Positions 1 to 64,000 of a DNA stretch of 64,000 bases are shown here, piece by piece (positions within the stretch are counted from its first letter, which is position 1; every line of letters begins with the position of its first letter). The notes beneath the pieces are model-generated. The model had not been told where the DNA came from. It saw only the letters and a program-made list of their open reading frames with translations, and searched no databases. Position numbers and translations under genes: made by a program. Source of the DNA: Flavobacteriales bacterium (GTDB taxonomy: Bacteria > Bacteroidota > Bacteroidia > Flavobacteriales_F > PHOS-HE28); assembly GCA_039931265.1 (NCBI GenBank), contig JBDTSG010000013.1, positions 14,711 to 78,710 of the forward strand, in the 5' to 3' direction.

Positions 1-11
1 GCAACCAACGG

Positions 12-725
12 ATGGATAACGGAAAGCAGTTCACACGTATCGGCGAGTTGGCCTCCGGCATTGCAGCGGACGTGCGCCGGTTGGAGGAAGGGAAATTGCC
101 GATCACGGAGCTGGAAGAATTGGCCGACAGCGCGCGCGAGCTGCATGAGCGCCTGATCGTGCTGCGCCACAAGGCGAGGGAGGGAAAGCCGGTTCCGGTT
201 CCTGTTCCCAGCCCGGCTCCTGTTGCTCCTCCAGCCCCAGCCCCTGTTCCTGCACCCGCACCTGCTCAAGAGCCCCAAACGATACGATTGGATACGGCGC
301 CGAAACAGACCTCCCTGATCGATGCGATCGCGGAAACGGAGGTGCCCGGCGCGAAGGCGAAGGCGCCCAAGCCGCCCGTAGCCACTGCAAAGAGCGAGAC
401 GCAGAAGATGCCACCACACTCAGCCGTTCCTACCCTCCCCGGTGCAGCGAAGCCCGTTGCCTCTGTCGGGGCGAAGTTGGAGCGGGCCCCGATCGCTGAT
501 CTTGGCAAGGCAGTTGCCCTGAGCCAGAAGTTCTGGTTCGTTGCCGAACTCTTCGGTGGGGACAGAGGTGCATACGAACACGCCGTGGATCAATTGAACA
601 AAGCACCCGGACGTGCCGAGGCGAAAGTCTATCTGCAGGAGGAAGTGCTCCAGAAGCTGAAGACCCCGCCCGGAGAAGATGTCCTTGCCGCCTTCAACGA
701 GCTCATCGAACGCCGACACCGCTGA
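12..725 (+). CDS. hypothetical proline/alanine-rich protein (PVPAPA low-complexity core)
   Basis: 237-aa ORF from the ATG at 12, which is the first in-frame start in the window, so it may begin upstream. It has a central PVPVPVPSPAPVAPPAPAPVPAPAPA tract and a globular-looking C-terminus. It is co-oriented with the downstream peptidase and abuts it. Confidence 0.45.
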   Translation: MDNGKQFTRIGELASGIAADVRRLEEGKLPITELEELADSARELHERLIVLRHKAREGKPVPVPVPSPAPVAPPAPAPVPAPAPAQEPQTIRLDTAPKQTSLIDAIAETEVPGAKAKAPKPPVATAKSETQKMPPHSAVPTLPGAAKPVASVGAKLERAPIADLGKAVALSQKFWFVAELFGGDRGAYEHAVDQLNKAPGRAEAKVYLQEEVLQKLKTPPGEDVLAAFNELIERRHR

Positions 726-2011
726 TGAAGAACCCCCACCTTCTCGCCGCCCTTCTCTTACCGCTTTCGGTCGCCGCCCAGCAACCAACCACGGCCGTAC
801 CGCAGGCGGACCCGGTGGTGGCGAAAGCGCGCGGTTACATCGGTGATCTCTGTTCGCCGGACATGTTCGGGCGCGGGTACGTCCAAGGCGGGGACAGCTT
901 GGCAGCAGAGTATCTCGCTGCGAAGTTCAAGGCGCTCGGGGCGGAACCCGTGCGGGAGTCCTATTTCGAGCCGTTCACCTTCAATGTGAACAGCTTTCCG
1001 AATCCGATCTACGCCGTTATCGACGGAATGGCGCTTCAACCCGGGGTCGACTTCATCGTGGGTCCGAACAGCGGCAAGGCATCGGGCAACTTCGGCATCG
1101 CGCACATCACTCCGCAGGACCTTTCTCCGGAAAACGCTGCGCGTACGTACGGTGTGATCTCAGGCAAGGCTGTCCACTTCAATGTGCCGGCCACCAAGGA
1201 TCCCGATTCGTTGGCGCTCTTCGCGAAAATGGAACGCGAACTGATGTACTACGCGCCCGTGATCAAACGCACCAGTGGCAAACTCACGTGGAGCGTTGCG
1301 CACGAGGCGTTGCCTTACCCGCTCATTGAGGTGCTGCCGGAAGCGATCACGGACAGCGCCGAGACCATCGATCTGCGGATCAAGAACAAACTGATCAGGG
1401 ACCACCACGCGCGTAACGTTTGGGGATGGGTGAAGGGGAAGAAGCCCGGCAAAGGCACCGTGATCATCAGCGCGCATTTCGATCATCTCGGCCTCATGGG
1501 CGATGCGTTGTTCCCAGGCGCCAACGACAACGCCAGCGGTGTTGCCATGCTGCTCACGCTCATGGAGCGTTTCGTGAAGGAGCCACCGGACCACAACGTG
1601 TTCTTCATCGCCTTCGCAGGGGAGGAAGCGGGACTGGAGGGATCCACGTGGTGTGTCGCCGATCGCCCGATCGAATGGAACACCGTGCGCCTGATGTTGA
1701 ACCTCGATATCATGGGCACCGGCGACGACGGGATCATGGTGGTGAACGCGACCGTGCAGGAGGATGAGTTCGCCCTCCTCACCCAGATTAACACCGATAA
1801 GCCACGTTTGGTCGACATCAAGAGCCGCGGCCCTGCGTGCAACAGCGATCATTGCCCGTTCGTGCAGAAAGGCATCCCGGCCATCTTCATATACACCCTC
1901 GGTGGCATTGCGGCCTACCACGATGTGAACGACAAGCCCGAGACACTTCCGCTAACCGACTTCGCGGATATACATGCCACACTGTTCGACTTCGTTCAGG
2001 CGCTGAAATGA
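725..2011 (+). CDS. M28 family zinc peptidase (aminopeptidase-like), secreted
   Basis: N-terminal signal peptide MKNPHLLAALLLPLSVAAQ. It has the M28 metal-binding core ISAHFDHLGLMGDALFPGANDNASGVAMLLTLMERF, a downstream AFAGEEAGLEGS motif and a SDHCPF region. Confidence 0.85.
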   Translation: MKNPHLLAALLLPLSVAAQQPTTAVPQADPVVAKARGYIGDLCSPDMFGRGYVQGGDSLAAEYLAAKFKALGAEPVRESYFEPFTFNVNSFPNPIYAVIDGMALQPGVDFIVGPNSGKASGNFGIAHITPQDLSPENAARTYGVISGKAVHFNVPATKDPDSLALFAKMERELMYYAPVIKRTSGKLTWSVAHEALPYPLIEVLPEAITDSAETIDLRIKNKLIRDHHARNVWGWVKGKKPGKGTVIISAHFDHLGLMGDALFPGANDNASGVAMLLTLMERFVKEPPDHNVFFIAFAGEEAGLEGSTWCVADRPIEWNTVRLMLNLDIMGTGDDGIMVVNATVQEDEFALLTQINTDKPRLVDIKSRGPACNSDHCPFVQKGIPAIFIYTLGGIAAYHDVNDKPETLPLTDFADIHATLFDFVQALK

Positions 2012-2685
2012 GCGCACGATTGGTATTGGTGCCCACGCCCATCGGCAACTTGGAGGACATTACGCTGCGGGCAAGGCGGATCTTGGGCGAATGCGACGGA
2101 GTGATCGCGGAAGACACGCGCGTTACCGGAAAATTGCTGCAGTTGCTCGGTATCAAGAAGCCGCTGGTACCCTTTCATGCGCACAACGAGCACGGCATGG
2201 TGGATCAGTTGACACGGCGCTTGCTCAATGGTGAGTACCTGGTGCTGGTAAGCGATGCCGGCACTCCGGCGATCAGCGACCCCGGCTTCTTGTTGGTGCG
2301 CGAGGCGATCAAGCACGGCATCGTGGTGGAATGTCTGCCCGGCCCAACTGCGTTTGTTCCGGCATTGGTGGCGAGCGGGCTTCCCTGCGATCGTTTCGTG
2401 TTCGAGGGTTTCCTGCCAGTGAAGAAGGGAAGGCAGACCCGTTTGGCGGAACTGAAGGCCGAAGAGCGCACCATGATCTTCTATGAAAGTCCGCACCGCG
2501 TCGCGCGCAGCTTGCGCGACTTGTCCGAAGCTTTCGGGAGCGATCGAGCGGCCTGTGTTTCGCGCGAACTGACCAAGATGTACGAAGAGCATGTCCGTGG
2601 TACACTGGCGGAATTGCACGTGCGCTTCAGTGCCAAAGAAACCAAGGGCGAGATCGTGCTTTGTGTTGCGGGTAAGGAACAATGA
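2008..2685 (+). CDS. rsmI: 16S rRNA (cytidine1402-2'-O)-methyltransferase RsmI
   Basis: ATG at 2008 overlaps the upstream TGA as ATGA. The N-terminus is LVLVPTPIGNLEDITLRA...GVIAEDTRVTGKLL and the length is 225 aa, typical for RsmI. The ORF-track start at 1837 is an upstream extension. Confidence 0.85.
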   Translation: MSARLVLVPTPIGNLEDITLRARRILGECDGVIAEDTRVTGKLLQLLGIKKPLVPFHAHNEHGMVDQLTRRLLNGEYLVLVSDAGTPAISDPGFLLVREAIKHGIVVECLPGPTAFVPALVASGLPCDRFVFEGFLPVKKGRQTRLAELKAEERTMIFYESPHRVARSLRDLSEAFGSDRAACVSRELTKMYEEHVRGTLAELHVRFSAKETKGEIVLCVAGKEQ

Positions 2686-3713
2686 ACATGATGAAAGCCT
2701 GGCTCCTCACCAAGAACGGCGATCCGCTGAACGCCTTCGTATTGCGCGAGGTGGAAGCACCGACGCTGAAGCCGGGACATGTGCGCATCATGTCCGAAGG
2801 CTTCGGACTGAACTATGCTGACGCGATGGCCGTCGCCGGGCTCTACCGCGAAGCGCCGCCCTTGCCGAGCATCATCGGTTACGAAATGGTGGGAAGGGTA
2901 ACCGAATGTGGTGAAGGAGTTGCACCGGACCTCCGCGGCAAACGCGTGCTCGCGTTGACACGCTTCGGCGGGTATGCCCAACAAGCGGTGGTCGATATGC
3001 GTGGTGTCGTGCAGCTATCGGAGGACATTCCCATCGGTGAAGCGCTGGCGCTCGGGACCCAAGGATGCACAGCATGGTACATGGCCACATACGCGTTCCC
3101 ATTGATGGCGGGACAACGTGTGTTGGTGCACAGTGCCGCAGGTGGGGTCGGGCAAATGCTGGTGCGGATCGCCCAACACCGCGGGTGCGAAGTGTTCGCG
3201 GTCGTTGGCTCCAAGGCGAAGGCGGATCGCATCCGCAGCATGGGCGTGCATCATGTGGTGGACCGTTCCCAAGGCGACTATGCAATGCAGGCGCGCAATC
3301 TCCTTGGCAAGTCGCGGTTCGATGTCAGTTTCAATCCGGTTGCGGGTGCCACCTTCAAGAAGGACATGGGGTTGGTGGGTAGTGGTGGTGCCGTGGTGCT
3401 CTTCGGTGGCGCCGCGCGCTCCGGGAAGGCGGGCGGCATTTTCGCTTCGCTGAAGTTCGTTTGGGACATGGGCCTGCTGTTGCCCATCGGGTTGATGATG
3501 CGCAGCAAGAGCGTGATCGGCATCAACATGCTGAAGCTCGGTGATCATCGTCCGGAATTGATGGGCCGTTGCCTGCGGGAAGTAGTGCAGGCCCACACCG
3601 ATGGTATTGTGCGGCCGCACGTGCATGGCTTGGTGGCCGTGGCCGACATGCCCGAGGCCCTTGCCGATCTCGGCGCTGGCCGCACAATGGGCAAGGTTGC
3701 CGTGGTGTGGTAA
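2682..3713 (+). CDS. MDR-family zinc-binding dehydrogenase / NADPH:quinone oxidoreductase-like
   Basis: GroES-like N-domain, HVRIMSEGFGLNYADAMAVAGLY. Rossmann motif HSAAGGVGQMLVRIA. 343 aa. Start overlaps the rsmI stop. Confidence 0.75.
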   Translation: MNMMKAWLLTKNGDPLNAFVLREVEAPTLKPGHVRIMSEGFGLNYADAMAVAGLYREAPPLPSIIGYEMVGRVTECGEGVAPDLRGKRVLALTRFGGYAQQAVVDMRGVVQLSEDIPIGEALALGTQGCTAWYMATYAFPLMAGQRVLVHSAAGGVGQMLVRIAQHRGCEVFAVVGSKAKADRIRSMGVHHVVDRSQGDYAMQARNLLGKSRFDVSFNPVAGATFKKDMGLVGSGGAVVLFGGAARSGKAGGIFASLKFVWDMGLLLPIGLMMRSKSVIGINMLKLGDHRPELMGRCLREVVQAHTDGIVRPHVHGLVAVADMPEALADLGAGRTMGKVAVVW

Positions 3714-3750
3714 GGCGGATCGCGTTCGGCGTGGGGATTACCTTGCAGCC

Positions 3751-4725
3751 ATGAAGGCCTTCCTCGAACGACTTGTGCTGCGCACCATGTTGCGCGGCGA
3801 TGTTGCCGCGAAAGGCGAGGAGGAGATCTCTCCATTCGCACTGGCCAAAGGCTATCGTGCATTGCGCGTGCTGGCATGGCGCACCACAAAGGACATCGCC
3901 ATGCTGGTCACGGGTGTTGCCTCGGCCGCTTTCGGCTTGGAGAGCTTCCTGTTGCCGAACACTTTCATCGATGGCGGTGCAACCGGCATTGCGCTGCTCA
4001 TTACCGCGTACAGTGGCCTGCCGTTAGGTGTTTGGTTGGCGTTGGTGAACGTGCCGTTCATCCTCATGGCCTACCGGATGTTGGGAAAGGAGTTCGCCAT
4101 GAAGACGGTTGCGGGCATTGTAGCGCTCGCGCTGGCCGTGAGCCTTGTGCATTTCCCGCAGGTAACGCACGACAAGCTGCTGGTGGCCGTGTTCGGCGGG
4201 TTCTTCCTGGGGCTCGGCATCGGGCTGGCGGTGCGGGCCGGTGCGGTGATCGACGGTACGGAAGTCTTGGCCATAGCCATCAGTCGGCGCACGGGCCTCA
4301 CCATCGGCGATGTGATCCTCTTCGTCAACGTGATCATTTTCGGTGTGGCGGCTTGGTTGCTCACCGTGGAGATCGCGCTGTACAGCATGATCACCTACCT
4401 CGCCGCAGGGCGCACCGTCGATTTCATCATTGAAGGGATCGAGGAATACACCGGGGTCACCATCATCAGTCCGCACAGCGATGAACTGCGCGACATGATC
4501 GTGCACAAACTGCGGCGTGGCATCACGGTATACAACGGGAAACGCGGCTACGGTACGCACGGCCATGCACACGATACGGAGATCCTCTACTGCGTGATCA
4601 CACGACTTGAAGTAGGCAAGCTCACTGCGGAGATCCGCCGCATCGACCCCAATGCTTTCGTGATCATGAGCAGCATCAAGGACACGCGTGGCGGCATGAT
4701 CAAGCAGCGCCGGCATAAGCACTGA
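3751..4725 (+). CDS. YitT-family membrane protein (DUF161 repeats plus C-terminal DUF2179)
   Basis: Internal ATG at 3751 (MKAFLERLV). There are multiple TM helices and two GxxxIDGGATG-like halves. The soluble C-terminal domain is GITVYNGKRGYG...IKDTRGG. The ORF-track start at 3601 is an upstream extension. Confidence 0.7.
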   Translation: MKAFLERLVLRTMLRGDVAAKGEEEISPFALAKGYRALRVLAWRTTKDIAMLVTGVASAAFGLESFLLPNTFIDGGATGIALLITAYSGLPLGVWLALVNVPFILMAYRMLGKEFAMKTVAGIVALALAVSLVHFPQVTHDKLLVAVFGGFFLGLGIGLAVRAGAVIDGTEVLAIAISRRTGLTIGDVILFVNVIIFGVAAWLLTVEIALYSMITYLAAGRTVDFIIEGIEEYTGVTIISPHSDELRDMIVHKLRRGITVYNGKRGYGTHGHAHDTEILYCVITRLEVGKLTAEIRRIDPNAFVIMSSIKDTRGGMIKQRRHKH

Positions 4726-4856
4726 TCTCTTACCCGGCTGCTACGGAATGGCGCCTGCGTTTGGCGTCGATCGCGTAAACCGCAGCCAACCGCATCACCG
4801 CGTCAGGAGCCTCGGCCCCGGCCGGGCAACCCAAACCGTGCTCGGTATGCCACGGC

Positions 4857-4886
4857 GATGAACAACCTTGGCGGGTCGCTCTCGTC
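4857..4886 (+). promoter_or_regulatory. conserved upstream motif GATGAACAACCTTGGCG with ECF-like AAC-N16-CGTC geometry, 50 nt before the paralog 1 ATG
   Basis: The 17-mer recurs at 7394..7410 (GATGAGCAACCTTGGCG) at a near-identical distance from the paralog 2 ATG. The two copies are in different reading frames relative to their downstream genes, so the motif is non-coding. In this copy AAC at 4864-4866 is followed by a 16-nt spacer and CGTC at 4883-4886. Confidence 0.35.
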
Positions 4887-4906
4887 TACGCTACAGATCG
4901 CCCTCA

Positions 4907-7381
4907 ATGAAACGCTTGATCCCTTTTACGTCGTGCTTTCTTGTATTGAACGCGACCGCCCAGCTCGGGCCGGAGCATCGGTTCGTTTATCCCACTGATG
5001 CATGGGCCGTGGTGATCGGGGACATGGATACAGACGCTGATGGTGACGCGGTACAAGGGAACAGTGATCACATTTGGGTGCATGAACAGTTCGCGCTGAA
5101 CCAGTTCCGCGTGACCCATGACCTTGGTTCACCCGGCCGCACGGATCGTTTGCGCATGGCCGATCTCAACGGCGATGGCATCGACGATCTGGTGATGCCG
5201 CGCCGCGATGCCGACGCGATCGCATGGGTGCAGGTGTTGGGCGGCGGGAGTTTCGGGCCGCTGCAGGATCTGGTAACCGGCATCAACCAACCCTTCGATG
5301 TGCAGGTGCATGATCTGGACGGGGATGCTGACATGGACCTGGTCTTCGCTTATGACACCTCCTCGGTGCAGGTGGCTTGGGCACCGGCCTTGGGCGGTGG
5401 TGTGTTCGGTCCAACAGTCGTCATCAGCACTACCGGGTTGGGTTTCCAGATCCCGGAGGACGTGAGCTTCTTCGATGTGGGCGATGTGGACAACGACGGC
5501 GATCAGGATATCGTGGCGAAGGGTGCGGCCCTGACATGGATGGAGAACGATGGGGCGGGGAATTTTTCCACCGTGGCCATACCTGCCAGTTCCAATGTGT
5601 GGGATGTTCAGCTGGCCAATGTGAACGGCGACCCGTATCCCGACCTGATGACCATGGAGAACGATGACATCCACCGTCGGTTGAACAACGGCGGTGCCGG
5701 GTTCAACGCAGCCACGCCGATGCTCATCCTCGACGATGCCCAATACGCCTCGCGCATGGAGATGGAGGATGTGGATGGTGATGGCGACATGGATCTGCTC
5801 TATCGATGGGGAGGCATCGTTTCATTCACCCATAGTGTGCGTGTTCAACTGAACAATGGAGCGGGCAGCTTCAATGCGGGTACCGTCTCTCTGTTTTCCG
5901 ACACGCAACAACCGTTCGCCGTGGGTGATCTTGATGGCGCTGGCGATCGCGACCTGTTCGGGCAGGCGAACCATGGATTGTTCGTTGTGCCCGATGGAGG
6001 CAGTGCCCATATCCGCCTTACCTCGGTGCCCAAGCCCGATCATGTATCGGTTGCGGACGTGAACGGCGATGGCAGCAATGATGTGGTCGTATCCGGTCCT
6101 ACCACCTTCAGTCCATTGACCGAAGGTTTTCGACCACTGCAATTAGGTGTGCATTTGAACGACGCTATCGGGAACGTGAATGAAACACCGCTCGATGGCC
6201 TGGTTTCACCCTGTCCCATCCTTCGCACCGATACCGCAGACCTGGATGGCGACGGCGATCAAGACCTTGTTGCACTATGGCAGGAACCACAGGCCGGTAC
6301 CATGAAACAGTTCATGGTATTGGAGAACCAGAACGGCGTATTCGATTCCATCGGTGCTATCGGTCCCCAGTGGTTTCCATGGATCCCCGAAGATCCGTTC
6401 CAACCCGTGCTGCGCGACATCGACGGAGATACGGATATCGACCTGATGCGGCACATTTCATCCGGGTTGTACCGGAGCGCGAACAATGGCAGTGCGGTGT
6501 TCGGTCCAGAGCAGGAGTTCGATCCAGGAGGCATGTGGATCCTTAGCGCCGCAACGCTTTGCGATGTGGACAACAGCAGTTTGCCCGACTATGTGTGGAG
6601 CCATGGGAACTTCGGCGGTGCCGGACCCGATTCGATCTTCTGGAACGAGAACCTCGGCCTTGGTGTTCCGGGCCCTAACCAATTCGTGGCGATCTCCCCT
6701 GTGCTGACCTTCGCCAACGTCCCGATCCACAGCCAGGTGCTTTCGGGAACGGATCTGAACAGCGATGGGCTCGAAGACCTGCTGATCTTCAATGGTGATT
6801 CGTTGGGCGTTATGTACAACACCGGGGGTGTCCTTAACCCTGCCCAAGAGTGGGCGTGCAACGCGATCGCCTATGCCGTGGGCGATATGGACGGGAACGG
6901 CTATGTGGATATCGTAACGCTGAGCCCGAATGCCGACATTATCGCATACCTCAACAACGGACTTGTTTTCGGCGTGGGCCAATTGATGGCGGCTGCACCG
7001 CAGAGCACCGGCACCAGCCACCTCGCTCTTGCTGATATGGATGGCGACCTCGACCTGGATGTGATCACCTGTTCGGTGAACGGCAGTGCGGCGTGGTTGG
7101 GTAATACGGGCAACTTCCCGTTGGGTATTCCGGAGGCGCGTGCGCACACCACGGTTCATGTTTATCCGAACCCCAGCAGCAGCGGCTTCACGTTGCACGC
7201 ATCTGCGCCGATCCTCAACGCGCAGTTGCTCGACGTGCGTGGCCGTGTCCTCAGGACCATTCACGGCAATGGTACCAACGAATTGCGCATCGAGCGGGGC
7301 GACTTGTTGCAGGGTTTGTATTTGGTGCGGGTGGTGCAGGGCAATGGTGCTGCGTTAACGAGCAGGGTGGTGATGGAATGA
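4907..7381 (+). CDS. FG-GAP (VCBS/integrin-alpha beta-propeller) repeat protein with T9SS type A C-terminal sorting domain, paralog 1
   Basis: Signal peptide MKRLIPFTSCFLVLNATAQ at the ATG 4907; the track start at 4868 is a TTG. Many DxDGDGxxDLV FG-GAP motifs. The C-terminus VHVYPNPSSSGFTLHA...GLYLVRVVQGNGAALTSRVVME is a Por secretion-tail type A domain. Confidence 0.8.
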   Translation: MKRLIPFTSCFLVLNATAQLGPEHRFVYPTDAWAVVIGDMDTDADGDAVQGNSDHIWVHEQFALNQFRVTHDLGSPGRTDRLRMADLNGDGIDDLVMPRRDADAIAWVQVLGGGSFGPLQDLVTGINQPFDVQVHDLDGDADMDLVFAYDTSSVQVAWAPALGGGVFGPTVVISTTGLGFQIPEDVSFFDVGDVDNDGDQDIVAKGAALTWMENDGAGNFSTVAIPASSNVWDVQLANVNGDPYPDLMTMENDDIHRRLNNGGAGFNAATPMLILDDAQYASRMEMEDVDGDGDMDLLYRWGGIVSFTHSVRVQLNNGAGSFNAGTVSLFSDTQQPFAVGDLDGAGDRDLFGQANHGLFVVPDGGSAHIRLTSVPKPDHVSVADVNGDGSNDVVVSGPTTFSPLTEGFRPLQLGVHLNDAIGNVNETPLDGLVSPCPILRTDTADLDGDGDQDLVALWQEPQAGTMKQFMVLENQNGVFDSIGAIGPQWFPWIPEDPFQPVLRDIDGDTDIDLMRHISSGLYRSANNGSAVFGPEQEFDPGGMWILSAATLCDVDNSSLPDYVWSHGNFGGAGPDSIFWNENLGLGVPGPNQFVAISPVLTFANVPIHSQVLSGTDLNSDGLEDLLIFNGDSLGVMYNTGGVLNPAQEWACNAIAYAVGDMDGNGYVDIVTLSPNADIIAYLNNGLVFGVGQLMAAAPQSTGTSHLALADMDGDLDLDVITCSVNGSAAWLGNTGNFPLGIPEARAHTTVHVYPNPSSSGFTLHASAPILNAQLLDVRGRVLRTIHGNGTNELRIERGDLLQGLYLVRVVQGNGAALTSRVVME
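6272..7047. repeat. ~776-bp tract essentially identical to 8796..9571 (gene-conversion-like block shared by the two FG-GAP paralogs)
   Basis: The encoded peptide LVALWQEPQAGTMKQ...DMDGDLDLDVITC is identical in both genes. The embedded six-frame ORFs are identical at a constant 2524-bp offset (6277/8801, 6486/9010, 6850/9374, 6589/9113). By eye, identity falls sharply to roughly 70-80% outside the boundaries at 6271/8795 and 7048/9572. Confidence 0.85.
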
Positions 7382-7393
7382 TCCAGACCTTGT

Positions 7394-7410
7394 GATGAGC
7401 AACCTTGGCG
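7394..7410 (+). promoter_or_regulatory. second copy of the conserved upstream 17-mer (GATGAGCAACCTTGGCG), 52 nt before the paralog 2 ATG
   Basis: 16 of 17 identical to 4857..4873. The -10-like CGTC is not conserved here. Confidence 0.3.
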
Positions 7411-7445
7411 CACTGTCGCGATCCGCTCAACCCAACACCTCCAAT

Positions 7446-9905
7446 ATGAAACGTTTGATCGTGCTGTTGCCTTGGTTGATCGGTGTGAACATGAATGCGC
7501 AGCTCGGTCCTGAGCACCGCTTCGTTTATCCCGGCGATGCTTGGGCCCTGGCGATCGCCGACGTGGACAATGATGGTGATGGTGACATCGTACGTTCAAC
7601 AACGGGTCCATTGGTCGTCCATGCGCAGGTGGCACCGAACACGTACAGTGTCATCTATGAACTGGGGATGGCCGGGATCGCTGATCGGGTGAGGTTCGCG
7701 GATCTGGACGGCGATGGCATCGAGGACATCGTCTTATCTCGACGAACTGCAAGTGCGGTTGCTTGGGTGCGCGTGCTTGGTGGAGGGAATTTCGGCGTAC
7801 TGGAGAACCTTGTGGCAGGCATTCCTCAAGCGTTCGATGTTCAGATTGAGGACGTGGATGGCGACGGCGATCCGGACCTGGTGTTCGCATACGCGATGTT
7901 GGACGCCACATTGGCGTGGGCACCGAACTTGGGTGGCGGGGTGTTCGGCGCGACGCAGGTCATCGTTGCGACGTCTTTTTCCGTCGACCCGCAACTGGGC
8001 AGTTTTTTCGATAGCGGTGATATCGACCAGGATGGTGATATCGACTTCATGACCAGGACGGCCAATGCCCTGAAATGGTGGGAGAACGACGGCGTCGGCG
8101 GGTTCTCATTGGTGAGCATACCGGGAAGCTCGGGTGTTTATGATGTTCAACTGGCGGATATCGACGGGGACCTTGCGCCTGACATCCTCTTCAGCAGATC
8201 GAACGATCTCTGGAAGTGCGTGAACAACGGGTCGGGCGGATTCGCACCAGAAGAGGCATTGATGCAGTACACCACGAACTTGAAGAATCGCATGGAGGCC
8301 TTGGACCTTGATGGCGATGGAGACGAGGATGTGGCGTACCGGAGGGGAGGCGGCATCGGCATTTCGCACGTGATGGGCGGGTCGATCAACGATGGCATCG
8401 GGAATTTCAGTCAAGTTGGCAGCGCATTGCCGGGGGACTTTCCGCAACCCTTCGCGTACGGGGATCTCAACGGTGCACCGCCGCTCGATCTGGTCGGTTA
8501 TGCGAACGACGGGCTGTACGTCGCTCCTTTTCCGCAGCGTTTGAATTCCGTGACGGGGGCGGTCCATGTTTCCATCTCCGACTTTGATCTCGATGGTGAC
8601 AATGACGTAGTGCTTTCCGGCCAAAACTGGTTCAGTCCGCTCGCCGAGGGACTACGACCGCTCCAACTGGCTCTTCACTCCAATGATGGGGCCGGGGTGA
8701 TGCTGCAGTCGCCCGAAGAACTTTGGGTATCTGCGGCAAGCATTGCCAGGGCCGACGCGAAGGACCTGGACGGTGATGGTGACGATGATCTCGTGGCACT
8801 ATGGCAGGAACCACAGGCCGGTACCATGAAACAGTTCATGGTATTGGAGAACCAGAACGGCGTATTCGATTCCATCGGTGCTATCGGTCCCCAGTGGTTT
8901 CCATGGATCCCCGAAGATCCGTTCCAACCCGTGCTGCGCGACATCGACGGAGATACGGATATCGACCTGATGCGGCACATTTCATCCGGGTTGTACCGGA
9001 GCGCGAACAATGGCAGTGCGGTGTTCGGTCCAGAGCAGGAGTTCGATCCAGGAGGCATGTGGATCCTTAGCGCCGCAACGCTTTGCGATGTGGACAACAG
9101 CAGTTTGCCCGACTATGTGTGGAGCCATGGGAACTTCGGCGGTGCCGGACCCGATTCGATCTTCTGGAACGAGAACCTCGGCCTTGGTGTTCCGGGCCCT
9201 AACCAATTCGTGGCGATCTCCCCTGTGCTGACCTTCGCCAACGTCCCGATCCACAGCCAGGTGCTTTCGGGAACGGATCTGAACAGCGATGGGCTCGAAG
9301 ACCTGCTGATCTTCAATGGTGATTCGTTGGGCGTTATGTACAACACCGGGGGTGTCCTTAACCCTGCCCAAGAGTGGGCGTGCAACGCGATCGCCTATGC
9401 CGTGGGCGATATGGACGGGAACGGCTATGTGGATATCGTAACGCTGAGCCCGAATGCCGACATTATCGCATACCTCAACAACGGACTTGTTTTCGGCGTG
9501 GGCCAATTGATGGCGGCTGCACCGCAGAGCACCGGCACCAGCCACCTCGCTCTTGCTGATATGGATGGCGATCTCGACCTGGACGTGATCACTTGCGCGG
9601 TGAACGGCAGTGCTGCGTGGCTTGGCAACACCGGGAATTTCCCGTTGGGAATTTCAGAGACACGCGTGCATGAAACGGTTCACATGTACCCGAACCCGAG
9701 CAGCAGTGGGTTCACCGTGCATGCTTTATGGGCGATCCAAAGCGTGCAGTTGCTCGACGTGCGCGGCCATGTTCTCTGGAGCATCCCCGGCAATGGCACC
9801 AACGAACTACGCATCGAACGCGGCGACTTGTCGGCGGGCTTGTATGTCGTGCGGGCAGTGCAGAGCACCGGTGCTGTTGCAACAAGCCGGGTGGTGGTGG
9901 GGTGA
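7446..9905 (+). CDS. FG-GAP repeat protein with T9SS type A C-terminal sorting domain, paralog 2
   Basis: Signal peptide MKRLIVLLPWLIGVNMNAQ at the ATG 7446; the track start at 7392 is a GTG. It has the same architecture as 4907..7381. The central ~776 bp are identical to paralog 1 and the C-terminal domain is VHMYPNPSSSGFTVHA... Confidence 0.8.
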   Translation: MKRLIVLLPWLIGVNMNAQLGPEHRFVYPGDAWALAIADVDNDGDGDIVRSTTGPLVVHAQVAPNTYSVIYELGMAGIADRVRFADLDGDGIEDIVLSRRTASAVAWVRVLGGGNFGVLENLVAGIPQAFDVQIEDVDGDGDPDLVFAYAMLDATLAWAPNLGGGVFGATQVIVATSFSVDPQLGSFFDSGDIDQDGDIDFMTRTANALKWWENDGVGGFSLVSIPGSSGVYDVQLADIDGDLAPDILFSRSNDLWKCVNNGSGGFAPEEALMQYTTNLKNRMEALDLDGDGDEDVAYRRGGGIGISHVMGGSINDGIGNFSQVGSALPGDFPQPFAYGDLNGAPPLDLVGYANDGLYVAPFPQRLNSVTGAVHVSISDFDLDGDNDVVLSGQNWFSPLAEGLRPLQLALHSNDGAGVMLQSPEELWVSAASIARADAKDLDGDGDDDLVALWQEPQAGTMKQFMVLENQNGVFDSIGAIGPQWFPWIPEDPFQPVLRDIDGDTDIDLMRHISSGLYRSANNGSAVFGPEQEFDPGGMWILSAATLCDVDNSSLPDYVWSHGNFGGAGPDSIFWNENLGLGVPGPNQFVAISPVLTFANVPIHSQVLSGTDLNSDGLEDLLIFNGDSLGVMYNTGGVLNPAQEWACNAIAYAVGDMDGNGYVDIVTLSPNADIIAYLNNGLVFGVGQLMAAAPQSTGTSHLALADMDGDLDLDVITCAVNGSAAWLGNTGNFPLGISETRVHETVHMYPNPSSSGFTVHALWAIQSVQLLDVRGHVLWSIPGNGTNELRIERGDLSAGLYVVRAVQSTGAVATSRVVVG
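8796..9571. repeat. second copy of the ~776-bp identical tract (see 6272..7047)
   Basis: As for 6272..7047. Confidence 0.85.
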
Positions 9906-9977
9906 CTGCGCTGCGGAGTGCAAGCAGTAGCTGGCCTCACCGGTTACTTTCCGCCCCCGACCTGTCGGGATCTACAC

Positions 9978-11501
9978 ATGTGGCTTTTGCGGTTGCGCTG
10001 GTCTGGGTGGCTTTGGTTGCTTGTGATCGCCAACGCGGCTTGTCCGCTTTTCTTCCGCTGCTTCATTACGTTGGATGGACCTGTGCATGTGTTGCATGCG
10101 GCGCTGCTCGGGGACGCGATCGGGGAAAGAACGTATGTCGCCCATGGCTTGCAATATGATCTGGGCCGTATTGATATCGGGCTGCTTGATCCAGTGGCCA
10201 TACTGCTGTTGAAGCTGTTGGCACCCGAACTTGTCGAGACGTTCTTGGGGGTGATCGTCCTGCTGATGTTTGGTGCAGGTGCGATCGCCTATGTGCGGGC
10301 ATATGCGGGTGAACGCCGGATGCTCGTTGTGTTGGCCCTTCCGCTCTCGTTCAGCGTGTTGCTCCTCCTCGGCCTGTTCCCCTTCGTTTTCTCCATTGGC
10401 CTCTGCCTTTGGTTGGCGGCGCGATGGGTGCGCATCTCGGAGGTGACCTTCCGGGTTCTGTGTCGCTCACTGCTCGCCATACTGCTCTGCGCCGCCGTGC
10501 ATCGGGGCGCACCCGTCTTGCTGGGTGTTTTCGTCGCTGTGCATGAAGTTTTGTTCTTCGCGGGGGATCGCGCGAAGTTCCAAGCTCGTTGGTCCGGCAT
10601 ACCACGCAAGTTGGCACGAGCGGTGCTTTCGTTGGGCGGGTTTGCGCTGGTGGCAACTGCCGTCCACTTCCTGTTTTTGCGCGGAGTGCTGGAAGCCGCA
10701 GCGGAACGCACACCGCTCGATGACCTGCTGCATGTGCGTCCGTTGCTGTTGCTGGATCACGTTGCTGAGCGGCCGCTGTGCATGGCGTTTGCCGCGTTGC
10801 TTTTGGTCTCGATGGGAACCGCGTTCCTGCATTTGCGCGTATGGCGCGTGCCGATCGTACACCATGCCCCGCTCTGCATTGGCTTGTTGTTCATCTTCTC
10901 ATCCCTATGTATCCGCACCGAGTGGGCCGACTTGCACTACTTCGGTGAGCGGGCGCAATTGCTAGGCCTACTGATGGCAGGGCTGTGGACCGCGGTGATC
11001 GTTCCCAACAACCGCTACGCGCAAGCTCTGGCTTTGGTCGTGGTCATTTTCCATGTGGTGCGTTCGGTCTACGTGGAACGCCGTATGGCTCAGTTTGCGG
11101 ATGAACGTGCGGCCGTGGTGGAAGTCGCGCGGCACTTGAAGCCCGGGGCATTGGTCGCCACGGTGCATTGCACCGATGATTGGCTGTTGCTGCATCAGTT
11201 CGCGCACCTCGCCACGCGGCACAAGGGTATCGTTCTCAGCAAGCGCGACAAGGTGTGGTTCGAGCGGAACAGCCCTGTGGCAATTGCGCTGCACCGTGCG
11301 ATCAATGGAAAGGAAGAGCGGTGGGAGTGGTTCGGGAGATGTGGGAGGGATCCCCTGTGTCCGCAGGTCGATCACGTTATCCTGATCGGCGATGAGCACG
11401 TTGATCAAGCCGCTAATTCAGATGCGTTGCGTGAAGTGCTGGTGCACGACTATGTGCCCGTGTACAACTCCGTCAGTGCTCAGATATGGGACCGACGTTG
11501 A
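9978..11501 (+). CDS. hypothetical polytopic membrane protein with ~180-aa C-terminal soluble domain
   Basis: ATG at 9978 (MWLLRLRWSGWLWLLVIANAA). There are at least 10 hydrophobic helices and I recognise no family motif. It sits directly downstream of the FG-GAP pair on the same strand. Confidence 0.45.
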   Translation: MWLLRLRWSGWLWLLVIANAACPLFFRCFITLDGPVHVLHAALLGDAIGERTYVAHGLQYDLGRIDIGLLDPVAILLLKLLAPELVETFLGVIVLLMFGAGAIAYVRAYAGERRMLVVLALPLSFSVLLLLGLFPFVFSIGLCLWLAARWVRISEVTFRVLCRSLLAILLCAAVHRGAPVLLGVFVAVHEVLFFAGDRAKFQARWSGIPRKLARAVLSLGGFALVATAVHFLFLRGVLEAAAERTPLDDLLHVRPLLLLDHVAERPLCMAFAALLLVSMGTAFLHLRVWRVPIVHHAPLCIGLLFIFSSLCIRTEWADLHYFGERAQLLGLLMAGLWTAVIVPNNRYAQALALVVVIFHVVRSVYVERRMAQFADERAAVVEVARHLKPGALVATVHCTDDWLLLHQFAHLATRHKGIVLSKRDKVWFERNSPVAIALHRAINGKEERWEWFGRCGRDPLCPQVDHVILIGDEHVDQAANSDALREVLVHDYVPVYNSVSAQIWDRR

Positions 11502-11510
11502 CCGGATCGC

Positions 11511-13298
11511 TCAATCCAACTTCAACACCGCCAAGAACGCCTGCTGCGGGATCTCCACTGAGCCCACTGATCGCATGCGCTTCTTCCCTTCCTTCTGCTT
11601 CTCCAGCAGTTTACGTTTACGGCTGATGTCGCCGCCGTAGCACTTGGCGGTAACGTCTTTGCGCAGGGCCTTCACAGTTTCGCGCGCTACGATCTTGGCG
11701 CCGATGGCCGCTTGGATAGGGATGTCGAATTGTTGGCGGGGCAGGAGTTCTTTCAGCTTGCTGCACATCTTCTTGCCCAACTCGTGCGCGTGGTCGCGGT
11801 GGATCAGCGCGCTCAGTGCGTCCACCTGTTCGCTGTTCAGCAGGATGTCCAGCTTGATCAGGTCGCTCTCCTTGAAACCGATCGGGTGGTAATCGAACGA
11901 CGCGTAGCCCCGCGAGATCGATTTCAGCTTGTCGAAGAAATCGAACACCACTTCGCCCAGCGGCAGTTCGAAGGAGAGTTCCACGCGATCGGTGGTGAGG
12001 TAGTTCTGGCCGATCAGCATGCCGCGCTTCTCGATGCACAAGGTCATGATCGCACCGGTGTACTCGCTCTTGGTGATCACCTGCGCTTTGATGTAGGGCT
12101 CCTCGATCTTCTCGATGTGCATTACCTCCGGCAGTTCGCTGGGGTTGTGCACGTTCACCACATCGCCGTTGGTCTTGGTAACGATGTAGCCCACGTTCGG
12201 CACAGTGGTGATCACCGTCATGTTGAACTCGCGTTCAAGCCGCTCTTGGATGATCTCCATGTGCAACAGTCCGAGGAAGCCACAACGGAATCCGAAACCG
12301 AGTGCTGCGCTGCTTTCGGGTGTCCATGTGAGGCTCGCGTCGTTCAACTTCAGCTTCTCCATGGCGTCGCGCAGCTCTTCGTACTCGTCGGTGTCCACGG
12401 GGAAGATGCCCGCCCATACCATCGGCTTCACATCCTCGAACCCCTTGATGGCTTCAAGACACGGGCGCTCTTGGTGGGTGATCGTGTCGCCCACCTTCAC
12501 TTCACTGGCGGTCTTGATGCCGCTGATGATGTAGCCCACATCGCCGGCGAGCACTTCATCGCGTGCGCGCAGGTCCATCTTCAGGATGCCCACCTCATCC
12601 GCGCCGTAAGTGACACCGGTGTTGAAGAACTTCACCTTGTCGTTCTTGCGAAGCGTGCCGTTGATCACCCTGAAATAGGCGATGATGCCACGGAAGCTGT
12701 TGAAGACACTATCGAAGATCAATGCCTGAAGTGGCGCCTTGGGATCGCCCTTGGGCGCGGGAACACGCGCCACCACAGCCTCCAGGATCTTGTCCACCCC
12801 GAGCCCGGTTTTCCCACTGGCCGGAAGGATCTCCTCCCGATCGCAGCCTATGAGATCCACGATCTGGTCCTTCACCTCTTCGGGGTTTGCCGATGGCAGG
12901 TCCATCTTGTTCAGGACCGGGATGATCGTGAGATCATGATCCAGCGCGAGGTACAGATTGCTGATGGTTTGCGCTTGGATGCCTTGTGTCGCGTCCACGA
13001 TCAAAAGGGCCCCTTCGCAAGCGGCGATGCTCCGGCTCACTTCGTAGCTGAAGTCCACGTGGCCGGGCGTGTCGATGAGGTTGAGGATGTACTTCTTCCC
13101 GTTCAAGGAGTAGTCCATCTGGATCGCCTTGCTCTTGATCGTGATCCCGCGCTCACGCTCCAAGTCCATATCGTCCAAGGCTTGGGCCTGCATGTCGCGG
13201 TCAGCGATCGTGCCGGTCATCTGCAGTAGCCGGTCAGCCAAGGTGCTTTTACCGTGGTCGATGTGGGCGATGATGCAGAAGTTCCGGATGTGATCCAT
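11511..13298 (-). CDS. lepA: elongation factor 4 (LepA)
   Basis: [26 protein letters not shown]1 motif, [13 protein letters not shown]. 595 aa. The C-terminal LepA domain is present. Confidence 0.95.
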
Positions 13299-13452
13299 GG
13301 CTGACGGTCAGGGAGAAAGCCCCGAAAAGGGGGCGCGAAAGTAGGCCAATTGCCACGGCAGTCGCGGTGGCCGTAGCTTCGAGAGGCGGGAAGCCCGCTG
13401 GGGTAGGCAACTTTCCGCCCCAAGCCTGCATCATAGACCCCGGAACAGCGCC

Positions 13453-14013
13453 ATGACGGACGAAAGAATGGTTGAAGGGTGCCGCCGGAACGAAGCGGCG
13501 GCGCAGAAAGCGCTGTACCAAGCTTACTCCAGGAAGATGATGGCCGTGTGCCTCCGATATGCCCATAGTCGCGACCAAGCGAAAGACATCCTGCAGGACG
13601 GGTTCGTGAAGGTGTTCCAGAAAATGGACCTGTACCGTGGGGATGGTCCTTTGGGCGGATGGATCGCTCGCACCATGGTGAATACTGCATTGGACCACCT
13701 TCGTCGCAACAAGCCCTTCGATCACAGCATCGACCTGGCCGACGCCGAGCACCTGCACAGTGAGGATGCCCATGTGGTGAGCAGCATGAGCACCGAGGAG
13801 TTGATGGGCTTGGTGCAAAGCCTGCCCCCCGGCTATAAGGTCGTCTTCAACATGTTTGCCATCGAAGGGTACTCGCACAAGGAGATCGCCGATCAGTTGG
13901 GCGTTAGCGAGAACACCAGCAAAAGCCAATTCATGAAAGCGCGGGCCTACCTGCGCAAGCTGCTTCCGAAAGAAGCCGCAGCACCATACGTACATGATGA
14001 ACAAGAAGGATGA
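13453..14013 (+). CDS. RNA polymerase ECF-type sigma-70 factor
   Basis: 186 aa. Region 2, YSRKMMAVCLRYAHSRDQAKDILQDGFVKVFQ. Region 4 helix-turn-helix, YSHKEIADQLGVSENTSKSQFMKARAYLRK. Confidence 0.85.
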   Translation: MTDERMVEGCRRNEAAAQKALYQAYSRKMMAVCLRYAHSRDQAKDILQDGFVKVFQKMDLYRGDGPLGGWIARTMVNTALDHLRRNKPFDHSIDLADAEHLHSEDAHVVSSMSTEELMGLVQSLPPGYKVVFNMFAIEGYSHKEIADQLGVSENTSKSQFMKARAYLRKLLPKEAAAPYVHDEQEG

Positions 14014-15049
14014 ACTGATCGACCTGCTCCGCGATCGCCTCGGCGATCTGGAAGCACCCGTGGACCCCGCCTTATGGCAGGGTATCCAAGGCCGCATGGT
14101 CGAAGCTGCCGTTGCCAGCGGGACCGACCCGGTAACGGAACTGTTCCGCAATGGATTGCAGAACGCGGAAGTGCCCATTGATCCGGGCGTATGGACGAAC
14201 ATCAGCAGCCAATTGGGCCATGGCGTTGCCGCAACCGGCGGAAGCCTTACGGCTTGGATCGGTGGTGGTATCGCCGCAGCCTTGGTGGCCGGTGGTCTGT
14301 GGTTGGGTTTGGGCGGTAGCGACGAAGTACCGGCCAAGGTGGCTGCCACCGTGACCGTTGTTCCGGGGGTGGTACAAGAGGTACCGACTGTTGAAACACC
14401 GGTGGTGACGGTGCCTTCCTCCGAGGCAGTGAAGGAAGAAGTGGCGATCGGGAATGAGCAACATGCTGTTGCCGCTCCATTAAGTGTCCGGGTTGATCCT
14501 CAAGAACGGAACGACAGCGAGAACGCTGATGATGTGAAGCCCGTTCCCGTCAATACGTTGCCGGCAGTGGCAACGGAAACGAAGTCCGAGGTACCCGGTC
14601 CCTTCATCGACAAGGTGAATGCGATCATTGAACGGGCCGAGGAGCGCATTGCTGCGGACCCGCATCCTGCCGAACAGGGGGATACCCGGATCCCACCATC
14701 GGAGAATCCCGAGACGGAAGCTGCTGAAGAGGCGGACCAGGAGACGGCCACGAATGCGGTAACCGAAAGCACCCACCTTTTCATTCCCAACGTGTTCACT
14801 CCCAATGAGGATGGTGTTAACGACGTGCTGGAAGTGAGCGCTATCGGCCTGTCCAACATCGCTGTTAGCATTTACAGCGCAACGAACGACAAGCTGGTTT
14901 TCCGGGCGGACAACCTCAGCCCGTGGGATGGGCGCGACGCCAGTGGCGCGCGCTGTGCGGAGGGGTACTACTTTTATGCGATTGAAGCCATCGGGCCTGA
15001 TGGCAAAGCCATGAGCAAAGGGCAAGTGGTACTGTTGAACATCCGCTGA
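13994..15049 (+). CDS. anti-sigma-like single-pass membrane protein with C-terminal gliding-motility/CHU_C (T9SS type B) domain
   Basis: Start overlaps the sigma stop by 20 bp. The N-terminal ~85 aa carry a duplicated (L/A)E(A/V)P(V/I)DP(A/G)(L/V)Wxx I motif. A single TM (TAWIGGGIAAALVAGGLWLGLGG) is followed by an acidic, proline-rich linker. The C-terminus is LFIPNVFTPNEDGVNDVLEV...WDGR...GYYFYAI, a CHU_C signature. Confidence 0.6.
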   Translation: MMNKKDELIDLLRDRLGDLEAPVDPALWQGIQGRMVEAAVASGTDPVTELFRNGLQNAEVPIDPGVWTNISSQLGHGVAATGGSLTAWIGGGIAAALVAGGLWLGLGGSDEVPAKVAATVTVVPGVVQEVPTVETPVVTVPSSEAVKEEVAIGNEQHAVAAPLSVRVDPQERNDSENADDVKPVPVNTLPAVATETKSEVPGPFIDKVNAIIERAEERIAADPHPAEQGDTRIPPSENPETEAAEEADQETATNAVTESTHLFIPNVFTPNEDGVNDVLEVSAIGLSNIAVSIYSATNDKLVFRADNLSPWDGRDASGARCAEGYYFYAIEAIGPDGKAMSKGQVVLLNIR

Positions 15050-15065
15050 CCAACGCCCCACCAAC

Positions 15066-18038
15066 ATGAAACAAGCATTGCGTATCGTCGGTTGCGTGAT
15101 CGCGGTGGCCCTTGGGTCGCGGATCGTGTCGCTGGGTCAACGGCAAGTGCTTGCTGGGAGCGATCACGCTGCGCTGAAGGCCGCTGGGCTCTTGAACGGA
15201 CGTGCTGATTTCAGCGTGTTGCCAGCACCGGCCGTTGGGAACAATGGTGCCGCAGGTCGTCTTGTTCCATCAACTCCGCCGGGCAATATGAAGGGTTCCG
15301 GCGCCGGTTGCGATTGTTGGATCGATCCCGATGCCTCCTACACTTTGGCAATGCTCCCGAACGATGATGGCAGCAGCTCCCAGATCCCCTTCCCCTTCTC
15401 CTTCGATCTCTACGGCGATCTTTATTCCGCATTGTGGATCAACAACAACGGCAATGTCACTTTCGATAACTCGTTCGGCGGTTTCACGTCTTCGGGTTTC
15501 CCCATGCAGCCGTACCCGATGGTGGCGCCTTTCTGGGCCGATGTGGATACGCGGCCTGTTGCAGGTGGTGAGGTCTGGTACAAGGTGACCCCCACGGCGG
15601 TTTTCGTGAACTGGGTGAACGTGGGTTACTACAGTATGATGACCGACAAGCTGAACAGCTTCCAGCTCATCCTCACCAACGGCAACGACCCGGTGATCGG
15701 TATCGGAAAGAACGTCAGTTTCTGCTATAAGGAAATGGAGTGGACCACTGGCGCGGCCTCGGGTGGTAATCTTGGTTTCGGTGGAACCGCAGCCAACGTG
15801 GGCGCCAATCGCGGCAACGGAACGGACTACCTTCAGTTCACCCGCCCTGACCAACCCGGTGCATTCTATGATGGTCCGTTCTTGTTGAATGATGGTATCG
15901 ACTGGCTCGATTTCAAACAATTCGTCTTCACCACGTCGGTCTTCACGAGCAATATCCCCCCGATCGGAAGCGGCACTACCCTTTGCGATACGGTTACCAC
16001 CTGCGTTGGTCAAACAGCTCAATTGGACATGACCTTCCTGTCGCCAGAACCGAACCAGATCACAACCGGGTTCAGTACAGCGCTCACGCTGAGCAATTAC
16101 GCGGAGATCATGAACACCAGTGGAGGGAACTCGATCCAGATCATCGGCGAGTTCACACCGACCCCGCTGGAGATCGGCTTCCATACCGTCACGTTCGAAG
16201 CCACGGACAATGGGGCACCACCGCTAACCGCCACTTACAACTTGGTAGTGCAGGTGTTGCCGGTGGGCATCACCATTGCGCCGACGGCCCTCAGCACTTG
16301 CACGGCCGCACCGCCGATCGACCTCTTCCTCCTGTTCAGTGGCAACCCACCGCTGGGTGGCGTTTGGCAGGACCCTAACGGTAACCCGTTCAGTGGAACG
16401 CTGGATCCCGCTGTGGATATCAGCGGCGATTATGCCTACATCCTCGGGAATGGTTCACCATGCCCAACCGTGGGGATCGTAACGGTCACCATCTCCACAA
16501 CACCCGATCCCGGTACACCGGGCTCGGGAACGTATTGCGCGGATAACGCCGTCGTGAACTTGTTCACTTTGCTCGGGGGTACGCCACAAGGAGGTGGCAC
16601 ATGGACCGACCCGAACAGCGCGCCCCATACCGCGATGATGGATCCAGCGATCGATCCATCAGGCATCTACACCTACACGATCAACGGGATCTTGCCCTGC
16701 CCAACGGCCAGCACCACCGTTACCATCACGATCAACCAACCTGTTGATGCCGGACAGGATGCGATGCTCGCGCTGTGCCGTGCCGATGCACCGATCGACC
16801 TGCTGACAGCATTGGGTGGTACGCCCGATGCCGGGGGCACTTGGGTGGATCCCAACCTCACAGCCTTCACGAACCCCTTGGATCCGGCTGTCGCTCTTCC
16901 CGGCATCTACACCTACACGATGGTCGGAGCAGCGCCTTGCCCGACCGAGTCGGCGAACGTTACGGTAGGCTTCGACCCGGTGCCCAACGCGGGTATCGAT
17001 GCAGTCTTCGATATCTGTTCCGACGGAAGTCCGACCGTGCTCTTTACGCTCTTGGGCGGCACGCCGGATCCCGGTGGCGCGTGGCTCAACCCCGCTATGG
17101 CAGCGCACACTGGAACGTTGATGCCCGCGACGGACCAGAACGGCGTGTACAAGTACGTGGCATACGGGGTGGGTTCATGCAGCGCCCTGACCGATACCGC
17201 CGATGTGGACGTGCTCATCAACTTATTGCCTGTTGTTCAGTTCAGTGGGGTGCCGATGGCGGGTTGTGCGCCGTTGAACGTGATGTTCACCAACTCCACC
17301 GACCCGGTATTCAACGCGAGTGCCGCTTGGGACATGGGTGATGGTGGAACCGGAAGCAACCTCACATTGCAGCCGTACACGTACAATACCCCAGGCATGT
17401 GGACCGTGAGCCTCACCGTTACCAGCGACAGCGGCTGTGTGGGCAACCTCACGTACAACGACATGATCCTTGTGGAGCCCGCACCACTGGCGGAATTCAT
17501 CGCTTACCCGAACCCGGCCACCGTGCAGAACAGTGCGGTGCTGCTGACCAGTACCGATCCGTATGCCGTCAACTTCGATTGGACCATCACCGTCCAGGAA
17601 ACCGGGGAAGTGCTCGGAACGAGCCAAGCACCCGAACTGCTTTTCGAATTCCCGAACACATTAGGGGGCTTGTACGACGTATGCCTCGCCGTGCAGGACA
17701 TCTACGGCTGTACCGACACGTTGTGCAAGGTGATAGACATCCGTGATCCGTTGCTGGTTTATGTGCCCAACACCTTCACCCCCGATGGCGATGGTATCAA
17801 CGACACATGGCTGCCCAGCGTAATGGGCAACGATCCCGGACAGCATGAACTGCTGGTCTTCGATCGGTGGGGCGGCATCGTTTTCCAAAGCAATGATCAA
17901 CACCAGGCTTGGGACGGAAAGCACCGCAATGGAGGCGAAGTGCTGGCCCAAGGCCTCTACACTTGGAAGCTGAAGGTCGCCCCGGAGAACGAAGGGGCCC
18001 GGAAAGAGTACATCGGGCACGTGACATTGATCAAGTGA
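15066..18038 (+). CDS. large secreted adhesin-like protein: NIDO-like N-domain, Ig-like domain, ~6 LGGTPxxGGxWxDPN repeats, PKD-like domains, T9SS type B (CHU_C) C-terminal domain
   Basis: Signal peptide MKQALRIVGCVIAVALG. N-domain WINNNGNVTFDNSFGGF...VAPFWADVDTRP. PKD-like SLTVTSDSGC. C-terminus YVPNTFTPDGDGINDTWLP...VFDRWGGIVFQS...WDGK. 16-bp gap from the upstream gene. Confidence 0.8.
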   Translation: MKQALRIVGCVIAVALGSRIVSLGQRQVLAGSDHAALKAAGLLNGRADFSVLPAPAVGNNGAAGRLVPSTPPGNMKGSGAGCDCWIDPDASYTLAMLPNDDGSSSQIPFPFSFDLYGDLYSALWINNNGNVTFDNSFGGFTSSGFPMQPYPMVAPFWADVDTRPVAGGEVWYKVTPTAVFVNWVNVGYYSMMTDKLNSFQLILTNGNDPVIGIGKNVSFCYKEMEWTTGAASGGNLGFGGTAANVGANRGNGTDYLQFTRPDQPGAFYDGPFLLNDGIDWLDFKQFVFTTSVFTSNIPPIGSGTTLCDTVTTCVGQTAQLDMTFLSPEPNQITTGFSTALTLSNYAEIMNTSGGNSIQIIGEFTPTPLEIGFHTVTFEATDNGAPPLTATYNLVVQVLPVGITIAPTALSTCTAAPPIDLFLLFSGNPPLGGVWQDPNGNPFSGTLDPAVDISGDYAYILGNGSPCPTVGIVTVTISTTPDPGTPGSGTYCADNAVVNLFTLLGGTPQGGGTWTDPNSAPHTAMMDPAIDPSGIYTYTINGILPCPTASTTVTITINQPVDAGQDAMLALCRADAPIDLLTALGGTPDAGGTWVDPNLTAFTNPLDPAVALPGIYTYTMVGAAPCPTESANVTVGFDPVPNAGIDAVFDICSDGSPTVLFTLLGGTPDPGGAWLNPAMAAHTGTLMPATDQNGVYKYVAYGVGSCSALTDTADVDVLINLLPVVQFSGVPMAGCAPLNVMFTNSTDPVFNASAAWDMGDGGTGSNLTLQPYTYNTPGMWTVSLTVTSDSGCVGNLTYNDMILVEPAPLAEFIAYPNPATVQNSAVLLTSTDPYAVNFDWTITVQETGEVLGTSQAPELLFEFPNTLGGLYDVCLAVQDIYGCTDTLCKVIDIRDPLLVYVPNTFTPDGDGINDTWLPSVMGNDPGQHELLVFDRWGGIVFQSNDQHQAWDGKHRNGGEVLAQGLYTWKLKVAPENEGARKEYIGHVTLIK

Positions 18039-18066
18039 CGGCTTTCAGACAGAGCACCGAAACAAC

Positions 18067-20175
18067 ATGAGCATTTCATTGAGGCCCCTTTCCTGGGTTG
18101 TAGCACTGTTGCCGATCACGCTGATCGCACAAACGATCGAGCTGCCCGAAGGCCAGTATGATCTGAGTAAAGCGGCAGGCACGCTTCCTCAGGGAAACGT
18201 GCGGCCCATCGCCCGTCAGCAACTCCCACTAGCACCGGTGATGCCCGCTGGCACTGCGAAGGGCGGTGGCAACTTCTCCTGCGATTGCTGGATACAGCCC
18301 GACGCGAACTACACCTTGGCGATGACCCCCAATGACGATAACTCCAGCGGGCTGATCACTATTCCTTTCCAGTTCAACCTGTACGGCACCAACTACAGCA
18401 ACCTCTACATCAACAACAACGGGAACATCTCGTTCGATGCACCCTATGGCACCTTCACGGCCGATCCTTTCCCGACCGCTGGTTTCGTAATGGTGGCACC
18501 CTTCTGGGCGGATATCGATACGCGCGGCGATGATGGTCTTGGATTGAACGGTGGAACGGTGAAGTACAAGGTGACACCGACGGCCTTGTATGTGAACTGG
18601 GATGATTGCGGATACTTCAGCCAATACACCGACAAGAAGGTCTTCATTCAACTCATCATCACCGATGGAAACGACCCCATTCTCGGTGCTGGGAACAACG
18701 TGAGCTTCTGTTACAAGGAGATGGATTGGACCACCGGTGATGCAAGTGGTGGCTCCGGTGGTTTCGGTGGTTTCCCTGCGGTTGTAGGGGCGAACCTTGG
18801 CAACGGGGTGGACTTCATCCAGTTCGGAACGTTCGACCAGCCGGGCACTGCCTACGATGGCCCTTTCGGGAACGTGGATGGCGTTGATTGGCTTGATTAC
18901 AAGCATTTCGTTTTCAGTACGGTGACCTCCACCCAGAACGTCGCGCCTATCGCCAGCAGTTCCTTCTTGTGCGACACCATCGTGGTCTGCGCGGGTCAGC
19001 TCACGCAGATCCAAATGGATTTCATCGCACCGGAAACCGGTCAGATCACTACGGCCACCTCAATCGCACCCACGCTGAGCACGTACGTAGAAACAAGTAA
19101 TACATCGGGCATCACGGCCACGATCCTCAGCGAGTTCAATCCTACCGCAGGTGAAGTCGGCTTCCATACCATCACGTTCTCGGGAACGGACAACGGTGTG
19201 CCTCCTCTTACAAGCACGGTGTATATCGTGGTGGAAGTGGTGCCCAGCCCCGGTGCGCCGCCCACGATAAGCGGCGACGACTTGATCTGTGCTGGTGAGT
19301 TCAGCACCTTGACGGCGAGCGGCGGTTTCGCCAGCTACAATTGGAGCAACGGGGACAACGGACAGAGCGTTGATGTGGGTGGAGGGACATACACGGTAAC
19401 GGGCGTGTTGGGCAATTGCCCGCTTACCAGCGCACCGTTCATCGTAACGGAGAACCCGCAACCACAGCCTGTTATTTCCGGTGTGCTCTTCAATTGCGGT
19501 GGCGAGCCTGCCACGTTGGGCACCACACAGCCGTTCACCGACTACACATGGAGCAACGGCAGCACCGACCCAACCATCACCGTAGGCACCGGGACTTACT
19601 CCGTTACCGTTACCGATGCGAACGGATGCACTGGAACTTCGGGCGCGGTGAACGTGCTGAGCGCACCGGCTCCCACGGCAGGGTTCAGCGCCGACCCACC
19701 GTCACCAGCGCCTCCGGGTACCACCGTTCAGTTCACCGATCAGAGTCTTGCGAATGGTGCCAACATCGTTGGCTGGTCATGGGATTTCGGCGATAACAGC
19801 ACCAGTGCGGAACAGAACCCGACCAACACGTTCAACTTCCCGGGCAACTATGATGTGACCCTTACGGTGACCACTTCGGATGGCTGTACGGACACGTACA
19901 CGTTCATCTACAACATCCTGCCGGTGGACATCATCATCCCGAACGTGTTCAGCCCCAACAGCGATGGGTTGAACGACAACCTCGAATTCTCGGGGCTCCA
20001 GTTCTACAGCAACTCGAACCTGAAGGTCTATAGCCGCTGGGGGAACAAGGTGTATGAAAGTGCCAACTACAGGAACAACTGGAACGGCAAGGACACCAGC
20101 GAGGGCACGTACTTCTACATCTTGAAGATGGCCGATGGCCGTGAGTACGTTGGGCATGTAACCTTGCTGCGGTAA
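18067..20175 (+). CDS. adhesin-like paralog: NIDO-like N-domain, Ig-like domain, two SprB repeats, PKD domain, T9SS type B (CHU_C) C-terminal domain
   Basis: Signal peptide MSISLRPLSWVVALLPITLIAQ. N-domain YINNNGNISFDAPYGTF...VAPFWADIDTRGDDG. SprB-like repeats (ICAGEFSTLTASGG...YNWSNG...GTYTVT...GNC and GTYSVTVTDANGCTG). PKD (WDFGDNSTS...YDVTLTVTTSDGCTD). C-terminus IIPNVFSPNSDGLNDNLEF...VYSRWGNKVYES...WNGK. Confidence 0.8.
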   Translation: MSISLRPLSWVVALLPITLIAQTIELPEGQYDLSKAAGTLPQGNVRPIARQQLPLAPVMPAGTAKGGGNFSCDCWIQPDANYTLAMTPNDDNSSGLITIPFQFNLYGTNYSNLYINNNGNISFDAPYGTFTADPFPTAGFVMVAPFWADIDTRGDDGLGLNGGTVKYKVTPTALYVNWDDCGYFSQYTDKKVFIQLIITDGNDPILGAGNNVSFCYKEMDWTTGDASGGSGGFGGFPAVVGANLGNGVDFIQFGTFDQPGTAYDGPFGNVDGVDWLDYKHFVFSTVTSTQNVAPIASSSFLCDTIVVCAGQLTQIQMDFIAPETGQITTATSIAPTLSTYVETSNTSGITATILSEFNPTAGEVGFHTITFSGTDNGVPPLTSTVYIVVEVVPSPGAPPTISGDDLICAGEFSTLTASGGFASYNWSNGDNGQSVDVGGGTYTVTGVLGNCPLTSAPFIVTENPQPQPVISGVLFNCGGEPATLGTTQPFTDYTWSNGSTDPTITVGTGTYSVTVTDANGCTGTSGAVNVLSAPAPTAGFSADPPSPAPPGTTVQFTDQSLANGANIVGWSWDFGDNSTSAEQNPTNTFNFPGNYDVTLTVTTSDGCTDTYTFIYNILPVDIIIPNVFSPNSDGLNDNLEFSGLQFYSNSNLKVYSRWGNKVYESANYRNNWNGKDTSEGTYFYILKMADGREYVGHVTLLR

Positions 20176-20244
20176 GGCGCTGGCATAGGCGCCCGGATAT
20201 CTTCGCGCTCTTCTTTCGCCCGCCTTGGACGAAGGAGAACCCTC

Positions 20245-21198
20245 ATGAAAGTCATCGACCATCTGCGTGCGGCTGAAGGCACGTTGCTCTCCTTCGAGAT
20301 CCTCCCACCGCTGAAAGGCCGGGATATCCGCAGCATTTACGAGGGCATCGACCCGCTGATGGACTTCAAGCCCAGTTTCATCAATGTCACCTATCACCGT
20401 GAAGAGGTGATCTATAAGGAGCGTGGGCATGGCCTGCTGCAGAAGATCCGCCTGCGCAAGCGGCCCGGAACCGTCGGCATTTGCGCCATGATCAAGGCGA
20501 AGTACAACGTTGACAGCGTGCCGCATTTGATCTGCGGTGGTTTCAGCAAAGAGGACACCGAGGATGCGCTGATCGAGCTCAATTTCCTGGGGATCGACAA
20601 TGTGCTGGCCTTGCGTGGGGATGCCGTCAAGAGCGAACCGCACTTCATACCCGAACGCGACGGCCACGCACATGCTGTTGAGCTGATCGAGCAGATCAAT
20701 GGCTTGAACAAAGGGAAGTACATGTACGAGGAGGAACAGGAAGCGGCGCCCACGGACCTATGTGTTGGCGCGGCGTGCTACCCGGAAAAGCACCCGGAGG
20801 CGCTGAACATGAGCACGGACATGGCCTACCTGAAGAAGAAGGTGGATGCGGGTGCGGAGTACTTGGTCACACAGATGTTCTTCGACAACCGCAAGTACTT
20901 CTCCTTCGTTGCCGAGTGCCGTGCCAACGGCATCAACGTGCCGATCATCCCCGGCCTCAAGCCCATCACCAACCTCAAGCAGACCAAGTTCCTGCCCAAG
21001 ACTTTCCACATCGACCTGCCCGTGGAATACACCGATGCGCTGGAGCGTTGCAAGGATGATGAAGCCGTGAAGCAGATGGGCATCGCATGGGGCGTTCAGC
21101 AAGCCAAGGAACTGAAAGCCGCGGGAGCACCTTGCCTGCATTTCTATACCATGGGTCGCAGCGAAGCGGTGCGCGCCATCGTGGAGCAGGTGTTCTGA
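20245..21198 (+). CDS. metF: methylenetetrahydrofolate reductase
   Basis: LSFEILPPLKGRDIRSIYEGIDPL...FINVTYH N-terminal signature, FLGIDNVLALRGD. 317 aa. AAGGAG lies 8 nt upstream of the ATG. Confidence 0.85.
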   Translation: MKVIDHLRAAEGTLLSFEILPPLKGRDIRSIYEGIDPLMDFKPSFINVTYHREEVIYKERGHGLLQKIRLRKRPGTVGICAMIKAKYNVDSVPHLICGGFSKEDTEDALIELNFLGIDNVLALRGDAVKSEPHFIPERDGHAHAVELIEQINGLNKGKYMYEEEQEAAPTDLCVGAACYPEKHPEALNMSTDMAYLKKKVDAGAEYLVTQMFFDNRKYFSFVAECRANGINVPIIPGLKPITNLKQTKFLPKTFHIDLPVEYTDALERCKDDEAVKQMGIAWGVQQAKELKAAGAPCLHFYTMGRSEAVRAIVEQVF

Positions 21199-21314
21199 AC
21201 GGTCCGGCACGGCCACGATCATTGACGCTTTTTGGCGGCTTCGGCCCGGGACGTTCCTATCGTCTTCGGATACCTTCGGGCCTCATACATCAAAAGTCTT
21301 ATCCCTCTCGCACC

Positions 21315-21947
21315 ATGATCACCAAAGCCCTGCTCTCCATCGGCGCCCTGACATTGCTGGCCGCCGCACCGCACGAACTCGTAACCCTTACGGTCGGCGC
21401 CGACCTGCCCAAGCCCGACCAGGCCATGATGGACGTAAAGGGCAAGGAACTCACCTTGAAACAGATCGCAGGGACCAATGGTCTCTTGGTCATCTTCAGT
21501 TGCAACACATGCCCCTTCGTAGTGGGAAGCGAGGGCAGCGAGGGATGGGAAGGACGCTACCCGGCTTTGGGGGAATTGTGCAAGAAGAACAGCATCGGTT
21601 TCGCGCTTGTGAACAGCAATGAAGCAAAGCGCGGCGACGATGACAGCCTCGACAAAATGCGCGACCACTACCGTGCGAAAGGATACATCGGACACTATCT
21701 GGTGGACAAGGACCATGTGGTGGCGGATGCCTTCGGTGCGCGCACGACCCCGCATGTGTATTTGTTCGACAAGAACATGAAGCTGGCATACATCGGTGCG
21801 ATCGACGACAACGTGGGGAGCGCATCGGCCGTTACTGCCCATTACCTCAACGATGCGATCGGCAACATGGTCGCCGGCAAACCGATCGATCCCTCCACTA
21901 CGCGCAACAAGGGTTGCAGCATCAAACGCGTCGAGCACGTCGAGTGA
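21315..21947 (+). CDS. TlpA/AhpC-TSA-like thioredoxin-fold protein (thiol-disulfide oxidoreductase family), secreted
   Basis: ATG at 21315 (MITKALLSIGALTLLAAAP signal). FSCNTCPFV redox-active CxxC-type motif. The family fold ends ...TTPHVYLFDKNMKLAYIGAIDDN. The track ORF from 21087 overlaps the metF 3' end. Confidence 0.7.
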   Translation: MITKALLSIGALTLLAAAPHELVTLTVGADLPKPDQAMMDVKGKELTLKQIAGTNGLLVIFSCNTCPFVVGSEGSEGWEGRYPALGELCKKNSIGFALVNSNEAKRGDDDSLDKMRDHYRAKGYIGHYLVDKDHVVADAFGARTTPHVYLFDKNMKLAYIGAIDDNVGSASAVTAHYLNDAIGNMVAGKPIDPSTTRNKGCSIKRVEHVE

Positions 21948-22092
21948 AGATGGGGTTCTGGACCGTGGGCGGTGCTTGTTCATTGCACGCGGTTCATCAC
22001 TCGCCACGCTCTCCCTTCACACCCTGTCGATAAGTTGTTTCGCGATCCGGCACGGGCGCACCTTCCTTTGCGCCACTGAAAAACGGAACGGC

Positions 22093-23406
22093 ATGAACGT
22101 GTTATTGATCGGAGCAGGCGGACGCGAACACGCCATGGCGTGGAAGATCGCGCAGAGCACGTTGCTCGATGCGTTGTACGTGGCACCCGGCAACCCGGGC
22201 AGCGTACGACACGGGCGTTCGGCAGCGGTCGACATCAACAACCACAAAGCGCTGCGCGCTTTCCTTTTGGAGAAGGACATCAGCATGGTGGTGGTGGGCC
22301 CTGAGCAACCGCTGGTGGACGGCTTGCATGATCGCATCGCCGACGACCCGCAATTGAAGAACGTAACGGTGATCGGTCCGCGCAAGGAGGGCGCACGCCT
22401 GGAAGGCAGCAAGGAGTTCGCGAAGGACTTCATGTTCCGCCACAACATTCCCACGGCCGCGCATCGCAGCTTCGGAAAGGACGAGCAGGCTGCTGCCATC
22501 GAACACCTGCAGAAGATCCCGGCCCCCTACGTGATCAAGGCCGATGGCCTCGCATCGGGCAAGGGCGTGGTGATCACCAGGGACATCAAGGAGGCCGAAC
22601 GAGCCATCAAAGGCATGCTCAGTGGCAAGAGCTTCGGAGCGGCTGGCGAGAAGGTCGTGGTCGAACAATTCCTCAACGGCACGGAAGTCAGCGCTTTCCT
22701 CATCACCGACGGTGAGGCTTTCAAGATGCTGCCGGCTGCACGCGATTACAAACGCGTGGGCAATGGCGATACCGGACCCAACACCGGCGGTATGGGTGCG
22801 GTTAGCCCCGTGCCAACGGCCGACAAGGACTTCATGCAGAAGGTGCACGACCGGGTAGCGGCACCAACGGTGCGCGGATTACGCGAGGATGGTATCCCTT
22901 ATCAAGGCTTCATTTTCATGGGTCTCATGAACGTGAACGGCGAGCCCTATGTGATCGAGTACAACGTGCGTCTCGGGGATCCCGAGACGCAAGTAGTGCT
23001 TCCTCGTCTGCGAAGCGATCTGCTCGACCTGTTCGAGGGGATCGCAACCGGCACACTGAGCGAACGCCATGTGGATGTGGACGATCGCACGGCCGTCAGC
23101 GTGGTGCTGGCAGCCGATGGTTACCCCGGCGAGTACACGTCAGGCAAACCGATAACAGGTATGGAACTGGTGAAGGACGCTTACGTCTTCCAAGCCGGAA
23201 CCACCCAAAAGGGCGAACGCCTTTTGACATCGGGCGGCCGGGTAATGGCCGTTACGGCATTCGGCAAGGACGTGGAACATGCGATCACGAAAGCCTACCT
23301 CGCAACAACCGTGATCAATTACGAAGGGAAAATGTGCCGCAGCGATATCGGGCACGATCTGGTTCGGAAGCCAGTGGTCAAAACCCCGGCCCCGCAACAG
23401 GTGTGA
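22093..23406 (+). CDS. purD: phosphoribosylamine--glycine ligase
   Basis: ATG at 22093 (MNVLLIGAGGREHAMAWKIAQS). ATP-grasp motifs VIKADGLASGKGVVI and EYNVRLGDPETQ. 437 aa. Confidence 0.9.
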   Translation: MNVLLIGAGGREHAMAWKIAQSTLLDALYVAPGNPGSVRHGRSAAVDINNHKALRAFLLEKDISMVVVGPEQPLVDGLHDRIADDPQLKNVTVIGPRKEGARLEGSKEFAKDFMFRHNIPTAAHRSFGKDEQAAAIEHLQKIPAPYVIKADGLASGKGVVITRDIKEAERAIKGMLSGKSFGAAGEKVVVEQFLNGTEVSAFLITDGEAFKMLPAARDYKRVGNGDTGPNTGGMGAVSPVPTADKDFMQKVHDRVAAPTVRGLREDGIPYQGFIFMGLMNVNGEPYVIEYNVRLGDPETQVVLPRLRSDLLDLFEGIATGTLSERHVDVDDRTAVSVVLAADGYPGEYTSGKPITGMELVKDAYVFQAGTTQKGERLLTSGGRVMAVTAFGKDVEHAITKAYLATTVINYEGKMCRSDIGHDLVRKPVVKTPAPQQV

Positions 23407-23415
23407 ACCGGCTCA

Positions 23416-23595
23416 AATGTGTTCGCCCTTCTCCTTCGCACGGCGGTTATACCGGCTCTGGAGCATCAGCCAATAGATCGCACCAAGGGCCATCACGATA
23501 GTGAAGATCGATACCGGTCCCCAGCCCCAAGGAGTGATGAACCAGCCAAGGAGCTTTTGCGCGATGTGGCCGAAGCCGAACCAGAAATCCGTCAT
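23416..23595 (-). CDS. possible small membrane protein (~60 aa)
   Basis: It is the C-terminal part of the 23413..24114 minus ORF and starts at an internal ATG (MTDFWFGFGHIAQKLLGWFITPWGWGPVSIFTIVMALGAIYWLMLQSRYNRRAKEKGEHI). One clear TM helix and a basic tail. It is convergent with purD. The upstream part of that ORF looks like antisense noise. Confidence 0.25.
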
Positions 23596-23686
23596 GGTGC
23601 AGTGTGCTGTGGTGGTCTGCCGGTCCGGCAGGCGCGCGCAAATATAGCCGCACACTTTTCCTCCCGTTGCTTCGGCCACGAAACAC

Positions 23687-24667
23687 ATGACCGGCCCCCG
23701 TTTCCTAGCCGCACCGTTCCGAACGGACCAGCCATTGGTTCTGGTGATACTCCTTCCGGTGCTTGGCCTCCTTTGGTGGGGCCAGTTTGTGTTGCCCGCA
23801 CCAAGGGCCGATGTTGGCGGCATGCCGCTGTTCACTTTCCTGGCGACGACCACGGCTGCGTGGCCTTGGCTGCAGGCGTTGCTGGGTGTCTCCGCCATCG
23901 CCTTTCTCGCGCCTCTGTTGGCGAGCACGGCGAATAACGCCGAACTGTTCGATCGGCGCAACAGGTTGCCCGCCATACTGCTGATCTTGCTCATGGGGCT
24001 TGGCGGGGGCATGCTGTTCTCCCCCGCGTTGTGCGGCATGCTTCCTCTTTTGTTCGCCCTTCGCCGGGCATTTGCCATACAGGGCGGTAGCAACGTGAAC
24101 GGCGCTTTGTTCAACGCCGGTGTGCTTATCGGGATCGCAGCGTTGTTCTACTTGCCATATGGCTTCATGGTGGTGGCCGTGTGGGCTGCGGTCAGTGTCA
24201 TGCGGCCCTTCGATTGGCGCGAATACGCCATGCCCTTGGCCGGCGCTGCGCTGACGTTCTATTTCTGCTGGGGCGTTATGCGGTTATCGGGGGTGCCCGG
24301 TATGCGCCCGTTCGCCAGTATCAGCGAAGCGTTGCACCCTGCGCTCCCGACCGGGAAACTCCTTGCACTTATGCTCGTTGTGCTGCTTCCTTTTGCAGCG
24401 CTCGGCATACTGGGTTATGTGCGTAGCTACAAGGGCAGCGTGATGCGCGAACGAAACAGCCGCTCCGCTTTCCTTGCATTGTGCTGGTCGCTCTTGGCGG
24501 TGATAGCCTTGGAGGCGATCGTGCATCGCACCTTCCCCTTTGTGCTCGCGGCAGTGCCTTTCGCGGTGCTTTTCACCTATCCCGTGCTGGTGACACGCCG
24601 CACATGGCTCGCCGAAGTGGCTTTTCTTGCTTTGTTGGTCATCGGCTGCGCTGTGCAGTGGGGTTGA
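23687..24667 (+). CDS. hypothetical polytopic membrane protein
   Basis: 326 aa with ~9 hydrophobic segments and no recognisable motif. Same strand as purQ downstream. The exact start is uncertain. Confidence 0.45.
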   Translation: MTGPRFLAAPFRTDQPLVLVILLPVLGLLWWGQFVLPAPRADVGGMPLFTFLATTTAAWPWLQALLGVSAIAFLAPLLASTANNAELFDRRNRLPAILLILLMGLGGGMLFSPALCGMLPLLFALRRAFAIQGGSNVNGALFNAGVLIGIAALFYLPYGFMVVAVWAAVSVMRPFDWREYAMPLAGAALTFYFCWGVMRLSGVPGMRPFASISEALHPALPTGKLLALMLVVLLPFAALGILGYVRSYKGSVMRERNSRSAFLALCWSLLAVIALEAIVHRTFPFVLAAVPFAVLFTYPVLVTRRTWLAEVAFLALLVIGCAVQWG

Positions 24668-24732
24668 GCCGCGCGGGGCCGGACAGCATTCTATTTTCGC
24701 CACCGCCAAGGCACCGATCAAAGCACTCATCC

Positions 24733-25422
24733 ATGAAATGCGGAGTAGTCACTTTCCCGGGTTCGAATTGCGATGAGGACATGGTGCATGTGCTTGAGGC
24801 CCTAACTGGCAAGCCCGTTGAGCGGCTCTGGCACAAGGAGCACGATCTGCGCAACTGCGAGCTGATCGTATTGCCCGGGGGATTCAGTTACGGTGACTAC
24901 TTGCGCAGCGGCGCCATCGCGCGTTTCTCCCCCATCATGCAGGAGGTGGCCGCGCATGCGAAAGTGGGGGGGCTTGTCTTCGGCGTATGCAACGGTTTCC
25001 AAGTGTTGTGCGAAGCCGGGCTTCTGCCCGGTGCACTGCTCCACAACAGCGGACAGCAGTTCGTTTGCCGCAATGTTTTCATCAAGCCCCAAACAAAGGA
25101 CAGCGCCATAACCGGTGCGTTGAAGGGCAATGCCCTGCGCATTCCGATTGCTCATGGCGAAGGCCGCTACCATGCCAGCGCAGAAGTGCTGAAGGGATTG
25201 AACGGGGAGCAGCAAGTGCTCTTCCGCTATTGCAATGCCGTGGGCAACATCACCCCGGATGCCAACCCCAACGGAAGTGCGGAGAGCATCGCTGGTGTGT
25301 GCAACACCGGCCGCAATGTGTTCGGTATGATGCCGCACCCCGAGCGCGCCACCGATCCACGCTTAGGGAACACCGATGGCAAGGCGATCTTCACCGGACT
25401 CTTGCAAACGGTGGTGGCTTGA
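24733..25422 (+). CDS. purQ: phosphoribosylformylglycinamidine synthase subunit PurQ (glutaminase)
   Basis: ATG at 24733 (MKCGVVTFPGSNCDEDM). GFSYGDY, catalytic GVCNGFQVL, and HPER near the C-terminus. 229 aa. Confidence 0.85.
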   Translation: MKCGVVTFPGSNCDEDMVHVLEALTGKPVERLWHKEHDLRNCELIVLPGGFSYGDYLRSGAIARFSPIMQEVAAHAKVGGLVFGVCNGFQVLCEAGLLPGALLHNSGQQFVCRNVFIKPQTKDSAITGALKGNALRIPIAHGEGRYHASAEVLKGLNGEQQVLFRYCNAVGNITPDANPNGSAESIAGVCNTGRNVFGMMPHPERATDPRLGNTDGKAIFTGLLQTVVA

Positions 25423-27504
25423 TGTCCCCGTTCGGCGGAACACGGCGGTGAGTTTGTGGGTTTTGCGCGGGTCGATGGTGATCACGTCGCTCCCCTCCAA
25501 CTGTTTCCACCCTGCGAACTCAAACCCTTCGGCGGCCACGGCCTTCAGCCGCAGCGGCACTCCGCTGAAGGCGGTGAGCCGCGCAGGCAGCGCGGGCAAC
25601 GGCAAGTCCTCCACCTCCACGTGTCCGCCACTGCGCGGGTCCGCCGCTACGGTGATCGTGCGCAGGCCCAGGCCGGTGCGTTCGGAAAGTTGCTCAAAGA
25701 CATGCGGGCCACGTTGCTCGAAGAAGTCGAACAGCGCATCGCGGGCCTCGGCTGGTGCGGGCATCTCCATCTCCCCGCTCCAGCGTGAATGGTCGCGCAC
25801 AAGTGCGTCGGCATGCACGCGGTAGAGGCTGTCGACCGCTGCGCGGGCGGATCCGTTGGCCAGGACGGTGGCAAGTAAAGCGCTCATGCGCGCCAGCAGG
25901 CGATCGCGCATCGTGGGCGCGTGCAGCAACTGTGGCAGGTAAGGAGCCACGGGTGCGGCTTCGGCGCACATGCGCGCCAGGCTGTTGTCATCAGCAGGTG
26001 CCCAAAGGTCCATGTCGTAGAGGACCCAACGCCACTTTCCATCGGGCACCTTCGGCCGCCAACAGCGCACGTTCAGGTCGTGGTCGGCGCGACCGGTCCA
26101 GAGATCGAAACATGCGAGGTCAATGAGGCTGGGCACATCGATGAGCGTTTCCAACGTGTCCAGTTGTGCGCCATCAAGCAGTGCTTCATAGGCCGCGTGG
26201 AAATGCTTACGGTCGCCATCCACTTTGCGCAGCGATGGACCGTGCAGGACATCGAGTGCTTCGTAGTGGTGGACGGTACACAACCAATCTTCGTCCTTCG
26301 GCGGCATCCAACGGTACAGGCCACGGTAGTCACCATCCAGATACAATTCCACCGGTAGCGAGGCCTGCACATCCACGTGGCTGCCGGTCGCCTTCACAAC
26401 GCATTCCATGAAGCGGTTCCGCAGGAACGCGTGCGGCGTGGCATCAGCTCTCAGGATGGCTTCATTGCCTTCGTCCAAGCCAGGCCAGGGCAACTTGCCA
26501 TGCCCGCGTGCTTCCAGTTTCAAATTGCGTTTCGGGAAGCTGCGCGATCCACTGCCGCTTTCGCGTAATCGCACTTCGCAGATACCCGGAGCGCTGAACC
26601 CGAACAGCTCCACCGTACCATCGGAAGAGGCCTTGTCCCTGCCATCCGGCGGTGATCCGCTCACCGCAACCCACGGGGTGCTCAATAACGTGGTGATGTA
26701 CGTTCCTGTGAACGTAGTGCTCGGCAATGCGCCTTCGGCGAACGAGCGCGCCCTGATCACCGTATTGTCTTCAATGGCGATCGGTGCGGTGTAGTTGAAC
26801 CCGTTCTGCTCCGTTGGCTCGGAGCCATCGCGTATGAAGCGCACCGAAGTGCCTTTGCCGTTGCCCATTTCGATCAGCGATCCCTTGGCAACGATCCCGC
26901 CAGGTGGTTGCGCCTGCGGTGGTGCGCTTACGGCGCGCAAGGTTGGCTCCGGAGCGTTCCGGATGCCGAAGCTTGGAGAGGAGAAGAAGCTCCACCCGGT
27001 GCCACCGTCGGGCTGCCGCCCAATGGACACCCCAGCAGGCATGGCGGGCCAAGTGAAGAGGTCCAGGATCGATGAACCATCGGCGGAGATCAGGAGGAGG
27101 GTGCCACCGGTACTCGGGAGTCCGAAACCGATGTGTGGTGGATCCGCGTCCGCTGCCTTTCCGAAGACAATTACGGAGCGTTCGTTGGCCCCCAGGATCA
27201 CATGTTGTTCCAGTGTGGCGGTCCGTTCATTCAGGCTGAAGCGAAGGCCGGAAAGATCCGCAGGGCGTTCGCCCGTATTGAGCAGCTCAACACGATCGGG
27301 GCCTTCGCCCGCACATTGCAGCTCGTTGATCACTACGCGTTGGGCGCTGCCCGCCAAGGCGGAAGTCAGCGCAACAGCAAGCGGAATGCAACGGACGATG
27401 TTCACCGGCCCAAAGTAGCGGGTGGCAGCACCACGGGCCCTCCTACATTTGGGCGCCCCGCCGTTTGGCGGACAACGAAACCGTTCCACCATGATACGAT
27501 CCAT
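25363..27504 (-). CDS. CotH-kinase-family protein with N-terminal lamin-tail domain (LTD)
   Basis: LTD signature VVINELQCAG...ELLN...DLSG. CotH region LPVELYLDGDYRGLYRWMPPKDEDWL...WRWVLYDMDLW. Candidate starts are the ATGs at 27504 and 27492 or the GTG at 27405. The two ATG choices overlap the 5' end of the divergent gene at 27491, so the GTG at 27405 is plausible. Confidence 0.65.
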   Translation of the reverse strand: MDRIMVERFRCPPNGGAPKCRRARGAATRYFGPVNIVRCIPLAVALTSALAGSAQRVVINELQCAGEGPDRVELLNTGERPADLSGLRFSLNERTATLEQHVILGANERSVIVFGKAADADPPHIGFGLPSTGGTLLLISADGSSILDLFTWPAMPAGVSIGRQPDGGTGWSFFSSPSFGIRNAPEPTLRAVSAPPQAQPPGGIVAKGSLIEMGNGKGTSVRFIRDGSEPTEQNGFNYTAPIAIEDNTVIRARSFAEGALPSTTFTGTYITTLLSTPWVAVSGSPPDGRDKASSDGTVELFGFSAPGICEVRLRESGSGSRSFPKRNLKLEARGHGKLPWPGLDEGNEAILRADATPHAFLRNRFMECVVKATGSHVDVQASLPVELYLDGDYRGLYRWMPPKDEDWLCTVHHYEALDVLHGPSLRKVDGDRKHFHAAYEALLDGAQLDTLETLIDVPSLIDLACFDLWTGRADHDLNVRCWRPKVPDGKWRWVLYDMDLWAPADDNSLARMCAEAAPVAPYLPQLLHAPTMRDRLLARMSALLATVLANGSARAAVDSLYRVHADALVRDHSRWSGEMEMPAPAEARDALFDFFEQRGPHVFEQLSERTGLGLRTITVAADPRSGGHVEVEDLPLPALPARLTAFSGVPLRLKAVAAEGFEFAGWKQLEGSDVITIDPRKTHKLTAVFRRTGTSSHHRLQESGEDRLAIGVP

Positions 27505-28984
27505 ACTCTTCTCCACGACGATCGCGGCAGGCCTGCTGGCGAATGCCCAGAACCTGAACAACATTACGTGGAACCCCGCTACCCCTGATGAATGCGACTA
27601 CGTTGAAATGACCTTGGTCGGCAATTTTCCGGGGCAGAATTATCAGGCGGATAACTACACGCTCACCCCTGTCGGGTTCACTATCACGGTGGATATCAAT
27701 TGCAGTGGCAGCGGTGGCGGCAACCCGGCACCTTTCAGCCAAGCGATACCGGCAAGTGGCCCTTATCCGGCAGGCACCTATGCAGTGATCGGGCGGTTGT
27801 TCATCAACGGGAACCAAGTGGACACATGGAACGGCAACAAGACCGTGACCGCATCGCCCGATCCCGATCCCGGTGGATACAACGAGACGACCGTTTGCAA
27901 TACCGACCCCAATGCGCAGCTGATCAGCTTCCTCGCCGGTACGCCTGATCCAGGAGGTTCATGGCTCGATCCCAATGGCGTTGCCATACCCAACGGCACG
28001 TTCGAGCCAGGGGTGAGCCAGCCGGGGTTCTATACCTACGAGTTCAACCAGAACGCGCCCTGCATCGATACCAGCCAGCAGGTGCTGATCACCTACGAGA
28101 TCAATACCAATGCCGGTAGCAACGGTACGCAAACGGTTTGCGTGAACGCGGCACCGTTCAACTTGTTCGCTGCCTTGGGTGGTACGCCCGATGCGGGCGG
28201 GTCGTGGACCTATCAAGGCAATGGGATCAGCAGCACGTTCACTCCCGGAACCAGCGCGGCCGGTGTTTACACATACACCGTTGCGGGTATTGCACCCTGC
28301 AATGATCCTACCGCCACGGTTACGGTCACGGTGGTGCAGCCGGCCAACCCCGGGGTAGGTGGTTCCGTTGCGATCTGCGAAACGGATACGGCTTTCCTGT
28401 TGAACAGCATGCTTACCGGAAATCCGGGTCAATCAGGTGCTTGGTACGATCCGAACGGATTCCTGATGGCCGGTGGATGGAACGCCGTTGTGAACGCGCT
28501 CATCGATTTCCAGGGCAACTTCGAGTACCGTGTCACCAACGCCCCTTGCGCTCCCTCGGTCGCGGTCGTATCGGTGTCGTTCACCAACGCCGAACCGCCT
28601 TGCGGAACAGCCGATTGCTTGGGTGTGCCGAACGGAACGGCCGTACCGGGTTCCCCTTGCAACGATGGCAACGCCAACACGCTATGGGATGAATGGACAC
28701 CGAACTGCGATTGCGTTGGTTCGTTGATCGGCATCGAAGAGCCGGAAGCTGCTGCCGCACTCGTGCTGCAACCGAACCCGGCAACGGATGCGATCACCAT
28801 CGAAAGCCCCGAAGGGTTGGTTATCGGCTACGAACTGGTAGCCATTGATGGCCGCACTGTGCGCACCGAAACGTTGCAGGCCCACCGCGTTGTGGTGCAA
28901 CGGAACGGTATCGCTGCAGGCACTTATCGCATCACCATCCGCTTCGCCGATGGTCGTGCTACCCGCACTGTCGTGTTCGAGTAA
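27491..28984 (+). CDS. secreted repeat protein (LGGTPDxGGxW repeats) with T9SS type A C-terminal sorting domain
   Basis: ATG at 27491 (MIRSILFSTTIAAGLLANAQ signal). Repeats FLAGTPDPGGSWLDPNG and ALGGTPDAGGSWTYQGNG have the same repeat type as in 15066..18038. The C-terminus LVLQPNPATDAITIE...GTYRITIRFADGRATRTVVFE is a type A domain. Confidence 0.7.
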   Translation: MIRSILFSTTIAAGLLANAQNLNNITWNPATPDECDYVEMTLVGNFPGQNYQADNYTLTPVGFTITVDINCSGSGGGNPAPFSQAIPASGPYPAGTYAVIGRLFINGNQVDTWNGNKTVTASPDPDPGGYNETTVCNTDPNAQLISFLAGTPDPGGSWLDPNGVAIPNGTFEPGVSQPGFYTYEFNQNAPCIDTSQQVLITYEINTNAGSNGTQTVCVNAAPFNLFAALGGTPDAGGSWTYQGNGISSTFTPGTSAAGVYTYTVAGIAPCNDPTATVTVTVVQPANPGVGGSVAICETDTAFLLNSMLTGNPGQSGAWYDPNGFLMAGGWNAVVNALIDFQGNFEYRVTNAPCAPSVAVVSVSFTNAEPPCGTADCLGVPNGTAVPGSPCNDGNANTLWDEWTPNCDCVGSLIGIEEPEAAAALVLQPNPATDAITIESPEGLVIGYELVAIDGRTVRTETLQAHRVVVQRNGIAAGTYRITIRFADGRATRTVVFE

Positions 28985-28998
28985 CCCGGATCTGCCCT

Positions 28999-29036
28999 GC
29001 GGAAGCCCTTCGACTTGTCGGGGGGCTTCCGCATTT
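28999..29036. terminator. GC-rich hairpin (GCGGAAGCCC / GGGCTTCCGC, 10-bp stem) between convergent genes
   Basis: A perfect inverted repeat at 28999..29008 and 29023..29032 is followed by ATTTC. It sits 15 nt after the 28984 stop and upstream of the minus-strand CDF gene's 3' end. Confidence 0.45.
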
Positions 29037-29065
29037 CAGGCAGTGCCTCTTGGTCCGCAATGGCT

Positions 29066-29998
29066 TCAGTGCTCCACAGCGCATTGTTCGCCGGGCATCT
29101 CCAATTCAATGGTCGCGTGGTGTACGCCCATTCCGTGGAGAACCGCCCGGGCCTCCTGTTTCACCCGGAGCATGCCTGCCTGATCCGCTCCGGTGGCAGT
29201 GATGTGCAAGGTGAGCACGGTGTAGTTCCCGTCCAGGGTCCACGCGTGTTGGTCGTGCACATCGGTAACGTTCGTGATCCGCATCAATCGTTCGCGCACA
29301 GCGCTCTCATCGAGGCCGATGGGGGCCGCCTGCATGAGGATGTCGGTGCCTTGGCGCAGTGTGCGCACCGCGTTATAAAGGATGTACAAACTGATGCCGA
29401 TGCTCAACAGTGGATCGATCCACACCCAGCCGGTGAGCATGAGCACGAACGCACCAATGAGCACTGCTACCCAACCGAGCACATCTTCCAGCAGGTGGAA
29501 GTACATGGCCCGTTCGCTGAGGCTATGGCCACCGTGCAAGCGTAACGCCGCGAACCCGTTGAAGGCAATGCCGACGATCGCCAACAGCAGCATGCCGCTC
29601 GCATGGGGTGTTCCCGGATGCCAAAGCGCGGGTATGGCATTCCACAACATCAGCACGGCGCCCACGATCAGCACACCCGCGCCGAGCCAGCCGCCCAAAG
29701 CACTGTAGCGTCCGTACCCATAGGAGTAGCGCGCATCGCGCCCCTTCATCGCCAACCCTTGCAGCCACCATGCGGCACCCAGCACAACGGCATCACCCGT
29801 ATCGTGCACGGCATCCGTCAGCACCGCCAAGCTCCCCGTCCAGAATCCACCGAACGTTTCCAAAATGGCGAACGCAACGTTGAGGAAGAAGGCCGTGCGC
29901 AACGCGCCGGTGGTCGGCGTGTGTGCATGATGATGCGTATGACCATCCGTGTGGTCGTGCGCAGGATGCGTGTGCGCGTGATCGTGCATGCGGAGCAA
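29066..29998 (-). CDS. cation diffusion facilitator (CDF) family divalent-metal efflux transporter (CzcD-like)
   Basis: His-rich N-terminus MHDHAHTHPAHDHTDGHTHHH. Six TM helices with the CDF signature FGGFWTGSLAVLTDAVHDTGD. Cytoplasmic C-terminal domain. 310 aa. Confidence 0.85.
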   Translation of the reverse strand: MLRMHDHAHTHPAHDHTDGHTHHHAHTPTTGALRTAFFLNVAFAILETFGGFWTGSLAVLTDAVHDTGDAVVLGAAWWLQGLAMKGRDARYSYGYGRYSALGGWLGAGVLIVGAVLMLWNAIPALWHPGTPHASGMLLLAIVGIAFNGFAALRLHGGHSLSERAMYFHLLEDVLGWVAVLIGAFVLMLTGWVWIDPLLSIGISLYILYNAVRTLRQGTDILMQAAPIGLDESAVRERLMRITNVTDVHDQHAWTLDGNYTVLTLHITATGADQAGMLRVKQEARAVLHGMGVHHATIELEMPGEQCAVEH

Positions 29999-30025
29999 CG
30001 AAAGTAGCGGCGCGGGCGATGGTGC

Positions 30026-31966
30026 TTACCCTACGCTCACCCTTCCGCTGTCCGCGGCCAGCGAACTGCGGAACTTCTCCAAGGCGATCTTCTCTTTCAT
30101 CAGGATCTCGGAATCCACCTCGTCGGCCGTGCGGATCGCTTCCGACTTGTCCAACAAGAGCAGATCGACATACCGCTCCTTGTAACGACGCAACGTGAGC
30201 AGTACGGTCTTGTTCAGTTCGTCGCGTTCGTGCACCACATGGATCTTGCGCCGTTTCCAGTCGTCCAGTTGGTGGCGCTCGGTAACGAGTTCGAGCACGA
30301 ATCTTTTCAGTTCGGCGCTGGGATTCTCGATGAAGTGGCGTAGGCGGTTCTCCGGTTCCGCTTCCACTTGCCCACGGTATTCGCCGAACGCGGTGTTCAC
30401 CAACTGGTCGTGCAATTTCAGGTCATCTTCCTCCAGTTCCTGGAAGATCCAATCGGCGATCGTCACGGTCTGTGCTTCGGCATCGGGGCTGAATTCCGAG
30501 AACAATTGACGGAAAGGAACGTGGCCGTAATGCAAAAGCAAGCGCAGCAGTTCACGTTCCTGCGGTTGCGTGCCGAGGTCCTCCAGTTGCTGTTGCGGAG
30601 GTGCGACATCCTGCGACAGGACTTCCTGCGGCACCTCGTCCCCACCGACCTTCCTGCGGTACTGCTGCCGCAGCACCTTGTTCATCTCACTGATGAGCGC
30701 CTGCTCCTGCACGCCGAGCAGCTTGCTGCATTGCTGCAGGTAGAGCGAGCGCAGCACGTGATCCGGCACCAAGGCAATGCTGGCCACGATCTCGTGGATC
30801 GCAGCGGCCTTCTTCACGGGATCACCTTCCGCCTCACGCACCAGCAGGTCGGCCTTGAACACGATGAAGTCCTTCGCCTCTTTCGCGATGAAGGCCAGCA
30901 CTTCGCCGCTGGGGCGTTTGCGCGCAAAGCTGTCCGGATCCTCCCCATCGGGGAAGAGCACCACCTTCACACTGAGCCCTTCTGCAAGGATGATGTCGAT
31001 GCCACGCAAGGACGCTTTGATCCCGGCCGGATCACCATCGTACAGGATCGTGACGCTGGTGCTGTAGCGTTTAATGAGCCGCACCTGATCCACCGTGAGG
31101 CTGGTGCCGCTGCTCGCCACCACGTTGGCGATCCCCGCTTGGTGCAAGCTGATCACATCGGTATAGCCCTCCACCAACAGGCAGGTGCCTTGCTCGACGA
31201 TGGCTTTTTTCGCGAAGGAGATCCCATAGAGCGAACGGCTCTTCACGTACAGCGCGCTCTCCGGACTGTTGAAATACTTGGGGAGTTTCTTGTCGCTCTT
31301 CAGCGTGCGTGCGCCGAAGGCGATGATCTGGCCGCTCAGCGCATGCACCGGGAAAGTGACGCGGCCGGCGAAGAAGTCCCACGCGTTACCGTCCTCGCGG
31401 CGCTTTATCCAGCCTGCTTTCTCCAACAGCTCCGGGTTGAATCCGTTGGCCATGGCCGCAATGCTGAACGCATTGCCGAACTCGGGCACATAGCCGAGTT
31501 GGAACTGCTTGATGATGTCGTCTCGGAAACCGCGCTCATGGAAGTAGGAGAGGCCGATCCGTTTTCCCTCGTCCGTTTCCCAGAGATGCTCGCTGCTCCA
31601 CTTCTGCGCCCAAGCCTGAATGACGGCGATGCTCTCCCGTTCCGACTGTTCAAGGGCTTGCTCCGGTGTGGCTTCCTCCTCGGGCAGGTCGATGTTGTAG
31701 TGCTTGGCCAGCCAACGGATCGCTTCCACATAGCTGTGGTGCTCGTGCTTCATCAGGAAGCCGATCGTGTCGCCGCTCTCGCCACAGCCGAAGCACTTGT
31801 ATATGCCCATGGCCGGCACAACGTTGAAGCTCGGTGTCTTCTCGTTGTGGAACGGGCACAATCCCAGGAAACGCGGGCCTTTGCGTTTCAGGTTCACGAA
31901 CTGCCCCACCACCTCGTCCACGCGGGCAGCGTCTTTCACCTGTTGTATGGCGTCCGGGCGGATCAT
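30026..31966 (-). CDS. dnaG: DNA primase
   Basis: CHC2 zinc finger CPFHNEKTPSFNV...CFGCGESGD. Toprim region EGYTDVISL...DGDPAG. 646 aa. Confidence 0.9.
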   Translation of the reverse strand: MIRPDAIQQVKDAARVDEVVGQFVNLKRKGPRFLGLCPFHNEKTPSFNVVPAMGIYKCFGCGESGDTIGFLMKHEHHSYVEAIRWLAKHYNIDLPEEEATPEQALEQSERESIAVIQAWAQKWSSEHLWETDEGKRIGLSYFHERGFRDDIIKQFQLGYVPEFGNAFSIAAMANGFNPELLEKAGWIKRREDGNAWDFFAGRVTFPVHALSGQIIAFGARTLKSDKKLPKYFNSPESALYVKSRSLYGISFAKKAIVEQGTCLLVEGYTDVISLHQAGIANVVASSGTSLTVDQVRLIKRYSTSVTILYDGDPAGIKASLRGIDIILAEGLSVKVVLFPDGEDPDSFARKRPSGEVLAFIAKEAKDFIVFKADLLVREAEGDPVKKAAAIHEIVASIALVPDHVLRSLYLQQCSKLLGVQEQALISEMNKVLRQQYRRKVGGDEVPQEVLSQDVAPPQQQLEDLGTQPQERELLRLLLHYGHVPFRQLFSEFSPDAEAQTVTIADWIFQELEEDDLKLHDQLVNTAFGEYRGQVEAEPENRLRHFIENPSAELKRFVLELVTERHQLDDWKRRKIHVVHERDELNKTVLLTLRRYKERYVDLLLLDKSEAIRTADEVDSEILMKEKIALEKFRSSLAADSGRVSVG

Positions 31967-32055
31967 GAAAAGGGGCGTGAAGTTGCGGTTATCGCACTTG
32001 GGCGCCGATCAAGGATGAGCTTCCGTGTTTGGCAAGTCGAGGCAACCTCAAGAGA

Positions 32056-32457
32056 TCAATGCTGCACCGTTTTCTCCAGCGCCCCGTCCGGCCCGTAGAA
32101 CTTCCATTCGCCGGTTTCCAAGCCGTTCTTGTAGCTGCCCTGGTAGTACAACTGCCCGTTCTCGCGGAACACGACACAATCGCCATCCAGCTTGCCGTCG
32201 GTGTAGGCTGTCCTGCTCTTCACGCGACCGTCCTGGGTGTAGCTGGTCCACACACCATGGCGCTGGCCCTTGCGCTTGTAGCCTTCCATGCTCAGGCGTC
32301 CATCCGCCGTGCGCAGTTGTTCCAAGCCGTCCTCCACAGCAGGACTATCCACGGGCGCTGGGGTCGCGATGCTGTCAGTGGTCGGTTTGATGGGGTCCGA
32401 TGGCTTGGGCGCATTGCACGCCAGCAGGAACAGCACGGGCAGCAGGTAGTACTTCAT
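32056..32457 (-). CDS. YwqK-like (MORN-repeat variant) lipoprotein
   Basis: Lipoprotein signal MKYYLLPVLFLLAC. Repeats GxWxxYxxxGxxxxxxxYxxGKxDG (HGVWTSYTQDGRVKSRTAYTDGKLDG, GSYKNGLETGEWKFYGPDG). Confidence 0.55.
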   Translation of the reverse strand: MKYYLLPVLFLLACNAPKPSDPIKPTTDSIATPAPVDSPAVEDGLEQLRTADGRLSMEGYKRKGQRHGVWTSYTQDGRVKSRTAYTDGKLDGDCVVFRENGQLYYQGSYKNGLETGEWKFYGPDGALEKTVQH

Positions 32458-32493
32458 GAGGGGTGAAAAATAACAGGTCGACCAGCGTTCGAT

Positions 32494-33492
32494 CTACCGC
32501 TTGCGTTCAACGGTCAGTTGCACCAAGCCTTCCAAGGCGTTACGTGCTTCGTTCTCCGGAAAGGCGCGCAGCACCGCCAGTGCTTGATCGCGATAGCCCA
32601 GCATGGATGCGTGTGCGTGGGCGATACCGCCCGCCTCCGTCACTTTGGCGATGAGGCGTTGCACCGAGCGGTCGTTGCCACTTTCGTTCTTCACCGTGTT
32701 CACCATCCAGCGGCGATCGGCGGCGCTCACTTCACGCAAGGCGTGGATCAACGGCAGTGTCAGTTTCTTCTCCTTGATGTCCAATCCCGTGGGCTTGCCG
32801 ATCATCTGCGCATCAGCGTCCGGACTTCCGTAATCGAAAAGGTCGTCCTTGATCTGGAAGGCAATGCCGGTGTATTCCCCGAACAGGCGCATGCGCTCGA
32901 TCGCATCCGCGTCGGCTCCACCTGCGCTGGCCCCACTGGCACAGCAGGCCGCAATAAGACTGGCGGTCTTCTGCCGGATGATGTCGAAGTAGACCTCCTC
33001 GCTGAAGTTGAGGCCACGGGCCTTTTCCAGTTGCAGCAGTTCGCCTTCGCTCATTTCGCGGACGGCGCGGCTCACGATCCGCAGCAATTCGTGTTCGCCT
33101 TTGTCCACGGCCAGCAGCAGGCCACGGCTCAGCAGGTAATCGCCGACGAGCACGGCCACCTTGTTCTTCCACAACGCACTTATGCTGAAGAAGCCCCGTC
33201 GCAAGGGGCTGCCGTCCACCACATCGTCGTGGACCAGCGTTGCGGTGTGCAACAGTTCGATCAAGCTCGCCGCCGTGTATGCGCTATCGCCGATAGGGGC
33301 GAACAGCTTTGCACTTAGTAGGGTGAACATGGGCCGCATCTGCTTGCCCTTGCGCTTCACGATGTAGTGCATGATGCGGTCGAGCAAGGCCACCCGGCTG
33401 CGCATGGCTTCCCGGAAACGCTCTTCGAACACTGCCAGTTCCGCCGCGATCGGGCGCTGCACGTCAGCGAAGGTGGGGGAGGGAATTGCCAC
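32494..33492 (-). CDS. polyprenyl diphosphate synthase (IspB/heptaprenyl-octaprenyl synthase family)
   Basis: First DDxxD motif LVHDDVVDGSPLRRG and second motif GIAFQIKDDLFDYG. 332 aa. Confidence 0.85.
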   Translation of the reverse strand: MAIPSPTFADVQRPIAAELAVFEERFREAMRSRVALLDRIMHYIVKRKGKQMRPMFTLLSAKLFAPIGDSAYTAASLIELLHTATLVHDDVVDGSPLRRGFFSISALWKNKVAVLVGDYLLSRGLLLAVDKGEHELLRIVSRAVREMSEGELLQLEKARGLNFSEEVYFDIIRQKTASLIAACCASGASAGGADADAIERMRLFGEYTGIAFQIKDDLFDYGSPDADAQMIGKPTGLDIKEKKLTLPLIHALREVSAADRRWMVNTVKNESGNDRSVQRLIAKVTEAGGIAHAHASMLGYRDQALAVLRAFPENEARNALEGLVQLTVERKR

Positions 33493-33634
33493 GGAAGGTG
33501 CTGGCGTTGACCGCAGCGGGCAAAGATGGCGAAGCGGCCTTCGCGTTGCCCGGAACGCAACCCGCTACAATGTGACCCCGTCTTGGTGCTGTGCCGGGAA
33601 CGCACGTTACATTGGCCGCAACGACGAAGGAGCG

Positions 33635-34369
33635 ATGATGAAGGGTCTACGACGGGTGTCGGTTGTGCTGTTGCTCTTGTGTTCCTTGTGGAGCCATGCC
33701 CAAGAGCCGCAACCACGGGCCAAGGTGCTGCTCTACAAGGAGCGGATGGCGGCCATGTTCGACACCGTGGACGTCGTGAAGAATGTGCTGAAGCTCAATC
33801 CCCTGCTCTTCCTGCGGGGCGAGATCCCGTTGTACTACGAACGCGCCCTTAGTCCACGACTGAGTGCCCAAGTCGGAATCGGGATGACGTGGCGCAACTA
33901 CATCAACTTCAACCTCGAAACCGATGAGGTGGATGATTTCGGTGAGGGCACTGACATCATTGCGAAGCCGAGTTATCACATCGGTGCGCGGTACTATTTC
34001 GGTGATGATCTGGAACCGCAGGGGACGTACATCGAGATTGAATTCGCTCACTTGGACTACTGGAAGAACATCGCTAAGAAGGACACGGCACAAGCCAATC
34101 TCGGCCAGCTGACCGATGAGTATGTGAAAGACCGGCGTGCCTATAATGACCTTCGCTTGTTGTTCGGCTTTCAAACCCTGAGCGCCACCAGCAATTGGCT
34201 TGTGGACATGTACGGTGGGTTCGGGATCCGGGATCGCAGAATGATCATCGCCGAGGAAACCATTGACGCATCGGTTCCCGATAAGCCACGGTTTTCATAC
34301 ACCACAAAAGCGGTCGACGATATTGTACCGGTGGTTTTCCTCGGTATCAGAGTAGGCCTCGGCTTCTGA
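33635..34369 (+). CDS. hypothetical outer-membrane beta-barrel-like protein
   Basis: ATG at 33635 (MMKGLRRVSVVLLLLCSLWSHAQ signal). Alternating amphipathic strands. C-terminal ...FLGIRVGLGF with a terminal Phe. AAGGAG lies upstream. Confidence 0.45.
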   Translation: MMKGLRRVSVVLLLLCSLWSHAQEPQPRAKVLLYKERMAAMFDTVDVVKNVLKLNPLLFLRGEIPLYYERALSPRLSAQVGIGMTWRNYINFNLETDEVDDFGEGTDIIAKPSYHIGARYYFGDDLEPQGTYIEIEFAHLDYWKNIAKKDTAQANLGQLTDEYVKDRRAYNDLRLLFGFQTLSATSNWLVDMYGGFGIRDRRMIIAEETIDASVPDKPRFSYTTKAVDDIVPVVFLGIRVGLGF

Positions 34370-34373
34370 GCCC

Positions 34374-35462
34374 TTATTTCATCACCCGTTCCCCTTCCTT
34401 CAACGCAGGCTCGTTCTTGTTCGCCAGCTGGCCGCAAGCAGCGTCGATGTCGCGGCCGCGGCTACGGCGTATGCGGGCCACGATCCCTTTGTTCTCCAAA
34501 TAGTACATGAAGGCAACGGCATCATCATTGGCCGTGCGCTCGAAGGATCCCGGTCCTGAACCGACCGCCTCGATCGGGTTGTATTCTATGAGGTTCACCT
34601 TCGCATGCACGTCGCTGATGTACCGCACGAGATCCTGCGCATCGGCCAGGGAATCATTGAAGCCACGCAAAAGGATGTACTCGAACGTGACGTCCTTGCG
34701 CGTGATGCGGGTATAGTACCGCAGTGCATCCTTCAGTTCGGCAAGCGAGTTCTGCTCGTTGATCGGCATGATGCGATCGCGCTTGTCGTCGGTTGCAGCA
34801 TGCAACGAAAGGGCGAGGTTGAACCGCGCACCATCGTCGGCCAGCTTGCGGATCATCTTGGCGATGCCCGCGGTGCTCACGGTAATGCGCCGGGCGCCCA
34901 TGCCAAGGCCGTCATCGGCACTGATGCGTTCCACGCTGCGCATGGTGTTGGCATAGTTGAGCAACGGCTCGCCCATGCCCATGTATACGATGTTGCTCAG
35001 CTCTTTTTGGTAGTGCTCTTGCGCCAGCTTGTTGATCAGCACCACTTGGTCGTATATCTCCTGGGCGTCGAGGTTGCGGATGCGTTTCAACTTGCCCGTT
35101 GCGCAGAAGCTGCACGTGAGGCTGCAACCGATCTGGCTGCTGATGCAGGCGGTGAGGCGTGTGGGGGTGGGGATCAGCACGCCCTCCACAATGTGCCCGT
35201 CCCATGTTTTGAACGCGCACTTGATCGTGCCGTCGGTGCTCTTCTGTTGTTCTACCAGGATGATGGGCCGCAGCAGGGTCCGCTCCGCCAATTGCTCGCG
35301 GAACGACTTGGGCAGATCGCTCATCGCTTCCCAACTGTGCGCCTTCTTCTTCCACAGCCACTCCCACAACTGCTTGGCGCGGTAGGGTTTTTCACCAAGC
35401 TCCAAAACGAGTTGCTGGATGTCCTCCAAGGACAGGTTGCGGATGTCGGTTGTTACAGGCAT
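34374..35462 (-). CDS. rlmN: 23S rRNA/tRNA (adenine-C2)-methyltransferase RlmN (radical SAM)
   Basis: CSLTCSFCATG radical-SAM cysteine triad. The N-terminal YRAKQLWEWLWKK RlmN motif. 362 aa. Confidence 0.9.
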   Translation of the reverse strand: MPVTTDIRNLSLEDIQQLVLELGEKPYRAKQLWEWLWKKKAHSWEAMSDLPKSFREQLAERTLLRPIILVEQQKSTDGTIKCAFKTWDGHIVEGVLIPTPTRLTACISSQIGCSLTCSFCATGKLKRIRNLDAQEIYDQVVLINKLAQEHYQKELSNIVYMGMGEPLLNYANTMRSVERISADDGLGMGARRITVSTAGIAKMIRKLADDGARFNLALSLHAATDDKRDRIMPINEQNSLAELKDALRYYTRITRKDVTFEYILLRGFNDSLADAQDLVRYISDVHAKVNLIEYNPIEAVGSGPGSFERTANDDAVAFMYYLENKGIVARIRRSRGRDIDAACGQLANKNEPALKEGERVMK

Positions 35463-35475
35463 GGTCGGGTCGTGA

Positions 35476-36153
35476 CTACACTTTCACTGGGCCGGGGAGG
35501 AACATCTCCACCAGCCGAAGATCGGTTGTGGTGGTCACCTTCATGTTGTTGTCTTCCCCATCCACCAGTTGCACTATGGTCCCAGTGCGCTCCACCAATG
35601 TTGCCTCATCGGTGAAGCCGGGTTCGAAAGGCAGTTCGAAGGCCTTGCGTAAAAGCCCGGCGTGGAAACACTGGGGTGTCTGTACCGCACGCAACCGCGA
35701 CCTGTCCAAGGGTTTGCTGTTGTTGCCGTCCACTTCGCGCACCGAAACAGTGATGGGAACCACCGGAACGGCACTGCCGTGTTCAGCGGCGTGCGCAAAG
35801 CAGCGCTCGATCAGTGCGCGGCTCACCGCAGGGCGCACGCCGTCGTGCACCGCGATCACAACGTCGCCGCTGATGGCCTTCACGCCCTCCCTTACGCTGT
35901 GGAACCGCTCTTCCCCGCCGGCCACCACGGTATGTTCATCGTGGAAGTTGTGGCCGATGCAGAGCGTCTTCCAAATGCTGATGTGCGGTTCGGGAAGCAC
36001 CACCACGATGGGCATACGCGCATCGAAGGAGCGGAAGGCTGCGATCGTCCAGCACAGCATCGGTTTTCCGGCCACTAGTTGGAACTGCTTGGGGATCGCC
36101 CCGCCCAATCGGCGACCCATGCCCCCGGCCACGATGATGGTTGCGCGCTGCAT
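35476..36153 (-). CDS. ispD: 2-C-methyl-D-erythritol 4-phosphate cytidylyltransferase
   Basis: IIVAGGMGRRLGGAIPKQFQLVAGKPML signature. ATG at 36153; the track start at 36177 is a TTG. Confidence 0.85.
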   Translation of the reverse strand: MQRATIIVAGGMGRRLGGAIPKQFQLVAGKPMLCWTIAAFRSFDARMPIVVVLPEPHISIWKTLCIGHNFHDEHTVVAGGEERFHSVREGVKAISGDVVIAVHDGVRPAVSRALIERCFAHAAEHGSAVPVVPITVSVREVDGNNSKPLDRSRLRAVQTPQCFHAGLLRKAFELPFEPGFTDEATLVERTGTIVQLVDGEDNNMKVTTTTDLRLVEMFLPGPVKV

Positions 36154-36255
36154 GCGGCCGCAAGATGGGCATGCCAAGGTGACCTTGGGATGGCCCGCGA
36201 ATGAAGAAGGCGCGAAGTCATGCTCCGCGCCTTCCGCCGAAAGGGCTTTATCCTA

Positions 36256-37305
<1,050 letters not shown>

Positions 37306-37398
37306 GCGGAAAGGGCTTACAGGCCCGGGTTTTTTTGAAAGGGGGGCGAAGATAGGTCGTGAACGATAGGCGCCCGAAAGCCTTGTCAGGCTTGCGTT

Positions 37399-38202
37399 TC
37401 AGGCCGAATTCGCCGTTCCGCGGGGCAACTTGTCAAGCTCTTGGCTCCAGCCCTCCGGAGGGAGCGCGTCATGTACGGAATAGGCCCCGCTACCGGTGCG
37501 CCGCAAAGCGGCCAGATGCGCGCCGCAACCCAATGCGTGCCCGATATCATGAGCAAGTGAACGGATGTAGGTGCCCTTGGCGCAGTGCACAGCGATATCG
37601 ATCTCCGGGCCGCGGATAGCAAGTGTTTCAATGGAATGTACCAGCACCGGCACAGGGTCCAGCAGTAATTCTTCCCCGGCACCTATTCCCGGATCACGCA
37701 TCAAGGCCGGTCCATCGGCTTCCCGATGGCGACCATGCACCAGATTGCCAGCGGCGCGCGCCAAGAAGTAGGCCCGCTCGCCACCCACATGTTTGGCACT
37801 GAACGCGGGTGGGCGCTGCATCAACTCGCCTTGGAAGGTCGCGACGGTGCTGCGGATCACTGCTTCACTCAAATGGTCCCACGCCGCTTCGGTGCGGATG
37901 GGGGTTTCGGCATCATAGCTCAAGGTGGTGGCCCCGAGCTTCAAGGTGGCGGTGTACGACTTGTCCTCCCCTGACAAGCGCTCCAGTTGCTTGGTCCATT
38001 TGCCGTAACCGATGAGGAGAAGCCCGCTGGCCAAGGGGTCCAACGTTCCGCCGTGGCCCACTTTCACCCGCTTTCCCAGAACGCTTTGGAAGGCACCGCG
38101 CAGCTTCTTCACCACATCGAAGCTGCTCCAGCCCACGGGCTTGTCCACCAGCAGGAGGCCGCCATTGTCGGTGTCGGTGAGGGCAGGGTGGATGGTTGGC
38201 AT
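37399..38202 (-). CDS. truB: tRNA pseudouridine(55) synthase
   Basis: LLLVDKPVGWSSFDVVKKLR...GHGGTLDPLASGLL catalytic motif. ATG at 38202 (MPTIHP); the upstream extension to 38286 runs into a palindromic repeat element. Confidence 0.85.
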   Translation of the reverse strand: MPTIHPALTDTDNGGLLLVDKPVGWSSFDVVKKLRGAFQSVLGKRVKVGHGGTLDPLASGLLLIGYGKWTKQLERLSGEDKSYTATLKLGATTLSYDAETPIRTEAAWDHLSEAVIRSTVATFQGELMQRPPAFSAKHVGGERAYFLARAAGNLVHGRHREADGPALMRDPGIGAGEELLLDPVPVLVHSIETLAIRGPEIDIAVHCAKGTYIRSLAHDIGHALGCGAHLAALRRTGSGAYSVHDALPPEGWSQELDKLPRGTANSA

Positions 38203-38217
38203 GGCGGGCTTCAAAAG

Positions 38218-38252
38218 CCCCTCTCCACTGGAGAGGGGTTGTGGGTGAGGCG
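38218..38252. repeat. REP-like palindromic element, copy A (CCCCTCTCCACTGGAGAGGGG + GTTGTGGGTGAGGCG)
   Basis: A 10-bp-stem palindrome plus a GTGAGGCG tail, in the uppP-truB intergenic gap. On the minus strand it is followed by CTTTTG, so it could act as the uppP terminator. Other copies are at 56605..56638 (opposite orientation) and a degenerate one at 44338..44376. Confidence 0.6.
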
Positions 38253-39044
38253 TCAAACCAACTGCATCTGCACCCCCAGCGCCCAAAGCAACAGGATCGC
38301 ACCACCCACTACGATCCGGTACCAGCCGAACACCCCGAAGCCGTGCTTGGTAAGGAAGCCAACGAAACCGCGGATGGCGAGCACCGCCACTAGGAAGGCC
38401 ACCACGTTACCGATGGCGAACAGCTTCCAATGCTCGCTGGTGAAAGCGCCCCCATCGTCGATGTAGTCCCACAGGCTCTTGGCGGTAGCAGCGAACATGG
38501 TGGGCACTGCAAGGAAGAAGGAGAACTCGGCGGCTTGCTTGCGCGATAGCTTCTGGGTGAGGCCACCGATGATCGTGGCCGCGCTGCGGCTGACCCCCGG
38601 CACCATGGCAACACATTGGAAGCAGCCGATCAGCAAGGCGTTCCTCCAAGTGATGGGCTTCTCTTCGACCGCCTTCACGGGGAAGAGCCGATCAACGAAC
38701 AGGAAGAAGACGCCACCGAGCAGAAGCATCGATCCAACCACTTCCACATGCTCGAGCAGTTCGTCGATATGGCTTTTGAAAAGGAGCCCCGCAATGGCTG
38801 CCGGGATGAAGCCGACGATGAGCAGCGGATAGAGCGCCAAGCTGGCGAAGAACCGGCGCCAGTAAAGCACCACCACGCTGAGGATCGCCCCGAATTGGAT
38901 GGCAACGGTGAAAAGCTTCACGAAATCATCGGCGGCAATGCCCATGATCGTGCTGCCGATGATCATGTGCCCTGTACTGCTAACAGGGAGGAACTCCGTG
39001 AGACCTTCAATGATGGCCAGTACAATGGCCTCCCAAGTGGTCAT
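38253..39044 (-). CDS. uppP: undecaprenyl-diphosphatase (BacA/UppP)
   Basis: [22 protein letters not shown]-terminal signature. Eight TM helices. 263 aa. Confidence 0.9.
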
Positions 39045-39048
39045 CCGA

Positions 39049-39300
39049 TCAGGCCTCGGTGCGGTCGGCCTTCGGCTTCTTCATGATGGCGTAAACCACG
39101 AAGAGGTAGCCGATCATGCAAACGATAGGGGCAACTGTAACCCGGCGTGGGTGGAAGATCTCGGCTTCATTGAACACGTTGGGGTCGCCGGTGCCACCGC
39201 CGGACATGAGCACATACCCGAGGATCACGATGCCGATGCCGATAAGGAGCAGTCGATAGTTGACGCGGGTGAAAGCGAGTTCGTCCTGATGATCTGCCAT
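39049..39300 (-). CDS. DUF3098-family small membrane protein
   Basis: ATG at 39300 ([35 protein letters not shown]...). Two TM helices. Conserved position between ftsX and uppP. Confidence 0.55.
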
Positions 39301-39305
39301 GGTGT

Positions 39306-40184
39306 TCAGCTCCAATGGAGCTCGTCGAGATTCATGCGAATGTAGCGGCGCACGGCGAACCACGTGCTGACGAGCGCGATGAGCAAGCCCAAGGCGAGCA
39401 CCGCGCCGAACATTATCCCCAGCATCCGCAGGTCCAGAATAGCCTTCAGGTCGGGGACTTCACCGAACAGGTAGCGCAATGCCAGCACCAGCAATGCGAT
39501 GGCCAGAAGCCCGGCCACCAAGCCCTGCAGGAGGCTTTGCCCCAAGAACGGACGCTTGATGAACCAACTGGTGGCGCCAACCAAGTGCATGGTGCGGATG
39601 AGCATGCGCTGGCTGTAGATCGCCAAGCGGATGGTGTTGTTGATGAGCGCAATGGCCACGATCAGGAGCAGCAAGCACGTTCCCCCCAGGATCAACCAAG
39701 CCTTTTGCACCAGTTGATCCATGTTGTCCACCGTCATGCTGTTGTAGGCAACGTCCTGCAAACGGTCATCTTTCTTCAAGTGGTCCACGATCCAGTGCAT
39801 GCTGTCGGGCTGGGCATAGGCCGCCGCTATGCGCAGTTGGATATTGGCAGGGATGGGGCTTTCGCCGCCCAGCACTTCAAGGAAATCCTCACCGAGATCC
39901 TGTTTCGCCAGTTCCGCGGCTTCTTCAGCGCTGATCAGTTCCGTGGAGGCGGTATACGGTTCCGTGTCCAGTTCCTTCCGCAATTGCAGGATCTGCGCCT
40001 CCTTCAATACATGCTTCGGGAAGAGCTGCACCGTCACCTGCTCCTTCAGGTATTGCTCCACGCCGCGTGCGCTCAGCATGAACAGCCCCAAAGCACCCAG
40101 CAAGAACAACGTGAGCGTGATGCCCAGCGTGGTGCCGATGCTGCTGCTCCGTGCTTTCGCCCGCAATGACCTGTCGATGCCCAT
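39306..40184 (-). CDS. ftsX: cell division protein FtsX-like permease
   Basis: 292 aa. N-terminal TM. The periplasmic domain is followed by three C-terminal TM helices (LIALVSTWFAVRRYI). Confidence 0.8.
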   Translation of the reverse strand: MGIDRSLRAKARSSSIGTTLGITLTLFLLGALGLFMLSARGVEQYLKEQVTVQLFPKHVLKEAQILQLRKELDTEPYTASTELISAEEAAELAKQDLGEDFLEVLGGESPIPANIQLRIAAAYAQPDSMHWIVDHLKKDDRLQDVAYNSMTVDNMDQLVQKAWLILGGTCLLLLIVAIALINNTIRLAIYSQRMLIRTMHLVGATSWFIKRPFLGQSLLQGLVAGLLAIALLVLALRYLFGEVPDLKAILDLRMLGIMFGAVLALGLLIALVSTWFAVRRYIRMNLDELHWS

Positions 40185-40313
40185 CGTTGGGGCGAAGCTA
40201 TCCTCGTGCGGCCGCGCATGTCCTCCTCTTGCGCATGGGTTGTCAGTTGGCCGTTGTCAGTTCCCCTTACCAGCCCGCGCCCACCAGTACTTTCGCCCAC
40301 TTCAGGAAAGGAC

Positions 40314-43300
40314 ATGGGTTACGAGCACAGGGACATAGAGCGGAAGTGGCGCGAAGAGTGGCGCAAGCGTGGCACCTACCGCGTGGCCAACGACACGAGC
40401 AAGCCCAAGTACTACGTGCTCGACATGTTCCCGTACCCAAGTGGTGCCGGTCTTCACGTAGGGCATCCACTCGGCTACATCGCCAGCGATATAGTGGCGC
40501 GGTACAAACGCAACAAGGGATTCAACGTGCTGCATCCCATGGGGTACGACAGCTTCGGGTTGCCGGCTGAACAGTATGCCATCCAAACGGGCCAGCACCC
40601 GGCGAAGACCACGGAAGTCAACATTGCGCGTTACCGCGAGCAGTTGGACAACATCGGGTTCAGTTTCGACTGGGACCGGGAGGTGCGCACCAGCAACGCC
40701 GACTTCTACAAGTGGACGCAATGGATCTTCCTCCAGCTTTTCGATAGCTGGTATGATCATGCGGAGGACAAGGCCCGGCCCATCAGCGAACTGACCGAGC
40801 GTTTCGCGAAGCATGGCTGGAGCGGCGATGATGCTTGCGCGATCACCGGTAACGAAGAGCTGGATCCGCTCGCGGAATTCAGTCATTCCGACTGGGCCAC
40901 CTTCAGCGAGAAGCACCAGCAGCAGATCCTCCTGCGCTTCCGTCTCGCGTACTTGAGCGAGGCTTGGGTGAACTGGTGCCCTGCGTTGGGCACGGTGCTC
41001 GCCAACGATGAAGTGAAGGACGGTGTGAGTGAACGTGGCGGCCATCCCGTGGAACGTAAGCGGATGCCGCAATGGAGCATGCGCATCACCGCGTATGCGC
41101 AACGGTTGTTGGACGGACTGAACGATCTTGATTGGAGCGAGAGCATCAAGGAAGCACAACGCAATTGGATCGGCAGGAGCGAGGGGGCTTTGATCAGGTT
41201 CCAGTTGAAGGATCATCAGGAGAAGATCGAAGTCTTCACCACCCGCCCCGACACCATTTTCGGTGTCAGCTTCGTGACCCTCGCACCTGAGCATGAACTG
41301 ATCGAGAGGATCACACCACCGGAGAAGTTGGAGGAAGTCAGGGCGTACGTAACGCAGGCCAAAAACCGCAGCGAGCGCGAGCGTATGACGGAGGTGAAAC
41401 GTGTGAGCGGCGTGTTCACCGGCGCGTATGTGAAGCACCCGTTCACGCACATGGACATACCTGTGTGGGTGGGCGACTACGTGCTTGGCGGCTACGGGAC
41501 CGGCGCGGTAATGGCCGTTCCCGGTGGCGATCAGCGCGACTGGAATTTCGCGACGCACTTCAACATTCCTTTCACCGCCGTTACCGAGCATTGGGACATT
41601 TCCAAGGGCGCCGATGAAAGCAAGGAAGCCACGCTGGCCAACAGTGTTTTCCTCAACGGCATGAAGGTGGCCGATGCGATCCCGCGCGCCATCGATGAAC
41701 TGGAATTGCATGGTGTTGGCGAACGCCGCATCAACTTCCGGTTGCGCGATGCCGCCTTCGGGCGCCAACGCTATTGGGGCGAACCGATCCCCATCTATTA
41801 CAAGGACGGTATCCCGTATCCGCTGCCCGAAAGCGAACTGCCGCTCGTGCTTCCGGAAGTCGACAAGTTCCTGCCGACGGAGGACGGCGAACCACCACTG
41901 GCCCGCGCCACTGATTGGACCTACTTGGGCCACCCGCTGGAAACCACCACCATGCCCGGTTGGGCCGGTAGTAGCTGGTACTTCCTGCGCTACATGGATC
42001 CGAAGAGCGACGAACGCTTCGCTACGCCGGAGGCGATCAACTACTGGCAACAAGTGGATCTGTACGTGGGCGGCAGCGAACACGCCACCGGCCACCTGCT
42101 CTATTTCCGTTTCTGGACCAAGTTCCTGCACGACCGTGGCTGGATCAACTTTGATGAGCCCGCGAAGAAGTTGGTGAACCAGGGGATGATACAGGGGCGA
42201 TCGGCCAAAGTGTTTGCTCTTTTGGTTGGGCTTGAGCAGACGTCCAGTTCACCCAGTCCACAGGCAGAAGCTGAATCGGCCCTGCTCTCTGCTCCAATTC
42301 TAGTTTCCGCCGAATTCCAAGAACTCTTGGTGAAGGGAACTGAACAAAGTGCCAAAGCGCTTAAGGGGATTGAAGAGGCCGCACAACAGCACGCAGCTCG
42401 AGTCTTTGAATCCAAAGGCATTTCCGGCTATCAACTCTACGCGTTCGATGATCCAAGAACTGTCTTGCGAAGGGTGTACATCCCGATATCAGCGATGGTC
42501 GAGGATGGTGCTGTCGTCGACCTTGAAAAGCTAAGAGGGACATCCTCGGAATTCGACAACGCCCTATTTTTTCGTGGCGGAGAGCACTTCATGGCGGAGC
42601 GTGAAGTCGACAAGATGTCGAAGCGCTGGATGAACGTCGTCAACCCCGACGACATCGTCGCGAAGTACGGCGCCGACACCTTGCGCTTGTACGAGATGTT
42701 CCTCGGCCCCCTTGAGCAGAGCAAGCCGTGGGACACGAATGGCATTGAAGGCACCAGCCGGTTCCTGAAGAAATTCTGGAACTTGTTCCATGAAGAGGGT
42801 AGAGGAGGTAGGGGAAGCGATGGAGGTGAGGGACGGTTCAGCGTTAGCGACGAAGCTCCAACGAAAGCAGAACTGAAAGTCCTGCACGCAACCCTGAAGA
42901 AGGTGGAAGAGGACATCGAGAAGATGAGCTTCAACACGAGCGTGAGCCAGTTCATGATCGCGTGCAATGCCTTGCAAGAACTGAAGTGTAACAAGCGCGC
43001 GGTGCTGGAGCCGCTGACCATCGCCCTTGCGCCATTCGCACCCCACATTGCCGAGGAGCTATGGAGCTTGCTGGGTCATGCTGAGAGTGTGACCGGGGCG
43101 AAATGGCCCCAATGGGATGCCCAATACCTGGTTGAGGACAGCTTCAGCTACCCGATCAGCTTCAATGGCAAAACCCGCCTGCAACTGGAATTCCCCATTG
43201 GTCTCAGCAAGGAGGAAGTGGAGGCACAGGTGCTTGCCAACCCTGAGGTGCAAAGCCGTTTGGAGGGCAAGCCGCCTAAGAAGGTGATCGTGGTGCCCAA

Positions 43301-43325
43301 GCGCATCGTGAACATTGTGGTCTGA
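40314..43325 (+). CDS. leuS: leucine--tRNA ligase
   Basis: ATG at 40314. YVLDMFPYPSGAGLHVGHPLGY HIGH motif and KMSKRW KMSKS motif. 1003 aa, with low-complexity insertions (~42170-42600 and GRGGRGSDGGEGR). The track start at 40206 is an upstream extension. Confidence 0.95.
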   Translation: MGYEHRDIERKWREEWRKRGTYRVANDTSKPKYYVLDMFPYPSGAGLHVGHPLGYIASDIVARYKRNKGFNVLHPMGYDSFGLPAEQYAIQTGQHPAKTTEVNIARYREQLDNIGFSFDWDREVRTSNADFYKWTQWIFLQLFDSWYDHAEDKARPISELTERFAKHGWSGDDACAITGNEELDPLAEFSHSDWATFSEKHQQQILLRFRLAYLSEAWVNWCPALGTVLANDEVKDGVSERGGHPVERKRMPQWSMRITAYAQRLLDGLNDLDWSESIKEAQRNWIGRSEGALIRFQLKDHQEKIEVFTTRPDTIFGVSFVTLAPEHELIERITPPEKLEEVRAYVTQAKNRSERERMTEVKRVSGVFTGAYVKHPFTHMDIPVWVGDYVLGGYGTGAVMAVPGGDQRDWNFATHFNIPFTAVTEHWDISKGADESKEATLANSVFLNGMKVADAIPRAIDELELHGVGERRINFRLRDAAFGRQRYWGEPIPIYYKDGIPYPLPESELPLVLPEVDKFLPTEDGEPPLARATDWTYLGHPLETTTMPGWAGSSWYFLRYMDPKSDERFATPEAINYWQQVDLYVGGSEHATGHLLYFRFWTKFLHDRGWINFDEPAKKLVNQGMIQGRSAKVFALLVGLEQTSSSPSPQAEAESALLSAPILVSAEFQELLVKGTEQSAKALKGIEEAAQQHAARVFESKGISGYQLYAFDDPRTVLRRVYIPISAMVEDGAVVDLEKLRGTSSEFDNALFFRGGEHFMAEREVDKMSKRWMNVVNPDDIVAKYGADTLRLYEMFLGPLEQSKPWDTNGIEGTSRFLKKFWNLFHEEGRGGRGSDGGEGRFSVSDEAPTKAELKVLHATLKKVEEDIEKMSFNTSVSQFMIACNALQELKCNKRAVLEPLTIALAPFAPHIAEELWSLLGHAESVTGAKWPQWDAQYLVEDSFSYPISFNGKTRLQLEFPIGLSKEEVEAQVLANPEVQSRLEGKPPKKVIVVPKRIVNIVV

Positions 43326-43335
43326 TGGAACCCAG

Positions 43336-43400
43336 GCCACTGGCTGCGGGCCACGAGCCACGAGCCGACGAACGCACTGAGTGCGCCCGCAGCCAGTGGC
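43336..43400 (+). other. perfect 16-bp inverted repeat (GCCACTGGCTGCGGGC...GCCCGCAGCCAGTGGC) with a 33-nt loop, 10 nt after the leuS stop
   Basis: The arms are at 43336..43351 and 43385..43400. The loop contains the direct repeat CACGAGCCACGAGCC. No U-tract follows. Confidence 0.5.
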
Positions 43401-43450
43401 TCGCTGCCCGAGGCCGTATTGATCGGCACCCGCTTTGCGTTTCAAGGGAC

Positions 43451-44272
43451 ATGACCCGTAAGAGCCTGATCCTTTTCGCAGCCCTTTCTTTCCTGACCCT
43501 CGGCTTCGGACAAGCGAACGTTGGCCCAGCCGATCCCGCCAAGGGGAAGATAGTTGAACTGCGCAGGCTGCCGCATTCCGCCTTCAAACCGGGCGAGCGG
43601 TTGGAGTATGTGGTGCACTACGGTTTCTTGAACGCGGGTGTTGCCGTACTGGAATTGAAGCAGACCGATGTCGAGTTCCAAGGCCGACGGATGCTGCATG
43701 CCGTTGGCACGGGCAAGAGCATGGGTGCCTTCAACACCTTCTACAACGTCAACGACCTGTACGAGTCGTACTTCGATAGTGTGGGGGTGTTCCCTTGGGC
43801 CTTCAAGCGCCATGTGGATGAGGGTGGCTACACCTTCAGCCAGGACTACGTGTTCCTGCAGCACCGCGCAGAGGTTACCACGCAGGAGAAGAAGACCTTC
43901 AAGATCCCCGCACACACGCAGGACATGATCAGCGCTTTCTACTTCGCCCGCACTCTCGACTTCGGTAGCGCGGCCAAGGGCGATGTGTTCACCATTGATT
44001 GCTTCGTCGACAACGAAGAGTGGCCATTGCAGATGAAGGTGATGGGCCGGGAGACGATCAAACTGCGCAACGGGAAATACCGCTGCATCAAGTTCCAACC
44101 CATCGTGCAAGAGGGCCGGGTGTTCGAAACCAACGACGACCTGAACGTGTGGGTGACGGATGATGCCAACCACATTCCGGTGCTTGCCCAGGCCAAGGTG
44201 CTGGTGGGTTCCATCAAAATGGAGTTGAGCGGCTACAGTGGCCTCGCCAACCCGATCTCCAAAGTCGAGTAG
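43451..44272 (+). CDS. secreted DUF3108-like protein
   Basis: ATG at 43451 (MTRKSLILFAALSFLTLGFGQA signal). The C-terminal half KLRNGKYRCIKFQPIVQEGRVFETNDDLNVWVTDDANHIPVLAQAKVLVGSIKMEL resembles the DUF3108 family. That call is from memory, not searched. Confidence 0.45.
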   Translation: MTRKSLILFAALSFLTLGFGQANVGPADPAKGKIVELRRLPHSAFKPGERLEYVVHYGFLNAGVAVLELKQTDVEFQGRRMLHAVGTGKSMGAFNTFYNVNDLYESYFDSVGVFPWAFKRHVDEGGYTFSQDYVFLQHRAEVTTQEKKTFKIPAHTQDMISAFYFARTLDFGSAAKGDVFTIDCFVDNEEWPLQMKVMGRETIKLRNGKYRCIKFQPIVQEGRVFETNDDLNVWVTDDANHIPVLAQAKVLVGSIKMELSGYSGLANPISKVE

Positions 44273-44337
44273 CGTGCGATCGTGTTCACCACGGATGAAC
44301 GCGGATGGAATAAGAATGCCGTGGACAGCACCTCAGA

Positions 44338-44376
44338 CCATCTCCGCTGGAGAGGCAGTGTGAGGTGGGTGAGGTC
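44338..44376. repeat. degenerate copy C of the REP-like element (TCTCCGCTGGAGAGG...GTGAGGTGGGTGAGG)
   Basis: Intergenic between 44272 and 44456. It shares the CTGGAGAGG core and GTGAGG tails with copies A and B. Confidence 0.4.
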
Positions 44377-44455
44377 GCAATGAACACCCGACCCGGTAAA
44401 ATCACCGGGGTGGTAGCTGCGTTACACAGCAGGCTTGTCGCATTCTTGCGGTACC

Positions 44456-45724
44456 ATGAAGACCTGGCAGTGGTGGGTGATCGGGGTTGGCAGTGCCTCG
44501 GCGGTTTCGACGGTGGTGCTCACCACCGACTTGGCACCGCATGTAGAGTATGTTCCTGAGAAAGTCGTGGTGGTGGAAGACACCATGCCGGCAGCACCCA
44601 GTGCGTACGGTATTCCGCTGAGCGGTTTCGTTTTGGAACGCGGCACCGTGAAAAGCGGCAGCACCTTCGGCGACATGTTGGCGGTGCACGGGATCGGCCC
44701 CGGCAAGGTGGATAGTTTGGTGAAGCTGGCCGATCCCGTGTTCGACATCCATAAGATGCGCGCTGGCCATCCCTTCGCTTTCATCTTCACCGACGACGGC
44801 ACGCACACGCCGCAGTGGTTCGTATACGAGGCCGACCCGATCGAGCACATCGTTTTCAAATTGTCTCCGCTCAGCGTCGATGTGCACCATCGCCCGGTGA
44901 AGGTGGAGGAGCGGGCGGTGGCATGCACGGTGACCGGAGCGCTTTGGAACGACCTCGGATCGTGCGGGGCGGATCCGGCCCTTGCCATGAAGTTGGCGGA
45001 AGTGTTCGCATGGACCGTGGACTTCTACCGTATCCAGAAGGGTGAGCAGTTCACCATCGTGTACAACGAAACCACCGTGGACGATGAGCGGTATGGTGAT
45101 CCGGAAGTGCTGGGTGTACGCTATACCAGCGCCGATGGAGCAACAGAAGCGATCCTGTTCGGCAAGGATTCAACGGAGGCTTTCTTCGACCGCGAGGGCA
45201 ACAGCCTGCGCAAGGCCTTCCTGAAAGCGCCGTTGAAGTACAGCCGCATGAGCAGCGGATTCTCACAGCGTCGGTTCCATCCGGTGCAAAAGCGTTTCAA
45301 ACCGCACTTGGGCACCGACTATGCGGCGCCGTATGGAACACCGATCCTTACTGTGGGTGACGGTACTGTTGAGAAGACCGGCTACACAGCCGGTAACGGC
45401 AACTATGTGAAGGTGCGCCACAACGGAACGTATACCACCCAGTACCTGCACATGCGCAAGATCCTTGTGCGCCAAGGCCAGCATTTGCAACAAGGTGATG
45501 TTATCGGTGAGGTGGGGAGCACCGGTCTTGCGAACGGCCCCCACGTCTGCTTCCGCTTTTGGAAAAACGGCGAACAAGTGGATCATCGCAAGGAAGAACT
45601 ACCGAAGGCTGAACCGGTCGCGGAGGAAGACCGCGTCGCCTTCAACCAGCAACGGGACCTGCTGCTGGCCAAGCTCGATGCGGCTGAGCGTAAGCCCGAG
45701 CGTCGCACGCCCGTGCAGTTCTGA
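44456..45724 (+). CDS. M23 family metallopeptidase (LytM/lysostaphin-like)
   Basis: ATG at 44456 with N-terminal TM/signal (MKTWQWWVIGVGSASAVSTVVL). M23 catalytic region HLGTDYAAPYGTPILTVGDGTVEK...GNYVKVRHNGTYTTQYLHM...GEVGSTGLANGPHVCFRFW. Confidence 0.8.
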   Translation: MKTWQWWVIGVGSASAVSTVVLTTDLAPHVEYVPEKVVVVEDTMPAAPSAYGIPLSGFVLERGTVKSGSTFGDMLAVHGIGPGKVDSLVKLADPVFDIHKMRAGHPFAFIFTDDGTHTPQWFVYEADPIEHIVFKLSPLSVDVHHRPVKVEERAVACTVTGALWNDLGSCGADPALAMKLAEVFAWTVDFYRIQKGEQFTIVYNETTVDDERYGDPEVLGVRYTSADGATEAILFGKDSTEAFFDREGNSLRKAFLKAPLKYSRMSSGFSQRRFHPVQKRFKPHLGTDYAAPYGTPILTVGDGTVEKTGYTAGNGNYVKVRHNGTYTTQYLHMRKILVRQGQHLQQGDVIGEVGSTGLANGPHVCFRFWKNGEQVDHRKEELPKAEPVAEEDRVAFNQQRDLLLAKLDAAERKPERRTPVQF

Positions 45725-45784
45725 TCGGCGCAGCAATTCGTTCGATATGGAGGAGATGCCGAGAAAGTTCCGGCTGCATATGGT

Positions 45785-45810
45785 TTACAATATAAACATG
45801 TCTATGTTTG
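45785..45810 (+). promoter_or_regulatory. putative Bacteroidota sigma-A-type promoter (-7 box TATGTTTG at 45803..45810, AT-rich -33 region TTACAATATAAA)
   Basis: An AT-rich island in an otherwise GC-rich intergenic region. TAnnTTTG is the Bacteroidetes -7 consensus. It lies ~22 nt upstream of the ATG at 45832. Confidence 0.4.
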
Positions 45811-45831
45811 CGCCATCAAACCACTGAACAC

Positions 45832-46419
45832 ATGGAACGCGACATGACCCCTGACGAAAGTCTTCGCCTCATCGAAAGCATGATCGGCCAAGCCAAGAAG
45901 AGCTTCAGCCGCATGAGTTACTACTTCTTGTTGTGGGGAGCGCTGCTCATCGGCGCCATGATCGCCACGTACGTCTTCCGCAATGCACCGGCAGGGCCCG
46001 TCCATGGCGCGGCGTGGGGTGTTGCCGGGCTGATCGGCGGTATCCTGAGCTCGATCCATGGCGCCCAACAGGGCAAACGCGAACGGGTGAGCAACCCTAT
46101 GGACCGCGTGATCGGTTGGCTATGGGGCGCGTTCGTGATCACGTTGCTCGTAACGATCGCGTGCGCGGTTCCCAACCACGGCGATCCCGGCCCCATGATC
46201 ACTGTGCTAACGGGCTTGCCCACTTTCATGACCGGACAGATCCTTCGCTTCCGGCCGCTGCTTCTTGGAGGCATCCTGTTCTGGGTCGCCGGTGTGGTCA
46301 TGCACTTCACCGACGACGCATTGCTGCTGACCGTGCTCTACTGCAGCGCGATGTTCTTCGGGTACATCGTTCCCGGTCTCATGCTCAAGCGCCAAGAGAA
46401 TGTCCTTCGCGCCGCTTGA
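45832..46419 (+). CDS. hypothetical membrane protein (4-5 TM)
   Basis: ATG at 45832 (MERDMTPDE...); the track start at 45808 is a TTG inside the promoter box. It overlaps the downstream wHTH gene by 20 bp. Confidence 0.5.
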   Translation: MERDMTPDESLRLIESMIGQAKKSFSRMSYYFLLWGALLIGAMIATYVFRNAPAGPVHGAAWGVAGLIGGILSSIHGAQQGKRERVSNPMDRVIGWLWGAFVITLLVTIACAVPNHGDPGPMITVLTGLPTFMTGQILRFRPLLLGGILFWVAGVVMHFTDDALLLTVLYCSAMFFGYIVPGLMLKRQENVLRAA

Positions 46420-46687
46420 TCCGCTGTTGCACAACCAACTCCGGTTGGCGGTCGTGAGCCTGTTGGTGGGAGTGGAAAGCGCGGAGTTCACCTTCATCGT
46501 GGAGAAGACCGGCGCTACGCGCGGCAACCTCAGTGTGCAGATCACCAAGTTGAAGGAGGCGGGCTACATCAGCGTTACCAAGACTTTCCGCGACAACTAT
46601 CCGCTGACCACCTGCAAGCTTTCAGCGAAGGGCTTGAAAGCGTTCGAGAAGTACGTGGAAGCGATCAAGGACTACTTGGGCACGTGA
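46400..46687 (+). CDS. winged-helix (HTH_34-like) transcriptional regulator
   Basis: 95 aa. LDPLLHNQLRLAVVSLL...FTFIVEKTGATRGNLSVQITKLKEAGYI matches the small wHTH family pattern. Confidence 0.6.
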   Translation: MSFAPLDPLLHNQLRLAVVSLLVGVESAEFTFIVEKTGATRGNLSVQITKLKEAGYISVTKTFRDNYPLTTCKLSAKGLKAFEKYVEAIKDYLGT

Positions 46688-46785
46688 TTCCGTTCGTCGA
46701 AGCAATGCTCGGGCCTGTGCAACCCGTGGTATAGCGCCGTCGAGTTTCCGGATACCCTTTCCGACCTGCTCTCGTACACCGCCCC

Positions 46786-47733
46786 ATGCTACGCGGTAGG
46801 GGTCTCTTTTGCGGGGTACGGCCAGCGGTGGAAGTCTGCCTTTTGGCCGCTGCCGTTCTTACAGCAACGGCGTGTAAGAAGGAGTCCGAGCTGATCCCGA
46901 ACAACCAGGCTCCGGACTATTCCGGAGTGCCTACGGTGATCACCCGCAATTATGTGAATCGCTTGTTCATCGACCTGCTGGGCCGGGAACCGCTGGATGT
47001 GGAAATGAACGCGGAGGTGGCCGCATTGGAAGCCGCGACACTTTCGTCAGGTGCGCGTGAGGCACTGGTGAACAAGTTGATGACCAGCACGGCTTACGTG
47101 GAGGGCGACAGCAGCTACAAGCATGCCTACTACCAGCGTCAGTACGAACTGTACAAGAGCCGTTGCCTGGAAGGAGCGAGCGATGACATCATCGACGAGG
47201 CCATCCATGTGGCGGAGCAGGACGCGCTGGACGATTCGCTGTCCGGCGATACCCAAGGGCTGGGCGAAGCGAACAGCGTGCTGCAACGGTTGCGCAACCT
47301 GAAGAACAGCCGTGTGAACTACATGAACGGGTTGGTCGGCATCGATGATGTAATGGGCTACATGGTGTTCAACAGCATCTACGACCAGATCAACATGAAC
47401 ACCTTCAACTTCATCAACGCCACGTTCGACAACCTGCTGCTGCGCTTCCCGACGGATGCGGAATTCAACTCCGGCTTCGACATGGTGGAGAACGGCGCAC
47501 CGGGGATCCTCTTCGCGCGAAGCGGCCAGAACAAGGGCGACTACGTGGGCATCCTGACCGGTACCAACGAGTTCCAGGAGGGTATGGTGCGTTGGAGCTA
47601 CAACACGTTCCTGGGACGCGAGGCGAGCACCTACGAAGTGTACACGGCCATGGGGGCCTTCCACATGGATGGCGACCTGCAACGCGTGCAGCGCAACATC
47701 CTCATCAGCGACGAATACGCCAACATCAACTGA
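46786..47733 (+). CDS. hypothetical lipoprotein
   Basis: Lipobox LTATAC. It contains an RNYVNRLFIDLLGREPL motif. 3-bp gap to the next lipoprotein gene. The start is uncertain. Confidence 0.4.
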   Translation: MLRGRGLFCGVRPAVEVCLLAAAVLTATACKKESELIPNNQAPDYSGVPTVITRNYVNRLFIDLLGREPLDVEMNAEVAALEAATLSSGAREALVNKLMTSTAYVEGDSSYKHAYYQRQYELYKSRCLEGASDDIIDEAIHVAEQDALDDSLSGDTQGLGEANSVLQRLRNLKNSRVNYMNGLVGIDDVMGYMVFNSIYDQINMNTFNFINATFDNLLLRFPTDAEFNSGFDMVENGAPGILFARSGQNKGDYVGILTGTNEFQEGMVRWSYNTFLGREASTYEVYTAMGAFHMDGDLQRVQRNILISDEYANIN

Positions 47734-47735
47734 AC

Positions 47736-48269
47736 ATGGAGCGCCAGACGTTGTGGAAAGCACTGATGCACCCCTTCCTCCTTGGGAGGAAGGCCGGGAT
47801 GGAGGTCTTGCTCCTGTTCCTGCCCCTGCTCCTGTGTTCCTGCACCAAGGAGCTCAGCTACGAGTTGAACCCGGTGGAACTGCAACCGCCCGGCACCATC
47901 AAGGACCAGGAGAAGACCAACCAGCAGTACGCCGCCATCCTGTACGCCAACCTGTTCCAGGATGCGATGAGCGCGAACGAGCTGTATGAACTGGATCAGT
48001 GCATCCAGAGCATCGGCGATAAGGAGTTGGCGCGCGAAGTGATCATCAGCAACTTCATGAACAAGCCCGGCGTGATCATCCCTGACGAGGCTGCCATGCG
48101 GGCCGACATCGATGCCTTCGTCATCGAGACCTACAACCGGTTCCTCGTGCGCCAGCCAACGGAAGCCGAAAAAACCTGGTTCCGCAATTACATCGAAGCC
48201 GACCCGAACGTGACACCGGAGATCATCTACTTCTCCTTCGCCATGAGCGACGAGTATCTCTTCTACTGA
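47736..48269 (+). CDS. hypothetical lipoprotein
   Basis: ATG at 47736. Lipobox LLLCSC. It contains the related motif ETYNRFLVRQPTEAE. The track start at 47592 is an extension into the upstream gene. Confidence 0.4.
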   Translation: MERQTLWKALMHPFLLGRKAGMEVLLLFLPLLLCSCTKELSYELNPVELQPPGTIKDQEKTNQQYAAILYANLFQDAMSANELYELDQCIQSIGDKELAREVIISNFMNKPGVIIPDEAAMRADIDAFVIETYNRFLVRQPTEAEKTWFRNYIEADPNVTPEIIYFSFAMSDEYLFY

Positions 48270-48294
48270 ACCATCGTACAACGCCCCCTTTTCC

Positions 48295-49629
48295 ATGGAC
48301 CGCAGGAAATTCATCAAGCGCGCAGGGGCCGCAGCAGCGGGCGCCTTCGTCATGCCGTACATCCTGCCGAGCGGCCGCCTTTTCGCGGCCAGCGGCGGGG
48401 GTGGACTTTCACAGCATGTGGTGCTCGTGATGTTCGCCGGTGGTGTGCGCCAGCAAGAGAGCGTGGGCCTGCGGTACTTGGCCGATGCGCAGAGCGAAGT
48501 ACACGAGGGCAACATCCTCTACAACATGTTGAACGGTGGCGCCCCGACACAGAAGATCGTGTACGGAACCGGCCTTGGCGGCATCAACCCGATACCCGGG
48601 ATCCTGGGCCAGTCGCTTGAGTCGCAAGGCACCCTCTTCGCGGAGATGCGCGCGGTGAACGCCGGGCACTACGGTGGTTTGAATTCGCTGCTGCAAGGGA
48701 ACCAGGCCATGACACAAGGCCTCACCTCGAAGCCTTTGCACCCTACCATTTTCGAATACCTCCGCCGCCATGCGGGTGTACAGGCCAGCAAAACGTGGTT
48801 CGTGGGTAACACCATCGGCAACAGTGTGCCACTGCTCAACTACAGCGTGCACCCTGAATACGGTGCTCCGTACGGGGCCAACTTCTTCGCGCCGAACATC
48901 ACGTTCGGCCCGCTCGGTGATCAATACCTGAGCGATGCGAAGGTGTACCACCCGCAGGACCAACTGGCTCCGATGTACGAGATGAAGGCGTTCCTGGACA
49001 ACAGTTTCGACAACGTGGGCAATGTGGCCACGGGCATCGGTAACACGGCCGAGGAGAAGCAGGACATCAAGGCTTTCATGGTGGAGATGTTCAGCAAGAC
49101 GCAGAACGGTACGATCGCGCACCCACCAGTGCATGACAACGGGGATGCGCAGACGATCGGTTACGCCTGCGAGGTGATGAGGTGGTTCAAGCCCACACTC
49201 ACCGTGGTGAACATGAGCTCGGTTGACGGATGCCACGGCAATTTCACCGGTTACCTCGCGAGCATGCACCGCGCCGATCACAGCGTGGGGCACCTCTGGA
49301 ACTACATACAGACGCAGATCCCGGAGATGTTCGGCAACACCACCATCATCGTGGCCCCCGAGTGTGGCCGCAACGATGCGCCCAATGCGATCCGCGACGA
49401 GAACGATTGGTACGGTTACGACCACAGCGATGCGAACGCGTTGCGCGTGTTCGGCATGATGGCCGGTGCGGGTGTGCCGGCCAACCTCCGGATCGGTAGC
49501 GAGGGCAACCCTGTCGGCATCGCCACTGACGTGGTGCCCACCATCGCCGAACTGCTCGGGATCAAGAGCGAGGTGATGAACGCGGGCTACCTCAACCCCG
49601 GGACCTTATCGCTCTTCGATCGCATCTAG
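48295..49629 (+). CDS. DUF1501-family protein (sulfatase/alkaline-phosphatase-like) with Tat signal
   Basis: Twin-arginine signal MDRRKFIKRAGAAAAGAFVMPYI. C-terminal region ECGRND...GYDHSD...MMAGAGVPANLRIG...GIATDVVPTIAELLGI parallels the DUF1501 EFGRTP/GRDHHP/MAGGGIKGG layout. Confidence 0.55.
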   Translation: MDRRKFIKRAGAAAAGAFVMPYILPSGRLFAASGGGGLSQHVVLVMFAGGVRQQESVGLRYLADAQSEVHEGNILYNMLNGGAPTQKIVYGTGLGGINPIPGILGQSLESQGTLFAEMRAVNAGHYGGLNSLLQGNQAMTQGLTSKPLHPTIFEYLRRHAGVQASKTWFVGNTIGNSVPLLNYSVHPEYGAPYGANFFAPNITFGPLGDQYLSDAKVYHPQDQLAPMYEMKAFLDNSFDNVGNVATGIGNTAEEKQDIKAFMVEMFSKTQNGTIAHPPVHDNGDAQTIGYACEVMRWFKPTLTVVNMSSVDGCHGNFTGYLASMHRADHSVGHLWNYIQTQIPEMFGNTTIIVAPECGRNDAPNAIRDENDWYGYDHSDANALRVFGMMAGAGVPANLRIGSEGNPVGIATDVVPTIAELLGIKSEVMNAGYLNPGTLSLFDRI

Positions 49630-49630
49630 T

Positions 49631-50566
49631 ATGAAGCGCTTCTTCATCATAGCGGTGCCCGTGCTCGTGCTTTTTGCATGCAGCAAGGAGCAAGTGAACC
49701 CGTACGACCAATTGGTGCATGCATCTCCGAACCCGCCTGCCGAAAGCCTGCCGCAGGACAATTTCGCCTGGTTGCACCAGCGCGTGTTCCGCCCCACCTG
49801 CGCCAACAGCGGTTGCCACGACGGCCATTTCGAGCCCGACTACCGCACCATTGCCAGCGCTTACAACTCATTGGTGTATGCCCCGGTGATCAACAACGAT
49901 CCACAAGAGAGCTTCACCTACCGCGTGTTGCCCGGCAACCCGGCTTTGTCCTTTCTCCACGAACGCCTCACCGTCTTCGTGCCGAACACCAGTGGCGTGA
50001 TGCCCTTGGAAACCATCGGCACCGATTGGTCGGACAACCAAGGCGCTTACATCGCCGCGATAACGCAATGGATCCAAGGCGGTGCCAAGGACATGTTCGG
50101 CGCCTTGCCTTCACTCGGCAACCGCGAGCCGCAGGTAACCGGCATGTTGGCCTTCGCTCCATGGAGTACGACCAACCCCTTCCCGCGCGGCACTGACCCC
50201 GGTGTACAGCCGATCGAAGTGACGGGCAACAGCATCGACCTCTGGTTCGCTTTCGCGGATGATAGCACGGCAGCGGAATCCCTCAGCTACAACAAGGTCA
50301 AAGTATCCACCGTGCTCGGCGGGTTCGCGCTGGTTCCTGAACAAATGCTTGCGGTCGGCAGCACACTGAACGGCCCCGATTTCGGGAACAACACCACAAC
50401 GTTCACGCACAAGGCCACCCTCGACCTGTCCACGTATGCACCGGGGACGATGCTCTTTGTGCGCAGCTACGTGAACGATGGTGACCACATCGATAACACC
50501 GAGGTGCCGAACGACGGCACCACATCGCCGATGCTCGGCTACTTCACGCTATTGGTCAACCCATGA
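49631..50566 (+). CDS. hypothetical lipoprotein with single CX4CH motif (CANSGCHDG)
   Basis: Lipobox LVLFACS. 311 aa. Confidence 0.45.
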   Translation: MKRFFIIAVPVLVLFACSKEQVNPYDQLVHASPNPPAESLPQDNFAWLHQRVFRPTCANSGCHDGHFEPDYRTIASAYNSLVYAPVINNDPQESFTYRVLPGNPALSFLHERLTVFVPNTSGVMPLETIGTDWSDNQGAYIAAITQWIQGGAKDMFGALPSLGNREPQVTGMLAFAPWSTTNPFPRGTDPGVQPIEVTGNSIDLWFAFADDSTAAESLSYNKVKVSTVLGGFALVPEQMLAVGSTLNGPDFGNNTTTFTHKATLDLSTYAPGTMLFVRSYVNDGDHIDNTEVPNDGTTSPMLGYFTLLVNP

Positions 50567-51009
50567 AACAGCTCATCGGCATCGTGGCCGCCGCTGCGGT
50601 GTTGACCTCCTGCAAGAAGGAGACGGTTGACAGTGTGCCACCGGAGATCGCGCTGGTGAGCGTTGGCCCCGGCACCGTGCTTCAGTTCGAGGACCGCGTG
50701 ACGCTCCATTTCACCTACAAGGATGGCAACGGTGATCTGGGCCAGGACGATCCCGACGCTTACACGCTGTGGGTGAAGGACAGCCGCTTGAACGCGGCGG
50801 ATGGCTACCACATTCCGCCGTTGGCCCCTCCGGGCGAGGAGATCCCGATCCAAGGCGAGCTCGAAGTCGAACTGGTGCCTCTCTTCCTGCTCGGGAGCAG
50901 CGGCGAGGAAACCATGACGTACACGTTCCACATCGAGGATCGCGCCGGTCATCATAGCAACGAGATCGTCACCTCGCCGATCGTCATCGTGGACAGCCTG
51001 CCTGATTGA
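50563..51009 (+). CDS. hypothetical small lipoprotein
   Basis: ATGA overlap with the upstream gene. Lipobox AAVLTSC. 148 aa. Confidence 0.45.
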   Translation: MKQLIGIVAAAAVLTSCKKETVDSVPPEIALVSVGPGTVLQFEDRVTLHFTYKDGNGDLGQDDPDAYTLWVKDSRLNAADGYHIPPLAPPGEEIPIQGELEVELVPLFLLGSSGEETMTYTFHIEDRAGHHSNEIVTSPIVIVDSLPD

Positions 51010-51013
51010 TAGG

Positions 51014-54000
51014 ATGTACTTCCGCAAGCCCATAGCCTTTGCGTGCATTGCCTTTTCGGCGATGACCACGGACGCACAGGTGCTGCAGGAATTCAACATG
51101 ACCGACACGGTGGTAACGCTTTGCAAAGGCATCCTGCTCGATAGTGAAGACGGTCCGGGAGGAAACATTTACAGCAACAATGAAGACTACACCTTCACGA
51201 TCGATGCGGGCGGCCCTGTGACGCTCGTGTTCGATGAGGTGTTCTGCACCGAGCAAGGTCTCGACCTGTTGACCTTCCACGATGGGCCTTCGATCCTTTC
51301 GCCGCAGATCGGTCCGGCTTACAGTGGTATCGTGGCGCCGCCGCCGATCACGAGCACGAGCTATTACCTCACCGTCCACTTCGTTACCGACGCGAACGTT
51401 GCCTACTGTGGTTTCGAGGCGCAATGGACCAGCGTGGTGATCCCACCCGTACCTCCGGTGATGACCGTTCCCACGGCACCGCTCTGCTCTGCGAATACGA
51501 TCGACCTGGCGTTCAGCTATCCGATCCCCTGCGACTCGATAAACCCCGATGCCTTCGTCATCTCGGGTTCCAACAACCCGGCGGTCACGAGTGCCATACC
51601 CACCAACTGCATCGGTGGCGAAACACAAACGATGCAGCTCGGGATCGACCCGACCTTCGACCGGAACTGCCCTTACGACATCGCCTTCACCATCGGTATC
51701 CGCGATCGGTGCGACTCGCTGTGGTACTTCACCATAAGCGCCAATACGCAGATCGCGACTTGTCCGCTCGGCGTGTTGATGGAACTGACAGAGGACACGA
51801 TCTGCGCTGGAAGCTGCACGGAACTGTTCGCCGATGTACAAGGCTGTCTCACCTACGCGTTCGCTTGGAACAACGGGTTGCCGAACAGCGCAGGACCGCA
51901 TACGGTATGTCCGAACGTCACAACAACGTACACGGTCACCGTTACGGAGAGCGGCACAGGTCAAACGGCGACCGGAAGTATTACGGTGGTCGTGTTCGAC
52001 TTGCAGGTGAGCGGGCCCACGGGTGCGATCTGCCAGTCCGATCCGGCGTTCAACTTGGGCGCAACACCGCCGGGCGGTACTTGGAGCGGTGCGGGTATCG
52101 TCGACTCGCTTGCGGGAACATTGGATCCCGATACCGCCGGTCCGGGAGTCCACACGATCACCTATTCCTTGGGGGGGTGCAGTGAGGATCTCATCGTCAC
52201 CATCGATAGCATGGATGCCGGCGTTACCCACGCGGCATGTCCCGGCACTGCGCCGTTCTTCATTCCGTACGCAACACCAACGGGTGGAATCTGGACCGGA
52301 ACCAATGTGCAGTCGAACGGCTTGTTCGACCCGAATGCCATCGGATCCTACCTGCTCACCTACACCGCAGGCAACTGCAGTGATACGGTAACGGTGAACG
52401 TGGACAACATCGTCGGTCAGTCGCAATTGGACACTGTTTGTCAGAGCACGTACCCCTTCAACATCCCCGTATCGCCCTTTGGCGGGCGGTGGAGCGGGCC
52501 GGGTATCGTGGATACGCTGTATGGCACGTTTGATCCTGACGAGGCCGGTGGCGGCTTGCATACGTTGCTGTATGACATGCACGGCTGCGACATGTCGTTC
52601 ACGATCTACGTGAAGGCCATCGACATCGGCGACGATCGCAGCGCATGTCCTTCTCAAGCACCGTTCGTGCTCACGCCTGCTGCGATCCCGCCGGGCGGTG
52701 CGTGGAGCGGTTTGGGGATCGCCGATGCGAGCACCGGATCGTACGATCCCATGCAAGCAGGGCTTGTTTGGGACGTGGTGACTTACGCGGCACCGAACGC
52801 CTGCGTGGATACCATCGGCATCCTGGTGGGTTGGACACAAGTGAACGACGACACGCTTTTCTTCTGCGAGGGTGATGGGGCATTGATCCTGGACGAGAGC
52901 ACCACGGGCCGTACCCCATGGGATGGCATTTGGACAGGCGCCGGCATCGCGCAAGACAACGATGGCAATTACTTCTTCGATCCCGCCCTCGCCGGTGTCG
53001 GTGAGCATCTCCTCCACTTCGATGCGAACACATGTGGCGACAGCATGCTGGCTATCGTACACCCTGCAACACTGGGTGTGCCCGATATGATCGTGTGCAG
53101 TGCCACGGGGCCATTCCTTTTGGCCGCCGTACCTGCAGGTGCGACTTTCACGGGTGATGGTGTGACCAGCACCGGCGTGTTCGATCCCGCGCAAGCAGGC
53201 GCTGGCCCGCACGCTATCGTCTACGACGCACCGGCGGGATGCTCGGATACGATCAACATCGATGTCTATCCATTCCAACAAGCCATCATCACCGGGGTGC
53301 AGGATACCTACTGCAGCAACGATGTATTGGTAAGCGTGCAACTGTTTCCTGCCGGCGGTGTCTTCACCGGATTGCCCGATACGCTCTTCAACCCATCGTT
53401 GCTTACCGATGGCATCTATGAACTTGTATACAGTGTCGGCTTCGGCCAATGCTTGAGCAGCGATACGCTTGTCTTTACGGACTACGGTGCCCTGAGCACG
53501 CAGGTGCTCGTGAGCAACAACCCGATCTGCGGCGACGGTGGATCGGTGATCGAGGTCGTGCCCAGCGGCGGCAACCCGAACTATCCCGTGAGCTATCAGT
53601 GGAGCGACGGGGCGTTCCCGATCGAAACGAACAACGTGAGCCCGGATAGCACAACGCTGTACATCGTGACGACCACGGACGGGTGCAGCGATCCCGTGAT
53701 CGACAGCGTGCTCATTACCGTGCATCCGCCGTTCCAGGAAGAATTCGCGTTCAGTGCGATGCAGTGCTACGGCGAACCCGGTTATGTGTCCGGTAGCGTG
53801 ATCGGCACCGGCACGTTCACGTTCTCATGGGATACCGGGTCGCTGCAGACCGGCGACAGCGTGAACCTTCCCGCCGGTGAGCTGGTGCAGGTGCATGTGG
53901 AGAACGACGCGACTGGTTGCAGCCACGACACATTGATCCAAGTACCGAGCTGGCCTGCGATCACCGCCTTGTTCAGCGCGAACCCGGATGAACCCTGTGT

Positions 54001-54487
54001 TCCTTGGGACCAACGCGATGTGACCTTCATCGACCTCAGCAACAACGCTGTTGGCGGGTACTGGGTGATCGATGGTGATACGGTTCCTTATTCCGTGGGC
54101 GGTGATCCGAACTACGACCTGGGTCACGCCGGTTACTACAGTGTTCAACTGGTGGTGTGGAACCAAGGCAATTGCACCGATAGCATGAGCCTCGACATCT
54201 GCATCGAGGACAGCGAAGCGATCTTCCTGCCCGATGCCTTCAGCCCGAACGGCGACGGCAGCAACGATGTGTTGTATGTCCGAGGTGGCACCATTGCCGG
54301 CATGGAGTTCGCCGTGTACGACCGTTGGGGCGCGCGCGTATTCAGCAGTACGCAACGGGAACACGGCTGGGATGGGAACACCAACGATGCGCAAAGCCCG
54401 AGCGGTGTCTACCTCTATACGCTCCAAGCCACGCTCGACAACGGTGACGTCATTGAACGCACGGGTAACATCACGCTGGTACGATGA
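51014..54487 (+). CDS. large Ig-like-repeat adhesin with T9SS type B (CHU_C) C-terminal domain (SprB-type cargo)
   Basis: Signal peptide MYFRKPIAFACIAFSAMTTDAQ. ~10 repeats of PPGG(T/A)WSG(A/P)GI...FDPxxAGxGxHTIxYxxxxC. C-terminus IFLPDAFSPNGDGSNDVLYV...VYDRWGARVFSS...WDGN. Confidence 0.8.
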   Translation: MYFRKPIAFACIAFSAMTTDAQVLQEFNMTDTVVTLCKGILLDSEDGPGGNIYSNNEDYTFTIDAGGPVTLVFDEVFCTEQGLDLLTFHDGPSILSPQIGPAYSGIVAPPPITSTSYYLTVHFVTDANVAYCGFEAQWTSVVIPPVPPVMTVPTAPLCSANTIDLAFSYPIPCDSINPDAFVISGSNNPAVTSAIPTNCIGGETQTMQLGIDPTFDRNCPYDIAFTIGIRDRCDSLWYFTISANTQIATCPLGVLMELTEDTICAGSCTELFADVQGCLTYAFAWNNGLPNSAGPHTVCPNVTTTYTVTVTESGTGQTATGSITVVVFDLQVSGPTGAICQSDPAFNLGATPPGGTWSGAGIVDSLAGTLDPDTAGPGVHTITYSLGGCSEDLIVTIDSMDAGVTHAACPGTAPFFIPYATPTGGIWTGTNVQSNGLFDPNAIGSYLLTYTAGNCSDTVTVNVDNIVGQSQLDTVCQSTYPFNIPVSPFGGRWSGPGIVDTLYGTFDPDEAGGGLHTLLYDMHGCDMSFTIYVKAIDIGDDRSACPSQAPFVLTPAAIPPGGAWSGLGIADASTGSYDPMQAGLVWDVVTYAAPNACVDTIGILVGWTQVNDDTLFFCEGDGALILDESTTGRTPWDGIWTGAGIAQDNDGNYFFDPALAGVGEHLLHFDANTCGDSMLAIVHPATLGVPDMIVCSATGPFLLAAVPAGATFTGDGVTSTGVFDPAQAGAGPHAIVYDAPAGCSDTINIDVYPFQQAIITGVQDTYCSNDVLVSVQLFPAGGVFTGLPDTLFNPSLLTDGIYELVYSVGFGQCLSSDTLVFTDYGALSTQVLVSNNPICGDGGSVIEVVPSGGNPNYPVSYQWSDGAFPIETNNVSPDSTTLYIVTTTDGCSDPVIDSVLITVHPPFQEEFAFSAMQCYGEPGYVSGSVIGTGTFTFSWDTGSLQTGDSVNLPAGELVQVHVENDATGCSHDTLIQVPSWPAITALFSANPDEPCVPWDQRDVTFIDLSNNAVGGYWVIDGDTVPYSVGGDPNYDLGHAGYYSVQLVVWNQGNCTDSMSLDICIEDSEAIFLPDAFSPNGDGSNDVLYVRGGTIAGMEFAVYDRWGARVFSSTQREHGWDGNTNDAQSPSGVYLYTLQATLDNGDVIERTGNITLVR

Positions 54488-55590
54488 TGAACTCACCCCA
54501 CACGCCGCAGGCCACAGGCCACAGGCTTCCCGCGCGCTATTCAAAGCCTGTGACCTGTGGCTTGAAGCCCGTGGCGATCTCTCTCACTGCTTCACTGCTC
54601 AGCTGCTTCAACGCTCCACTGCTCGCCCAGGACGTTCACTTCAGCCAGTTCTTCAATGCGCCTTTGGTCTTGAACCCGGCCAGTGCTGGTGATATCGATG
54701 GCGATCAGCGCGCCGCATTGATGTACCGTACGCAATGGCAGAGCGCCGGAAGTCCGTTCCGCACGCAGGCCTTCAGCTACGATCTGCCGCTGTTCCGCCA
54801 GCGCATGAAGGGACGCTACTTGGGAGTAGGTGTGCACCTCTTCAGCGACAAGGCGGGCAACACCAAGTTCGGCGATACGCAGGGCAACCTCAGCGTGAGC
54901 TACGCGATCAAGAGCGGCGAGAACACGTTGCTCTCTTTCGGTATCCAGGGCGGATACGGGCAGCGTAGCGCGGTGCTCAACGGCTTGCGCTGGGACAACC
55001 AATACAATGGCGCGGGCTTCGATCCGGCATTGCCCACGGGCGAAACGATGGCCGACGCCAGTACCAACTTCGTGGACTTCGGCGCTGGCGTTCTGTGGAA
55101 GAGTGAGTTCAAGAGCGGTGCACGGTGGAAGTCAGGCGCGTCGGTGTACCATCTGAACCAACCAACCGTCTCGCTTTTCGGCAGCAACGACGACAAGCTC
55201 TTGCGCCGCTATGTCGTACACGCTGAGATGCGTTTCGAGGGCAAGAAATGGACGTGGCTGCCGAAGGTCTATGTGCAACAACAAGGCGGCAACAGGGAGA
55301 TCGTGCTCGGGGCATTGATGCACCGCCGAATCGGACGCGATAGCCGCAGTACCACGTACCAGAACAGCAACGCGATCCATCTGGGTTGCTTCTACCGTTG
55401 GGGCGATGCCGTAGTACCCACTGTGCAGTTCGAATGGCAACGCAAACTGGTTGCAGCGCTCAGCTACGACATCAATGTGAGCCGCCTGCGGGCGCAGACC
55501 AGCATGCGCGGCGGCATGGAAGTATCGATCCAATGGATCGGTGTGTTCAACGACAAGCGCATGAAGCTGTCGAAGAGCAAGGTCTATTGA
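54484..55590 (+). CDS. type IX secretion system membrane protein, PorP/SprF family
   Basis: ATGA overlap with the adhesin stop. The PorP/SprF N-terminal signature LAQDVHFSQFFNAPLVLNPASAGD. 368 aa, a beta-barrel-sized protein. Confidence 0.85.
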   Translation: MMNSPHTPQATGHRLPARYSKPVTCGLKPVAISLTASLLSCFNAPLLAQDVHFSQFFNAPLVLNPASAGDIDGDQRAALMYRTQWQSAGSPFRTQAFSYDLPLFRQRMKGRYLGVGVHLFSDKAGNTKFGDTQGNLSVSYAIKSGENTLLSFGIQGGYGQRSAVLNGLRWDNQYNGAGFDPALPTGETMADASTNFVDFGAGVLWKSEFKSGARWKSGASVYHLNQPTVSLFGSNDDKLLRRYVVHAEMRFEGKKWTWLPKVYVQQQGGNREIVLGALMHRRIGRDSRSTTYQNSNAIHLGCFYRWGDAVVPTVQFEWQRKLVAALSYDINVSRLRAQTSMRGGMEVSIQWIGVFNDKRMKLSKSKVY

Positions 55591-55599
55591 ACGAGGAGA

Positions 55600-57573
55600 T
55601 CACGGGATCTCCACCCAATCACCGCCGTTCTTGATCAAAGCGATCAGCTCATCCACGGCTTGCTCTGCGGGCACGTTGCGCTTCACCACGTTCTTCTCCT
55701 TGTACAACGTGATCACCCCTGGCCCAGTGCCCACGTAACCGTAGTCGGCGTCGGCCATCTCGCCGGGGCCGTTCACGATGCAACCCATGATGCCGATCTT
55801 GACACCTTTCAGGTGGCTGGTGCGCGAGCGGATCTTGGCGGTGGTCTCTTGCAGATCGAACAACGTACGGCCACAGCTCGGGCAACTGATGTACTCTGTT
55901 TTGCTGATGCGTGTGCGCGTGGCTTGAAGGATCCCGAACGCCGTGCGGTTCACCAGTTCATCGGTGCCGCATTTCTCCAGACAGATCATCACGCCATCGC
56001 CGAGGCCGTCGAGGAGCAGCGCACCCATGTCGGTGCTGCTGTGCAGCATCAGTTGCAATTCGTTCAAACCCATATAGTCGCGACCGATTATCACGGGCAC
56101 ATCGCATTTCGCTTCCATGAGCTTGAAGAAGGCCGCACGTTGTTCGGCCATGCCATGCTCGTTCTCGGTGTCGAGCAGCAGTACGCATGTTCCGTCTTCA
56201 CTCAAGGCTTCGATGAGGGTATCCGACAAGTCGCGTAATTCAGCGCAGATGAAGTTCAGGTGCGGATGTGTGGCGGCCCCGTCCAGGAATTCCGCCGGGC
56301 GGAGGAAGGGATAGTGCCGGGGCTTGTCTTGGTCCTTCAACCAAGTTGCGTGCTCCTGTATCACGCCCAGTGTTCCCGGTATCTCGAAGTCAACGTGGTG
56401 ATCGCCGACGAACAGATAGTCGCACGCTTGATCGGTAAGGTTCCACTTATCCAATGGAACACTGTAGTGGTAGCCCCAACTGAACAGCGACGCCTGTGTG
56501 ACCTTCTCCTTCGTGCTCAGGTCGGCGATCACGATGGGTACGTGGCGCGCACCGATGTTCATTACCTCGCGTGTGTGGCGACGTTGGTGTGCGAAGGGTG
56601 AAAACGCCTCACCCCGGCCCTCTCCAGTGGAGAGGGGGTAATGCAGATCGTGGATCGGTGCGTGGCCTCGCCGCATGGTGTACCGGTCCACCAGTGCTTG
56701 CGCCACCGGGATCTCCGCCTCTGGTTCTTCCGTGAGGGAAACACGCACCGTATCACCGAGCCCATCTTCCAACAATGCACCGATGCCCACGGCGCTTTTC
56801 ACACGGCCGTCCTCACCATCGCCGGCTTCGGTAACACCGAGGTGCAGCGGGTAATCCCAGCCGAGCCCCATCATCTTGTTCACCAAGAGCCGGTAGGCCT
56901 GCACCATCACTTGGGTATTGCTGGCCTTCATGCTCAGCACAATGCTGTGGAAGTCCTCATCGCGGCAGATGCGCAGGAACTCGAAAGCGCTTTCCACCAT
57001 GCCGAGCGGTGTATCGCCATAGCGGTTAAGGATGCGATCGCTGAGGCTGCCGTGGTTGGTGCCGATGCGCATGGCGGTGCCGTGCTCCTTGCAGATGCGC
57101 ACCAGCGGCGTGAAGCGGTCGCGGATGCGTTCGAGCTCAGCATCGTACTGAGCGTCGGTGTACTCGCGCACATCGAACTTCTTCTTGTCGGCATAGTTGC
57201 CGGGGTTCACGCGCACCTTCTCCACGATGCGGGCAGCGATCTCGGCCGCGTTCGGTGTGAAGTGGATGTCGGCCACGAGCGGTGCCTTGAAGCCTTGCGC
57301 GTGCAACTGCTTCTTGATCTCAGCAAGATTCTCCGCTTCTTTCTTGCTCGGTGCGGTGATGCGCACCAGCTCACAACCCGCCTTGATCATGCGGATGCTC
57401 TGCGCCACCGTGCCTGCGGTGTCCATGGTGTCGGTGGTGGTCATGCTCTGCAACCGGATCGGATGCGCGCCACCGATACCCACGTCGCCCACCATCACCT
57501 CGCGCGTACGCCAGCGCTCATAACGCGAGAGCGAGGGGCAGTAGGTTGATGGTGCAGTGGATGTCGGGGGCAT
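55600..57573 (-). CDS. ispG: 4-hydroxy-3-methylbut-2-en-1-yl diphosphate synthase (IspG/GcpE), long Bacteroidota form with insert domain
   Basis: N-terminal TIM-barrel region IGGAHPIRLQSMTTTDT. C-terminal 4Fe-4S region CPSCGRT...GCIVNGPGE. 657 aa. Confidence 0.9.
   Translation of the reverse strand: MPPTSTAPSTYCPSLSRYERWRTREVMVGDVGIGGAHPIRLQSMTTTDTMDTAGTVAQSIRMIKAGCELVRITAPSKKEAENLAEIKKQLHAQGFKAPLVADIHFTPNAAEIAARIVEKVRVNPGNYADKKKFDVREYTDAQYDAELERIRDRFTPLVRICKEHGTAMRIGTNHGSLSDRILNRYGDTPLGMVESAFEFLRICRDEDFHSIVLSMKASNTQVMVQAYRLLVNKMMGLGWDYPLHLGVTEAGDGEDGRVKSAVGIGALLEDGLGDTVRVSLTEEPEAEIPVAQALVDRYTMRRGHAPIHDLHYPLSTGEGRGEAFSPFAHQRRHTREVMNIGARHVPIVIADLSTKEKVTQASLFSWGYHYSVPLDKWNLTDQACDYLFVGDHHVDFEIPGTLGVIQEHATWLKDQDKPRHYPFLRPAEFLDGAATHPHLNFICAELRDLSDTLIEALSEDGTCVLLLDTENEHGMAEQRAAFFKLMEAKCDVPVIIGRDYMGLNELQLMLHSSTDMGALLLDGLGDGVMICLEKCGTDELVNRTAFGILQATRTRISKTEYISCPSCGRTLFDLQETTAKIRSRTSHLKGVKIGIMGCIVNGPGEMADADYGYVGTGPGVITLYKEKNVVKRNVPAEQAVDELIALIKNGGDWVEIP
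56605..56638. repeat. REP-like palindromic element, copy B, embedded in-frame in ispG (encodes ...YPLSTGEGRGEAFSP...)
   Basis: Its reverse complement CCCCTCTCCACTGGAGAGGGCCGGGGTGAGGCG matches copy A (38218..38252): 20 of 20 in the palindrome plus the GGTGAGGCG tail. Confidence 0.55.
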
Positions 57574-57739
57574 GGTGCGAAGTTATCGGTGCGTTCCGGG
57601 GTGCGCATCAGGTGTGAAGTGCGATGCAATGGCCGGATGCTGCCGACCGTCGTCCCGGCTCGACCGCGCTGTTCGGCTTCAACCACCTGCGGAATGGCCC
57701 GATACATAGTTTCACGGCAACCCCCACATCCCCTGTACC

Positions 57740-58144
57740 ATGAATGCACAGCGCCTTCGGCACCTGTTCCTGCTTTTGCTTTTCAATGGTTTGGCGTTGC
57801 ACGCGCTTGGCCAATGCCAGCCGGGCAATATCGGTTGGTTGTCCAAAATGCTACGGATCAAGCACCAATTCGCGCGGCCTGCGCAGATCACATACACCAC
57901 AAAGCCTTCCAGTGTGTACGAGATCCCGTTCTTCCTGGTGGTCTACAGCAGTTTCGTGAAAGCCTCCGGCCAAGGCTACTTCTATCTCTGGATGGACCAC
58001 CAGAAGGCGACGGCCCGATGGATATCAAGGAGGGCGATGGTCGCATTTTCCATCTTTCCAATGGGGCAACGGTACCTCCTCCAGCCTCAGCACGTATCCG
58101 GGGATCAAGCATCAGTCCCTTGCTTTCTATCCGTTGAACGATGA
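57740..58144 (+). CDS. hypothetical secreted protein, possibly a frameshift-disrupted gene continuing to 58391
   Basis: Signal peptide MNAQRLRHLFLLLLFNGLALHALGQ. After ...GYFYLWMDHQ the frame turns Arg-rich and non-protein-like, while the other two frames over 57960..58391 look coding. Confidence 0.3.
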   Translation: MNAQRLRHLFLLLLFNGLALHALGQCQPGNIGWLSKMLRIKHQFARPAQITYTTKPSSVYEIPFFLVVYSSFVKASGQGYFYLWMDHQKATARWISRRAMVAFSIFPMGQRYLLQPQHVSGDQASVPCFLSVER

Positions 58145-58391
58145 AGCGCTCAACACGCTGTCCACCGTCGATGTGGATTCCATCAGCGTAACAACGCATC
58201 CGCAAGGTGCGGCCGCGGAGAAACGCATCATGCTCCGCTTCTCCGAACGGAACAAACGATGGATCATGGATCGGTGGGCCTGCTTGAAGGAGGAATTACA
58301 CGGACCGAAGGGATCGATCCAAGGGCTGCCCGCCTTCGATCGGGCATGGGTCGGCATACGGCAGCGGACCGCGCACGCGCGCATGCATTAA
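58134..58391 (+). pseudogene. possible 3' part of a disrupted gene (frame open from 57960; TTG at 58134)
   Basis: The frame reads ...SLAFYPLNDEALNTLSTVDVDSISVTTHPQGAAAEKRIMLRFSERNKRWIMDRWACLKEEL... with no ATG near its opening. It overlaps the 3' end of 57740..58144. Confidence 0.2.
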
Positions 58392-58534
58392 GAAAGCCGG
58401 GACGCTTGGCCCGAAGAGCCGAGCGCACATTGTTCCGGCACCGCAAGTGCTTTCCGGACCCGTGTTTTTTCACGGTGTGCCGATCAGGCGTGTCTTCTAT
58501 TTTGCCCACCCGATCCCACCCCTAACCCCCTATC

Positions 58535-59368
58535 ATGAAGCCTTACATCGTTTTGCTGGGCGCATTGCTCAGCACCAACTCTTTTTGCCAGGATACCACG
58601 GCCACCCAAGGCGGTGGCATAAAAGGCTTCTTGGCCAGCAACAAAGGATTCCGCGTCGGCGTGAGCATAGGCCCAAGGCTATTGCCCGGAAGCGGTGGCG
58701 AAGTGGAAGTGCGATACATCGACCAGTCGCCCAGCCGCGATAGTCTGCGTGCGGTGCTCGACATTCCGGCGGTGAAAGCCGTGCTGGCCTACCAACTGTA
58801 CGTGGAAGGCGAGTTCAACCGTGTGTTCCTGCAAGCCGGGCTCGAAGGGTTCTTCGGCAAATTCCACAGCCATGCACCCTTCATCGGTATCGGCGTTACG
58901 CCTTACCGGTGGAAGAACTGGGACGTGCGCCTCTCGGCCCGCCTCACCTATGGCAGCGGTAAGTACGTGTTGGGCGATGTGGAGAACAACTCGGTGTATT
59001 TCCAGATCGGCAATACGCAGATCTACGATCCCTACTTGCGCATGATCTACCGCGATCGGTATGTGGGCGTGATCCCCGCCATCGGTTTGGACAAGAGCAT
59101 CGGCAAGCATTGGGCGGTGCAGGCCAGCGCCAACCTGTTCGTTACCGTGCGCCACCACACACGCGTGCAGTTCTACGGCCACAACGGCGATGGCAAGAAC
59201 TCCGCGGACGACCCGGGCTTTTCGTTGAAGCCCACCGACGATGGCACCGCCGAGGTGGACCTGGATGAACTGGATCTGGATTTTATCCGCGACAACGAGG
59301 TGATCGACAAGCTGCCTTTGTACTACACGGGCCTGTCCTTTCTGGCAGGTGTGAGTTACATGTTCTGA
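58535..59368 (+). CDS. hypothetical outer-membrane beta-barrel-like protein
   Basis: Signal peptide MKPYIVLLGALLSTNSFCQ. Alternating hydrophobic strands. C-terminal ...LSFLAGVSYMF. Confidence 0.45.
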   Translation: MKPYIVLLGALLSTNSFCQDTTATQGGGIKGFLASNKGFRVGVSIGPRLLPGSGGEVEVRYIDQSPSRDSLRAVLDIPAVKAVLAYQLYVEGEFNRVFLQAGLEGFFGKFHSHAPFIGIGVTPYRWKNWDVRLSARLTYGSGKYVLGDVENNSVYFQIGNTQIYDPYLRMIYRDRYVGVIPAIGLDKSIGKHWAVQASANLFVTVRHHTRVQFYGHNGDGKNSADDPGFSLKPTDDGTAEVDLDELDLDFIRDNEVIDKLPLYYTGLSFLAGVSYMF

Positions 59369-59449
59369 GGGCGGCCCTGGATCCCGAGCGCAATGGACAG
59401 CCGGACGCGCGGGGATGCTCTGTGGATATGACTGGCTGACCTGCTCGGA

Positions 59450-59752
59450 TCAAGCGACATCCCACCTTACGGTGTAGGTGTTCATTGGCCCGACAAGGAA
59501 CCTGTTCATCGCTTCAACGAACCGCTTGTTGAAGTCGTCGATCCCATCGCGCTCGGCTTTCACCGTGAAGACATGTTGATAGCCATTGCCGATGACCACG
59601 TTGTAAACGTTCACACCCGGGTTGAGGATGAATTCTCCCTCAAGCATCCCTCCGAACGAAAGGGTCTCCAGCGTGCCGGGAAATGGGAACGCGATAACAG
59701 GTACGCCTCCGGCCAAGCGCAGATGGACAAGTGTGGGGAGCGATGGGAACAT
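59450..59752 (-). CDS. hypothetical small protein
   Basis: 100-aa ORF. The C-terminal 65 aa from MLEGEF (...VYNVVIGNGYQHVFTVKAERDGIDDFNKRFVEAMNRFL...) look globular. No motif recognised. Confidence 0.3.
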   Translation of the reverse strand: MFPSLPTLVHLRLAGGVPVIAFPFPGTLETLSFGGMLEGEFILNPGVNVYNVVIGNGYQHVFTVKAERDGIDDFNKRFVEAMNRFLVGPMNTYTVRWDVA

Positions 59753-59775
59753 TCACCCAAGGTATTGAACCATGC

Positions 59776-59803
59776 GCCGAAGGCAAGCGGCGGCGCTTGA
59801 GCA
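59776..59803. repeat. 28-bp sequence CGCCGAAGGCAAGCGGCGGCGCTTGAGC; intact 'empty-site' paralog of the MITE insertion locus at 60822..60975
   Basis: It is 28 of 28 identical to the sequence obtained by deleting the MITE and one TSD copy from 60822..60975. Confidence 0.7.
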
Positions 59804-59984
59804 GCCTGGTGCGGGGCGTTTGTTCCCCCACTTTCCCTCAAGAACGCCCCATTGCGGAACCCCCCTGCCTACCGCACCGGAAGCGGCTCCCCTTGCTGGG
59901 CACGCCCACACCGGGTATCGGCAATGGACTACGCCGGGAGCGTCAGCGGCACGGTAAGTGGACCCTTCCACCAAATCCTCAGAC

Positions 59985-60713
59985 ATGAAACACATACTAC
60001 TTGCTGTGGGTGCCTTTGCCCTTGGCACTTCCACGTTCGGCCAGACACTCGTCGGTGGCAAGGTCGGGCTCAACTACACCCTCATCAGTACCACCATCGA
60101 TCCCGAACCCGACGATGCACCGGACCAAGGTTCCGGCATCGGCTTCCACGCCGGTGGTTACGTTCAGTTCGGTATCTCGGAACATGTGGGCGTGCGGCCC
60201 GAAGTGCTTTTCTCCATGCGCGGGTTCCAGCAGGACCGCGTGTCCACCTCTTCCTCCAGCGGCCCGTTCGGCACCACCATTACGGACAGGAGCGAATCGA
60301 GCAACAGGACCGCATACAGTTATGTGGAGATCCCATTGCTGCTCTCGTTCCAAGCCAACAAGAAGTTCGGTGTGCAGGTGGGTCCCGGGCTCGGCCTGTT
60401 GATGGGCGGTAAGGTGAAGAGCAGCGGCTCCAGCACGCGCACCGTTACCGATGGCAATACTTCCACCGTCACCACCTCCGACTTCGATATGACCACCAGC
60501 GGATCCGATGTGACCGATGGCTTGCGGAAATTGGAGATCGGGGGCGTGGTGGGCATGATCTACGAGGCCGAAAGCGGAGTGAACTTCGGCATACGCTATT
60601 GGCGCGGGCTGAACACCGTGAACGAAGACACCTCCTACGGCGATGCCACGGTGAAGTCGTACACCAACCTGTTCCAGGCCTCGTTGGGCTACAGTTTCAT
60701 AAAGGCGGATTGA
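59985..60713 (+). CDS. outer-membrane beta-barrel protein (porin-family/OMP_b-brl_2-like)
   Basis: ATG at 59985 (MKHILLAVGAFALGTSTFGQ signal). Gly-rich alternating strands. C-terminal ...SLGYSFIKAD. Confidence 0.6.
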   Translation: MKHILLAVGAFALGTSTFGQTLVGGKVGLNYTLISTTIDPEPDDAPDQGSGIGFHAGGYVQFGISEHVGVRPEVLFSMRGFQQDRVSTSSSSGPFGTTITDRSESSNRTAYSYVEIPLLLSFQANKKFGVQVGPGLGLLMGGKVKSSGSSTRTVTDGNTSTVTTSDFDMTTSGSDVTDGLRKLEIGGVVGMIYEAESGVNFGIRYWRGLNTVNEDTSYGDATVKSYTNLFQASLGYSFIKAD

Positions 60714-60726
60714 TCCTCCCTTCGTA

Positions 60727-60758
60727 TGCTTCGCCAACCCCGGCCCAAAGGCCGGGGT
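60727..60758 (+). terminator. GC-rich hairpin AACCCCGGCC-CAAA-GGCCGGGGTT followed by GTGCATTTGG
   Basis: A 10-bp perfect stem with a 4-nt loop, 14 nt after the 60713 stop. Confidence 0.5.
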
Positions 60759-60837
60759 TGTGCATTTGGAGGTGATCAAGACCTGTCCCGGTAGGCCAAA
60801 GGCCTTAGACCAAAAGCCGCTCGCCGAAGGCAAGCGG

Positions 60838-60955
60838 CCAATGTCATTGAGTTAAGGGTGCCAAAGGCGTTCTTCCAGAAAGTATCCGTCCGGTCCGCCG
60901 TGCGTGGACTATGGGTCGGACGGAATCACAACCGACCTTAACTTGATGACATTGG
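60838..60955. mobile_element. 118-bp MITE-like element with 20-bp terminal inverted repeats and 8-bp target-site duplication
   Basis: TIR-L CCAATGTCATTGAGTTAAGG (60838..60857). TIR-R CCTTAACTTGATGACATTGG (60936..60955), 18 of 20 complementary. The direct repeat GCAAGCGG flanks it at 60830..60837 and 60956..60963. There is an internal hairpin TCCGTCCG...CGGACGGA. No ORF. Confidence 0.7.
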
Positions 60956-60998
60956 GCAAGCGGCGGCGCTTGAGCCGAGCACGGGCGCAGTGGTTGGT

Positions 60999-61517
60999 CT
61001 ACTTCCACAGCCTTTCCGCTCCATGGCGCTGCCAATAGCGTTTGCCATAACCGCAAAGCACCTCCTTGCCCGCAACGATGCGTCGCGTGGCACGCAGGCA
61101 CACCCGGTCACCATCATCCAGCGCGATCACGGCATTGTTGCGCAATGCGCTGCCTGCACTCCCCTGCGCATCGTTGGCGAACTTGGCGAAGCCCGCCACG
61201 CCCATGGTATCCAAGGTGGTGCCGTCCGGCAGTTCCATGAAGTAGCGGTCCAGCCCATGTGCAGCGCGGGCACCGGCCGCCTTGGCGGAAAGTCGTTCGC
61301 CGTGGAAGATGGCGATCACCTCGTCCGCGTAAATGGGAATGGCCGTGTACAGACCCTGCCCCGCACCCGGCAGACCCGATAGGGCTGTGTAGAGATATTC
61401 CTTTTCCGCTAACGGAATTCCATCGGGATCCATGCTGGCACGAACGTAGCGCCTAGCGCCCGCTACCGCCCTTCGAAACTCCCGGACTGCCTCCTCAGCC
61501 CTCCGGAATTTGCGCAT
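60999..61517 (-). CDS. SET-domain protein (putative protein-lysine methyltransferase)
   Basis: 172 aa. GLYTAIPIYADEVIAIFHGERL (SET-N-like). FANDAQGSAGSALRNNAVIALDDGDRVCLRATRRIVAGKEVLCGYGKRYW resembles the SET core/post-SET region, with NHS-like FAND and ELxxxYG. Confidence 0.5.
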   Translation of the reverse strand: MRKFRRAEEAVREFRRAVAGARRYVRASMDPDGIPLAEKEYLYTALSGLPGAGQGLYTAIPIYADEVIAIFHGERLSAKAAGARAAHGLDRYFMELPDGTTLDTMGVAGFAKFANDAQGSAGSALRNNAVIALDDGDRVCLRATRRIVAGKEVLCGYGKRYWQRHGAERLWK

Positions 61518-62121
61518 GTTCCACTGACCGAGCGGCGGCCGGGAGGAAGGGTGACCAGACCTGTCGCGACGGGCCAGGAGGCCCTAAAACACCCAGGCAA
61601 GGGAAAGCCCGAGCGCCAGCCCGCGCGCGACAGCCGAGGTTGTACGGGGGCACGCCCAGAGCTGGACCGGCGCGGCGGACAGCTCTTGGAACAACGCCGC
61701 CAACTGGGATGCTTGGCCGCTGGATGGCGAGGATGTGACCATTGACCCGGCGAGCTTCAGTGGCGCAGTGCCGACACCGATGATCTCAGCAACATCGATC
61801 AGGTCACCCGATCGCCGGGGTGCTTTAGTGCCCGTCTGCGATCCATCATGTGTGCGCACATGAAGGAATTGGTGAAGGACATCACGGATCGGGGTCGTTC
61901 CGCCTCCATTGCAACGCACTTTCCGATTGTAGTTGAGAGCGGTTATGCGCTGAGGCCATGGGTTACCGGCCTCGCTTCGGGTTGCGGCCCGGTTGTTCGT
62001 GCAGTGAAGACAGTTCACATGGGAAAGTCGCGGTGGTGGTGCCGAACCAGATGCTCTCACCATCCCTGACAACAAAGGCAGCGTCGTTCCCAATGAAAAG
62101 ACCTCAAACTCCCGCATCATC

Positions 62122-63738
62122 ATGAAGAGATCAATTCTTGTTTTCTGCTGCGTCATCGTCCATTTCTCTTTTGCGTATGCGCAGGGTCCCATCAAGGAAT
62201 GGGATGTTGATCTGGGTGCAGTGGACAATGAACAACTCTACAGTGTCCAGCAAACCAGTGATGGTGGGTACATACTCGGTGGATACTCCGATTCAGGCAT
62301 CAGTGGTGATAAGACACAAGCAAGCCGCGGAAGCTCCGATTACTGGATCGTAAAAACAGACGCGAGCGGCGTGCAACAATGGGACGCACGTTTTGGAGGC
62401 ACCAGTGTGGATCAACTAACGGCTCTCCAGCAAACAGCGGATGGGGGTTACATCCTTGGGGGTTTCTCCTTTTCCAACATTGGGGGTGATAAAACACAAG
62501 TCGGTCGAGGACAGAGCGACTACTGGCTCGTGAAAACCGATGGGAACGGCATACTGCAATGGGATGCGCGCTTTGGAGGAGATAGCCTTGACGAATTGCA
62601 TGCCCTTCAGCAAACCTCGGATGGAGGATACATACTCGGCGGATACTCGATGTCAGTTATTGGCGGTGATCAAACACATAGTCGGCTGGGCGGAAAGGAT
62701 TACTGGATCGTGAAGACGGATCCGAATGGTATTCAGCAATGGGATTCGCGTTTTGGAGGAGCACAATTCGACGAGTTGAACAGCATCATGGAAACCGCGG
62801 ACAACGGTTTCATAATGGGTGGTTACTCACTCTCTGGCGCAAGCGGGAACAAAACACAGCCAAACAAAGGCTCCTACGACTACTGGATCGTAAAGGCTGA
62901 TGCCAATGGCACCATGGAATGGGATGTTGACCTTGGAGGACTGAATGAAGACTGGCTAACGCAACTCCAGCAAACCGACGATGGAGGATACATCCTGGGC
63001 GGTTGGTCATGGTCAGGTGTCTCGGGTGATAAAACACAGCCCAGCAATGGTGATAATGACTATTGGATCATAAAGACCGACGCGAATGGTGTGTTGCTAT
63101 GGGATAAAGCCTTTGGAGGGAACACCAACGATTATATGTATGCCATTGAGCAGACGATCGATGGTGGATATGTGCTGGGTGGCTACTCCAGTTCGGGTGT
63201 TAGTGGTGATAAGACACAACCTACACAAGGTGGCACCGACTACTGGTTGGTCAAAGTCGCTGTGAATGGCGTTTTGCAATGGGATGCGGACTTTGGCGGA
63301 ACCGATTTTGATTTTCTCTATGCGCTCAGACAAACCAACGATGGCGGCTATATCCTGGGAGGGTACTCCTCTTCGGACATCGGTGGTGATAAAACACAAA
63401 TGAGCAAGGGAGTGAATGACTACTGGATCATAAAGACCGATGGCGGCTTTCTGTCAAGTGGAGTTGCTGGGCCCGGCGCAGGTGCTAGCGGACTTGGCAT
63501 ATTCCCCAATCCTGTTCCGCAGTATGCCACACTTTCCTTCACCTTGAGTGAAGCATCCGAAACCGTGATCGATCTTCTGGATATGAGCGGGCGAGTGATC
63601 GTATCACTCGCGGATGAGAAGCTTGCTGCAGGAGATCACACCATCCAGTTCAACCGACGCTCCATACAGGCAGGAGCCTACTTGTTGAGAGTGGGATCCG
63701 AAGAGGGTATGGCGATCATGAAAATGGTGATCGAGTAG
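62122..63738 (+). CDS. secreted tandem-repeat (beta-propeller-like, ~60-aa units) protein with T9SS type A C-terminal sorting domain
   Basis: Signal peptide MKRSILVFCCVIVHFSFAYAQ. Six to seven 180-bp repeats DYW(I/L)VKTDxNGxxQWDxxFGGxxxDxLxxxQQTxDGGYILGGYSxSxxxGDKTQ. C-terminus IFPNPVPQYATLSFTL...GAYLLRVGSEEGMAIMKMVIE. GC is visibly lower (~50%) than the rest of the window. Confidence 0.75.
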   Translation: MKRSILVFCCVIVHFSFAYAQGPIKEWDVDLGAVDNEQLYSVQQTSDGGYILGGYSDSGISGDKTQASRGSSDYWIVKTDASGVQQWDARFGGTSVDQLTALQQTADGGYILGGFSFSNIGGDKTQVGRGQSDYWLVKTDGNGILQWDARFGGDSLDELHALQQTSDGGYILGGYSMSVIGGDQTHSRLGGKDYWIVKTDPNGIQQWDSRFGGAQFDELNSIMETADNGFIMGGYSLSGASGNKTQPNKGSYDYWIVKADANGTMEWDVDLGGLNEDWLTQLQQTDDGGYILGGWSWSGVSGDKTQPSNGDNDYWIIKTDANGVLLWDKAFGGNTNDYMYAIEQTIDGGYVLGGYSSSGVSGDKTQPTQGGTDYWLVKVAVNGVLQWDADFGGTDFDFLYALRQTNDGGYILGGYSSSDIGGDKTQMSKGVNDYWIIKTDGGFLSSGVAGPGAGASGLGIFPNPVPQYATLSFTLSEASETVIDLLDMSGRVIVSLADEKLAAGDHTIQFNRRSIQAGAYLLRVGSEEGMAIMKMVIE

Positions 63739-64000
63739 GCACTTCTTTCTTTCCATTGATGTTGAGATGACCGACGTATAACGCTTCTCGAAAGCGACCT
63801 ACCTGCTACGAGCGATGTTGGCGGCGCTGCATGATCCGTTGTGCAACACAGTGGCGAATTGATCACTCACGCACGCGCTCGGCCCCGTTCCGGGACGCTG
63901 ACGCTTTTCGCCGAGTGCGCCCTCAACATAGGGGCTCTGCCCCGCCTTCTTGCTGATCACACAAGGCTTGCCACGGCGGGTCATGCGGCCCTAGAACCCG

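Follow-up and report, generated by a model that had tools for sequence, protein, structure and literature searches.

Two adjacent genes of an uncultured Flavobacteriales bacterium, gene A (4907..7381) and gene B (7446..9905), share an internal block of 776 bp, and we consider it probable that B, the downstream tandem paralog, has recently received this block from A by non-reciprocal copying (gene conversion). The sequence is from a MAG in which the locus lies on a single contig of 83 kb; a window of 64 kb (64,000 nucleotides) was analysed, and the features given below are on its forward (+) strand unless stated otherwise. The original prediction had proposed that these tandem paralogs for surface proteins carry a tract of recent conversion or recombination; it is supported by the FG-GAP_3 and T9SS domains, the contrast in dS and the incongruence of trees. 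The present analysis adds the direction of the transfer, the chimeric nature of B, and an anomaly at the 5' edge of the tract.

The tandem genes and their shared block

The proteins encoded by A and B are deposited as MEO8066419.1 (824 aa) and MEO8066420.1 (819 aa; P0003 in the homologue set). A length of 837 codons, as first described, is correct for the maximal open reading frames (4868..7381 and 7392..9905) but not for the proteins, for which the deposited ATG starts are at 4907 and 7446. Both genes have the same architecture, consisting of a putative signal peptide, 14 FG-GAP blades and a type-A T9SS sorting domain. Assignment to the FG-GAP/VCBS propeller family (PF13517, PF01839) requires multiple repeats above the Pfam gathering threshold. 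With FG-GAP_3 the scores are 141.8 bits for A and 145.6 bits for B against a cut-off of 26.9, distributed over 7–8 stretches, with E-values of about 1e-42 in both genes (9.9e-42 and 7 stretches in A). A motif scan matched 12 calcium-loop motifs spaced 44–63 aa apart, and two more recognized by eye in wider gaps bring the number to 14. The AF2 model of A is all-beta (pLDDT 85.8, pTM 0.78), and the best PDB folds found with it are double seven-bladed propellers, i.e. Elp2 (8pty_B, TMq 0.49), DDB1 and BT4663. The 14 blades of A and B are predicted to form such a double propeller of two 7-blade units. At the C-terminus, Por_Secre_tail (PF18962) scores 31.5 bits in A and 27.4 in B against a cut-off of 27, and TIGR04183 scores 35.4 (residues 752–822) and 30.3 (747–818) against a cut-off of 23. 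The N-termini, read by eye, are hydrophobic and end in ...NATAQ (A) and ...NMNAQ (B). With a putative signal peptide and a CTD at the extreme C-terminus, both proteins have the features of type-A T9SS cargo. Neither reading frame is disrupted, and the block fits the blade pattern in register. The exact A and B proteins are present on one contig only, and searching the contig index for exact matches to A, B, P0003 and P0137 gave none. Gene A was absent from the first homologue search because of a database quirk, being clustered under an unrelated 55-aa JGI protein (P0138, from a RibD_C contig).

The base-for-base identity of 6272..7047 and 8796..9571 noted earlier is exact: an ungapped comparison at an offset of 2524 shows a single unbroken run of 776 matching nt, and in the pairwise alignment of the two genes the block has no scattered mismatches. 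That embedded open reading frames are identical at a constant offset is also correct, but this is a trivial consequence of the identity of the block. According to both a repeat search and self-BLAST, the window has no long repeat besides this pair. The block lies in frame in A as well as in B and comprises 258 identical codons, encoding aa 456–713 of A and aa 451–708 of B. In A it extends from just after calcium-loop motif 9 into motif 14 and so spans some five blades of the second propeller. The chance of a perfect run of 776 nt at 77% identity, the level of the better-conserved flank, is about 10^-88. With no difference in 776 nt, the 95% upper bound on the divergence is 0.39%, which makes the transfer very recent.

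Synonymous divergence of the two genes is saturated in the N-terminal part (dS at least 2.9), nil in the block (dS 0) and intermediate in the tail (dS 0.85). As dN/dS is 0.1–0.2 throughout, it follows from these values that the identity of the block is not caused by constraint. Purifying selection is ruled out as the cause, as synonymous sites in the block are also identical, while the A orthologues differ at 41–52% of them. An origin from a mobile element or IS is likewise excluded by the block being in frame, propeller-coding, without inverted repeats and confined to these two genes. Diversity-generating retroelements possess TR and VR copies that differ at adenine positions and have a reverse transcriptase nearby; here the copies are 776 nt long with zero differences, which rules out this type of element, and no reverse transcriptase was found among the neighbouring genes scanned, a scan covering part of the window. 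GRINS-type repeats, which PMC8256042 characterizes by intense local nucleotide skews within the repeated segment, are also rejected, at least by that description: the GC skew of the block ranges from -0.07 to +0.12 in 200-nt windows, the same as in the flanks.

The exact identity and the copy number rest on one MAG contig, which counts against conversion and raises the question whether the block was produced by assembly. The same graph path could have been threaded through both genes, or variant bubbles could have been popped, in which case the true copies differ or the middle of B is different. Two passes through a 776-nt repeat need repeat resolution or long reads, and the source is a MAG with the locus on a single 83-kb contig. 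Furthermore, the assembly of one relative, a short-read MAG, is broken precisely at a repeat of 85–127 nt in the corresponding gene array, which makes repeats at this locus a known hazard for assembly. However, the junctions of the A N-terminal part with the block, of the block with the A tail, intergenic region and B N-terminal part, of the B N-terminal part with the block, and of the block with the B tail are all unique and must come from reads. Sequences of 57–77% identity cannot collapse; only a few differences between near-identical copies could have been lost. Exact anchors longer than the assembler k would be needed at both ends, and such anchors themselves imply recent exchange. The intact frames, the blade register of the block, and a window free of Ns and other anomalies also argue against an artefact, which we regard as quite unlikely. 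The 776-bp repeat is nevertheless a hazard for assembly and read mapping.

Segment histories and direction of transfer

Outside the block, A and B are old paralogs, with ends that are unequally diverged. The 5' parts (aa 1–455) are 57% identical at the nucleotide level and 51% at the amino acid level, with an identity of 0.39 at third codon positions. The 55–70% identity first estimated for the ends agrees with this 5' value but is too low for the 3' tails (aa 714–824), which are 77% (nt) and 76% (aa) identical. The A tail, 7048..7381, encodes the last blade and the T9SS CTD and has its counterpart in B at 9572–9905; there are 76 mismatches in 334 nt, and homology ends at the stop codons, with random similarity beyond. 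The dS of the tail (0.85) is similar to the distance between orthologues. Within the tail, pS is 0.67 for codons 714–760 and 0.40 for the CTD, but these samples of 47 and 64 codons are too small to indicate nested tracts.

For comparison, syntenic loci in three relatives (L041, L042 and L001) were used. Trees of the three segments (N-terminal, block and tail) are incongruent with 100% bootstrap. In the N-terminal tree, B is outside the group formed by A, L041_g1, L001_g, L042_g1 and P0005 (100%). In the block and tail trees, it falls inside the group of A, B, L041_g1 and L042_g1 (100% each). The N-terminal part of A is 81% identical (nt) to L041_g1, which is P0001, and 67% to L042_g1, and the block is 84% and 81% identical to these genes, with block dS values of 0.60 and 0.88, respectively. 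The N-terminal part of B, in contrast, is only 55–58% identical (nt) to everything compared and is placed outside the clade of A-type and g2-type genes. Judged by sequence, B is a chimera of an anciently diverged N-terminal part of 450 aa and an A-type C-terminal part of 369 aa. Since its three segments have three different histories, whole-gene trees and orthology calls at this locus will be wrong. The two signs by which gene conversion is usually recognized can be read from the alignments and trees, namely a run of identity far beyond the divergence of the flanks and a tract that disagrees with its flanks by grouping with the donor lineage.

The block and tail of B are nested in the clade of A orthologues and its N-terminal part is outside, and A is therefore likely the donor of the block and B the recipient. 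A comparison with orthologous loci had been suggested for checking the tract, and no comparable block was found in the relatives, L041 and L042 included. The direction is based on the pS to L041_g1, 0.41 for the block against 0.55 for the B tail, a difference of only about 2 standard errors. Neither an orthologue of B nor a second strain was found in the relatives or in the homologue searches. Only P0001–P0005 are more than 50% identical to A in the homologue search, and the best match to the N-terminal half of B in a metagenome scan had 29% identity. In an exhaustive HMMER search the best colinear non-self match was 42% (P0148), where it should be considered that matches of at least 50% would fall inside the cluster of P0003. 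Two genes considered as positional orthologues of B, L041_g2 (467 aa) and L041_g3, were ruled out by identities of 24–36%.

Edges of the tract and possible mechanisms

Both edges of the tract lie in or adjoin FG-GAP calcium-loop motifs. The chance that both fall within 33 nt of a motif start, as estimated from the motif map, is about 4%. At the 3' edge the boundary motif DMDGDLDLDV (7034..7065 in A, 9558–9589 in B) contains the first mismatch, at 7048, beyond which identity is 85% at first and about 75% after that. On the 5' side, where the edge is 33 nt past the start of motif 9, the drop to about 58% is immediate; the 33 nt next to the edge are 72% identical. The original prediction of an abrupt drop to some 70–80% at both edges thus describes the 3' side well but not the 5' side. 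The 5' boundary motif, DLDGDGDQDLV in A (6239..6271; B counterpart 8763–8795), is conserved in amino acids between A and B (DLDGDGDxDLV) but differs at nearly every third base, and the only 8-mer shared by the two copies is GACCTGGA. Further upstream, codons 380–455 have a pS of 0.89 between A and B, which implies that there is no A–B nucleotide homology in this stretch. Homologous flanks are accordingly present on one side only: 77% identity in the 3' flank versus a 33-nt motif at 72% in the 5' flank. With synonymous sites of the 5' flank saturated, the event may have been one-sided or may have halted at an older homology boundary.

In view of the above, the following route for conversion can be considered. 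In an older exchange B would have gained an A-like C-terminal half, of which the 77% identical tail with its dS of about 0.85 would be the remnant. The residual A–B homology would then have allowed RecA-type recombinational repair with A, 2.5 kb upstream, as the template, and this repair would have overwritten the region of B coding for blades 10–14 of the second propeller. The tract would end inside calcium-loop motif 14 on the 3' side and, on the 5' side, beside motif 9 where A–B nucleotide homology stops. The length of the tract fits conversion as measured in the Salmonella tuf system, where the mean walk is about 500 nt in each direction (PMC5485169). The 5' edge abutting sequence without nucleotide homology argues against two-sided conversion and is not predicted by the simple model; in the Salmonella tuf model, events that reach the end of homology are aborted (PMC5485169).

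The same edge could instead be a junction, if B is a fusion in which an illegitimate or microhomology event at an FG-GAP calcium loop joined the old N-terminal half of B to A-derived sequence. This could have occurred through a deletion between B and a lost A-like third paralog, through a replication template switch, or through tail-anchored, one-sided homology-facilitated illegitimate recombination. Such a fusion would account for a 5' edge that borders non-homologous sequence and lacks a zone of intermediate identity. In-register microhomology could be provided by motif copies of 32–35 nt, twelve or more of which, with 63–88% identity, are scattered through both genes, and array members have been gained and lost in relatives. 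Yet a separate event is needed to explain why identity stops at 7047 with a tail that is 23% diverged, and the fusion must further assume either a gene that has since been lost or a template switch with two ends. Fusion thus appears an unlikely origin of the block, though one to be taken seriously, and conversion from A remains the preferred explanation.

According to the predicted architecture, A and B now have identical C-terminal propeller faces and different N-terminal propellers. The block also forms a 776-bp direct repeat with copies 1.7 kb apart, through which the 2524-bp unit can be lost or duplicated.

The array in relatives and comparison with known systems

The two genes form an array with conserved borders. 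On the left is a gene for a YitT-family membrane protein (3601..4725, assigned with Pfam), found at the same position in L041 and L042. The right border is a polytopic membrane ORF of 527 aa (9918..11501), which had no family match in profile searches and is about 52% identical to the ORFs of 508 and 518 aa that occupy this position in L041 and L042; next comes lepA, on the reverse strand (11511-13298). The position of the array between YitT and the membrane ORF with lepA is conserved, with a different gene content in every relative. Non-orthologous array members have CTD tails in common, and from the varying content together with these shared tails it follows that recombination in the array recurs. 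Gain and loss of members also happens, since there are relatives with three or more FG-GAP paralogs and an extra paralog, P0004, has identical 85-nt repeats on both sides. [quoted passage not shown]

These observations may suggest programmed variation, with the members of the array exchanging blade cassettes at high frequency, as in antigenic variation. The proteins are predicted to be secreted by the T9SS or surface-exposed, the array content differs in every relative, both edges are at repeat motifs (about 4% by chance), and CTD tails are shuffled among members. However, the window contains only two copies, both in complete genes with a start codon, signal peptide and CTD, and no silent partial cassettes. 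Among the neighbouring genes scanned there is no recombinase, invertible promoter or reverse transcriptase, L041 and L042 lack a comparable block, and one event is no proof of high frequency. Programmed variation of this kind is very improbable. Cassette antigenic variation of the pilE/pilS, vlsE and msp2 types, defined by one expression site and several silent, promoterless, partial donor cassettes, was rejected, both copies being full-length ORFs. A broader and rather speculative idea, to which we give little credence, is that the array between YitT and lepA is a recombination-driven diversification locus for T9SS-secreted double propellers. Calcium-loop motifs would act as in-register junctions. 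Array members would exchange or homogenize whole blocks of blades and, separately, their CTD tails along with the intergenic promoter. The 776-bp tract would then be a snapshot of a frequent and selectable process, for example under phage or grazer pressure, instead of a one-off repair.

The tract is a new instance of a known process and reveals no new mechanism or function. As a gene conversion it is a clean, datable, segmental case that has given an uncultured environmental member of the Flavobacteriales a chimeric surface protein. In Helicobacter pylori the bab loci are dispersed, and their exchange has phenotypic consequences that were shown in hosts. The similarity with the A/B pair is that the surface paralogs babA and babB swap segments by gene conversion, giving chimeras with the 5' part of one gene and the 3' part of the other (for example PMC4552749). 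The tandem paralog cluster lpl of Staphylococcus aureus (Tsuru and Kobayashi 2008, PMC2568036) also consists of tandem genes for exported proteins, with a highly conserved centre between variable 5' and 3' regions. There, too, the two ends of a single ORF give conflicting trees, and conversions, deletions and duplications are explained by recombination at the conserved region; the repeated unit of MFD10527 resembles lpl as well. The differences are that the present locus has two genes in a single genome, that the shared region is exactly identical and recent instead of a long-maintained core, and that the proteins are unrelated, being FG-GAP propellers with a T9SS CTD here and lipoprotein-like in lpl. 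The kgp, rgpA and hagA genes of Porphyromonas gingivalis (PMC5266723) are closer in that they encode T9SS cargo of Bacteroidota and have identical repeats between paralogs, with modular rearrangement by recombination or gene conversion and repeats that defeat automated assembly. These genes are dispersed, have cleaved-adhesin and DUF2436 modules and vary across many strains (PMC5266723), whereas A and B are neighbours, share a module of five propeller blades and come from one genome. In Salmonella tufA and tufB (Paulsson et al. 2017, PMC5485169), non-reciprocal transfer also takes place between two chromosomal paralogs with tracts of the same order of length. The tuf copies are near-identical from end to end, with homology setting the limits of conversion on either side (PMC5485169), while here the 5' flank is without nucleotide homology and the flanks are 23–43% diverged.

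Searches of the window for tRNAs and Rfam families found none, and a scan for sigma-70 promoters and terminators performed no better than on shuffled sequence. A candidate promoter motif, GAACAAC-N16-CGTC, is located upstream of A (4860..4886). Compared with ECF consensus sequences, it may be an ECF-sigma-type promoter. The core AAC-N16-CGTC is conserved upstream of the A-type genes in L041, L042 and L001, and a degenerate version is present upstream of B at about 7397-7423.

The identical block in two adjacent genes

Two adjacent open reading frames on the forward strand, 4868..7381 and 7392..9905, hold gene A (4907..7381, ATG at 4907, 824 aa, deposited as MEO8066419.1) and gene B (7446..9905, ATG at 7446, 819 aa, MEO8066420.1), both located on the 83,329-bp contig of one Flavobacteriales MAG. 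The proteins match FG-GAP_3 (E about 1e-42, 7-8 stretches each) and carry a type-A T9SS sorting domain that scores above the curated cut-offs. Per protein, 12 calcium-loop motifs (DxDxDGxxD) spaced 44-63 aa apart are found by motif scan, and two further motifs read by eye in two wider gaps bring the number to 14. The AlphaFold2 model of A (22-sequence alignment, pLDDT 85.8, pTM 0.78) is predicted to be all-beta, with a disordered linker preceding the C-terminal domain, and its closest PDB matches are the double seven-blade propellers Elp2, DDB1 and BT4663.

When the sequence is compared with itself at a shift of 2524 nt and without gaps, 6272..7047 in A and 8796..9571 in B form a single perfect run of 776 nt, in frame in both genes and with 0 differences, which bears out the original prediction of a base-for-base identical block free of scattered mismatches. 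The block covers aa 456-713 of A, from just past motif 9 into motif 14, which amounts to some five blades in the second propeller. If the 77% identity of the more similar flank is taken as the baseline, a run of this length has a probability of about 10^-88, and the lack of differences limits block divergence to at most 0.39% at 95% confidence. A repeat search and two self-BLAST runs recovered this pair and detected no second long repeat within the 64-kb window.

A codon alignment of A and B was divided into three segments. The N-terminal part (aa 1-455) is 57% identical in nucleotides and 51% in amino acids, with a third-position identity of 0.39 and a saturated dS of at least 2.9; the block is 100% identical at both levels (third-position 1.00, dS 0); and the tail that follows it (aa 714-824) shows 77% and 76% identity, a third-position value of 0.62 and a dS of 0.85. 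The identity of about 55-70% estimated by eye for the gene ends holds for the N-terminal part but is too low for the tail. The dN/dS ratio is 0.1-0.2 in every segment, and homology ends at the stop codons. Constraint is ruled out as the cause of the identity, since orthologues of A differ at 41-52% of the synonymous sites of this same block.

Small bubbles might have been popped during assembly, so that exactly identical might really mean nearly identical, and a single path enclosed by two exact anchors might also have been used for both copies. The repeat cannot be generated by assembly out of stretches that share only 57-77% identity, the four unique junctions that flank the copies must come from reads, and the tandem order is set by the unique sequence of the A tail, the intergenic region and the N-terminal part of B. 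Even an artefact would therefore require recently exchanged sequence.

Relatives of the array and the direction of transfer

The gene order in the window is ADH, YitT, the paralog array, a membrane ORF of 5xx aa and lepA (minus strand). Synteny of the locus extends to three relatives: L041 (from Logan, a contig of SRR28032186), L042 (a 119-kb ENA scaffold) and MAG MFD10527 (contigs L001 and L002). The array content is different in each. In L041 a 467-aa FG-GAP protein and two DUF7619 proteins follow the A orthologue P0001; in L042 the order is a DUF7619 protein, P0002 and a 1257-aa FG-GAP+DUF7619 protein; MFD10527 has P0004 in addition. In none of the three was a long high-identity tract between paralogs or an orthologue of B found, and additional searches for one gave either no hit or no usable information. 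In the protein collection (P0137/P0138), the 90%-identity cluster holding protein A is represented by an unrelated 55-aa JGI protein, a database artefact by which A was hidden from the homologue search. The membrane ORF directly downstream of the array (9918-11501, plus strand, 527 aa, polytopic) shows a pronounced excess of T over A (AT skew -0.27) and is without a Pfam or NCBIfam match; counterparts of about 52% identity occupy the same position in L041 and L042.

The N-terminal part of A is 81% identical in nucleotides to the A orthologue of L041, while that of B is 55-58% identical to everything. The block is 84% and 81% identical to the A orthologues of L041 and L042, respectively, and the tail of B is 69-77% identical to A-type tails. 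Neighbour-joining trees with bootstrap agree with these matrices. In the N-terminal tree B falls outside a clade of the A-type genes plus even the g2-type P0005 (100% support); in the block tree A and B pair within the clade that also holds both A orthologues (100%); and the tail tree recovers the same four-member clade (100% support). Together, matrices and trees show B to be a chimera and the block to be an original part of the A lineage, and a transfer from A to B is favoured. In synonymous distance to the A orthologue of L041, the block (pS 0.41) is closer to the rest of A (0.45-0.49) than to the tail of B (0.55), the latter difference being only about 2 standard errors.

Tract edges and possible mechanism

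What A and B show is gene conversion or segmental recombination within a tandem pair of paralogs that encode exported proteins. Related phenomena are well documented for the S. aureus lpl cluster (PMC2568036), for kgp, rgpA and hagA, which encode T9SS cargo in P. gingivalis (PMC5266723), for tufA/tufB of Salmonella (PMC5485169) and for the bab genes of H. pylori. The A/B tract is a new instance of this known process, clean, datable and with an identifiable donor, its 5' edge being the one anomalous detail. Cassette-type antigenic variation is rejected because the window holds only two copies, both complete genes; a DGR is ruled out by copies without any difference, and a GRINS-like element by a nucleotide skew in the block that is not unusual.

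In the simplest account, two events followed one another. The older one would have supplied B with an A-type C-terminal half, of which the present tail would be the remnant; its dS of about 0.85 is much like that separating the compared species. In the second event, a very recent one, 776 bp would have been copied non-reciprocally and thereby re-homogenised. This size is within the range measured for bacterial conversion; in Salmonella tuf the mean walk is about 500 nt in each direction (PMC5485169).

Abrupt boundaries had been described on both sides. At the 5' edge this is what is found: the preceding 33 nt encode DLDGDGDxDLV in both genes with nearly every third base different, and codons 380-455 have a pS of 0.89. 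At the 3' edge, where the first mismatch (7048) lies within DMDGDLDLDV, identity steps down to 85% for the 33 nt that follow and to about 75% farther on. Since no zone of intermediate identity was seen between A and B 5' of the tract, the tract adjoins non-homologous sequence, and this edge is the one feature that does not fit plain two-sided conversion. The tract may have extended to a pre-existing homology boundary. Alternatively, the event may have been one-sided: homology in the tail would have anchored it, and its other end would be a microhomology junction in a calcium-loop motif, where the 8-mer GACCTGGA is common to both genes at 6239/8763. B may also have arisen by deletion, as a fusion with an A-like paralog since lost. 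At either end the tract stops no more than 33 nt from where a motif starts, for which the motif map (14 motifs per gene) gives an estimated chance of about 4%; the coincidence is suggestive only.

Other repeats and possible regulatory features

In MFD10527, the 2616-nt contig L001, which carries P0004, has the same 85 nt at its start (1-85) and end (2532-2616), and these are also the first 85 nt (1-85) of the next contig, L002. The last 127 nt of L001 are 99% identical to the tail of the L042 gene g0 (9851-9977), and the scaffold L042, which lacks P0004, shares 98% identity with L002. The repeated unit around the extra paralog thus consists of the tail of the C-terminal domain, the intergenic stretch and the beginning of the gene that follows, the pattern described for the S. 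aureus lpl cluster (PMC2568036). These repeats reflect either copy-number polymorphism via identical tail and intergenic repeats or an assembly-graph bubble, and so hint only weakly at recombination elsewhere in the array. Tails are also common to non-orthologous members: that of L041 g2 resembles that of L042 g1, and the tail of the L001 gene matches that of L042 g0.

A second tandem pair of paralogs, 15066-18038 and 18067-20175 (plus strand), has a NIDO, PKD and CHU_C architecture; identity between the two genes reaches only about 64% across some 640 nt, and no homogenised tract was found between them. At 62122-63738 (plus strand) a 538-aa type-A T9SS protein is encoded in a region with a GC content of 0.52 vs about 0.59, with internal direct repeats of 360-nt period and about 65% identity.

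GAACAAC-N16-CGTC (4860-4886), which precedes the ATG of A by about 20-45 nt, resembles an ECF-sigma promoter and is a candidate for one. AAC-N16-CGTC is kept upstream of A-type genes in L041 (about 1255-1285), L042 (about 10010-10040) and L001 (about 110-140), and the version of gene B, GAGCAAC-N16-GATC (about 7397-7423), is degenerate in its -10-like part. In the window the 11-base motif has a single exact match; if one mismatch is allowed there are 2 matches, not enriched vs shuffled sequence. A 186-aa ORF (13453-14013, plus strand) was read by eye as a putative ECF-type sigma factor, and the syntenic counterpart of this ORF in L042 carries Sigma70_r2/r4_2. Its end overlaps the beginning of a gene (13994-15049, plus strand) for a 351-aa protein whose C-terminal domain is of the CHU_C (type-B T9SS) kind. 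The two, which adjoin the array, are possibly a sigma/anti-sigma-like pair.

Follow-up and report, generated by a model that had tools for sequence, protein, structure and literature searches.

The window, the whole 64,000-nucleotide stretch of Flavobacteriales DNA that was analysed, carries at positions 13453-20175 an ECF sigma factor gene, a gene for a 351-aa protein (hereafter protein 2) and two genes for T9SS cargo; the coordinates of this layout held on re-examination. The features, all on the + strand, are the following.

13407-13434, +: ECF-type promoter, -35 element GCAACTTT, -10 core ATCAT within GCATCAT
13453-14013, +: ECF (group 4) sigma-70 factor, 186 aa (Sigma70_r2, Sigma70_r4_2, TIGR02937)
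13994-14245, +: protein 2 residues 1-84, putative cytoplasmic sigma-binding domain with two helix-loop-helix repeats
14246-14317, +: protein 2 residues 85-108, single G/A-rich transmembrane helix (Kyte-Doolittle)
14318-14779, +: protein 2 residues 109-262, acidic, P/A/E/T/V-rich disordered tether (pLDDT, charge)
14780-15049, +: protein 2 residues 263-351 and stop codon, CHU_C/type B-like T9SS C-terminal domain (CTD) of a diverged subtype (PF13585, AF2)
15066-18038, +: cargo A, 990 aa, signal peptide, NIDO, Ig-like repeats, PKD and type B CTD
18067-20175, +: cargo B, 702 aa, a paralogue of cargo A, signal peptide, NIDO, PKD and type B CTD

The sigma operon and its promoter

When the coordinates were rechecked, the protein 2 gene (13994-15049) was found to overlap the sigma gene by 20 bp, as stated in the initial annotation (or by 17 bp, should translation begin at the second ATG, 13997), and gaps of 16 and 28 bp separate protein 2 from cargo A and cargo A from cargo B, respectively. 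The sigma factor matched Sigma70_r2 (PF04542; 2.4e-15, 56.5 bits) and Sigma70_r4_2 (PF08281; 2.1e-15, 56.6 bits), and passed TIGR02937 (90.8 bits, cutoff 42.9). It contains sigma-2 and sigma-4 domains only and has the length of about 180-200 aa that defines ECF group 4. It is 70-88% identical to its orthologues, 46-53% identical to its counterparts from Crocinitomicaceae, and 45% identical to the partner of P0188, a protein of Dma architecture. The last of these identities, with a promoter layout common to both loci, points indirectly to ECF21, the group of Dma-associated sigma factors, as a possible placement.

The -10 core of the promoter begins 18 nt after GCAAC, and the promoter ends 18 nt before the sigma ATG. 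A search with the pattern GCAAC[CT][TA]T-N10-13-G.ATCAT returned a single match in the window and a single match per orthologous locus, always just 5' of the sigma gene, and no match in 1.07 Mb of unrelated Bacteroidota loci. Crocinitomicaceae and Chitinophagales loci have the same -35 element and spacing, with GTCT or ATCC as the -10 element. A conserved ECF-type promoter precedes the sigma gene, at a fixed position, in every locus examined.

Cargo A (NIDO, 2.5e-22; PKD_4, 1.9e-12; CHU_C, 7.4e-17) and cargo B (NIDO, 4.9e-16; PKD_4, 1.3e-16; CHU_C, 4.6e-22) have ordinary, textbook signal peptides. They are paralogues of the type B class, as initially described, being 52% identical over the first ~400 aa (E 9e-117) and passing TIGR04131 with 49.6 and 48.9 bits, respectively. 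No PorP/SprF gene adjoins the operon, again in line with the initial annotation; the only such gene among the window ORFs scanned (54484-55590) is partnered with its own cargo, and the canonical cargo and PorP/SprF pair of the window (51014-55590) lies away from the sigma operon. Each of the eight loci from the window's clade has one to three orphan type B cargo genes in the operon, without a PorP/SprF gene, and a cognate PorP/SprF gene was absent from the sigma/protein 2 operon at any locus examined. Type B cargo is often, but not always, followed directly by its cognate PorP/SprF gene, and orphan type B CTDs are known to use a common unlinked shuttle (PMC12618676).

Domain structure and conservation of protein 2

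The duplicated motif that had been noticed in the N-terminal region is present, as EAPVDPALWQGI (residues 20-31) and EVPIDPGVWTNI (residues 59-70), and the repeat has the consensus LRDRLxxxExPVDPxxWxxIxxxL. Key residues of the motif are invariant across 19 homologues with identity down to about 30%; invariant positions of the domain are R15, V23, W28, D63, P64, W67, Q73, and L74. The AF2 model of the domain consists of four helices and is of low confidence. Searches of Pfam and NCBIfam with residues 1-112 (E up to 10) and of PDB with the N-domain gave no match, and classical anti-sigma domains (zf-HC2/ASD, RskA, FecR, DUF4179 and others) had no match in this region. A profile of the N-terminal region retrieved 675 proteins, some with other C-termini, namely PKD followed by CHU_C (P0189, P0208) or an OMP_b-brl_2 barrel (P0188, E 4.7e-16; P0193, E 4.2e-13), and the number of repeat copies varied from 1 to at least 9. 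The variety of C-termini suggests a modular, previously unnamed sigma-binding repeat; by homology with the experimentally studied Dma class, the N-domain of protein 2 would bind the adjacent sigma.

The predicted transmembrane helix is the sole hydrophobic segment of protein 2 (best 19-aa Kyte-Doolittle window, 1.68), and its position is kept across families, where the median score is 1.76-2.13. The positive-inside rule leaves the topology unsettled (mean K+R of 0.15 in the N-flank versus 0.6-2.0 in the C-flank, which is net acidic); we infer, by the same homology, an N-in/C-out orientation. The initial annotation had considered that a corrected start could reveal a cleavable signal peptide. 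Conservation of the 84-aa N-domain as protein sequence, and its lack of a basic n-region, rule such a correction out. The tether (~150 aa, net charge -21) has pLDDT below 50 over most of residues 109-255, the exception being a conserved helix at residues 205-221 (nt 14606-14656; pLDDT about 72). Its length is conserved (median 163 aa, IQR 157-171, n=140), but its sequence is not.

The C-terminus had been annotated as a T9SS type B sorting domain. The CHU_C assignment stands, with residues 263-345 scoring 47.4 bits against PF13585 (Pfam cutoff 27), but the domain falls below the cutoff of the type B model TIGR04131 (27.6 bits, cutoff 35). AF2 predicts an Ig-like beta-sandwich with pLDDT of 94-97, and a fold search returned generic beta-sandwiches only. 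Residues P265, F268, P270, D273, N276, W311, G313, and Y326 are invariant. The RWG-type motif, (R/Q/H)(W/Y/F)G, which occurs in 57 of 57 ordinary CHU_C domains but in only 6/72 and 8/82 domains of the sigma-linked families, is absent from the CTD of protein 2; we equate it provisionally with "motif B" of PMC12618676. Since secretion of the SprB CTD needed each of five conserved motifs (PMC12618676), the protein 2 CTD, which apparently lacks one of them, may not be a competent secretion signal. Identity to the CTDs of the operon's cargo proteins is 31-44% and to an unrelated CTD 28%, which we count as no closer to cargo. The CTD of the PKD variant P0208 is above the TIGR04131 cutoff (38.6 bits). 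Given how far the protein 2 CTD has diverged, both in its TIGR04131 score and in the missing motif, its engagement by T9SS is plausible rather than proven.

Pairs of sigma and a CHU_C protein are widespread, with more than 200 protein clusters in two lineages of Flavobacteriales. The sigma gene overlaps the CHU_C-type protein gene in 11 of 11 loci (eight from the window's clade and three of the Crocinitomicaceae/Fluviicola type), and the sigma gene was never paired with a different protein in these loci; a different partner in most of them would have spoken against the initial annotation. When the Dma-type locus L090 is included, the overlap between sigma and a gene for an N-terminal-repeat protein is seen in 12 of 12 loci (the window, L001, L003/L004, L005-L009, L087-L089, and L090) from two orders. 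Loci of ordinary CHU_C proteins had an adjacent sigma gene in 0 of 77 cases, with a sigma-like ORF elsewhere in the flank in two. At L089, the protein next to sigma is a PKD variant. The triplet of sigma, CHU_C anti-sigma and cargo, whose recurrence across Bacteroidota had been put forward as a check, was found in the eight loci of the window's clade, but the Crocinitomicaceae loci contain the sigma/protein 2 pair alone, with no linked cargo. An AhpC/redoxin gene adjoins the Crocinitomicaceae pairs and also the Dma-type locus L090. The overlap in all 11 CHU_C-type loci, together with an N-terminal repeat shared with a protein of Dma architecture, bears out the initial view of protein 2 as anti-sigma-like and makes it very likely that the adjacent sigma is its cognate partner.

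Comparison with known systems and alternative explanations

Dma1 spans both membranes via a disordered tether, and its residues 1-40 bind Das1 in vitro (PMC10927553). As in the Dma family, protein 2 is encoded in an operon with an overlapping (20 bp) ECF sigma gene, and has a short N-terminal putative sigma-binding region, a single transmembrane helix followed by a long disordered region, and a C-terminal module apparently destined for the outer membrane. Its N-terminal repeat is shared with P0188 and P0193, which have Dma architecture. P0188 has the Dma-defining architecture, and its gene overlaps that of the 45%-identical sigma under the same promoter layout. Since the repeat is thus also found on an outer-membrane beta-barrel protein beside a related sigma, the most fitting reading of protein 2 is a Dma-like anti-sigma with a T9SS type B-like domain in place of the barrel. 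It is not a strict member of the family, because its C-terminus is a CHU_C beta-sandwich instead of the eight-stranded OMP_b-brl_2 barrel. Unlike Dma operons, with their NigD-type genes, the window operon carries T9SS cargo.

With T9SS type B cargo, which is served by PorP/SprF shuttles (SprB/SprF, and Fjoh_1677 for orphan CTDs; PMC12618676, PMC9143113), protein 2 shares a C-terminal PF13585 domain with PNxFTPNxDGxND, WDG, GxYxY, and terminal motifs, and its CTD is "orphan", as in three F. johnsoniae substrates that have a common unlinked shuttle. Unlike such cargo, it has no cleavable signal peptide, no passenger domain and no RWG-type motif, scores below the TIGR04131 cutoff, and is predicted to be anchored in the inner membrane. 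Several signalling systems bear comparison. In FecR/FecA signalling, the periplasmic C-terminus of an inner-membrane anti-sigma contacts an outer-membrane beta-barrel and relays its state to an ECF sigma. The arrangement proposed here is alike, with an inner-membrane anti-sigma whose periplasmic C-terminus would meet an outer-membrane partner, but protein 2 has no FecR domain, the locus has no TonB-dependent transducer, and the proposed partner is a T9SS component. FlgM is a soluble anti-sigma that is fully exported by flagellar type III secretion as a checkpoint for sigma-28. The resemblance is one of logic only, in that an anti-sigma bears an export signal for a secretion machine and its sigma governs the late substrates of that machine; protein 2 is unrelated in sequence, belongs to another secretion system, and its export step is hypothetical. 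FecR/FecA-type cell-surface signalling is also discussed in PMC10927553. In the PorA-PorXY-SigP pathway of P. gingivalis, a protein with a T9SS CTD informs an ECF sigma pathway about the secretion system (PMC7712824, PMC12152298); unlike protein 2, PorA has a type A CTD, is genuinely secreted, and acts via a two-component system and not as an anti-sigma. In agreement with the initial annotation, literature searches found no published description of an anti-sigma factor with a T9SS CTD.

That protein 2 could be ordinary T9SS cargo, with a mis-called start and a hydrophobic segment serving as a cleavable signal peptide, is extremely improbable. The segment is indeed G/A-rich and only moderately hydrophobic, but more than 140 representatives show protein-level conservation, including invariant positions, of the 84 residues that precede it, and no K or R occurs from about residue 53 to the helix; the cargo proteins of the same operon have textbook signal peptides, while protein 2 has a disordered linker and no passenger domain. 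We also consider it quite unlikely that protein 2 is a membrane protein of another kind, co-transcribed with a sigma that is regulated otherwise, its repeats serving some other purpose. The N-domain matches no described anti-sigma domain in Pfam, NCBIfam or PDB, its model is of low confidence, and the variation in repeat number, from 1 to at least 9, is not what one usually sees in proteins that bind sigma 1:1. Against this stand the gene overlap in 12/12 loci from two orders and the fact that the N-terminal repeat is the sole element common to all sigma-linked architectures. A protein of the same architecture class, moreover, binds and inhibits its sigma experimentally (PMC10927553).

A more serious alternative, which we regard as possible though on balance doubtful, accepts protein 2 as an anti-sigma but takes the CHU_C-like domain for an Ig-like module recruited to sense or bind something in the periplasm, with no contact to T9SS at any stage; neither the length of the tether nor the presence of cargo genes would then have any bearing, and the signal would be, for example, envelope or redox stress, as suggested for EcfO/Reo. 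The CTD does form a distinct subfamily, below the TIGR04131 cutoff and without the RWG-type motif, is not specially similar to the cargo CTDs, and yields only generic beta-sandwiches in the fold search, and the Crocinitomicaceae pairs have no cargo and, like L090, stand beside an AhpC/redoxin gene. However, the other hallmark CHU_C residues are invariant over deep divergence, an inner-membrane sensor needs no length-conserved tether of 140-160 aa, and type B cargo is linked to the pair in 8/8 loci of the window's clade. Sibling proteins, in addition, combine PKD domains with a CTD above the TIGR04131 cutoff, and reaching the outer membrane is part of the design of this anti-sigma class, as its members with a beta-barrel show.

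Proposed regulation and its significance

The explanation we favour, by a modest degree of confidence, is an autoregulated sigma/anti-sigma operon in which protein 2, built on the Dma1/Reo plan, docks on T9SS through its CTD. The operon would be transcribed to give sigma, anti-sigma and two T9SS type B surface proteins. Protein 2, as a single-pass anti-sigma, would sequester sigma in the cytoplasm through its N-terminal repeat domain; the transmembrane helix would anchor it in the inner membrane, and the ~150-aa acidic tether would cross the periplasm, so that the C-terminal module, a BAM-type beta-barrel in Dma proteins and a diverged type B domain here, could reach the outer membrane. There the CTD would dock either on the translocon of T9SS or on an (orphan) shuttle of the PorP/SprF type, and the docking state would decide whether the tether is cleaved or protein 2 otherwise inactivated. 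Sigma, once released, would transcribe its own operon from the GCAAC...ATCAT promoter. We infer purely both the contact between CTD and T9SS and the direction of the signal. The proposal is supported by the 12/12 overlap, the modularity of the N-terminal repeat, Dma1-Das1 binding, the promoter, the conserved tether length, the invariant CTD core motifs with a confident fold, the PKD variants, the linked orphan cargo, and the common unlinked shuttle. Counted against it are the TIGR04131 shortfall, the missing RWG-type motif, the lack of special likeness to cargo CTDs, and the cargo-less Crocinitomicaceae pairs. Gene order, overlap, domain content, conservation of the pair and its promoter, and modularity of the repeat are facts of the loci themselves.

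More speculatively, the anti-sigma could be a membrane-tethered T9SS pseudo-substrate, a version to which we give a minor share of belief: a translocon or shuttle, once assembled and free, would grip and pull the CTD, the tether would be cleaved or the protein extracted, and sigma would be freed. If so, orphan type B surface proteins would be made only when the secretion system can take them, the circuit would represent the first T9SS counterpart of the FlgM secretion checkpoint, and the Dma-type scaffold would reach the outer membrane by two routes, BAM or T9SS. If, on the other hand, the CTD is not secreted, the family would still be a natural case in which the type B CTD fold has taken on the role of a sensor in the periplasm.

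How Bacteroidota adjust the output of T9SS substrates to secretion capacity is, to our knowledge, poorly understood, and of the inputs described so far (PorXY-SigP-PorA in P. gingivalis, an ECF regulon in F. psychrophilum) we know of none with an anti-sigma that carries a sorting domain itself. With four genes and one promoter, the locus described here forms a small circuit that lends itself to testing; it recurs in hundreds of Flavobacteriales genomes, among them those of Fluviicola, a genus that can be cultivated. The Dma class, itself a recent discovery, is extended by this locus, and the combination of N-terminal repeat and tether with either a barrel or a T9SS domain suggests a general "reach the outer membrane" design. 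At the present locus, gene expression may be wired to the export machine via the diverged export tag of the inhibitor.

The sigma factor operon and its promoter

Four genes lying between lepA and metF form the operon studied here.

Features of the operon and its immediate neighbours
11511-13298, opposite strand to the operon: lepA, the upstream neighbour
13407-13434: ECF-type promoter with a conserved -35/-10 pattern, ending 18 nt before the sigma ATG
13453-14013, + strand: ECF sigma factor, 186 aa, with Sigma70_r2 and Sigma70_r4_2 domains and TIGR02937 above cutoff
13994-15049, + strand: protein 2, the putative anti-sigma factor, 351 aa, with CHU_C as its single Pfam match
15066-18038, + strand: cargo A, a type B surface protein of 990 aa with NIDO, PKD and CHU_C domains
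18067-20175, + strand: cargo B, a type B surface protein of 702 aa with NIDO, PKD and CHU_C domains
20245-21198: metF, the downstream neighbour

The genes for the sigma factor and protein 2 overlap by 20 bp, and gaps of 16 bp and 28 bp precede the two cargo genes; the four ORF coordinates, the overlap and the gaps are all as the initial annotation had them, and its reading of the first gene as an ECF sigma factor was upheld by the agreement of Sigma70_r2, Sigma70_r4_2 and TIGR02937. Both cargo proteins passed the TIGR04131 model and carry textbook signal peptides. They are paralogues, with 52% identity across the first ~400 residues (E 9e-117).

The DNA of the window is ordinary chromosomal sequence (~59% GC), with dnaG, leuS, rlmN and ispG at other places, and Rfam and tRNA scans of it gave no matches. 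GC content falls from ~0.60 to 0.52 in the last 2 kb (62001-64000). T9SS cargo is abundant in the region. Two FG-GAP repeat proteins of 837 aa, encoded in tandem (4868-7381 and 7392-9905), both have a type A C-terminal domain (CTD; Por_Secre_tail), and a further protein with a type A CTD lies near the window end, at 62122-63738. A canonical type B cargo gene (51014-54487; 1157 aa with CUB, SprB repeat and CHU_C) overlaps by 4 bp a gene of the PorP/SprF family (54484-55590; TIGR03519, 193 bits). This pair has the textbook arrangement, and it gives an internal control against which the CTDs encoded in the sigma operon count as orphan. A membrane protein of 527 aa, apparently polytopic and with no Pfam match, is encoded at 9918-11501, between lepA and the FG-GAP cargo genes. 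CotH kinase-like, Fn3-associated and CHB_HEX_C domains occur together in a 733-aa protein encoded on the minus strand at 25363-27564.

Comparison of the 200 bp upstream of sigma genes revealed a shared element, in which the -35 sequence is GGCAAC(C/T)TT and the -10 core begins exactly 18 nt after GCAAC; the core is ATCAT (within CGCATCAT) in the window's clade and GTCT in Crocinitomicaceae. The 64-kb window and each orthologous locus contain the pattern a single time, at a constant position, and it had no occurrences in 1.07 Mb of unrelated Bacteroidota loci. Usual ECF promoters are of the GAAC/CGT type. Since GCAAC/GTC resembles them, the GCAAC/ATCAT element is most simply read as an autoregulated promoter of the sigma operon. 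Transcription would be predicted to start about 7 nt after 13434. Because the cargo genes follow at such short gaps, and no convincing intrinsic terminator or sigma-70 promoter was found on the plus strand inside the operon, cargo A and cargo B are most likely transcribed from the sigma promoter. A metagenome-wide scan with the strict pattern GGCAACYTTN{11,13}ATCGCATCAT added no regulon members: none of its 42 matches lies upstream of a sigma or anti-sigma gene, and we therefore take them to be chance occurrences.

The N-terminal repeat, the tether and the Dma scaffold

Residues 1-84 of protein 2 contain a ~35-aa helix-loop-helix unit in two copies (DELIDLLRDRLGDLEAPVDPALWQGIQGRM, then TELFRNGLQNAEVPIDPGVWTNISSQL), which confirms the duplicated N-terminal motif noticed initially. 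The AlphaFold2 model shows the N-terminus as four low-confidence helices, and searches of the module against Pfam, NCBIfam and PDB returned no match. In homologues down to about 30% identity, R15, V23, W28, D63, P64, W67, Q73 and L74 are invariant. The protein was also claimed to be single-pass, and it has indeed one hydrophobic stretch, at about residues 85-108 (Kyte-Doolittle 1.68). A mis-called start, correction of which would give a signal peptide, was excluded: the 84 N-terminal residues are conserved as protein, and there are no basic residues from about position 53 to the helix. The positive-inside rule, applied to 282 family members, did not decide the topology, as the N-flank is nearly uncharged and the C-flank is slightly richer in K/R yet net acidic. 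We infer an N-in/C-out topology, because the conserved hydrophilic N-domain has no signal peptide ahead of it and must meet a cytoplasmic sigma factor, and because Dma1 sets a precedent.

Searching 1.84 billion representative proteins with a profile of residues 1-112 gave 675 matches at E <= 1e-3. Beyond two families with CHU_C, these include proteins in which 1 to at least 9 repeats precede a TM helix and a linker, the C-terminus being formed either by PKD plus CHU_C domains (P0189, P0208) or by an OMP_b-brl_2 outer-membrane beta-barrel (P0188, E 4.7e-16; P0193, E 4.2e-13). In a Chitinophagales MAG, the P0188 gene overlaps a gene for an ECF sigma factor that is 45% identical to the window sigma factor; this sigma gene is preceded by TTGCAACCTTTT...ATCC at the spacing seen in the window. 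The architecture of P0188 is that which defines the Dma (dual membrane-spanning anti-sigma) family, in which a sigma-binding N-terminus leads through a TM helix and a long disordered tether to a beta-barrel at the C-terminus, and an ECF21-family sigma factor is encoded next to it (PMC10927553; PMC13088901). In Bacteroides thetaiotaomicron, a pull-down with the first 40 residues of Dma1 (WP_008766767.1) recovers the sigma factor Das1, the regulon is derepressed on deletion, and the protein's C-terminus is located in the outer membrane (PMC10927553; PMC13088901). Protein 2 differs in that a type B-like T9SS domain would be the outer-membrane module, in place of the Dma barrel. Its link to Dma is drawn from architecture and from homology to proteins of Dma architecture, rather than from direct alignment to Dma1 or to Reo, the anti-sigma factor of the EcfO/Reo pair. 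On sequence grounds, the N-terminal repeat is the mark of an anti-sigma scaffold of modular build. Sigma-linked proteins (P0215, P0186, P0049, P0189; window 13994-14245) carry between 1 and at least 9 copies of the ~35-aa unit, and its iteration may allow more than one sigma molecule to be bound, or sigma-2 and sigma-4 to be contacted separately.

The tether (residues 109-262) is V/E/A/P/T-rich with a net charge of -21, and is disordered in the AlphaFold2 model except for a conserved helix at residues 205-221 (pLDDT about 72). Across homologues, the linker from TM helix to CTD is variable in sequence, acidic and P/A/E/T-rich, and constant in length (median 163 aa, IQR 157-171, n=140 in the window's family; median 142 aa, IQR 129-153, n=82 in the Crocinitomicaceae family). 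A conserved spacer length would be expected where a C-terminal domain has to extend as far as the outer membrane, which is the case in Dma proteins. The tether helix (nt 14606-14656), located about 40 residues before the CTD, is amphipathic (FIDKVNAIIERAEERIA, consensus GxxxVxxIxxxL), and may be a protease or partner site, or part of an extended secretion region. For type B CTDs, an extended region is reported to be needed for secretion.

Recurrence of the sigma/CHU_C pair and divergence of its C-terminal domain

A search with protein 2 gave 79 clusters, about 75 of them full-length (335-398 aa), all with PF13585; every organism-named cluster was a Flavobacteriales MAG. Gene context was read for seven more loci of the window's clade (L001, L003/L004, L005, L006, L007, L008 and L009). 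In all seven, the sigma gene overlaps the CHU_C protein gene, and between the latter and metF lie one to three type B cargo genes. No PorP/SprF gene was found in these seven loci, in line with the absence of an adjacent one claimed for the window. The first cargo protein of L005 is without NIDO and retains the type B CTD. The number of cargo genes varies, with three paralogues in L008 (9078-16712) and one in L009 (7986-11240). An apparent anti-sigma/cargo fusion in L009 (1084 aa) was rejected as a frameshift artefact of an ONT-based MAG assembly. In L004 (7888-9327) and L006 (7876-9339), one more NIDO protein, this one ending in a type A CTD (Por_Secre_tail), is encoded between lepA and the sigma promoter, so NIDO proteins with both CTD types cluster at the locus.

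The N-terminal profile also retrieved a second, larger family from Crocinitomicaceae and Fluviicola (280-316 aa; one repeat, TM helix, linker and CHU_C). In the three loci read (L087-L089), its gene overlaps a sigma gene whose product is 46-53% identical to that of the window, and the pair stands alone, cargo genes being absent. The proposed triplet of sigma factor, anti-sigma factor and CHU_C cargo recurs in the seven further window-clade loci but not in L087-L089. A gene for a 400-440-aa AhpC-TSA/redoxin protein adjoins the sigma gene in these three loci and in the P0188 locus, L090 (L087 6131-7363, L088 6163-7377, L089 6133-7383, L090 3905-5233), which recalls the oxidative-stress link reportedly found for EcfO/Reo in B. 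fragilis. Generic CHU_C domains dominated a contig scan made with the full-length alignment, which yielded three full-length relatives only (L007-L009); the rest formed a background set. A sigma gene adjacent to an ordinary CHU_C protein gene was seen in 0/77 loci, so pairing of the sigma factor with a different protein, a case the initial annotation had allowed for, was never the usual one; the partner overlapping it is of the CHU_C type in the window-clade and Crocinitomicaceae loci read.

In protein 2, the CHU_C domain (residues 263-345) scored 47.4 bits against a Pfam gathering score of 27, and the TIGR04131 type B model of NCBIfam reached 27.6 bits, under its cutoff of 35. The proposed type B sorting domain was therefore supported by the first model but not by the second. 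AlphaFold2 predicted a very confident beta-sandwich (pLDDT 94-97), for which a PDB fold search returned generic Ig-like domains only, including the PorU C-terminal domain; a type B CTD structure was absent among the matches listed. Sigma-linked CTDs retain PNxF(T/S)PNxDGxND, WDG and GxYxY elements, with P265, F268, P270, D273, N276, W311, G313 and Y326 invariant. A (R/Q/H)(W/Y/F)G turn, typically "RWG", is found in 57/57 ordinary CHU_C domains of the background set and in every operon cargo protein, and in just 6/72 and 8/82 members of the sigma-linked families; its loss accounts for the sub-threshold TIGR04131 score. Five conserved motifs in SprB's CTD are each needed for secretion (Paillat et al. 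2025; PMC12618676), and a single unlinked SprF-like shuttle is shared among orphan type B CTDs (PMC12618676). We infer that the RWG-type turn is "motif B" of that study, whose motif sequences stand only in a figure. For cognate type B pairs of CTD and shuttle, structure models with an ipTM above 0.8 have been reported. Mimicry of the operon cargo by the anti-sigma CTD was not supported: at 31-44% identity, that CTD is no closer to its own operon's cargo CTDs than to that of the unrelated 51014 cargo (28%). Some siblings, P0208 (38.6 bits) among them, have PKD domains and a CTD that passes the TIGR04131 cutoff, and a PKD-containing variant in L089 is likewise sigma-linked. Judged by its motifs, the C-terminal domain of protein 2 is a diverged, type B-like CTD.

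Regulatory models

The sigma/anti-sigma assignment and the operon structure are, jointly, well supported, and we hold them with high confidence. An autoregulated ECF sigma/anti-sigma operon would thereby also drive two orphan type B surface proteins, and the anti-sigma factor would be a Dma-like tethered protein in which a type B-like T9SS domain replaces the barrel. That protein 2 is non-regulatory is poorly supported and improbable; that it is ordinary cargo is more improbable still, as this reading would need the mis-called start that the conserved N-terminal 84 residues exclude.

Physical engagement of the CTD by the T9SS translocon or by a PorP/SprF-type shuttle is plausible, and we put its chances at about even; the absent RWG-type motif counts against it. 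The same absence favours the main rival, in which the CHU_C fold would have been taken over for periplasmic sensing and would make no contact with the T9SS, but a sensor staying at the inner membrane has no need of a length-conserved spacer, and we consider this rival rather unlikely. If the T9SS does engage the CTD, a FlgM-like checkpoint can be envisaged, in which the secretion system would grip protein 2 as a tethered pseudo-substrate, the tether would be cleaved and the sigma factor released, so that cargo would be produced only while the secretion machine is competent. We offer this checkpoint tentatively, as a possible but doubtful extension.

No account of an anti-sigma factor bearing a T9SS sorting domain turned up in full-text literature searches, in agreement with the initial annotation. 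The nearest published items are the PorA-PorXY-SigP system (PMC7712824, PMC12152298), an F. psychrophilum ECF regulon that includes T9SS genes (PMC9723704), and the Dma papers; the component ideas, that is, the ECF/anti-sigma pair, the Dma scaffold and the type B CTD, are already known. The family of sigma-linked CHU_C proteins is widespread, comprising more than 200 clusters, and lends itself to direct tests, so that it should be of real interest to those who study the T9SS and ECF sigma factors.

Follow-up and report, generated by a model that had tools for sequence, protein, structure and literature searches.

The BoxC/PIT repeats, the described family closest to the element analysed here, reportedly go back to Bergler in 1992 and to Hoyne and colleagues in 2000. 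We know of no account, since 1992, that explains the origin of the BoxC/PIT/TM repeats or the protein that mobilises them. Another family relevant to this locus, the Rickettsia palindromic elements (RPE), is said to have been described by Ogata and colleagues in 2000. RPE are mentioned in a review of MITEs (PMC10969869). BoxC/PIT/TM was described as an intrastrand triplex motif by Holder et al. (2015; PMC4666352), whose list contains E. coli sequences, such as CCCTCTCCCTGTGGGAGAGGGCCGGGGTGAGGGC, that are near-identical to the element reported below. According to the same study, single-stranded TM_ECO DNA forms a stable triplex by CD and NMR, with triplex formation in vivo unsupported in E. coli; no mobility genes lie near the E. 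coli copies, and PIT elements are cited as having neither promoter nor terminator activity in E. coli.

The window, i.e. the whole 64-kb stretch of Flavobacteriales DNA that was analysed, holds a ~35-nt element (33-36 nt) in two intact copies and a degraded third one, composed of a 9-bp hairpin, a spacer of 1-3 nt and a GGGTGAGG tail, and all three were found where the original prediction had placed them. Copy A (38218..38252, + strand) is an intact TM element and reads CCCCTCTCC-ACT-GGAGAGGGG-TTG-TGGGTGAGG-CG, with the C-stem at 38218-38226, the loop ACT, the G-stem at 38230-38238, the spacer TTG and TGGGTGAGG at 38242-38250, followed by CG. Copy C (56605..56638, - strand, which is the coding strand of ispG) is likewise intact and reads CCCCTCTCC-ACT-GGAGAGGGC-C-GGGGTGAGG-CG; its hairpin with the loop and its tail GGGTGAGGCG are identical to those of copy A, the two differing in the spacer only. 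Copy B (44338..44376, + strand), which reads CATCTCC-GCT-GGAGAGG-CAG-TGTGAGG-T-GGGTGAGG, is degraded, with an imperfect 7-bp stem and a duplicated tail block, and is located in the spacer between a DUF3108 gene and an M23 peptidase gene. This spacer is ~85 nt longer than in the loci L004 and L005, but the spacers could not be aligned, and copy B is a candidate insertion. The pattern CTCTCCASTGGAGAG, with up to two mismatches, matched three times in the window against 0.12 expected, and none of 100 dinucleotide-preserving shuffles yielded three matches. That the copies reflect chance similarity or faulty assembly, the source being a metagenome-assembled genome (MAG), has a negligible probability in view of these shuffles, of the fact that both NCBI and Logan have on record the 657-aa IspG carrying copy C (the contig itself was read from the Logan assembly only), and of equivalent ispG inserts in many independent assemblies, complete genomes included.

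The element had been predicted to be REP-like. Sequence comparison identifies it instead as the Bacteroidota form of the BoxC/PIT/TM intrastrand-triplex motif, with the G-rich tail as the defining third block, and not as a REP in the RAYT/REP sense. As in that motif, a C-rich stem, a loop (3-6 nt) and a complementary G-rich stem are followed by a short loop and a second G-rich block, which can lie antiparallel on the first according to the G*G:C, A*A:T and T*A:T triads; the core words are near-identical (CCCTCTCC / GGAGAGGG / GGGTGAGG), and the copies are dispersed among unrelated flanks, often as inverted pairs, with no adjacent transposase. Watson-Crick stem pairs numbered 9/9 in copy A and 8/9 in copy C (both with the loop ACT) and 6/7 in copy B, whereas purine-motif triads numbered 8/9 in each of copies A and C against 9/9 for the E. 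coli TM_ECO control in the same test. Since the G/C hairpin is followed by a second G-rich block that mirrors the first one, a purine-motif intrastrand triplex is a possible fold of the element as single-stranded DNA. The window differs from TM_ECO in having blocks of 8-9 nt in shifted register, so that the strict pattern CCCTCNCCC-N3-6-GGGNGAGGG-N3-GGGNGAGGG is missed by one terminal base in each block (CCCTCTCCA / TGGAGAGGG / GGGTGAGGC). The hosts differ as well, TM_ECO having been recorded from Proteobacteria and its GC-rich relatives from cyanobacteria, whereas the window belongs to Bacteroidota.

A scan of a genome collection returned at least 120 loci with at least 142 copies. The matches listed came mostly from Bacteroidota, of five orders and with unrelated flanks, and 46 of the 142 copies among them, about a third, lie in ORFs of at least 200 aa; by contrast, the location of TM_ECO in E. 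coli K-12 is reported to be intergenic without exception. Host genes confirmed for in-frame TM copies include those of LeuRS, IleRS, AspRS, MetH, MiaB, NuoM and AsnB, among others, i.e. unrelated genes, entered in both orientations, and five of the six reading frames through the element are open. The sequence of the element is conserved across the whole phylum and beyond. The ACT loop occurs in only two of the 142 copies among the matches listed, both in another Flavobacteriales MAG. This distribution identifies copies A and C, as judged from their sequences, as a lineage-own ACT-loop subfamily of the Bacteroidota variant with blocks of 8-9 nt.

Copy A occupies the 50-nt gap between the stop codon of uppP (bacA; 38253..39044, - strand; stop at 38253-38255) and the likeliest start of truB (37399..38202, - strand; probable ATG at 38202-38200). 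It begins directly at the uppP stop, in orientation opposite to transcription, uppP being the upstream gene of the operon. In L004, which shares the BacA-TruB synteny, the two genes are only 2 nt apart; copy A was inserted at the uppP-truB operon junction. The predicted read-through of copy A as PLSSGEGLLKP exists, but only in the longest-ORF extension of truB (to 38286) from an upstream TTG; this longer ORF is most likely a spurious product of ORF calling, and the peptide is probably untranslated because the ATG-initiated truB product starts with MPTIHP. Elsewhere in the window, a weak candidate for an eroded TM remnant that has lost its C-stem lies in leuS (~42792-42836, + strand; GAAGAGGG...GGAGGTGAGGG, peptide EGRGGRGSDGGEGR). 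It corresponds to an insert of ~11 aa relative to other LeuRS; the loci L099 and L074 are empty at that position, whereas L016 and L040 carry the TM-type peptides PSPSEKGRG and SPPSEGLG.

The ispG gene (gcpE; 55600..57573, - strand) encodes a long Bacteroidota-type enzyme of 657 aa with an extra middle domain (Pfam GcpE and GcpE_C), which matches a protein from a Flavobacteriales MAG at 100%. As predicted, copy C lies in frame in this ORF and encodes PLSTGEGRGEA, IspG residues 313-323, its hairpin-to-tail direction being the coding direction of the gene. These residues are absent from the 30 closest IspG orthologs (80-89% identity), which read VP(I/L)D where the window IspG reads PLSTGEGRGEAFS; at the DNA level, comparison of filled and empty sites showed that two codons (V-P) were replaced, with a net gain of nine residues and the frame kept. 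These alignments identify copy C as a genuine lineage-specific in-frame insertion, as had been proposed, and refute independent conservation, the alternative offered at the time. Similar G-rich residues do appear in distant orthologs, where diverged DNA would have spoken against insertion, but there too the coding DNA is an element of this kind, which points to recurrent occupation of one site and not to an ancestral peptide. In the AlphaFold2 model of IspG, residues 308-330 have a pLDDT below 50 and residues 300-346 are devoid of secondary structure, so that the insert is located in an unstructured coil joining the TIM barrel to the following domain. The prediction was thus right about the gene but not about the insert domain, which starts just after the linker, and the model supports the view that the site is a permissive linker between domains. 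Copy C is probably translated as a Gly-rich loop of this essential enzyme, where it would persist because the linker tolerates it. Taken together, the identity of the element, the insertion of copies A and C and the translation of copy C are held with good, though not complete, confidence.

A functional element, acting as an RNA hairpin that attenuates or stabilises between uppP and truB, as a translational pause between IspG domains or as a selected flexible linker peptide, would agree with the predicted stability of its RNA hairpins (-19.5 to -28.6 kcal/mol), with the ispG position exactly at a domain boundary and with the recurrence of Ser after the insert with different codons. It is nevertheless highly improbable, considering that close relatives lack the element at both sites, that the same sequence occurs in unrelated genes in both orientations, that PIT elements in E. 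coli acted neither as promoters nor as terminators, as cited by Holder et al. (PMC4666352), and that neither a terminator-like T-run at the element nor a matching Rfam family was found. Of the RNA structure and terminator suggested for checking at copy A, the stable hairpin was recovered and the T-run was not. The element, which has no demonstrated benefit, is best regarded as DNA that is either selfish or neutral.

The ispG linker has been occupied repeatedly. In a neighbour-joining, un-bootstrapped tree of IspG, about a dozen separate clades carry a TM insert at the same position, with identical boundaries, with the tail codons GGT GAG always 9 nt before CCN TTC and, for solo copies, in one orientation throughout. 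The insert is followed by a Ser whose codon is TCA, TCG or AGC depending on the lineage, and this variety of codons fits poorly with one shared donor allele. In P0065 and P0111, ispG itself carries a TM(-)-DUF559-TM(+) unit. The same linker also takes other variable peptides. In another organism, L292, it houses, in frame, a genuine REPx2-RAYT-REPx2 unit (Y1_Tnp, E = 1.8e-6) that inverted hairpin repeats flank on either side. Acceptance of such unrelated inserts indicates that the permissiveness of the linker is real. The RAYT unit, together with the short, palindromic and dispersed nature of the element, could also suggest a classical REP mobilised by a REP-associated tyrosine transposase (RAYT), with copy C as an accidental REP insertion. 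This appears quite unlikely, since the window element shares no sequence relationship with the repeats of L292 (AGTGGCT-SGGCG-WCC-CGCC-CAG), no GTAG/GTGG-type head was found beside the hairpin in the flanks of copies A and C, the element is conserved phylum-wide and beyond and is not species-specific, the partner in related loci is DUF559 and not a Y1 transposase, and no RAYT-like ORF is present in the window.

The TM(-)-DUF559-TM(+) units, delimited at the DNA level, measure 434-635 bp and lie in frame in several host genes, with a patchy distribution over IspG (P0065 and P0111), LeuRS, MetH and others. Among the matches listed, DUF559 was found in 18 of 120 TM-selected loci, in 16 of these 18 within 175 nt of a TM, and in none of the 0.49 Mb of ispG-selected DNA; in an independent DUF559-selected sample, TM-type peptides were ~15x enriched beside DUF559. 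The end of E. coli ycjD (DUF559) carries a CCCTCTCCC fragment, and TM_ECO #9 lies 165 nt downstream. Pfam analysis of a DUF559-bearing insert returned DUF559 and MTES_1575 only, with no splicing motifs; its junction residues are TM-encoded peptides, and it shows weak sequence similarity to I-Bth0305I (PDB 3r3p; E = 0.11). The DUF559 domains do not group according to the host site they occupy, and pure site-specific homing is therefore not the whole story. Neither an endonuclease nor a transposase gene is present in the 64-kb window, in which no ORF resembles DUF559, a RAYT or another transposase, so that any mobilising protein would have to act in trans.

Three close filled/empty ispG pairs (95-97% protein identity) were compared, and mismatches were concentrated at the junctions in all three. 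In P0111/P0106, 13 mismatches fell within 90 junction-proximal nt against a background of 5.4% (P ~1e-3), and in two solo pairs junction mismatch reached 30% against 7-9% (P = 3e-14 and 9e-11). Bins in which every change is synonymous also contribute to this excess; in the window/L002 pair the rise comes with amino-acid changes and is not decisive. Junction divergence could alternatively reflect relaxed constraint on the linker or TM-induced local mutagenesis, as proposed by Holder et al. (2015; PMC4666352).

These observations are consistent with a tentative model, to which we give somewhat less than an even chance, in which TM repeats are the inverted ends, or landing pads, of widespread selfish DUF559 (Vsr-like PD-(D/E)xK) units that spread by endonuclease-stimulated gene conversion. 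In Bacteroidota, DUF559 endonuclease units of 434-635 bp would have TM units as their inverted ends, with CCTCACCCC... and ...GGGGTGAGG outermost. They would lodge in conserved genes, in frame and within permissive loops, and filled alleles would move between lineages by homologous recombination, leaving a short foreign tract at the junctions. By analogy, the solo copies of the window may be linked to DUF559 units; copy C would stand alone at the hot spot in ispG, in the position of the right end of a DUF559 unit. We infer that the ACT-loop subfamily native to this genome either deposited it or overwrote it. Taken alone, mobilisation by DUF559 and homing likewise fall a little short of probable.

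Alternatively, TM elements might insert independently and without any protein, by template switching or strand slippage at hairpins, with tolerance acting as the filter behind recurrence in ispG and with DUF559 as a separate passenger. Acceptance of the RAYT unit and of variable peptides by the linker, membership of copy C in its own genome's subfamily and the lack of mobility genes beside E. coli copies (Holder et al., PMC4666352) would all agree with this, as would filled/empty sites, at which no target-site duplication was seen and 6-21 nt were replaced instead. It remains unlikely, given that untargeted events in a coil of ~45 residues would hardly yield the same boundaries and one orientation across about a dozen clades, all the more so as both orientations offer open frames, and given that inverted TMs tightly bracket DUF559 at many host genes, which is unexpected for a passenger. 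If the DUF559 model is true, these units, unlike inteins or introns, do not splice but survive in frame within permissive loops of genes that are essential, such as those of LeuRS, IspG and MetH, and the ispG insert of the window is a solo remnant or half-site of a DUF559 system.

The element class has already been described; its in-frame, recurrent and DUF559-linked behaviour was not found in the searchable literature. The solo unit has no terminal inverted repeats, and its filled/empty comparisons show no target-site duplication, in both of which it departs from MITEs. Like RPE, which are selfish palindromes residing in frame in coding genes, essential ones included, and translated as an extra surface peptide, copy C occupies a tolerated position of a protein gene in frame; however, RPE are ~100-150 bp long, restricted to Rickettsia and devoid of a third G-rich block and of an endonuclease cassette, whereas the window element has 33-36 nt and an unrelated sequence. 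With REP/REPIN-RAYT systems it shares short palindromes, single or in inverted pairs, and inverted copies that bracket a gene, as TM brackets DUF559, but the TM partner is a PD-(D/E)xK (Vsr-like) nuclease instead of an HUH Y1 transposase, and the TM repeat lacks a tetranucleotide head and is conserved across phyla, while REP are species-specific. Homing endonucleases (inteins, group I introns and the PD-(D/E)xK enzyme I-Bth0305I) resemble the composite DUF559 units, and not the window copy, in the in-frame, patchy occurrence of an endonuclease ORF at conserved gene sites, and the raised junction divergence of the ispG pairs may be comparable to co-conversion tracts. The DUF559 unit differs from them in having neither intein blocks nor an intron, in being read through and staying in the host protein, and in having TM repeats as its ends.

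All three copies of the ~35-nt element described in the original prediction were found in the window at the positions assigned to them. Copy A (38218-38252, plus strand) reads CCCCTCTCC-ACT-GGAGAGGGG-TTG-TGGGTGAGG-CG, copy C (56605-56638, minus strand) reads CCCCTCTCC-ACT-GGAGAGGGC-C-GGGGTGAGG-CG, and copy B (44338-44376), located in a spacer, is degraded: its 7-bp stem is imperfect and its tail duplicated. When up to two mismatches are allowed, the core pattern matches the window three times against 0.12 expected, a number reached by 0 of 100 shuffles, and the hairpins proved stable in an RNA structure check, as expected. Copy A starts directly after the uppP stop codon and fills the 50-nt gap between this codon and the probable truB ATG. 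As uppP and truB are only 2 nt apart in the syntenic relative L004, copy A is, like copy C discussed below, an insertion. The read-through of copy A into truB as PLSSGEGLLKP belongs only to the longest-ORF extension from an upstream TTG. Copy B is at most a putative insertion, its spacer not being alignable between genomes. No terminator-like T-run follows copy A or copy C, terminator and promoter scans around both copies returned nothing tied to the elements, and no Rfam family was matched anywhere in the window at gathering thresholds. The nearby M23 peptidase ORF (44435-45724, plus strand) is annotated with a TTG start, but comparison to the related loci L004 and L005 makes an ATG a few codons downstream (MKTWQWW..., ~44456) the likely one.

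A full-text literature search pointed to the repeats that Holder et al. (2015; PMC4666352) describe as triplex motifs (TM; earlier names BoxC and PIT). In these, a C-rich stem and its complementary G-rich stem are separated by a loop and followed, after a short loop, by a second G-rich block; as single-stranded DNA they form a purine-motif triplex in vitro (PMC4666352). Escherichia coli K-12 harbors 23 copies (e.g., CCCTCTCCCTGTGGGAGAGGGCCGGGGTGAGGGC), all of them intergenic, and 3610 copies were recorded in 262 proteobacterial genomes, with GC-rich relatives in cyanobacteria (PMC4666352). The same authors found no mobility genes near TMs, cited an absence of promoter or terminator activity, found no evidence of triplexes in vivo and noted raised local sequence variability near TMs (PMC4666352). 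In the triad-rule test, copy A forms 9 pairs and 8/9 triads and copy C 8/9 pairs and 8/9 triads, the E. coli control scoring 9/9, which places the window element in the BoxC/PIT/TM class, itself already known. It is built in an 8-nt register, and the strict E. coli pattern (TM_ECO) misses it by one base per block. The triad-rule test thus corrects the initial REP-like label to BoxC/PIT/TM triplex motif, the element not being a REP in the sense of the REP-associated tyrosine transposases (RAYT). The leuS gene of the window (40206-43325) contains a G-rich insert of ~11 residues, EGRGGRGSDGGEGR (~42792-42836, plus strand; DNA ending in GGAGGTGAGGG), absent from other LeuRS and situated at one of the LeuRS sites where other Bacteroidota carry TM-type peptides; it may thus be an eroded fourth TM copy.

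The window ispG derives from a Flavobacteriales metagenome-assembled genome and is an ORF of 657 aa on the minus strand, in which copy C lies in-frame and encodes PLSTGEGRGEA, in agreement with the original prediction. Where the window protein has ...HYPLSTGEGRGEAFSPF..., its 30 nearest orthologs (identity 80-89%; length 647-653 aa, or ~672 aa in a few) read ...HHVP(I/L)DPF..., and at the DNA level the two codons GTG CCC are replaced by 33 nt of the element. In the AlphaFold2 model (32-sequence alignment, mean pLDDT 72.5), residues 313-323 fall within a coil (300-346; pLDDT below 50 for residues 308-330) that connects the final helix of the TIM barrel (284-299) to the opening strand of the following domain (347-351). 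According to this model the site is an inter-domain linker and not the insert domain to which it had been ascribed; the suggestion of a mobile unit residing in a permissive loop is supported, since the orthologs are devoid of it and the insert is placed in a low-confidence coil. Five of the six reading frames of the TM element are open, the only closed one being GG-TGA-GG, which explains the survival of such a unit inside a gene.

In more distant Flavobacteriales orthologs this alignment position is occupied by different G-rich inserts, whose DNA reveals elements of like kind and orientation: CCCCTCTCC-TTG-GGAGAGGGG-TT-GGGGGTGAGG in L003, the same with the loop TCG in L004, and two elements in tandem in L005. 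The tail codons, GGT GAG (GGT GAA in L004), are located exactly 9 nt before the host codons CCN TTC (Pro-Phe) in each of the five cases sequenced. On the neighbour-joining IspG tree (118 sequences, insert masked, no bootstrapping), alleles filled with an insert occupy about a dozen separate places among empty relatives, the latter having a uniform 8-residue segment mostly ending in VP(I/L)D, and for several filled alleles there is an empty partner at 95-97% identity. A metagenomic IspG scan yielded, among the matches listed, 80 loci of wider Bacteroidota, mostly distant (45-70% identity) and indicative of breadth rather than of close pairs; most were empty, and some contained single TMs or inverted pairs (L256, L287). 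Two further IspG proteins, P0065 (815 aa) and P0111 (829 aa), harbor at this linker a domain of the Vsr-like PD-(D/E)xK endonuclease family DUF559 (locus L302:6001-8490). A separate metagenome contig (Ga0209697_10027286, L292:1915-2877) carries at the same linker as the window insert a complete in-frame REPx2-RAYT-REPx2 unit, in which an IS200/RAYT-type transposase (Pfam Y1_Tnp, E = 1.8e-6; intact HUH and Tyr motifs) is preceded by two hairpin repeats and followed by two inverted ones, with a stop-free frame of 980 aa. When the ~20-kb ispG flanks of four other genomes were searched for other TM copies with a generic hairpin-plus-GGTGAG detector, only the ispG copies were convincing, and TM density outside ispG is therefore low there.

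A scan of a species-representative genome collection with the superfamily pattern returned at least 120 loci with at least 142 copies, whose flanks are unrelated to each other. Most of the listed loci belong to Flavobacteriales, Chitinophagales, Cytophagales, Sphingobacteriales or Bacteroidales, and a small number to Proteobacteria, Chloroflexota and other groups; species of Hymenobacter, Mucilaginibacter and Flavobacterium are among the carriers. Of the 142 listed copies, 46 are enclosed in stop-to-stop ORFs that are no shorter than 200 aa and extend 40 aa or more beyond the copy on each side, and these 46 are evenly split between the two orientations; random positions would be genic more often, so TM copies are depleted from genes. 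Host genes include those for LeuRS (three recurrent sites), IleRS, AspRS, MetH, an IcmF-like mutase, MiaB, a NuoM-like protein, asparagine synthase, an Lhr-type helicase, DNA methylases and a histidine kinase, among others. Sphingobacteriales (Mucilaginibacter) copies (L021, L033, L045, L057, L064, L110 and L121) share a conserved GAGAGGACTT 20-25 nt upstream of the hairpin, so that the element in these loci may be a longer composite or nested one. Dense TM arrays occur in some viral or proviral contigs (L140, L142, L180, L197 and L200); in one of them (IMG/VR contig 3300028586_000777, L197:10425-11881), nine copies occur as inverted pairs in a ~335-bp tandem unit outside long ORFs. DUF559 adjoins the element in none of 95 TM-containing stretches of viral contigs, and phage as a vehicle is thus without support.

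Two TMs flank the DUF559 domain of P0065 and P0111, DLTPGPSPGERG read in the opposite and PSPPERGLGGEV in the same orientation. A DUF559-like ORF was present in 18 of the 120 TM-selected genome loci among the matches listed, within 175 nt of a TM in 16 of the 18, usually arranged as TM(-)...DUF559...TM(+). These units measure 434-635 bp, have outer ends CCTCACCCC... and ...GGGGTGAGG, and reside in-frame in LeuRS, IspG, MetH, IcmF, Lhr and a methylase. No DUF559-like ORF was detected in 0.49 Mb of ispG-selected Bacteroidota DNA or in 0.87 Mb of TM-selected viral DNA, and the window contains neither a DUF559- nor a RAYT-like ORF. An independent, DUF559-selected sample was drawn from an exhaustive search of 1.84 billion representatives (18,632 matches at E <= 1e-3). 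Among the best 150 of these 18,632, DUF559 was embedded in long proteins in 25 of 129 cases, and TM-type peptides, counted by direct reading and with a loose pattern with internal control (strict patterns under-counted), were ~15x denser in the DUF559 flanks than elsewhere in the same proteins (0.78 vs 0.05 per 100 aa). Four DUF559 units (P0129, P0139, P0158 and P0163) share one site in PP2C/SpoIIE-type phosphatases, between ...DIVSGDFYWF... and ...CTGHGVPGA..., an apparent further hot spot. In E. coli K-12 (L301, NC_000913.3 1349800-1352300), the DUF559 gene ycjD ends in ...RRSPSP before its stop, its last codons being a CCCTCTCCC fragment. TM_ECO #9 follows 165 nt downstream in the ycjD-fabI interval, on the same strand, although the 4.6-Mb genome has only 23 such copies.

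Close pairs of filled and empty alleles bear on how the inserts arrive. P0111, filled with the TM-DUF559-TM composite (L302), is 96% identical to the empty P0106 (L303), and the insertion event is therefore recent; it has 570 nt in place of 21 nt and no target-site duplication. Over 150 nt on the 5' side of the junction the two differ by 21 mismatches, nearly all synonymous, vs ~1 per 30 nt further out. In the solo-TM pairs P0037/P0044 (97%) and P0080/P0119 (95%), mismatches reach 30% within 20 codons of the insert vs 7-9% elsewhere (P = 3e-14 and 9e-11). This is the trace that co-conversion from a diverged donor allele would be expected to leave. The divergence could also reflect the local mutagenesis associated with TMs by Holder et al. 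(PMC4666352), or in part a relaxed constraint on the linker; the excess in the solo-TM pairs includes a bin with 8 synonymous and 0 amino-acid changes, and in the comparison of the window with L002 amino-acid changes also rise near the insert, a profile that is not decisive. Grouping of the DUF559 domains does not follow the host site: those from IcmF, the methylase and IspG each pair with LeuRS copies, so that units have also moved between genes. From the association with DUF559 we infer that TMs may be mobilised by it, and the junction divergence, read as co-conversion, would point to homing. The ACT loop common to copies A and C is rare (2 of 142 sampled copies among the matches listed, both from one other Flavobacteriales MAG), and the ispG copy therefore belongs to the pool of its own lineage. 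It would have arisen by local insertion at precise hot-spot boundaries, or as an imported filled allele later overwritten by gene conversion. A 278-aa gene directly downstream of the filled ispG (L302:8734-9570) is missing from the 96%-identical relative L303.

BoxC/PIT/TM elements rank with the most conserved and widespread bacterial short repeats, and are enigmatic in both their spread and their role. No papers linking DUF559 to TM repeats, or dealing with in-frame TM copies or with TMs in Bacteroidota, were found in the open-access literature, an absence that is no proof. What appears to be new is the abundance of TMs in Bacteroidota, their frequent in-frame residence in essential genes, their codon-precise recurrence at the ispG linker and leuS sites, and their bracketing of DUF559 endonuclease genes. 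The present case indicates, at the level of sequence, that TMs are abundant in Bacteroidota, can live in essential genes as translated loops and occupy the same codon-precise sites again and again. These features offer a testable lead on the spread of the repeats and a concrete, testable partner candidate in the uncharacterised DUF559 endonuclease family, including E. coli YcjD. TM inserts also create lineage-specific indels in marker genes (leuS, ispG) and, in annotation, give rise to artefactual ORF extensions and 'PLSxGEG / LTPxPSPKERG' peptides; they mark insertion-tolerant protein positions useful for protein engineering. Among known structures, the insert domain resembles that of the DUF559 protein 3hrl (E = 2e-14) and, weakly, the homing endonuclease I-Bth0305I (3r3p, PD-(D/E)xK; E = 0.11). 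TM_ECO elements avoid genes completely in E. coli, whereas the TMs of Bacteroidota are far from excluded from them.

Follow-up and report, generated by a model that had tools for sequence, protein, structure and literature searches.

The closest described counterpart of the element analyzed in this study is the 'IS4-like ISSsu2 family' of Streptococcus suis, for which a paper from 2024 gives the terminal repeat (TIR) CAATGTCATTAAGTTAA (PMC10886379). For the IS4 subgroup, an end consensus of -AATR--------WTW has been derived, and a striking conservation of the target arms has been reported for some of its elements (De Palmenaer et al. 2008, PMC2266710). The duplications have a length of 10-13 bp in the IS4 subgroup and of 8-10 bp in IS4Sa (PMC2266710, Table 1). 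In the annotated genome of E. coli K-12 the two IS4 ends are TAATGCCGATCAGTTAAGG and TAATGCCAGTCAGTTAAGC. Cut-and-paste chemistry is known from IS10, IS50 and IS231. The MIC231 cassettes, which are found only in the Bacillus cereus group, carry passenger genes between IS4-family ends and are mobilized in trans. IS1397 and ISKpn1, which belong to the IS3 family, insert into the abundant REP palindromes.

Here, we analyzed an element of 118 bp in a 64-kb stretch of DNA from the genome of an uncultured Flavobacteriales bacterium with 59% GC; this whole stretch is called the window below. Each of the two TIRs of the element matches CAATGTCATTAAGTTAA at 16 of 17 positions, the family consensus obtained in this study matches it at 17 of 17, and at a Streptococcus locus (L068) the CAATGTCATTAAGTTAA TIR adjoins an IS4-type transposase. 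The parent group of the window element is thus already known and named, namely the ISSsu2-like IS4 group. However, ISSsu2 is a full-length IS that has a transposase and forms composite transposons, whereas the window element contains no gene and its interior is unrelated.

Similarity to IS4 itself is also evident. The E. coli end TAATGCCGATCAGTTAAGG and CCAATGTCATTAAGTTAAGG agree at 13 of 19 positions, the TIR fits the published subgroup consensus with an offset of one base (PMC2266710), and the full-length relatives have a DDE transposase that is encoded by a single ORF and contains the YREK motif. In contrast to IS4, the group has one extra outer C, and it duplicates 8 bp, a length within the IS4Sa range, whereas the K-12 copy of IS4 duplicates 12 bp. 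Because the repeats are 8 bp long throughout, compared with 10-13 bp, membership of the IS4 subgroup in the strict sense was ruled out and the group is placed outside it.

The window element shares with the MIC231 cassettes the IS4-family ends and the lack of a transposase, but it carries no passenger. With IS1397 and ISKpn1 it has in common that a short palindromic intergenic repeat serves as the target, here the same 20-mer in two cases; however, REP targets are abundant, whereas the target of the window element is rare and its targeting is only a candidate. The MITE BrickBuilt of P. gingivalis was considered as well and is unrelated, as it has IS5-type ends. In the searchable literature the full 18-mer was not found, and a literature search yielded no description of short derivatives in Flavobacteriales.

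Anatomy of the element, its target and the adjacent genes

The features of the locus are as follows (coordinates refer to the window):

60838..60955, plus strand: very probably a MITE of the ISSsu2-like IS4 group, without an ORF (based on anatomy, fold and TIR matches to IS4-family elements)
60838..60857, plus strand: left TIR CCAATGTCATTGAGTTAAGG, 16/17 compared with the published ISSsu2 TIR (PMC10886379)
60936..60955, minus strand: right TIR CCTTAACTTGATGACATTGG, reading inward as CCAATGTCATCAAGTTAAGG, 20/20 compared with the TIR at locus L010
60885..60924, plus strand: internal hairpin with the outer stem TCCGTCCG/CGGACGGA (based on the fold)
60830..60837: left copy of the 8-bp target-site duplication, GCAAGCGG
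60956..60963: right copy of the 8-bp target-site duplication, GCAAGCGG
60822..60837, plus strand: 28-mer target, segment to the left of the insertion, CGCCGAAGGCAAGCGG, with the same flank at locus L097
60964..60975, plus strand: 28-mer target, segment to the right of the insertion, CGGCGCTTGAGC
59775..59802, plus strand: uninterrupted paralogous 28-mer ('empty site'), an exact match to the rejoined flanks
59985..60713, plus strand: porin-family outer-membrane beta-barrel gene (PF13505/PF13568), convergent with the SET gene
60999..61517, minus strand: SET-domain gene (PF00856)
60805..60839, minus strand: predicted terminator-like hairpin GGCCGCTTGCC-TTC-GGCGAGCGGCT, followed by TTTTGG, downstream of the SET gene (based on a scan and folding)

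A reading made beforehand from the sequence only had proposed a transposed, MITE-like element at 60838..60955. A script check reproduced its size and position as well as the 20-bp TIRs, which match at 18 of 20 positions, the two mismatches being TIR positions 11-12. The 8-bp duplication that had been described is exact (8/8) and lies directly outside both ends. When nucleotides 60822-60837 are joined to 60964-60975, the 28-mer CGCCGAAGGCAAGCGGCGGCGCTTGAGC is obtained, and the sole other occurrence of this sequence in the window is at 59775-59802. The proposed empty site was therefore correct in that its exact sequence is recreated, but its coordinates had been given one base off, as 59776-59803. 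The similarity between the filled site and the empty site ends exactly at the limits of the 28-mer. With 100 dinucleotide-preserving shuffles, 0.00 chance matches were expected both for the TIR (with up to 3 mismatches) and for the 28-mer, and a chance origin of the pattern is excluded.

The internal hairpin that had been noted was found again at 60885-60924 and has an outer stem of 8 bp. The whole element is predicted to fold with -52.2 kcal/mol (z = -5.1) into a long terminal stem and the internal hairpin. As had been claimed, no complete ORF lies within the 118 bp; those ORFs that extend across it are all spurious. The element was also recovered in an independent assembly, as 1562 bp that include it are 100% identical to a Logan contig from SRR26386599, and an assembly artefact of a single data set is therefore ruled out. 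The copy number of the MITE in the 64-kb window is one; no further copies of the TIR, the 28-mer or the 16-nt core were found in the window beyond the known sites, and a tblastn search revealed no similarity to transposases anywhere in it. The element thus unites several of the features by which a MITE is recognized, namely TIRs, a duplication of the length typical of the family, a small size without a transposase, and a paralogous empty site. As a result, 118 bp that had previously not been annotated are now correctly labelled.

The outer-membrane protein gene of the sequence-only reading proved to be a porin-family beta-barrel gene. The spacer between this gene and the convergent SET gene has a length of 285 bp and contains the element. 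The porin-family gene has a terminator-like hairpin of its own at 60735-60760. The GC-rich arms of the hairpin in the target region can, on the minus strand, also be given as GCCGCTTGCC-TTC-GGCGAGCGGC, followed by TTTTGG, and this SET-side hairpin was predicted in minus-strand folds both with and without the element. The left duplicated octamer is part of the 5' arm of the SET-side hairpin, so that the duplication would have rebuilt the hairpin after the insertion. The insertion was therefore probably near neutral, as it is intergenic and the neighbouring terminator-like hairpin seems to have been spared, and its practical meaning for the host genome would be small. The element presumably lies in the 3' untranslated region of the SET gene, 44 nt past the stop codon.

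Distribution and coding capacity of the TIR family

The sequence CCAATGTCATNNAGTTAAGG was used to scan one genome per species for 185,579 species, and at least 120 loci were retrieved, compared with a chance expectation of about 17 (our own estimate from 2 x 596e9 / 4^18). The matches listed span at least seven phyla and include Bacteroidota, Bacillota, Spirochaetota, Gammaproteobacteria, Nitrospinota, Gemmatimonadota and Anaerolineae. Many of them are situated at contig ends, as is expected of repeated elements. At the loci L002-L121 the 20-bp end is exact, with freedom only at positions 11-12, while both the interior and the exterior vary.

Among the matches listed, each end was paired with a nearby inverted partner, which resulted in 58 candidate elements, and 26 of the 58 pairs were flanked by exact 8/8 duplications. 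Seven full elements of 1449-1686 bp had exact 8-bp duplications (L105, L093, L089, L016, L098, L107 and L014). In six of these seven the reading frame is intact, and all six encode IS4-family DDE transposases. The element of Pedobacter changchengzhani (L105) can serve as an example. It has a length of 1449 bp and one ORF of 444 amino acids, which scored 125 bits against the NCBIfam model NF033592 'IS4 family transposase' (cut-off 115) and had a weak match to Pfam DDE_Tnp_1. The motif Y-2-R-3-E-6-K was present in six of the eight transposase ORFs checked, which stemmed from nine candidate full-length elements; in the L105 transposase a K replaces the R. Plasmid relatives of the transposases of the full elements are annotated as IS4 family, and the transposase of the full-length relatives is 23% identical to InsG of E. 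coli IS4 (E = 1e-12).

In addition, the matches listed comprised more than 40 short derivatives of 74-835 bp that contain no gene and have unrelated interiors. This shows that one IS4-family group has repeatedly yielded gene-less short derivatives with unrelated interiors. The target preference of the family is weak (GCTNNAGC), other subfamilies reside in unrelated flanks, and the duplication at the window element is a poor fit to the preference. Support for the proposed transposition comes from the TIR, which terminates the members of a large IS4-family group, including full-length copies that contain a transposase and are flanked by exact 8-bp duplications. The sequence-only reading had stated that a lack of both copies elsewhere and an IS sharing the TIR would speak against it; copies and such IS were both found.

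Several individual members were also inspected. In a MAG of Tyzzerella, an element of 835 bp (L118, 4332-5166) has two ends that are identical over more than 100 nt, and its flanks are GGAGACTC and GGAAACTC. One MAG contains two copies of a 1686-bp IS (L014, 1102-2787, and L117, 4300-5985) with identical transposases of 482 amino acids. One copy has the exact duplication ACTTTAGT, and the other has the unlike flanks ACTAAAGT and GCTTTAGC, as is expected after recombination between copies. On an IMG/VR contig (L142, 1001-1665) two 217-bp MITEs of the same TIR family are 448 bp apart; the flanks are TGTACGGA at each of them, and the arrangement resembles a tandem duplication in which the element was included.

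Relatives in Flavobacteriales

A Flavobacteriales MAG with 57% GC (L010) encodes the C-terminal part of an IS4-type transposase that is 41% identical to the L014 protein, and this fragment directly adjoins a TIR that is identical to the right TIR of the window element. Another TIR was found 157 bp from a contig end (L087) in the same MAG as L132, a locus with a SET protein that is 81% identical to that of the window. These two loci indicate that autonomous elements with such ends occur in the order Flavobacteriales, judging from genomes other than the source genome. The interior of the MITE and the IS end at L010, the one Flavobacteriales IS end compared, had no significant similarity, as 11 to 110 of 500 shuffles scored just as high, and a derivation of the interior from this end is not supported.

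A homologous short element was found in a second Flavobacteriales genome with another gene context. This element of 125 bp is located in the MAG JADJCX01 (L097), and the metagenome contig L130 represents the same locus. Compared with the window element, 37 of 40 TIR positions and 54 of 77 aligned interior positions (70%) are identical, and the hairpin core GTCCG/CGGAC is kept. The GCAAGCGG duplication is identical, 16 nt of left flank and 12 nt of right flank match at 28 of 28 positions, and about 28 further nucleotides of the left flank are similar. If the TIRs and the flanks evolved like the interior, their levels of identity would have probabilities of about 6e-4 and 5e-5, respectively. The genes around the L097 element are unrelated to those in the window, and no degraded SET gene was found beside it. 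When up to 4 mismatches were allowed, about 160 kb of sequence from the window plus relatives contained the 20-mer target three times, and two of these copies are occupied. The target had been described as a short repeat beforehand, which is true, but it is a rare one, and a REP/BIME-type abundant palindrome was rejected as an explanation of the 28-mer target.

Further collections were searched as well. In metagenome contigs, an exact-match search for the right end of the subfamily retrieved only the L097 locus (L130) and an unrelated MITE (L129), so that the subfamily seems to be either low-copy or too diverged for an exact pattern. Viral contigs had 0 matches to this right end. For the 20-mer they contained only chance matches, none of them in sequence related to the window; five came from one phage group with 68% GC and one from another contig. 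The general TIR was present there in six unrelated elements. The element with its flanks had no match in a plasmid collection.

Relatives of the locus were fetched via the SET protein (L131-L133) and via the porin protein (L134-L138). An orthologous empty site was not found among these eight loci, because synteny breaks at the gene ends in all fetched relatives. None of them contained the 28-mer or a TIR. The window segments 59945-60713 and 60989-61475 are homologous to these loci, the homology stops at the coding sequences or within about 40 bp of them, and the neighbours differ in every fetched relative. The clade is heavily rearranged. In L134 the porin gene directly follows a homologue of window nucleotides 26291-31982. 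In L132 (4524-7701) and L133 (10001-13048) the SET gene lies next to ftsK and converges with it; the L097 region considered alongside is 1719-5351. The window MITE is 44 bp away from the SET gene, and the L097 MITE is 1.1 kb away from the 3' end of ftsK.

Probable origin of the element and possible target choice

The element is very probably a MITE, composed of two 20-bp ends for an IS4-family (ISSsu2-like) DDE transposase and a short non-coding interior. Direct support comes from the TIRs, the duplication, the paralogous empty site, the full-length transposase-encoding relatives with the same duplication length, and the homologue in the second genome. A transposase from a full-length element elsewhere would have bound both ends, excised the element and pasted it into the chromosome with 8-bp staggered cuts, and gap repair would then have yielded the GCAAGCGG duplication. 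The insertion would have occurred between the convergent genes, in the 5' arm of the terminator-like hairpin behind the SET gene. Mobilization in trans is presumed, as is a cut-and-paste chemistry, the latter by analogy with IS10, IS50 and IS231. Points that speak against the MITE reading are the single copy and the lack of a transposase in the 64 kb, the metagenome search that retrieved no new locus of the subfamily, the missing similarity of the interior to the IS end at L010, and the poor fit of GCAAGCGG to the weak preference GCTNNAGC.

The same ends and the same duplication would also be displayed by a full-length IS that lost its interior on the spot and was never mobile as a short element, and the single copy seen in the window would fit such a remnant. 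However, the L097 homologue, which has a related interior and lies between unrelated genes in another genome, makes this origin unlikely; moreover, the interior contains no detectable remnant of a transposase and does not significantly resemble the IS end at L010. We therefore regard an on-the-spot deletion as very improbable. An even smaller probability is given to a role as structured non-coding RNA or regulatory hairpin in place of a mobile element, with the long terminal stem as its function. The strong fold is in line with this idea, and all three TIR mismatches of the window and L097 elements are G:U-compatible on the plus strand. These are too few to count, however, and with two sequences there is no usable covariation. 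In addition, these 20-bp ends are also found around transposase genes and around dozens of unrelated interiors, and an RNA gene would have no use for an 8-bp duplication. A search of the region 59300-61500 with Rfam 15 (E up to 10) detected nothing on the element, the matches being limited to weak terminator-like ones at 60706-60802.

A third alternative concerns the history of the two copies. The window and L097 elements could represent one older insertion, contained in a block of roughly 180 bp that was inherited or copied by recombination, and we consider this a serious possibility that falls somewhat short of an even chance. In that case the element would not have been recently active in these two genomes. 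The identical duplication and the 16 + 12 identical flanking bases in both genomes argue for a single block, as do the weak target preference of the family, with other subfamilies in unrelated flanks, and the rarity of the 20-mer, of which two of three copies are occupied. The gene order is also compatible with it, since SET and FtsK genes are convergent in relatives, the window copy adjoins SET, and the L097 copy is close to FtsK. According to our own reasoning, however, simple orthology would not explain how the block is oriented with respect to SET and FtsK. Furthermore, the TIRs and the flanks are far better kept than the interior, which is expected from repeated selection by the transposase and from target choice, respectively. 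An unoccupied copy matching at 28 of 28 positions is present in the window, and the intergenic DNA next to the porin and SET genes cannot be aligned between these relatives, so that the same would be expected of an old neutral block.

For the MITE itself, a tentative and rather unlikely extension is that its lineage, unlike the rest of the family, selects as its target a conserved hairpin of about 20 nt that resembles a terminator (CGCCGAAGGCAAGCGGCGGC), the arm of which is rebuilt by the duplication. If this were true, it would represent a sequence- or structure-specific choice of 'safe sites' by an IS4-family transposase in Flavobacteriales. The outcome would be comparable to that of REP-targeting insertion sequences, and this would offer a simple system to study target choice in IS4-type transposases.

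Two further repeats were noticed in the window. Nucleotides 62122-63738 (plus strand) encode a protein of 538 amino acids with seven tandem units of 180 nt (60 amino acids), which contain the motif DYWIVKTD..G..QWD..FGG, and with a T9SS-type C-terminal tail. A direct repeat of 300 nt (6239-6538 and 8763-9062) has copies that are 97% identical and 2.5 kb apart, and it is located inside a coding sequence rich in DGDGD-type repeats.
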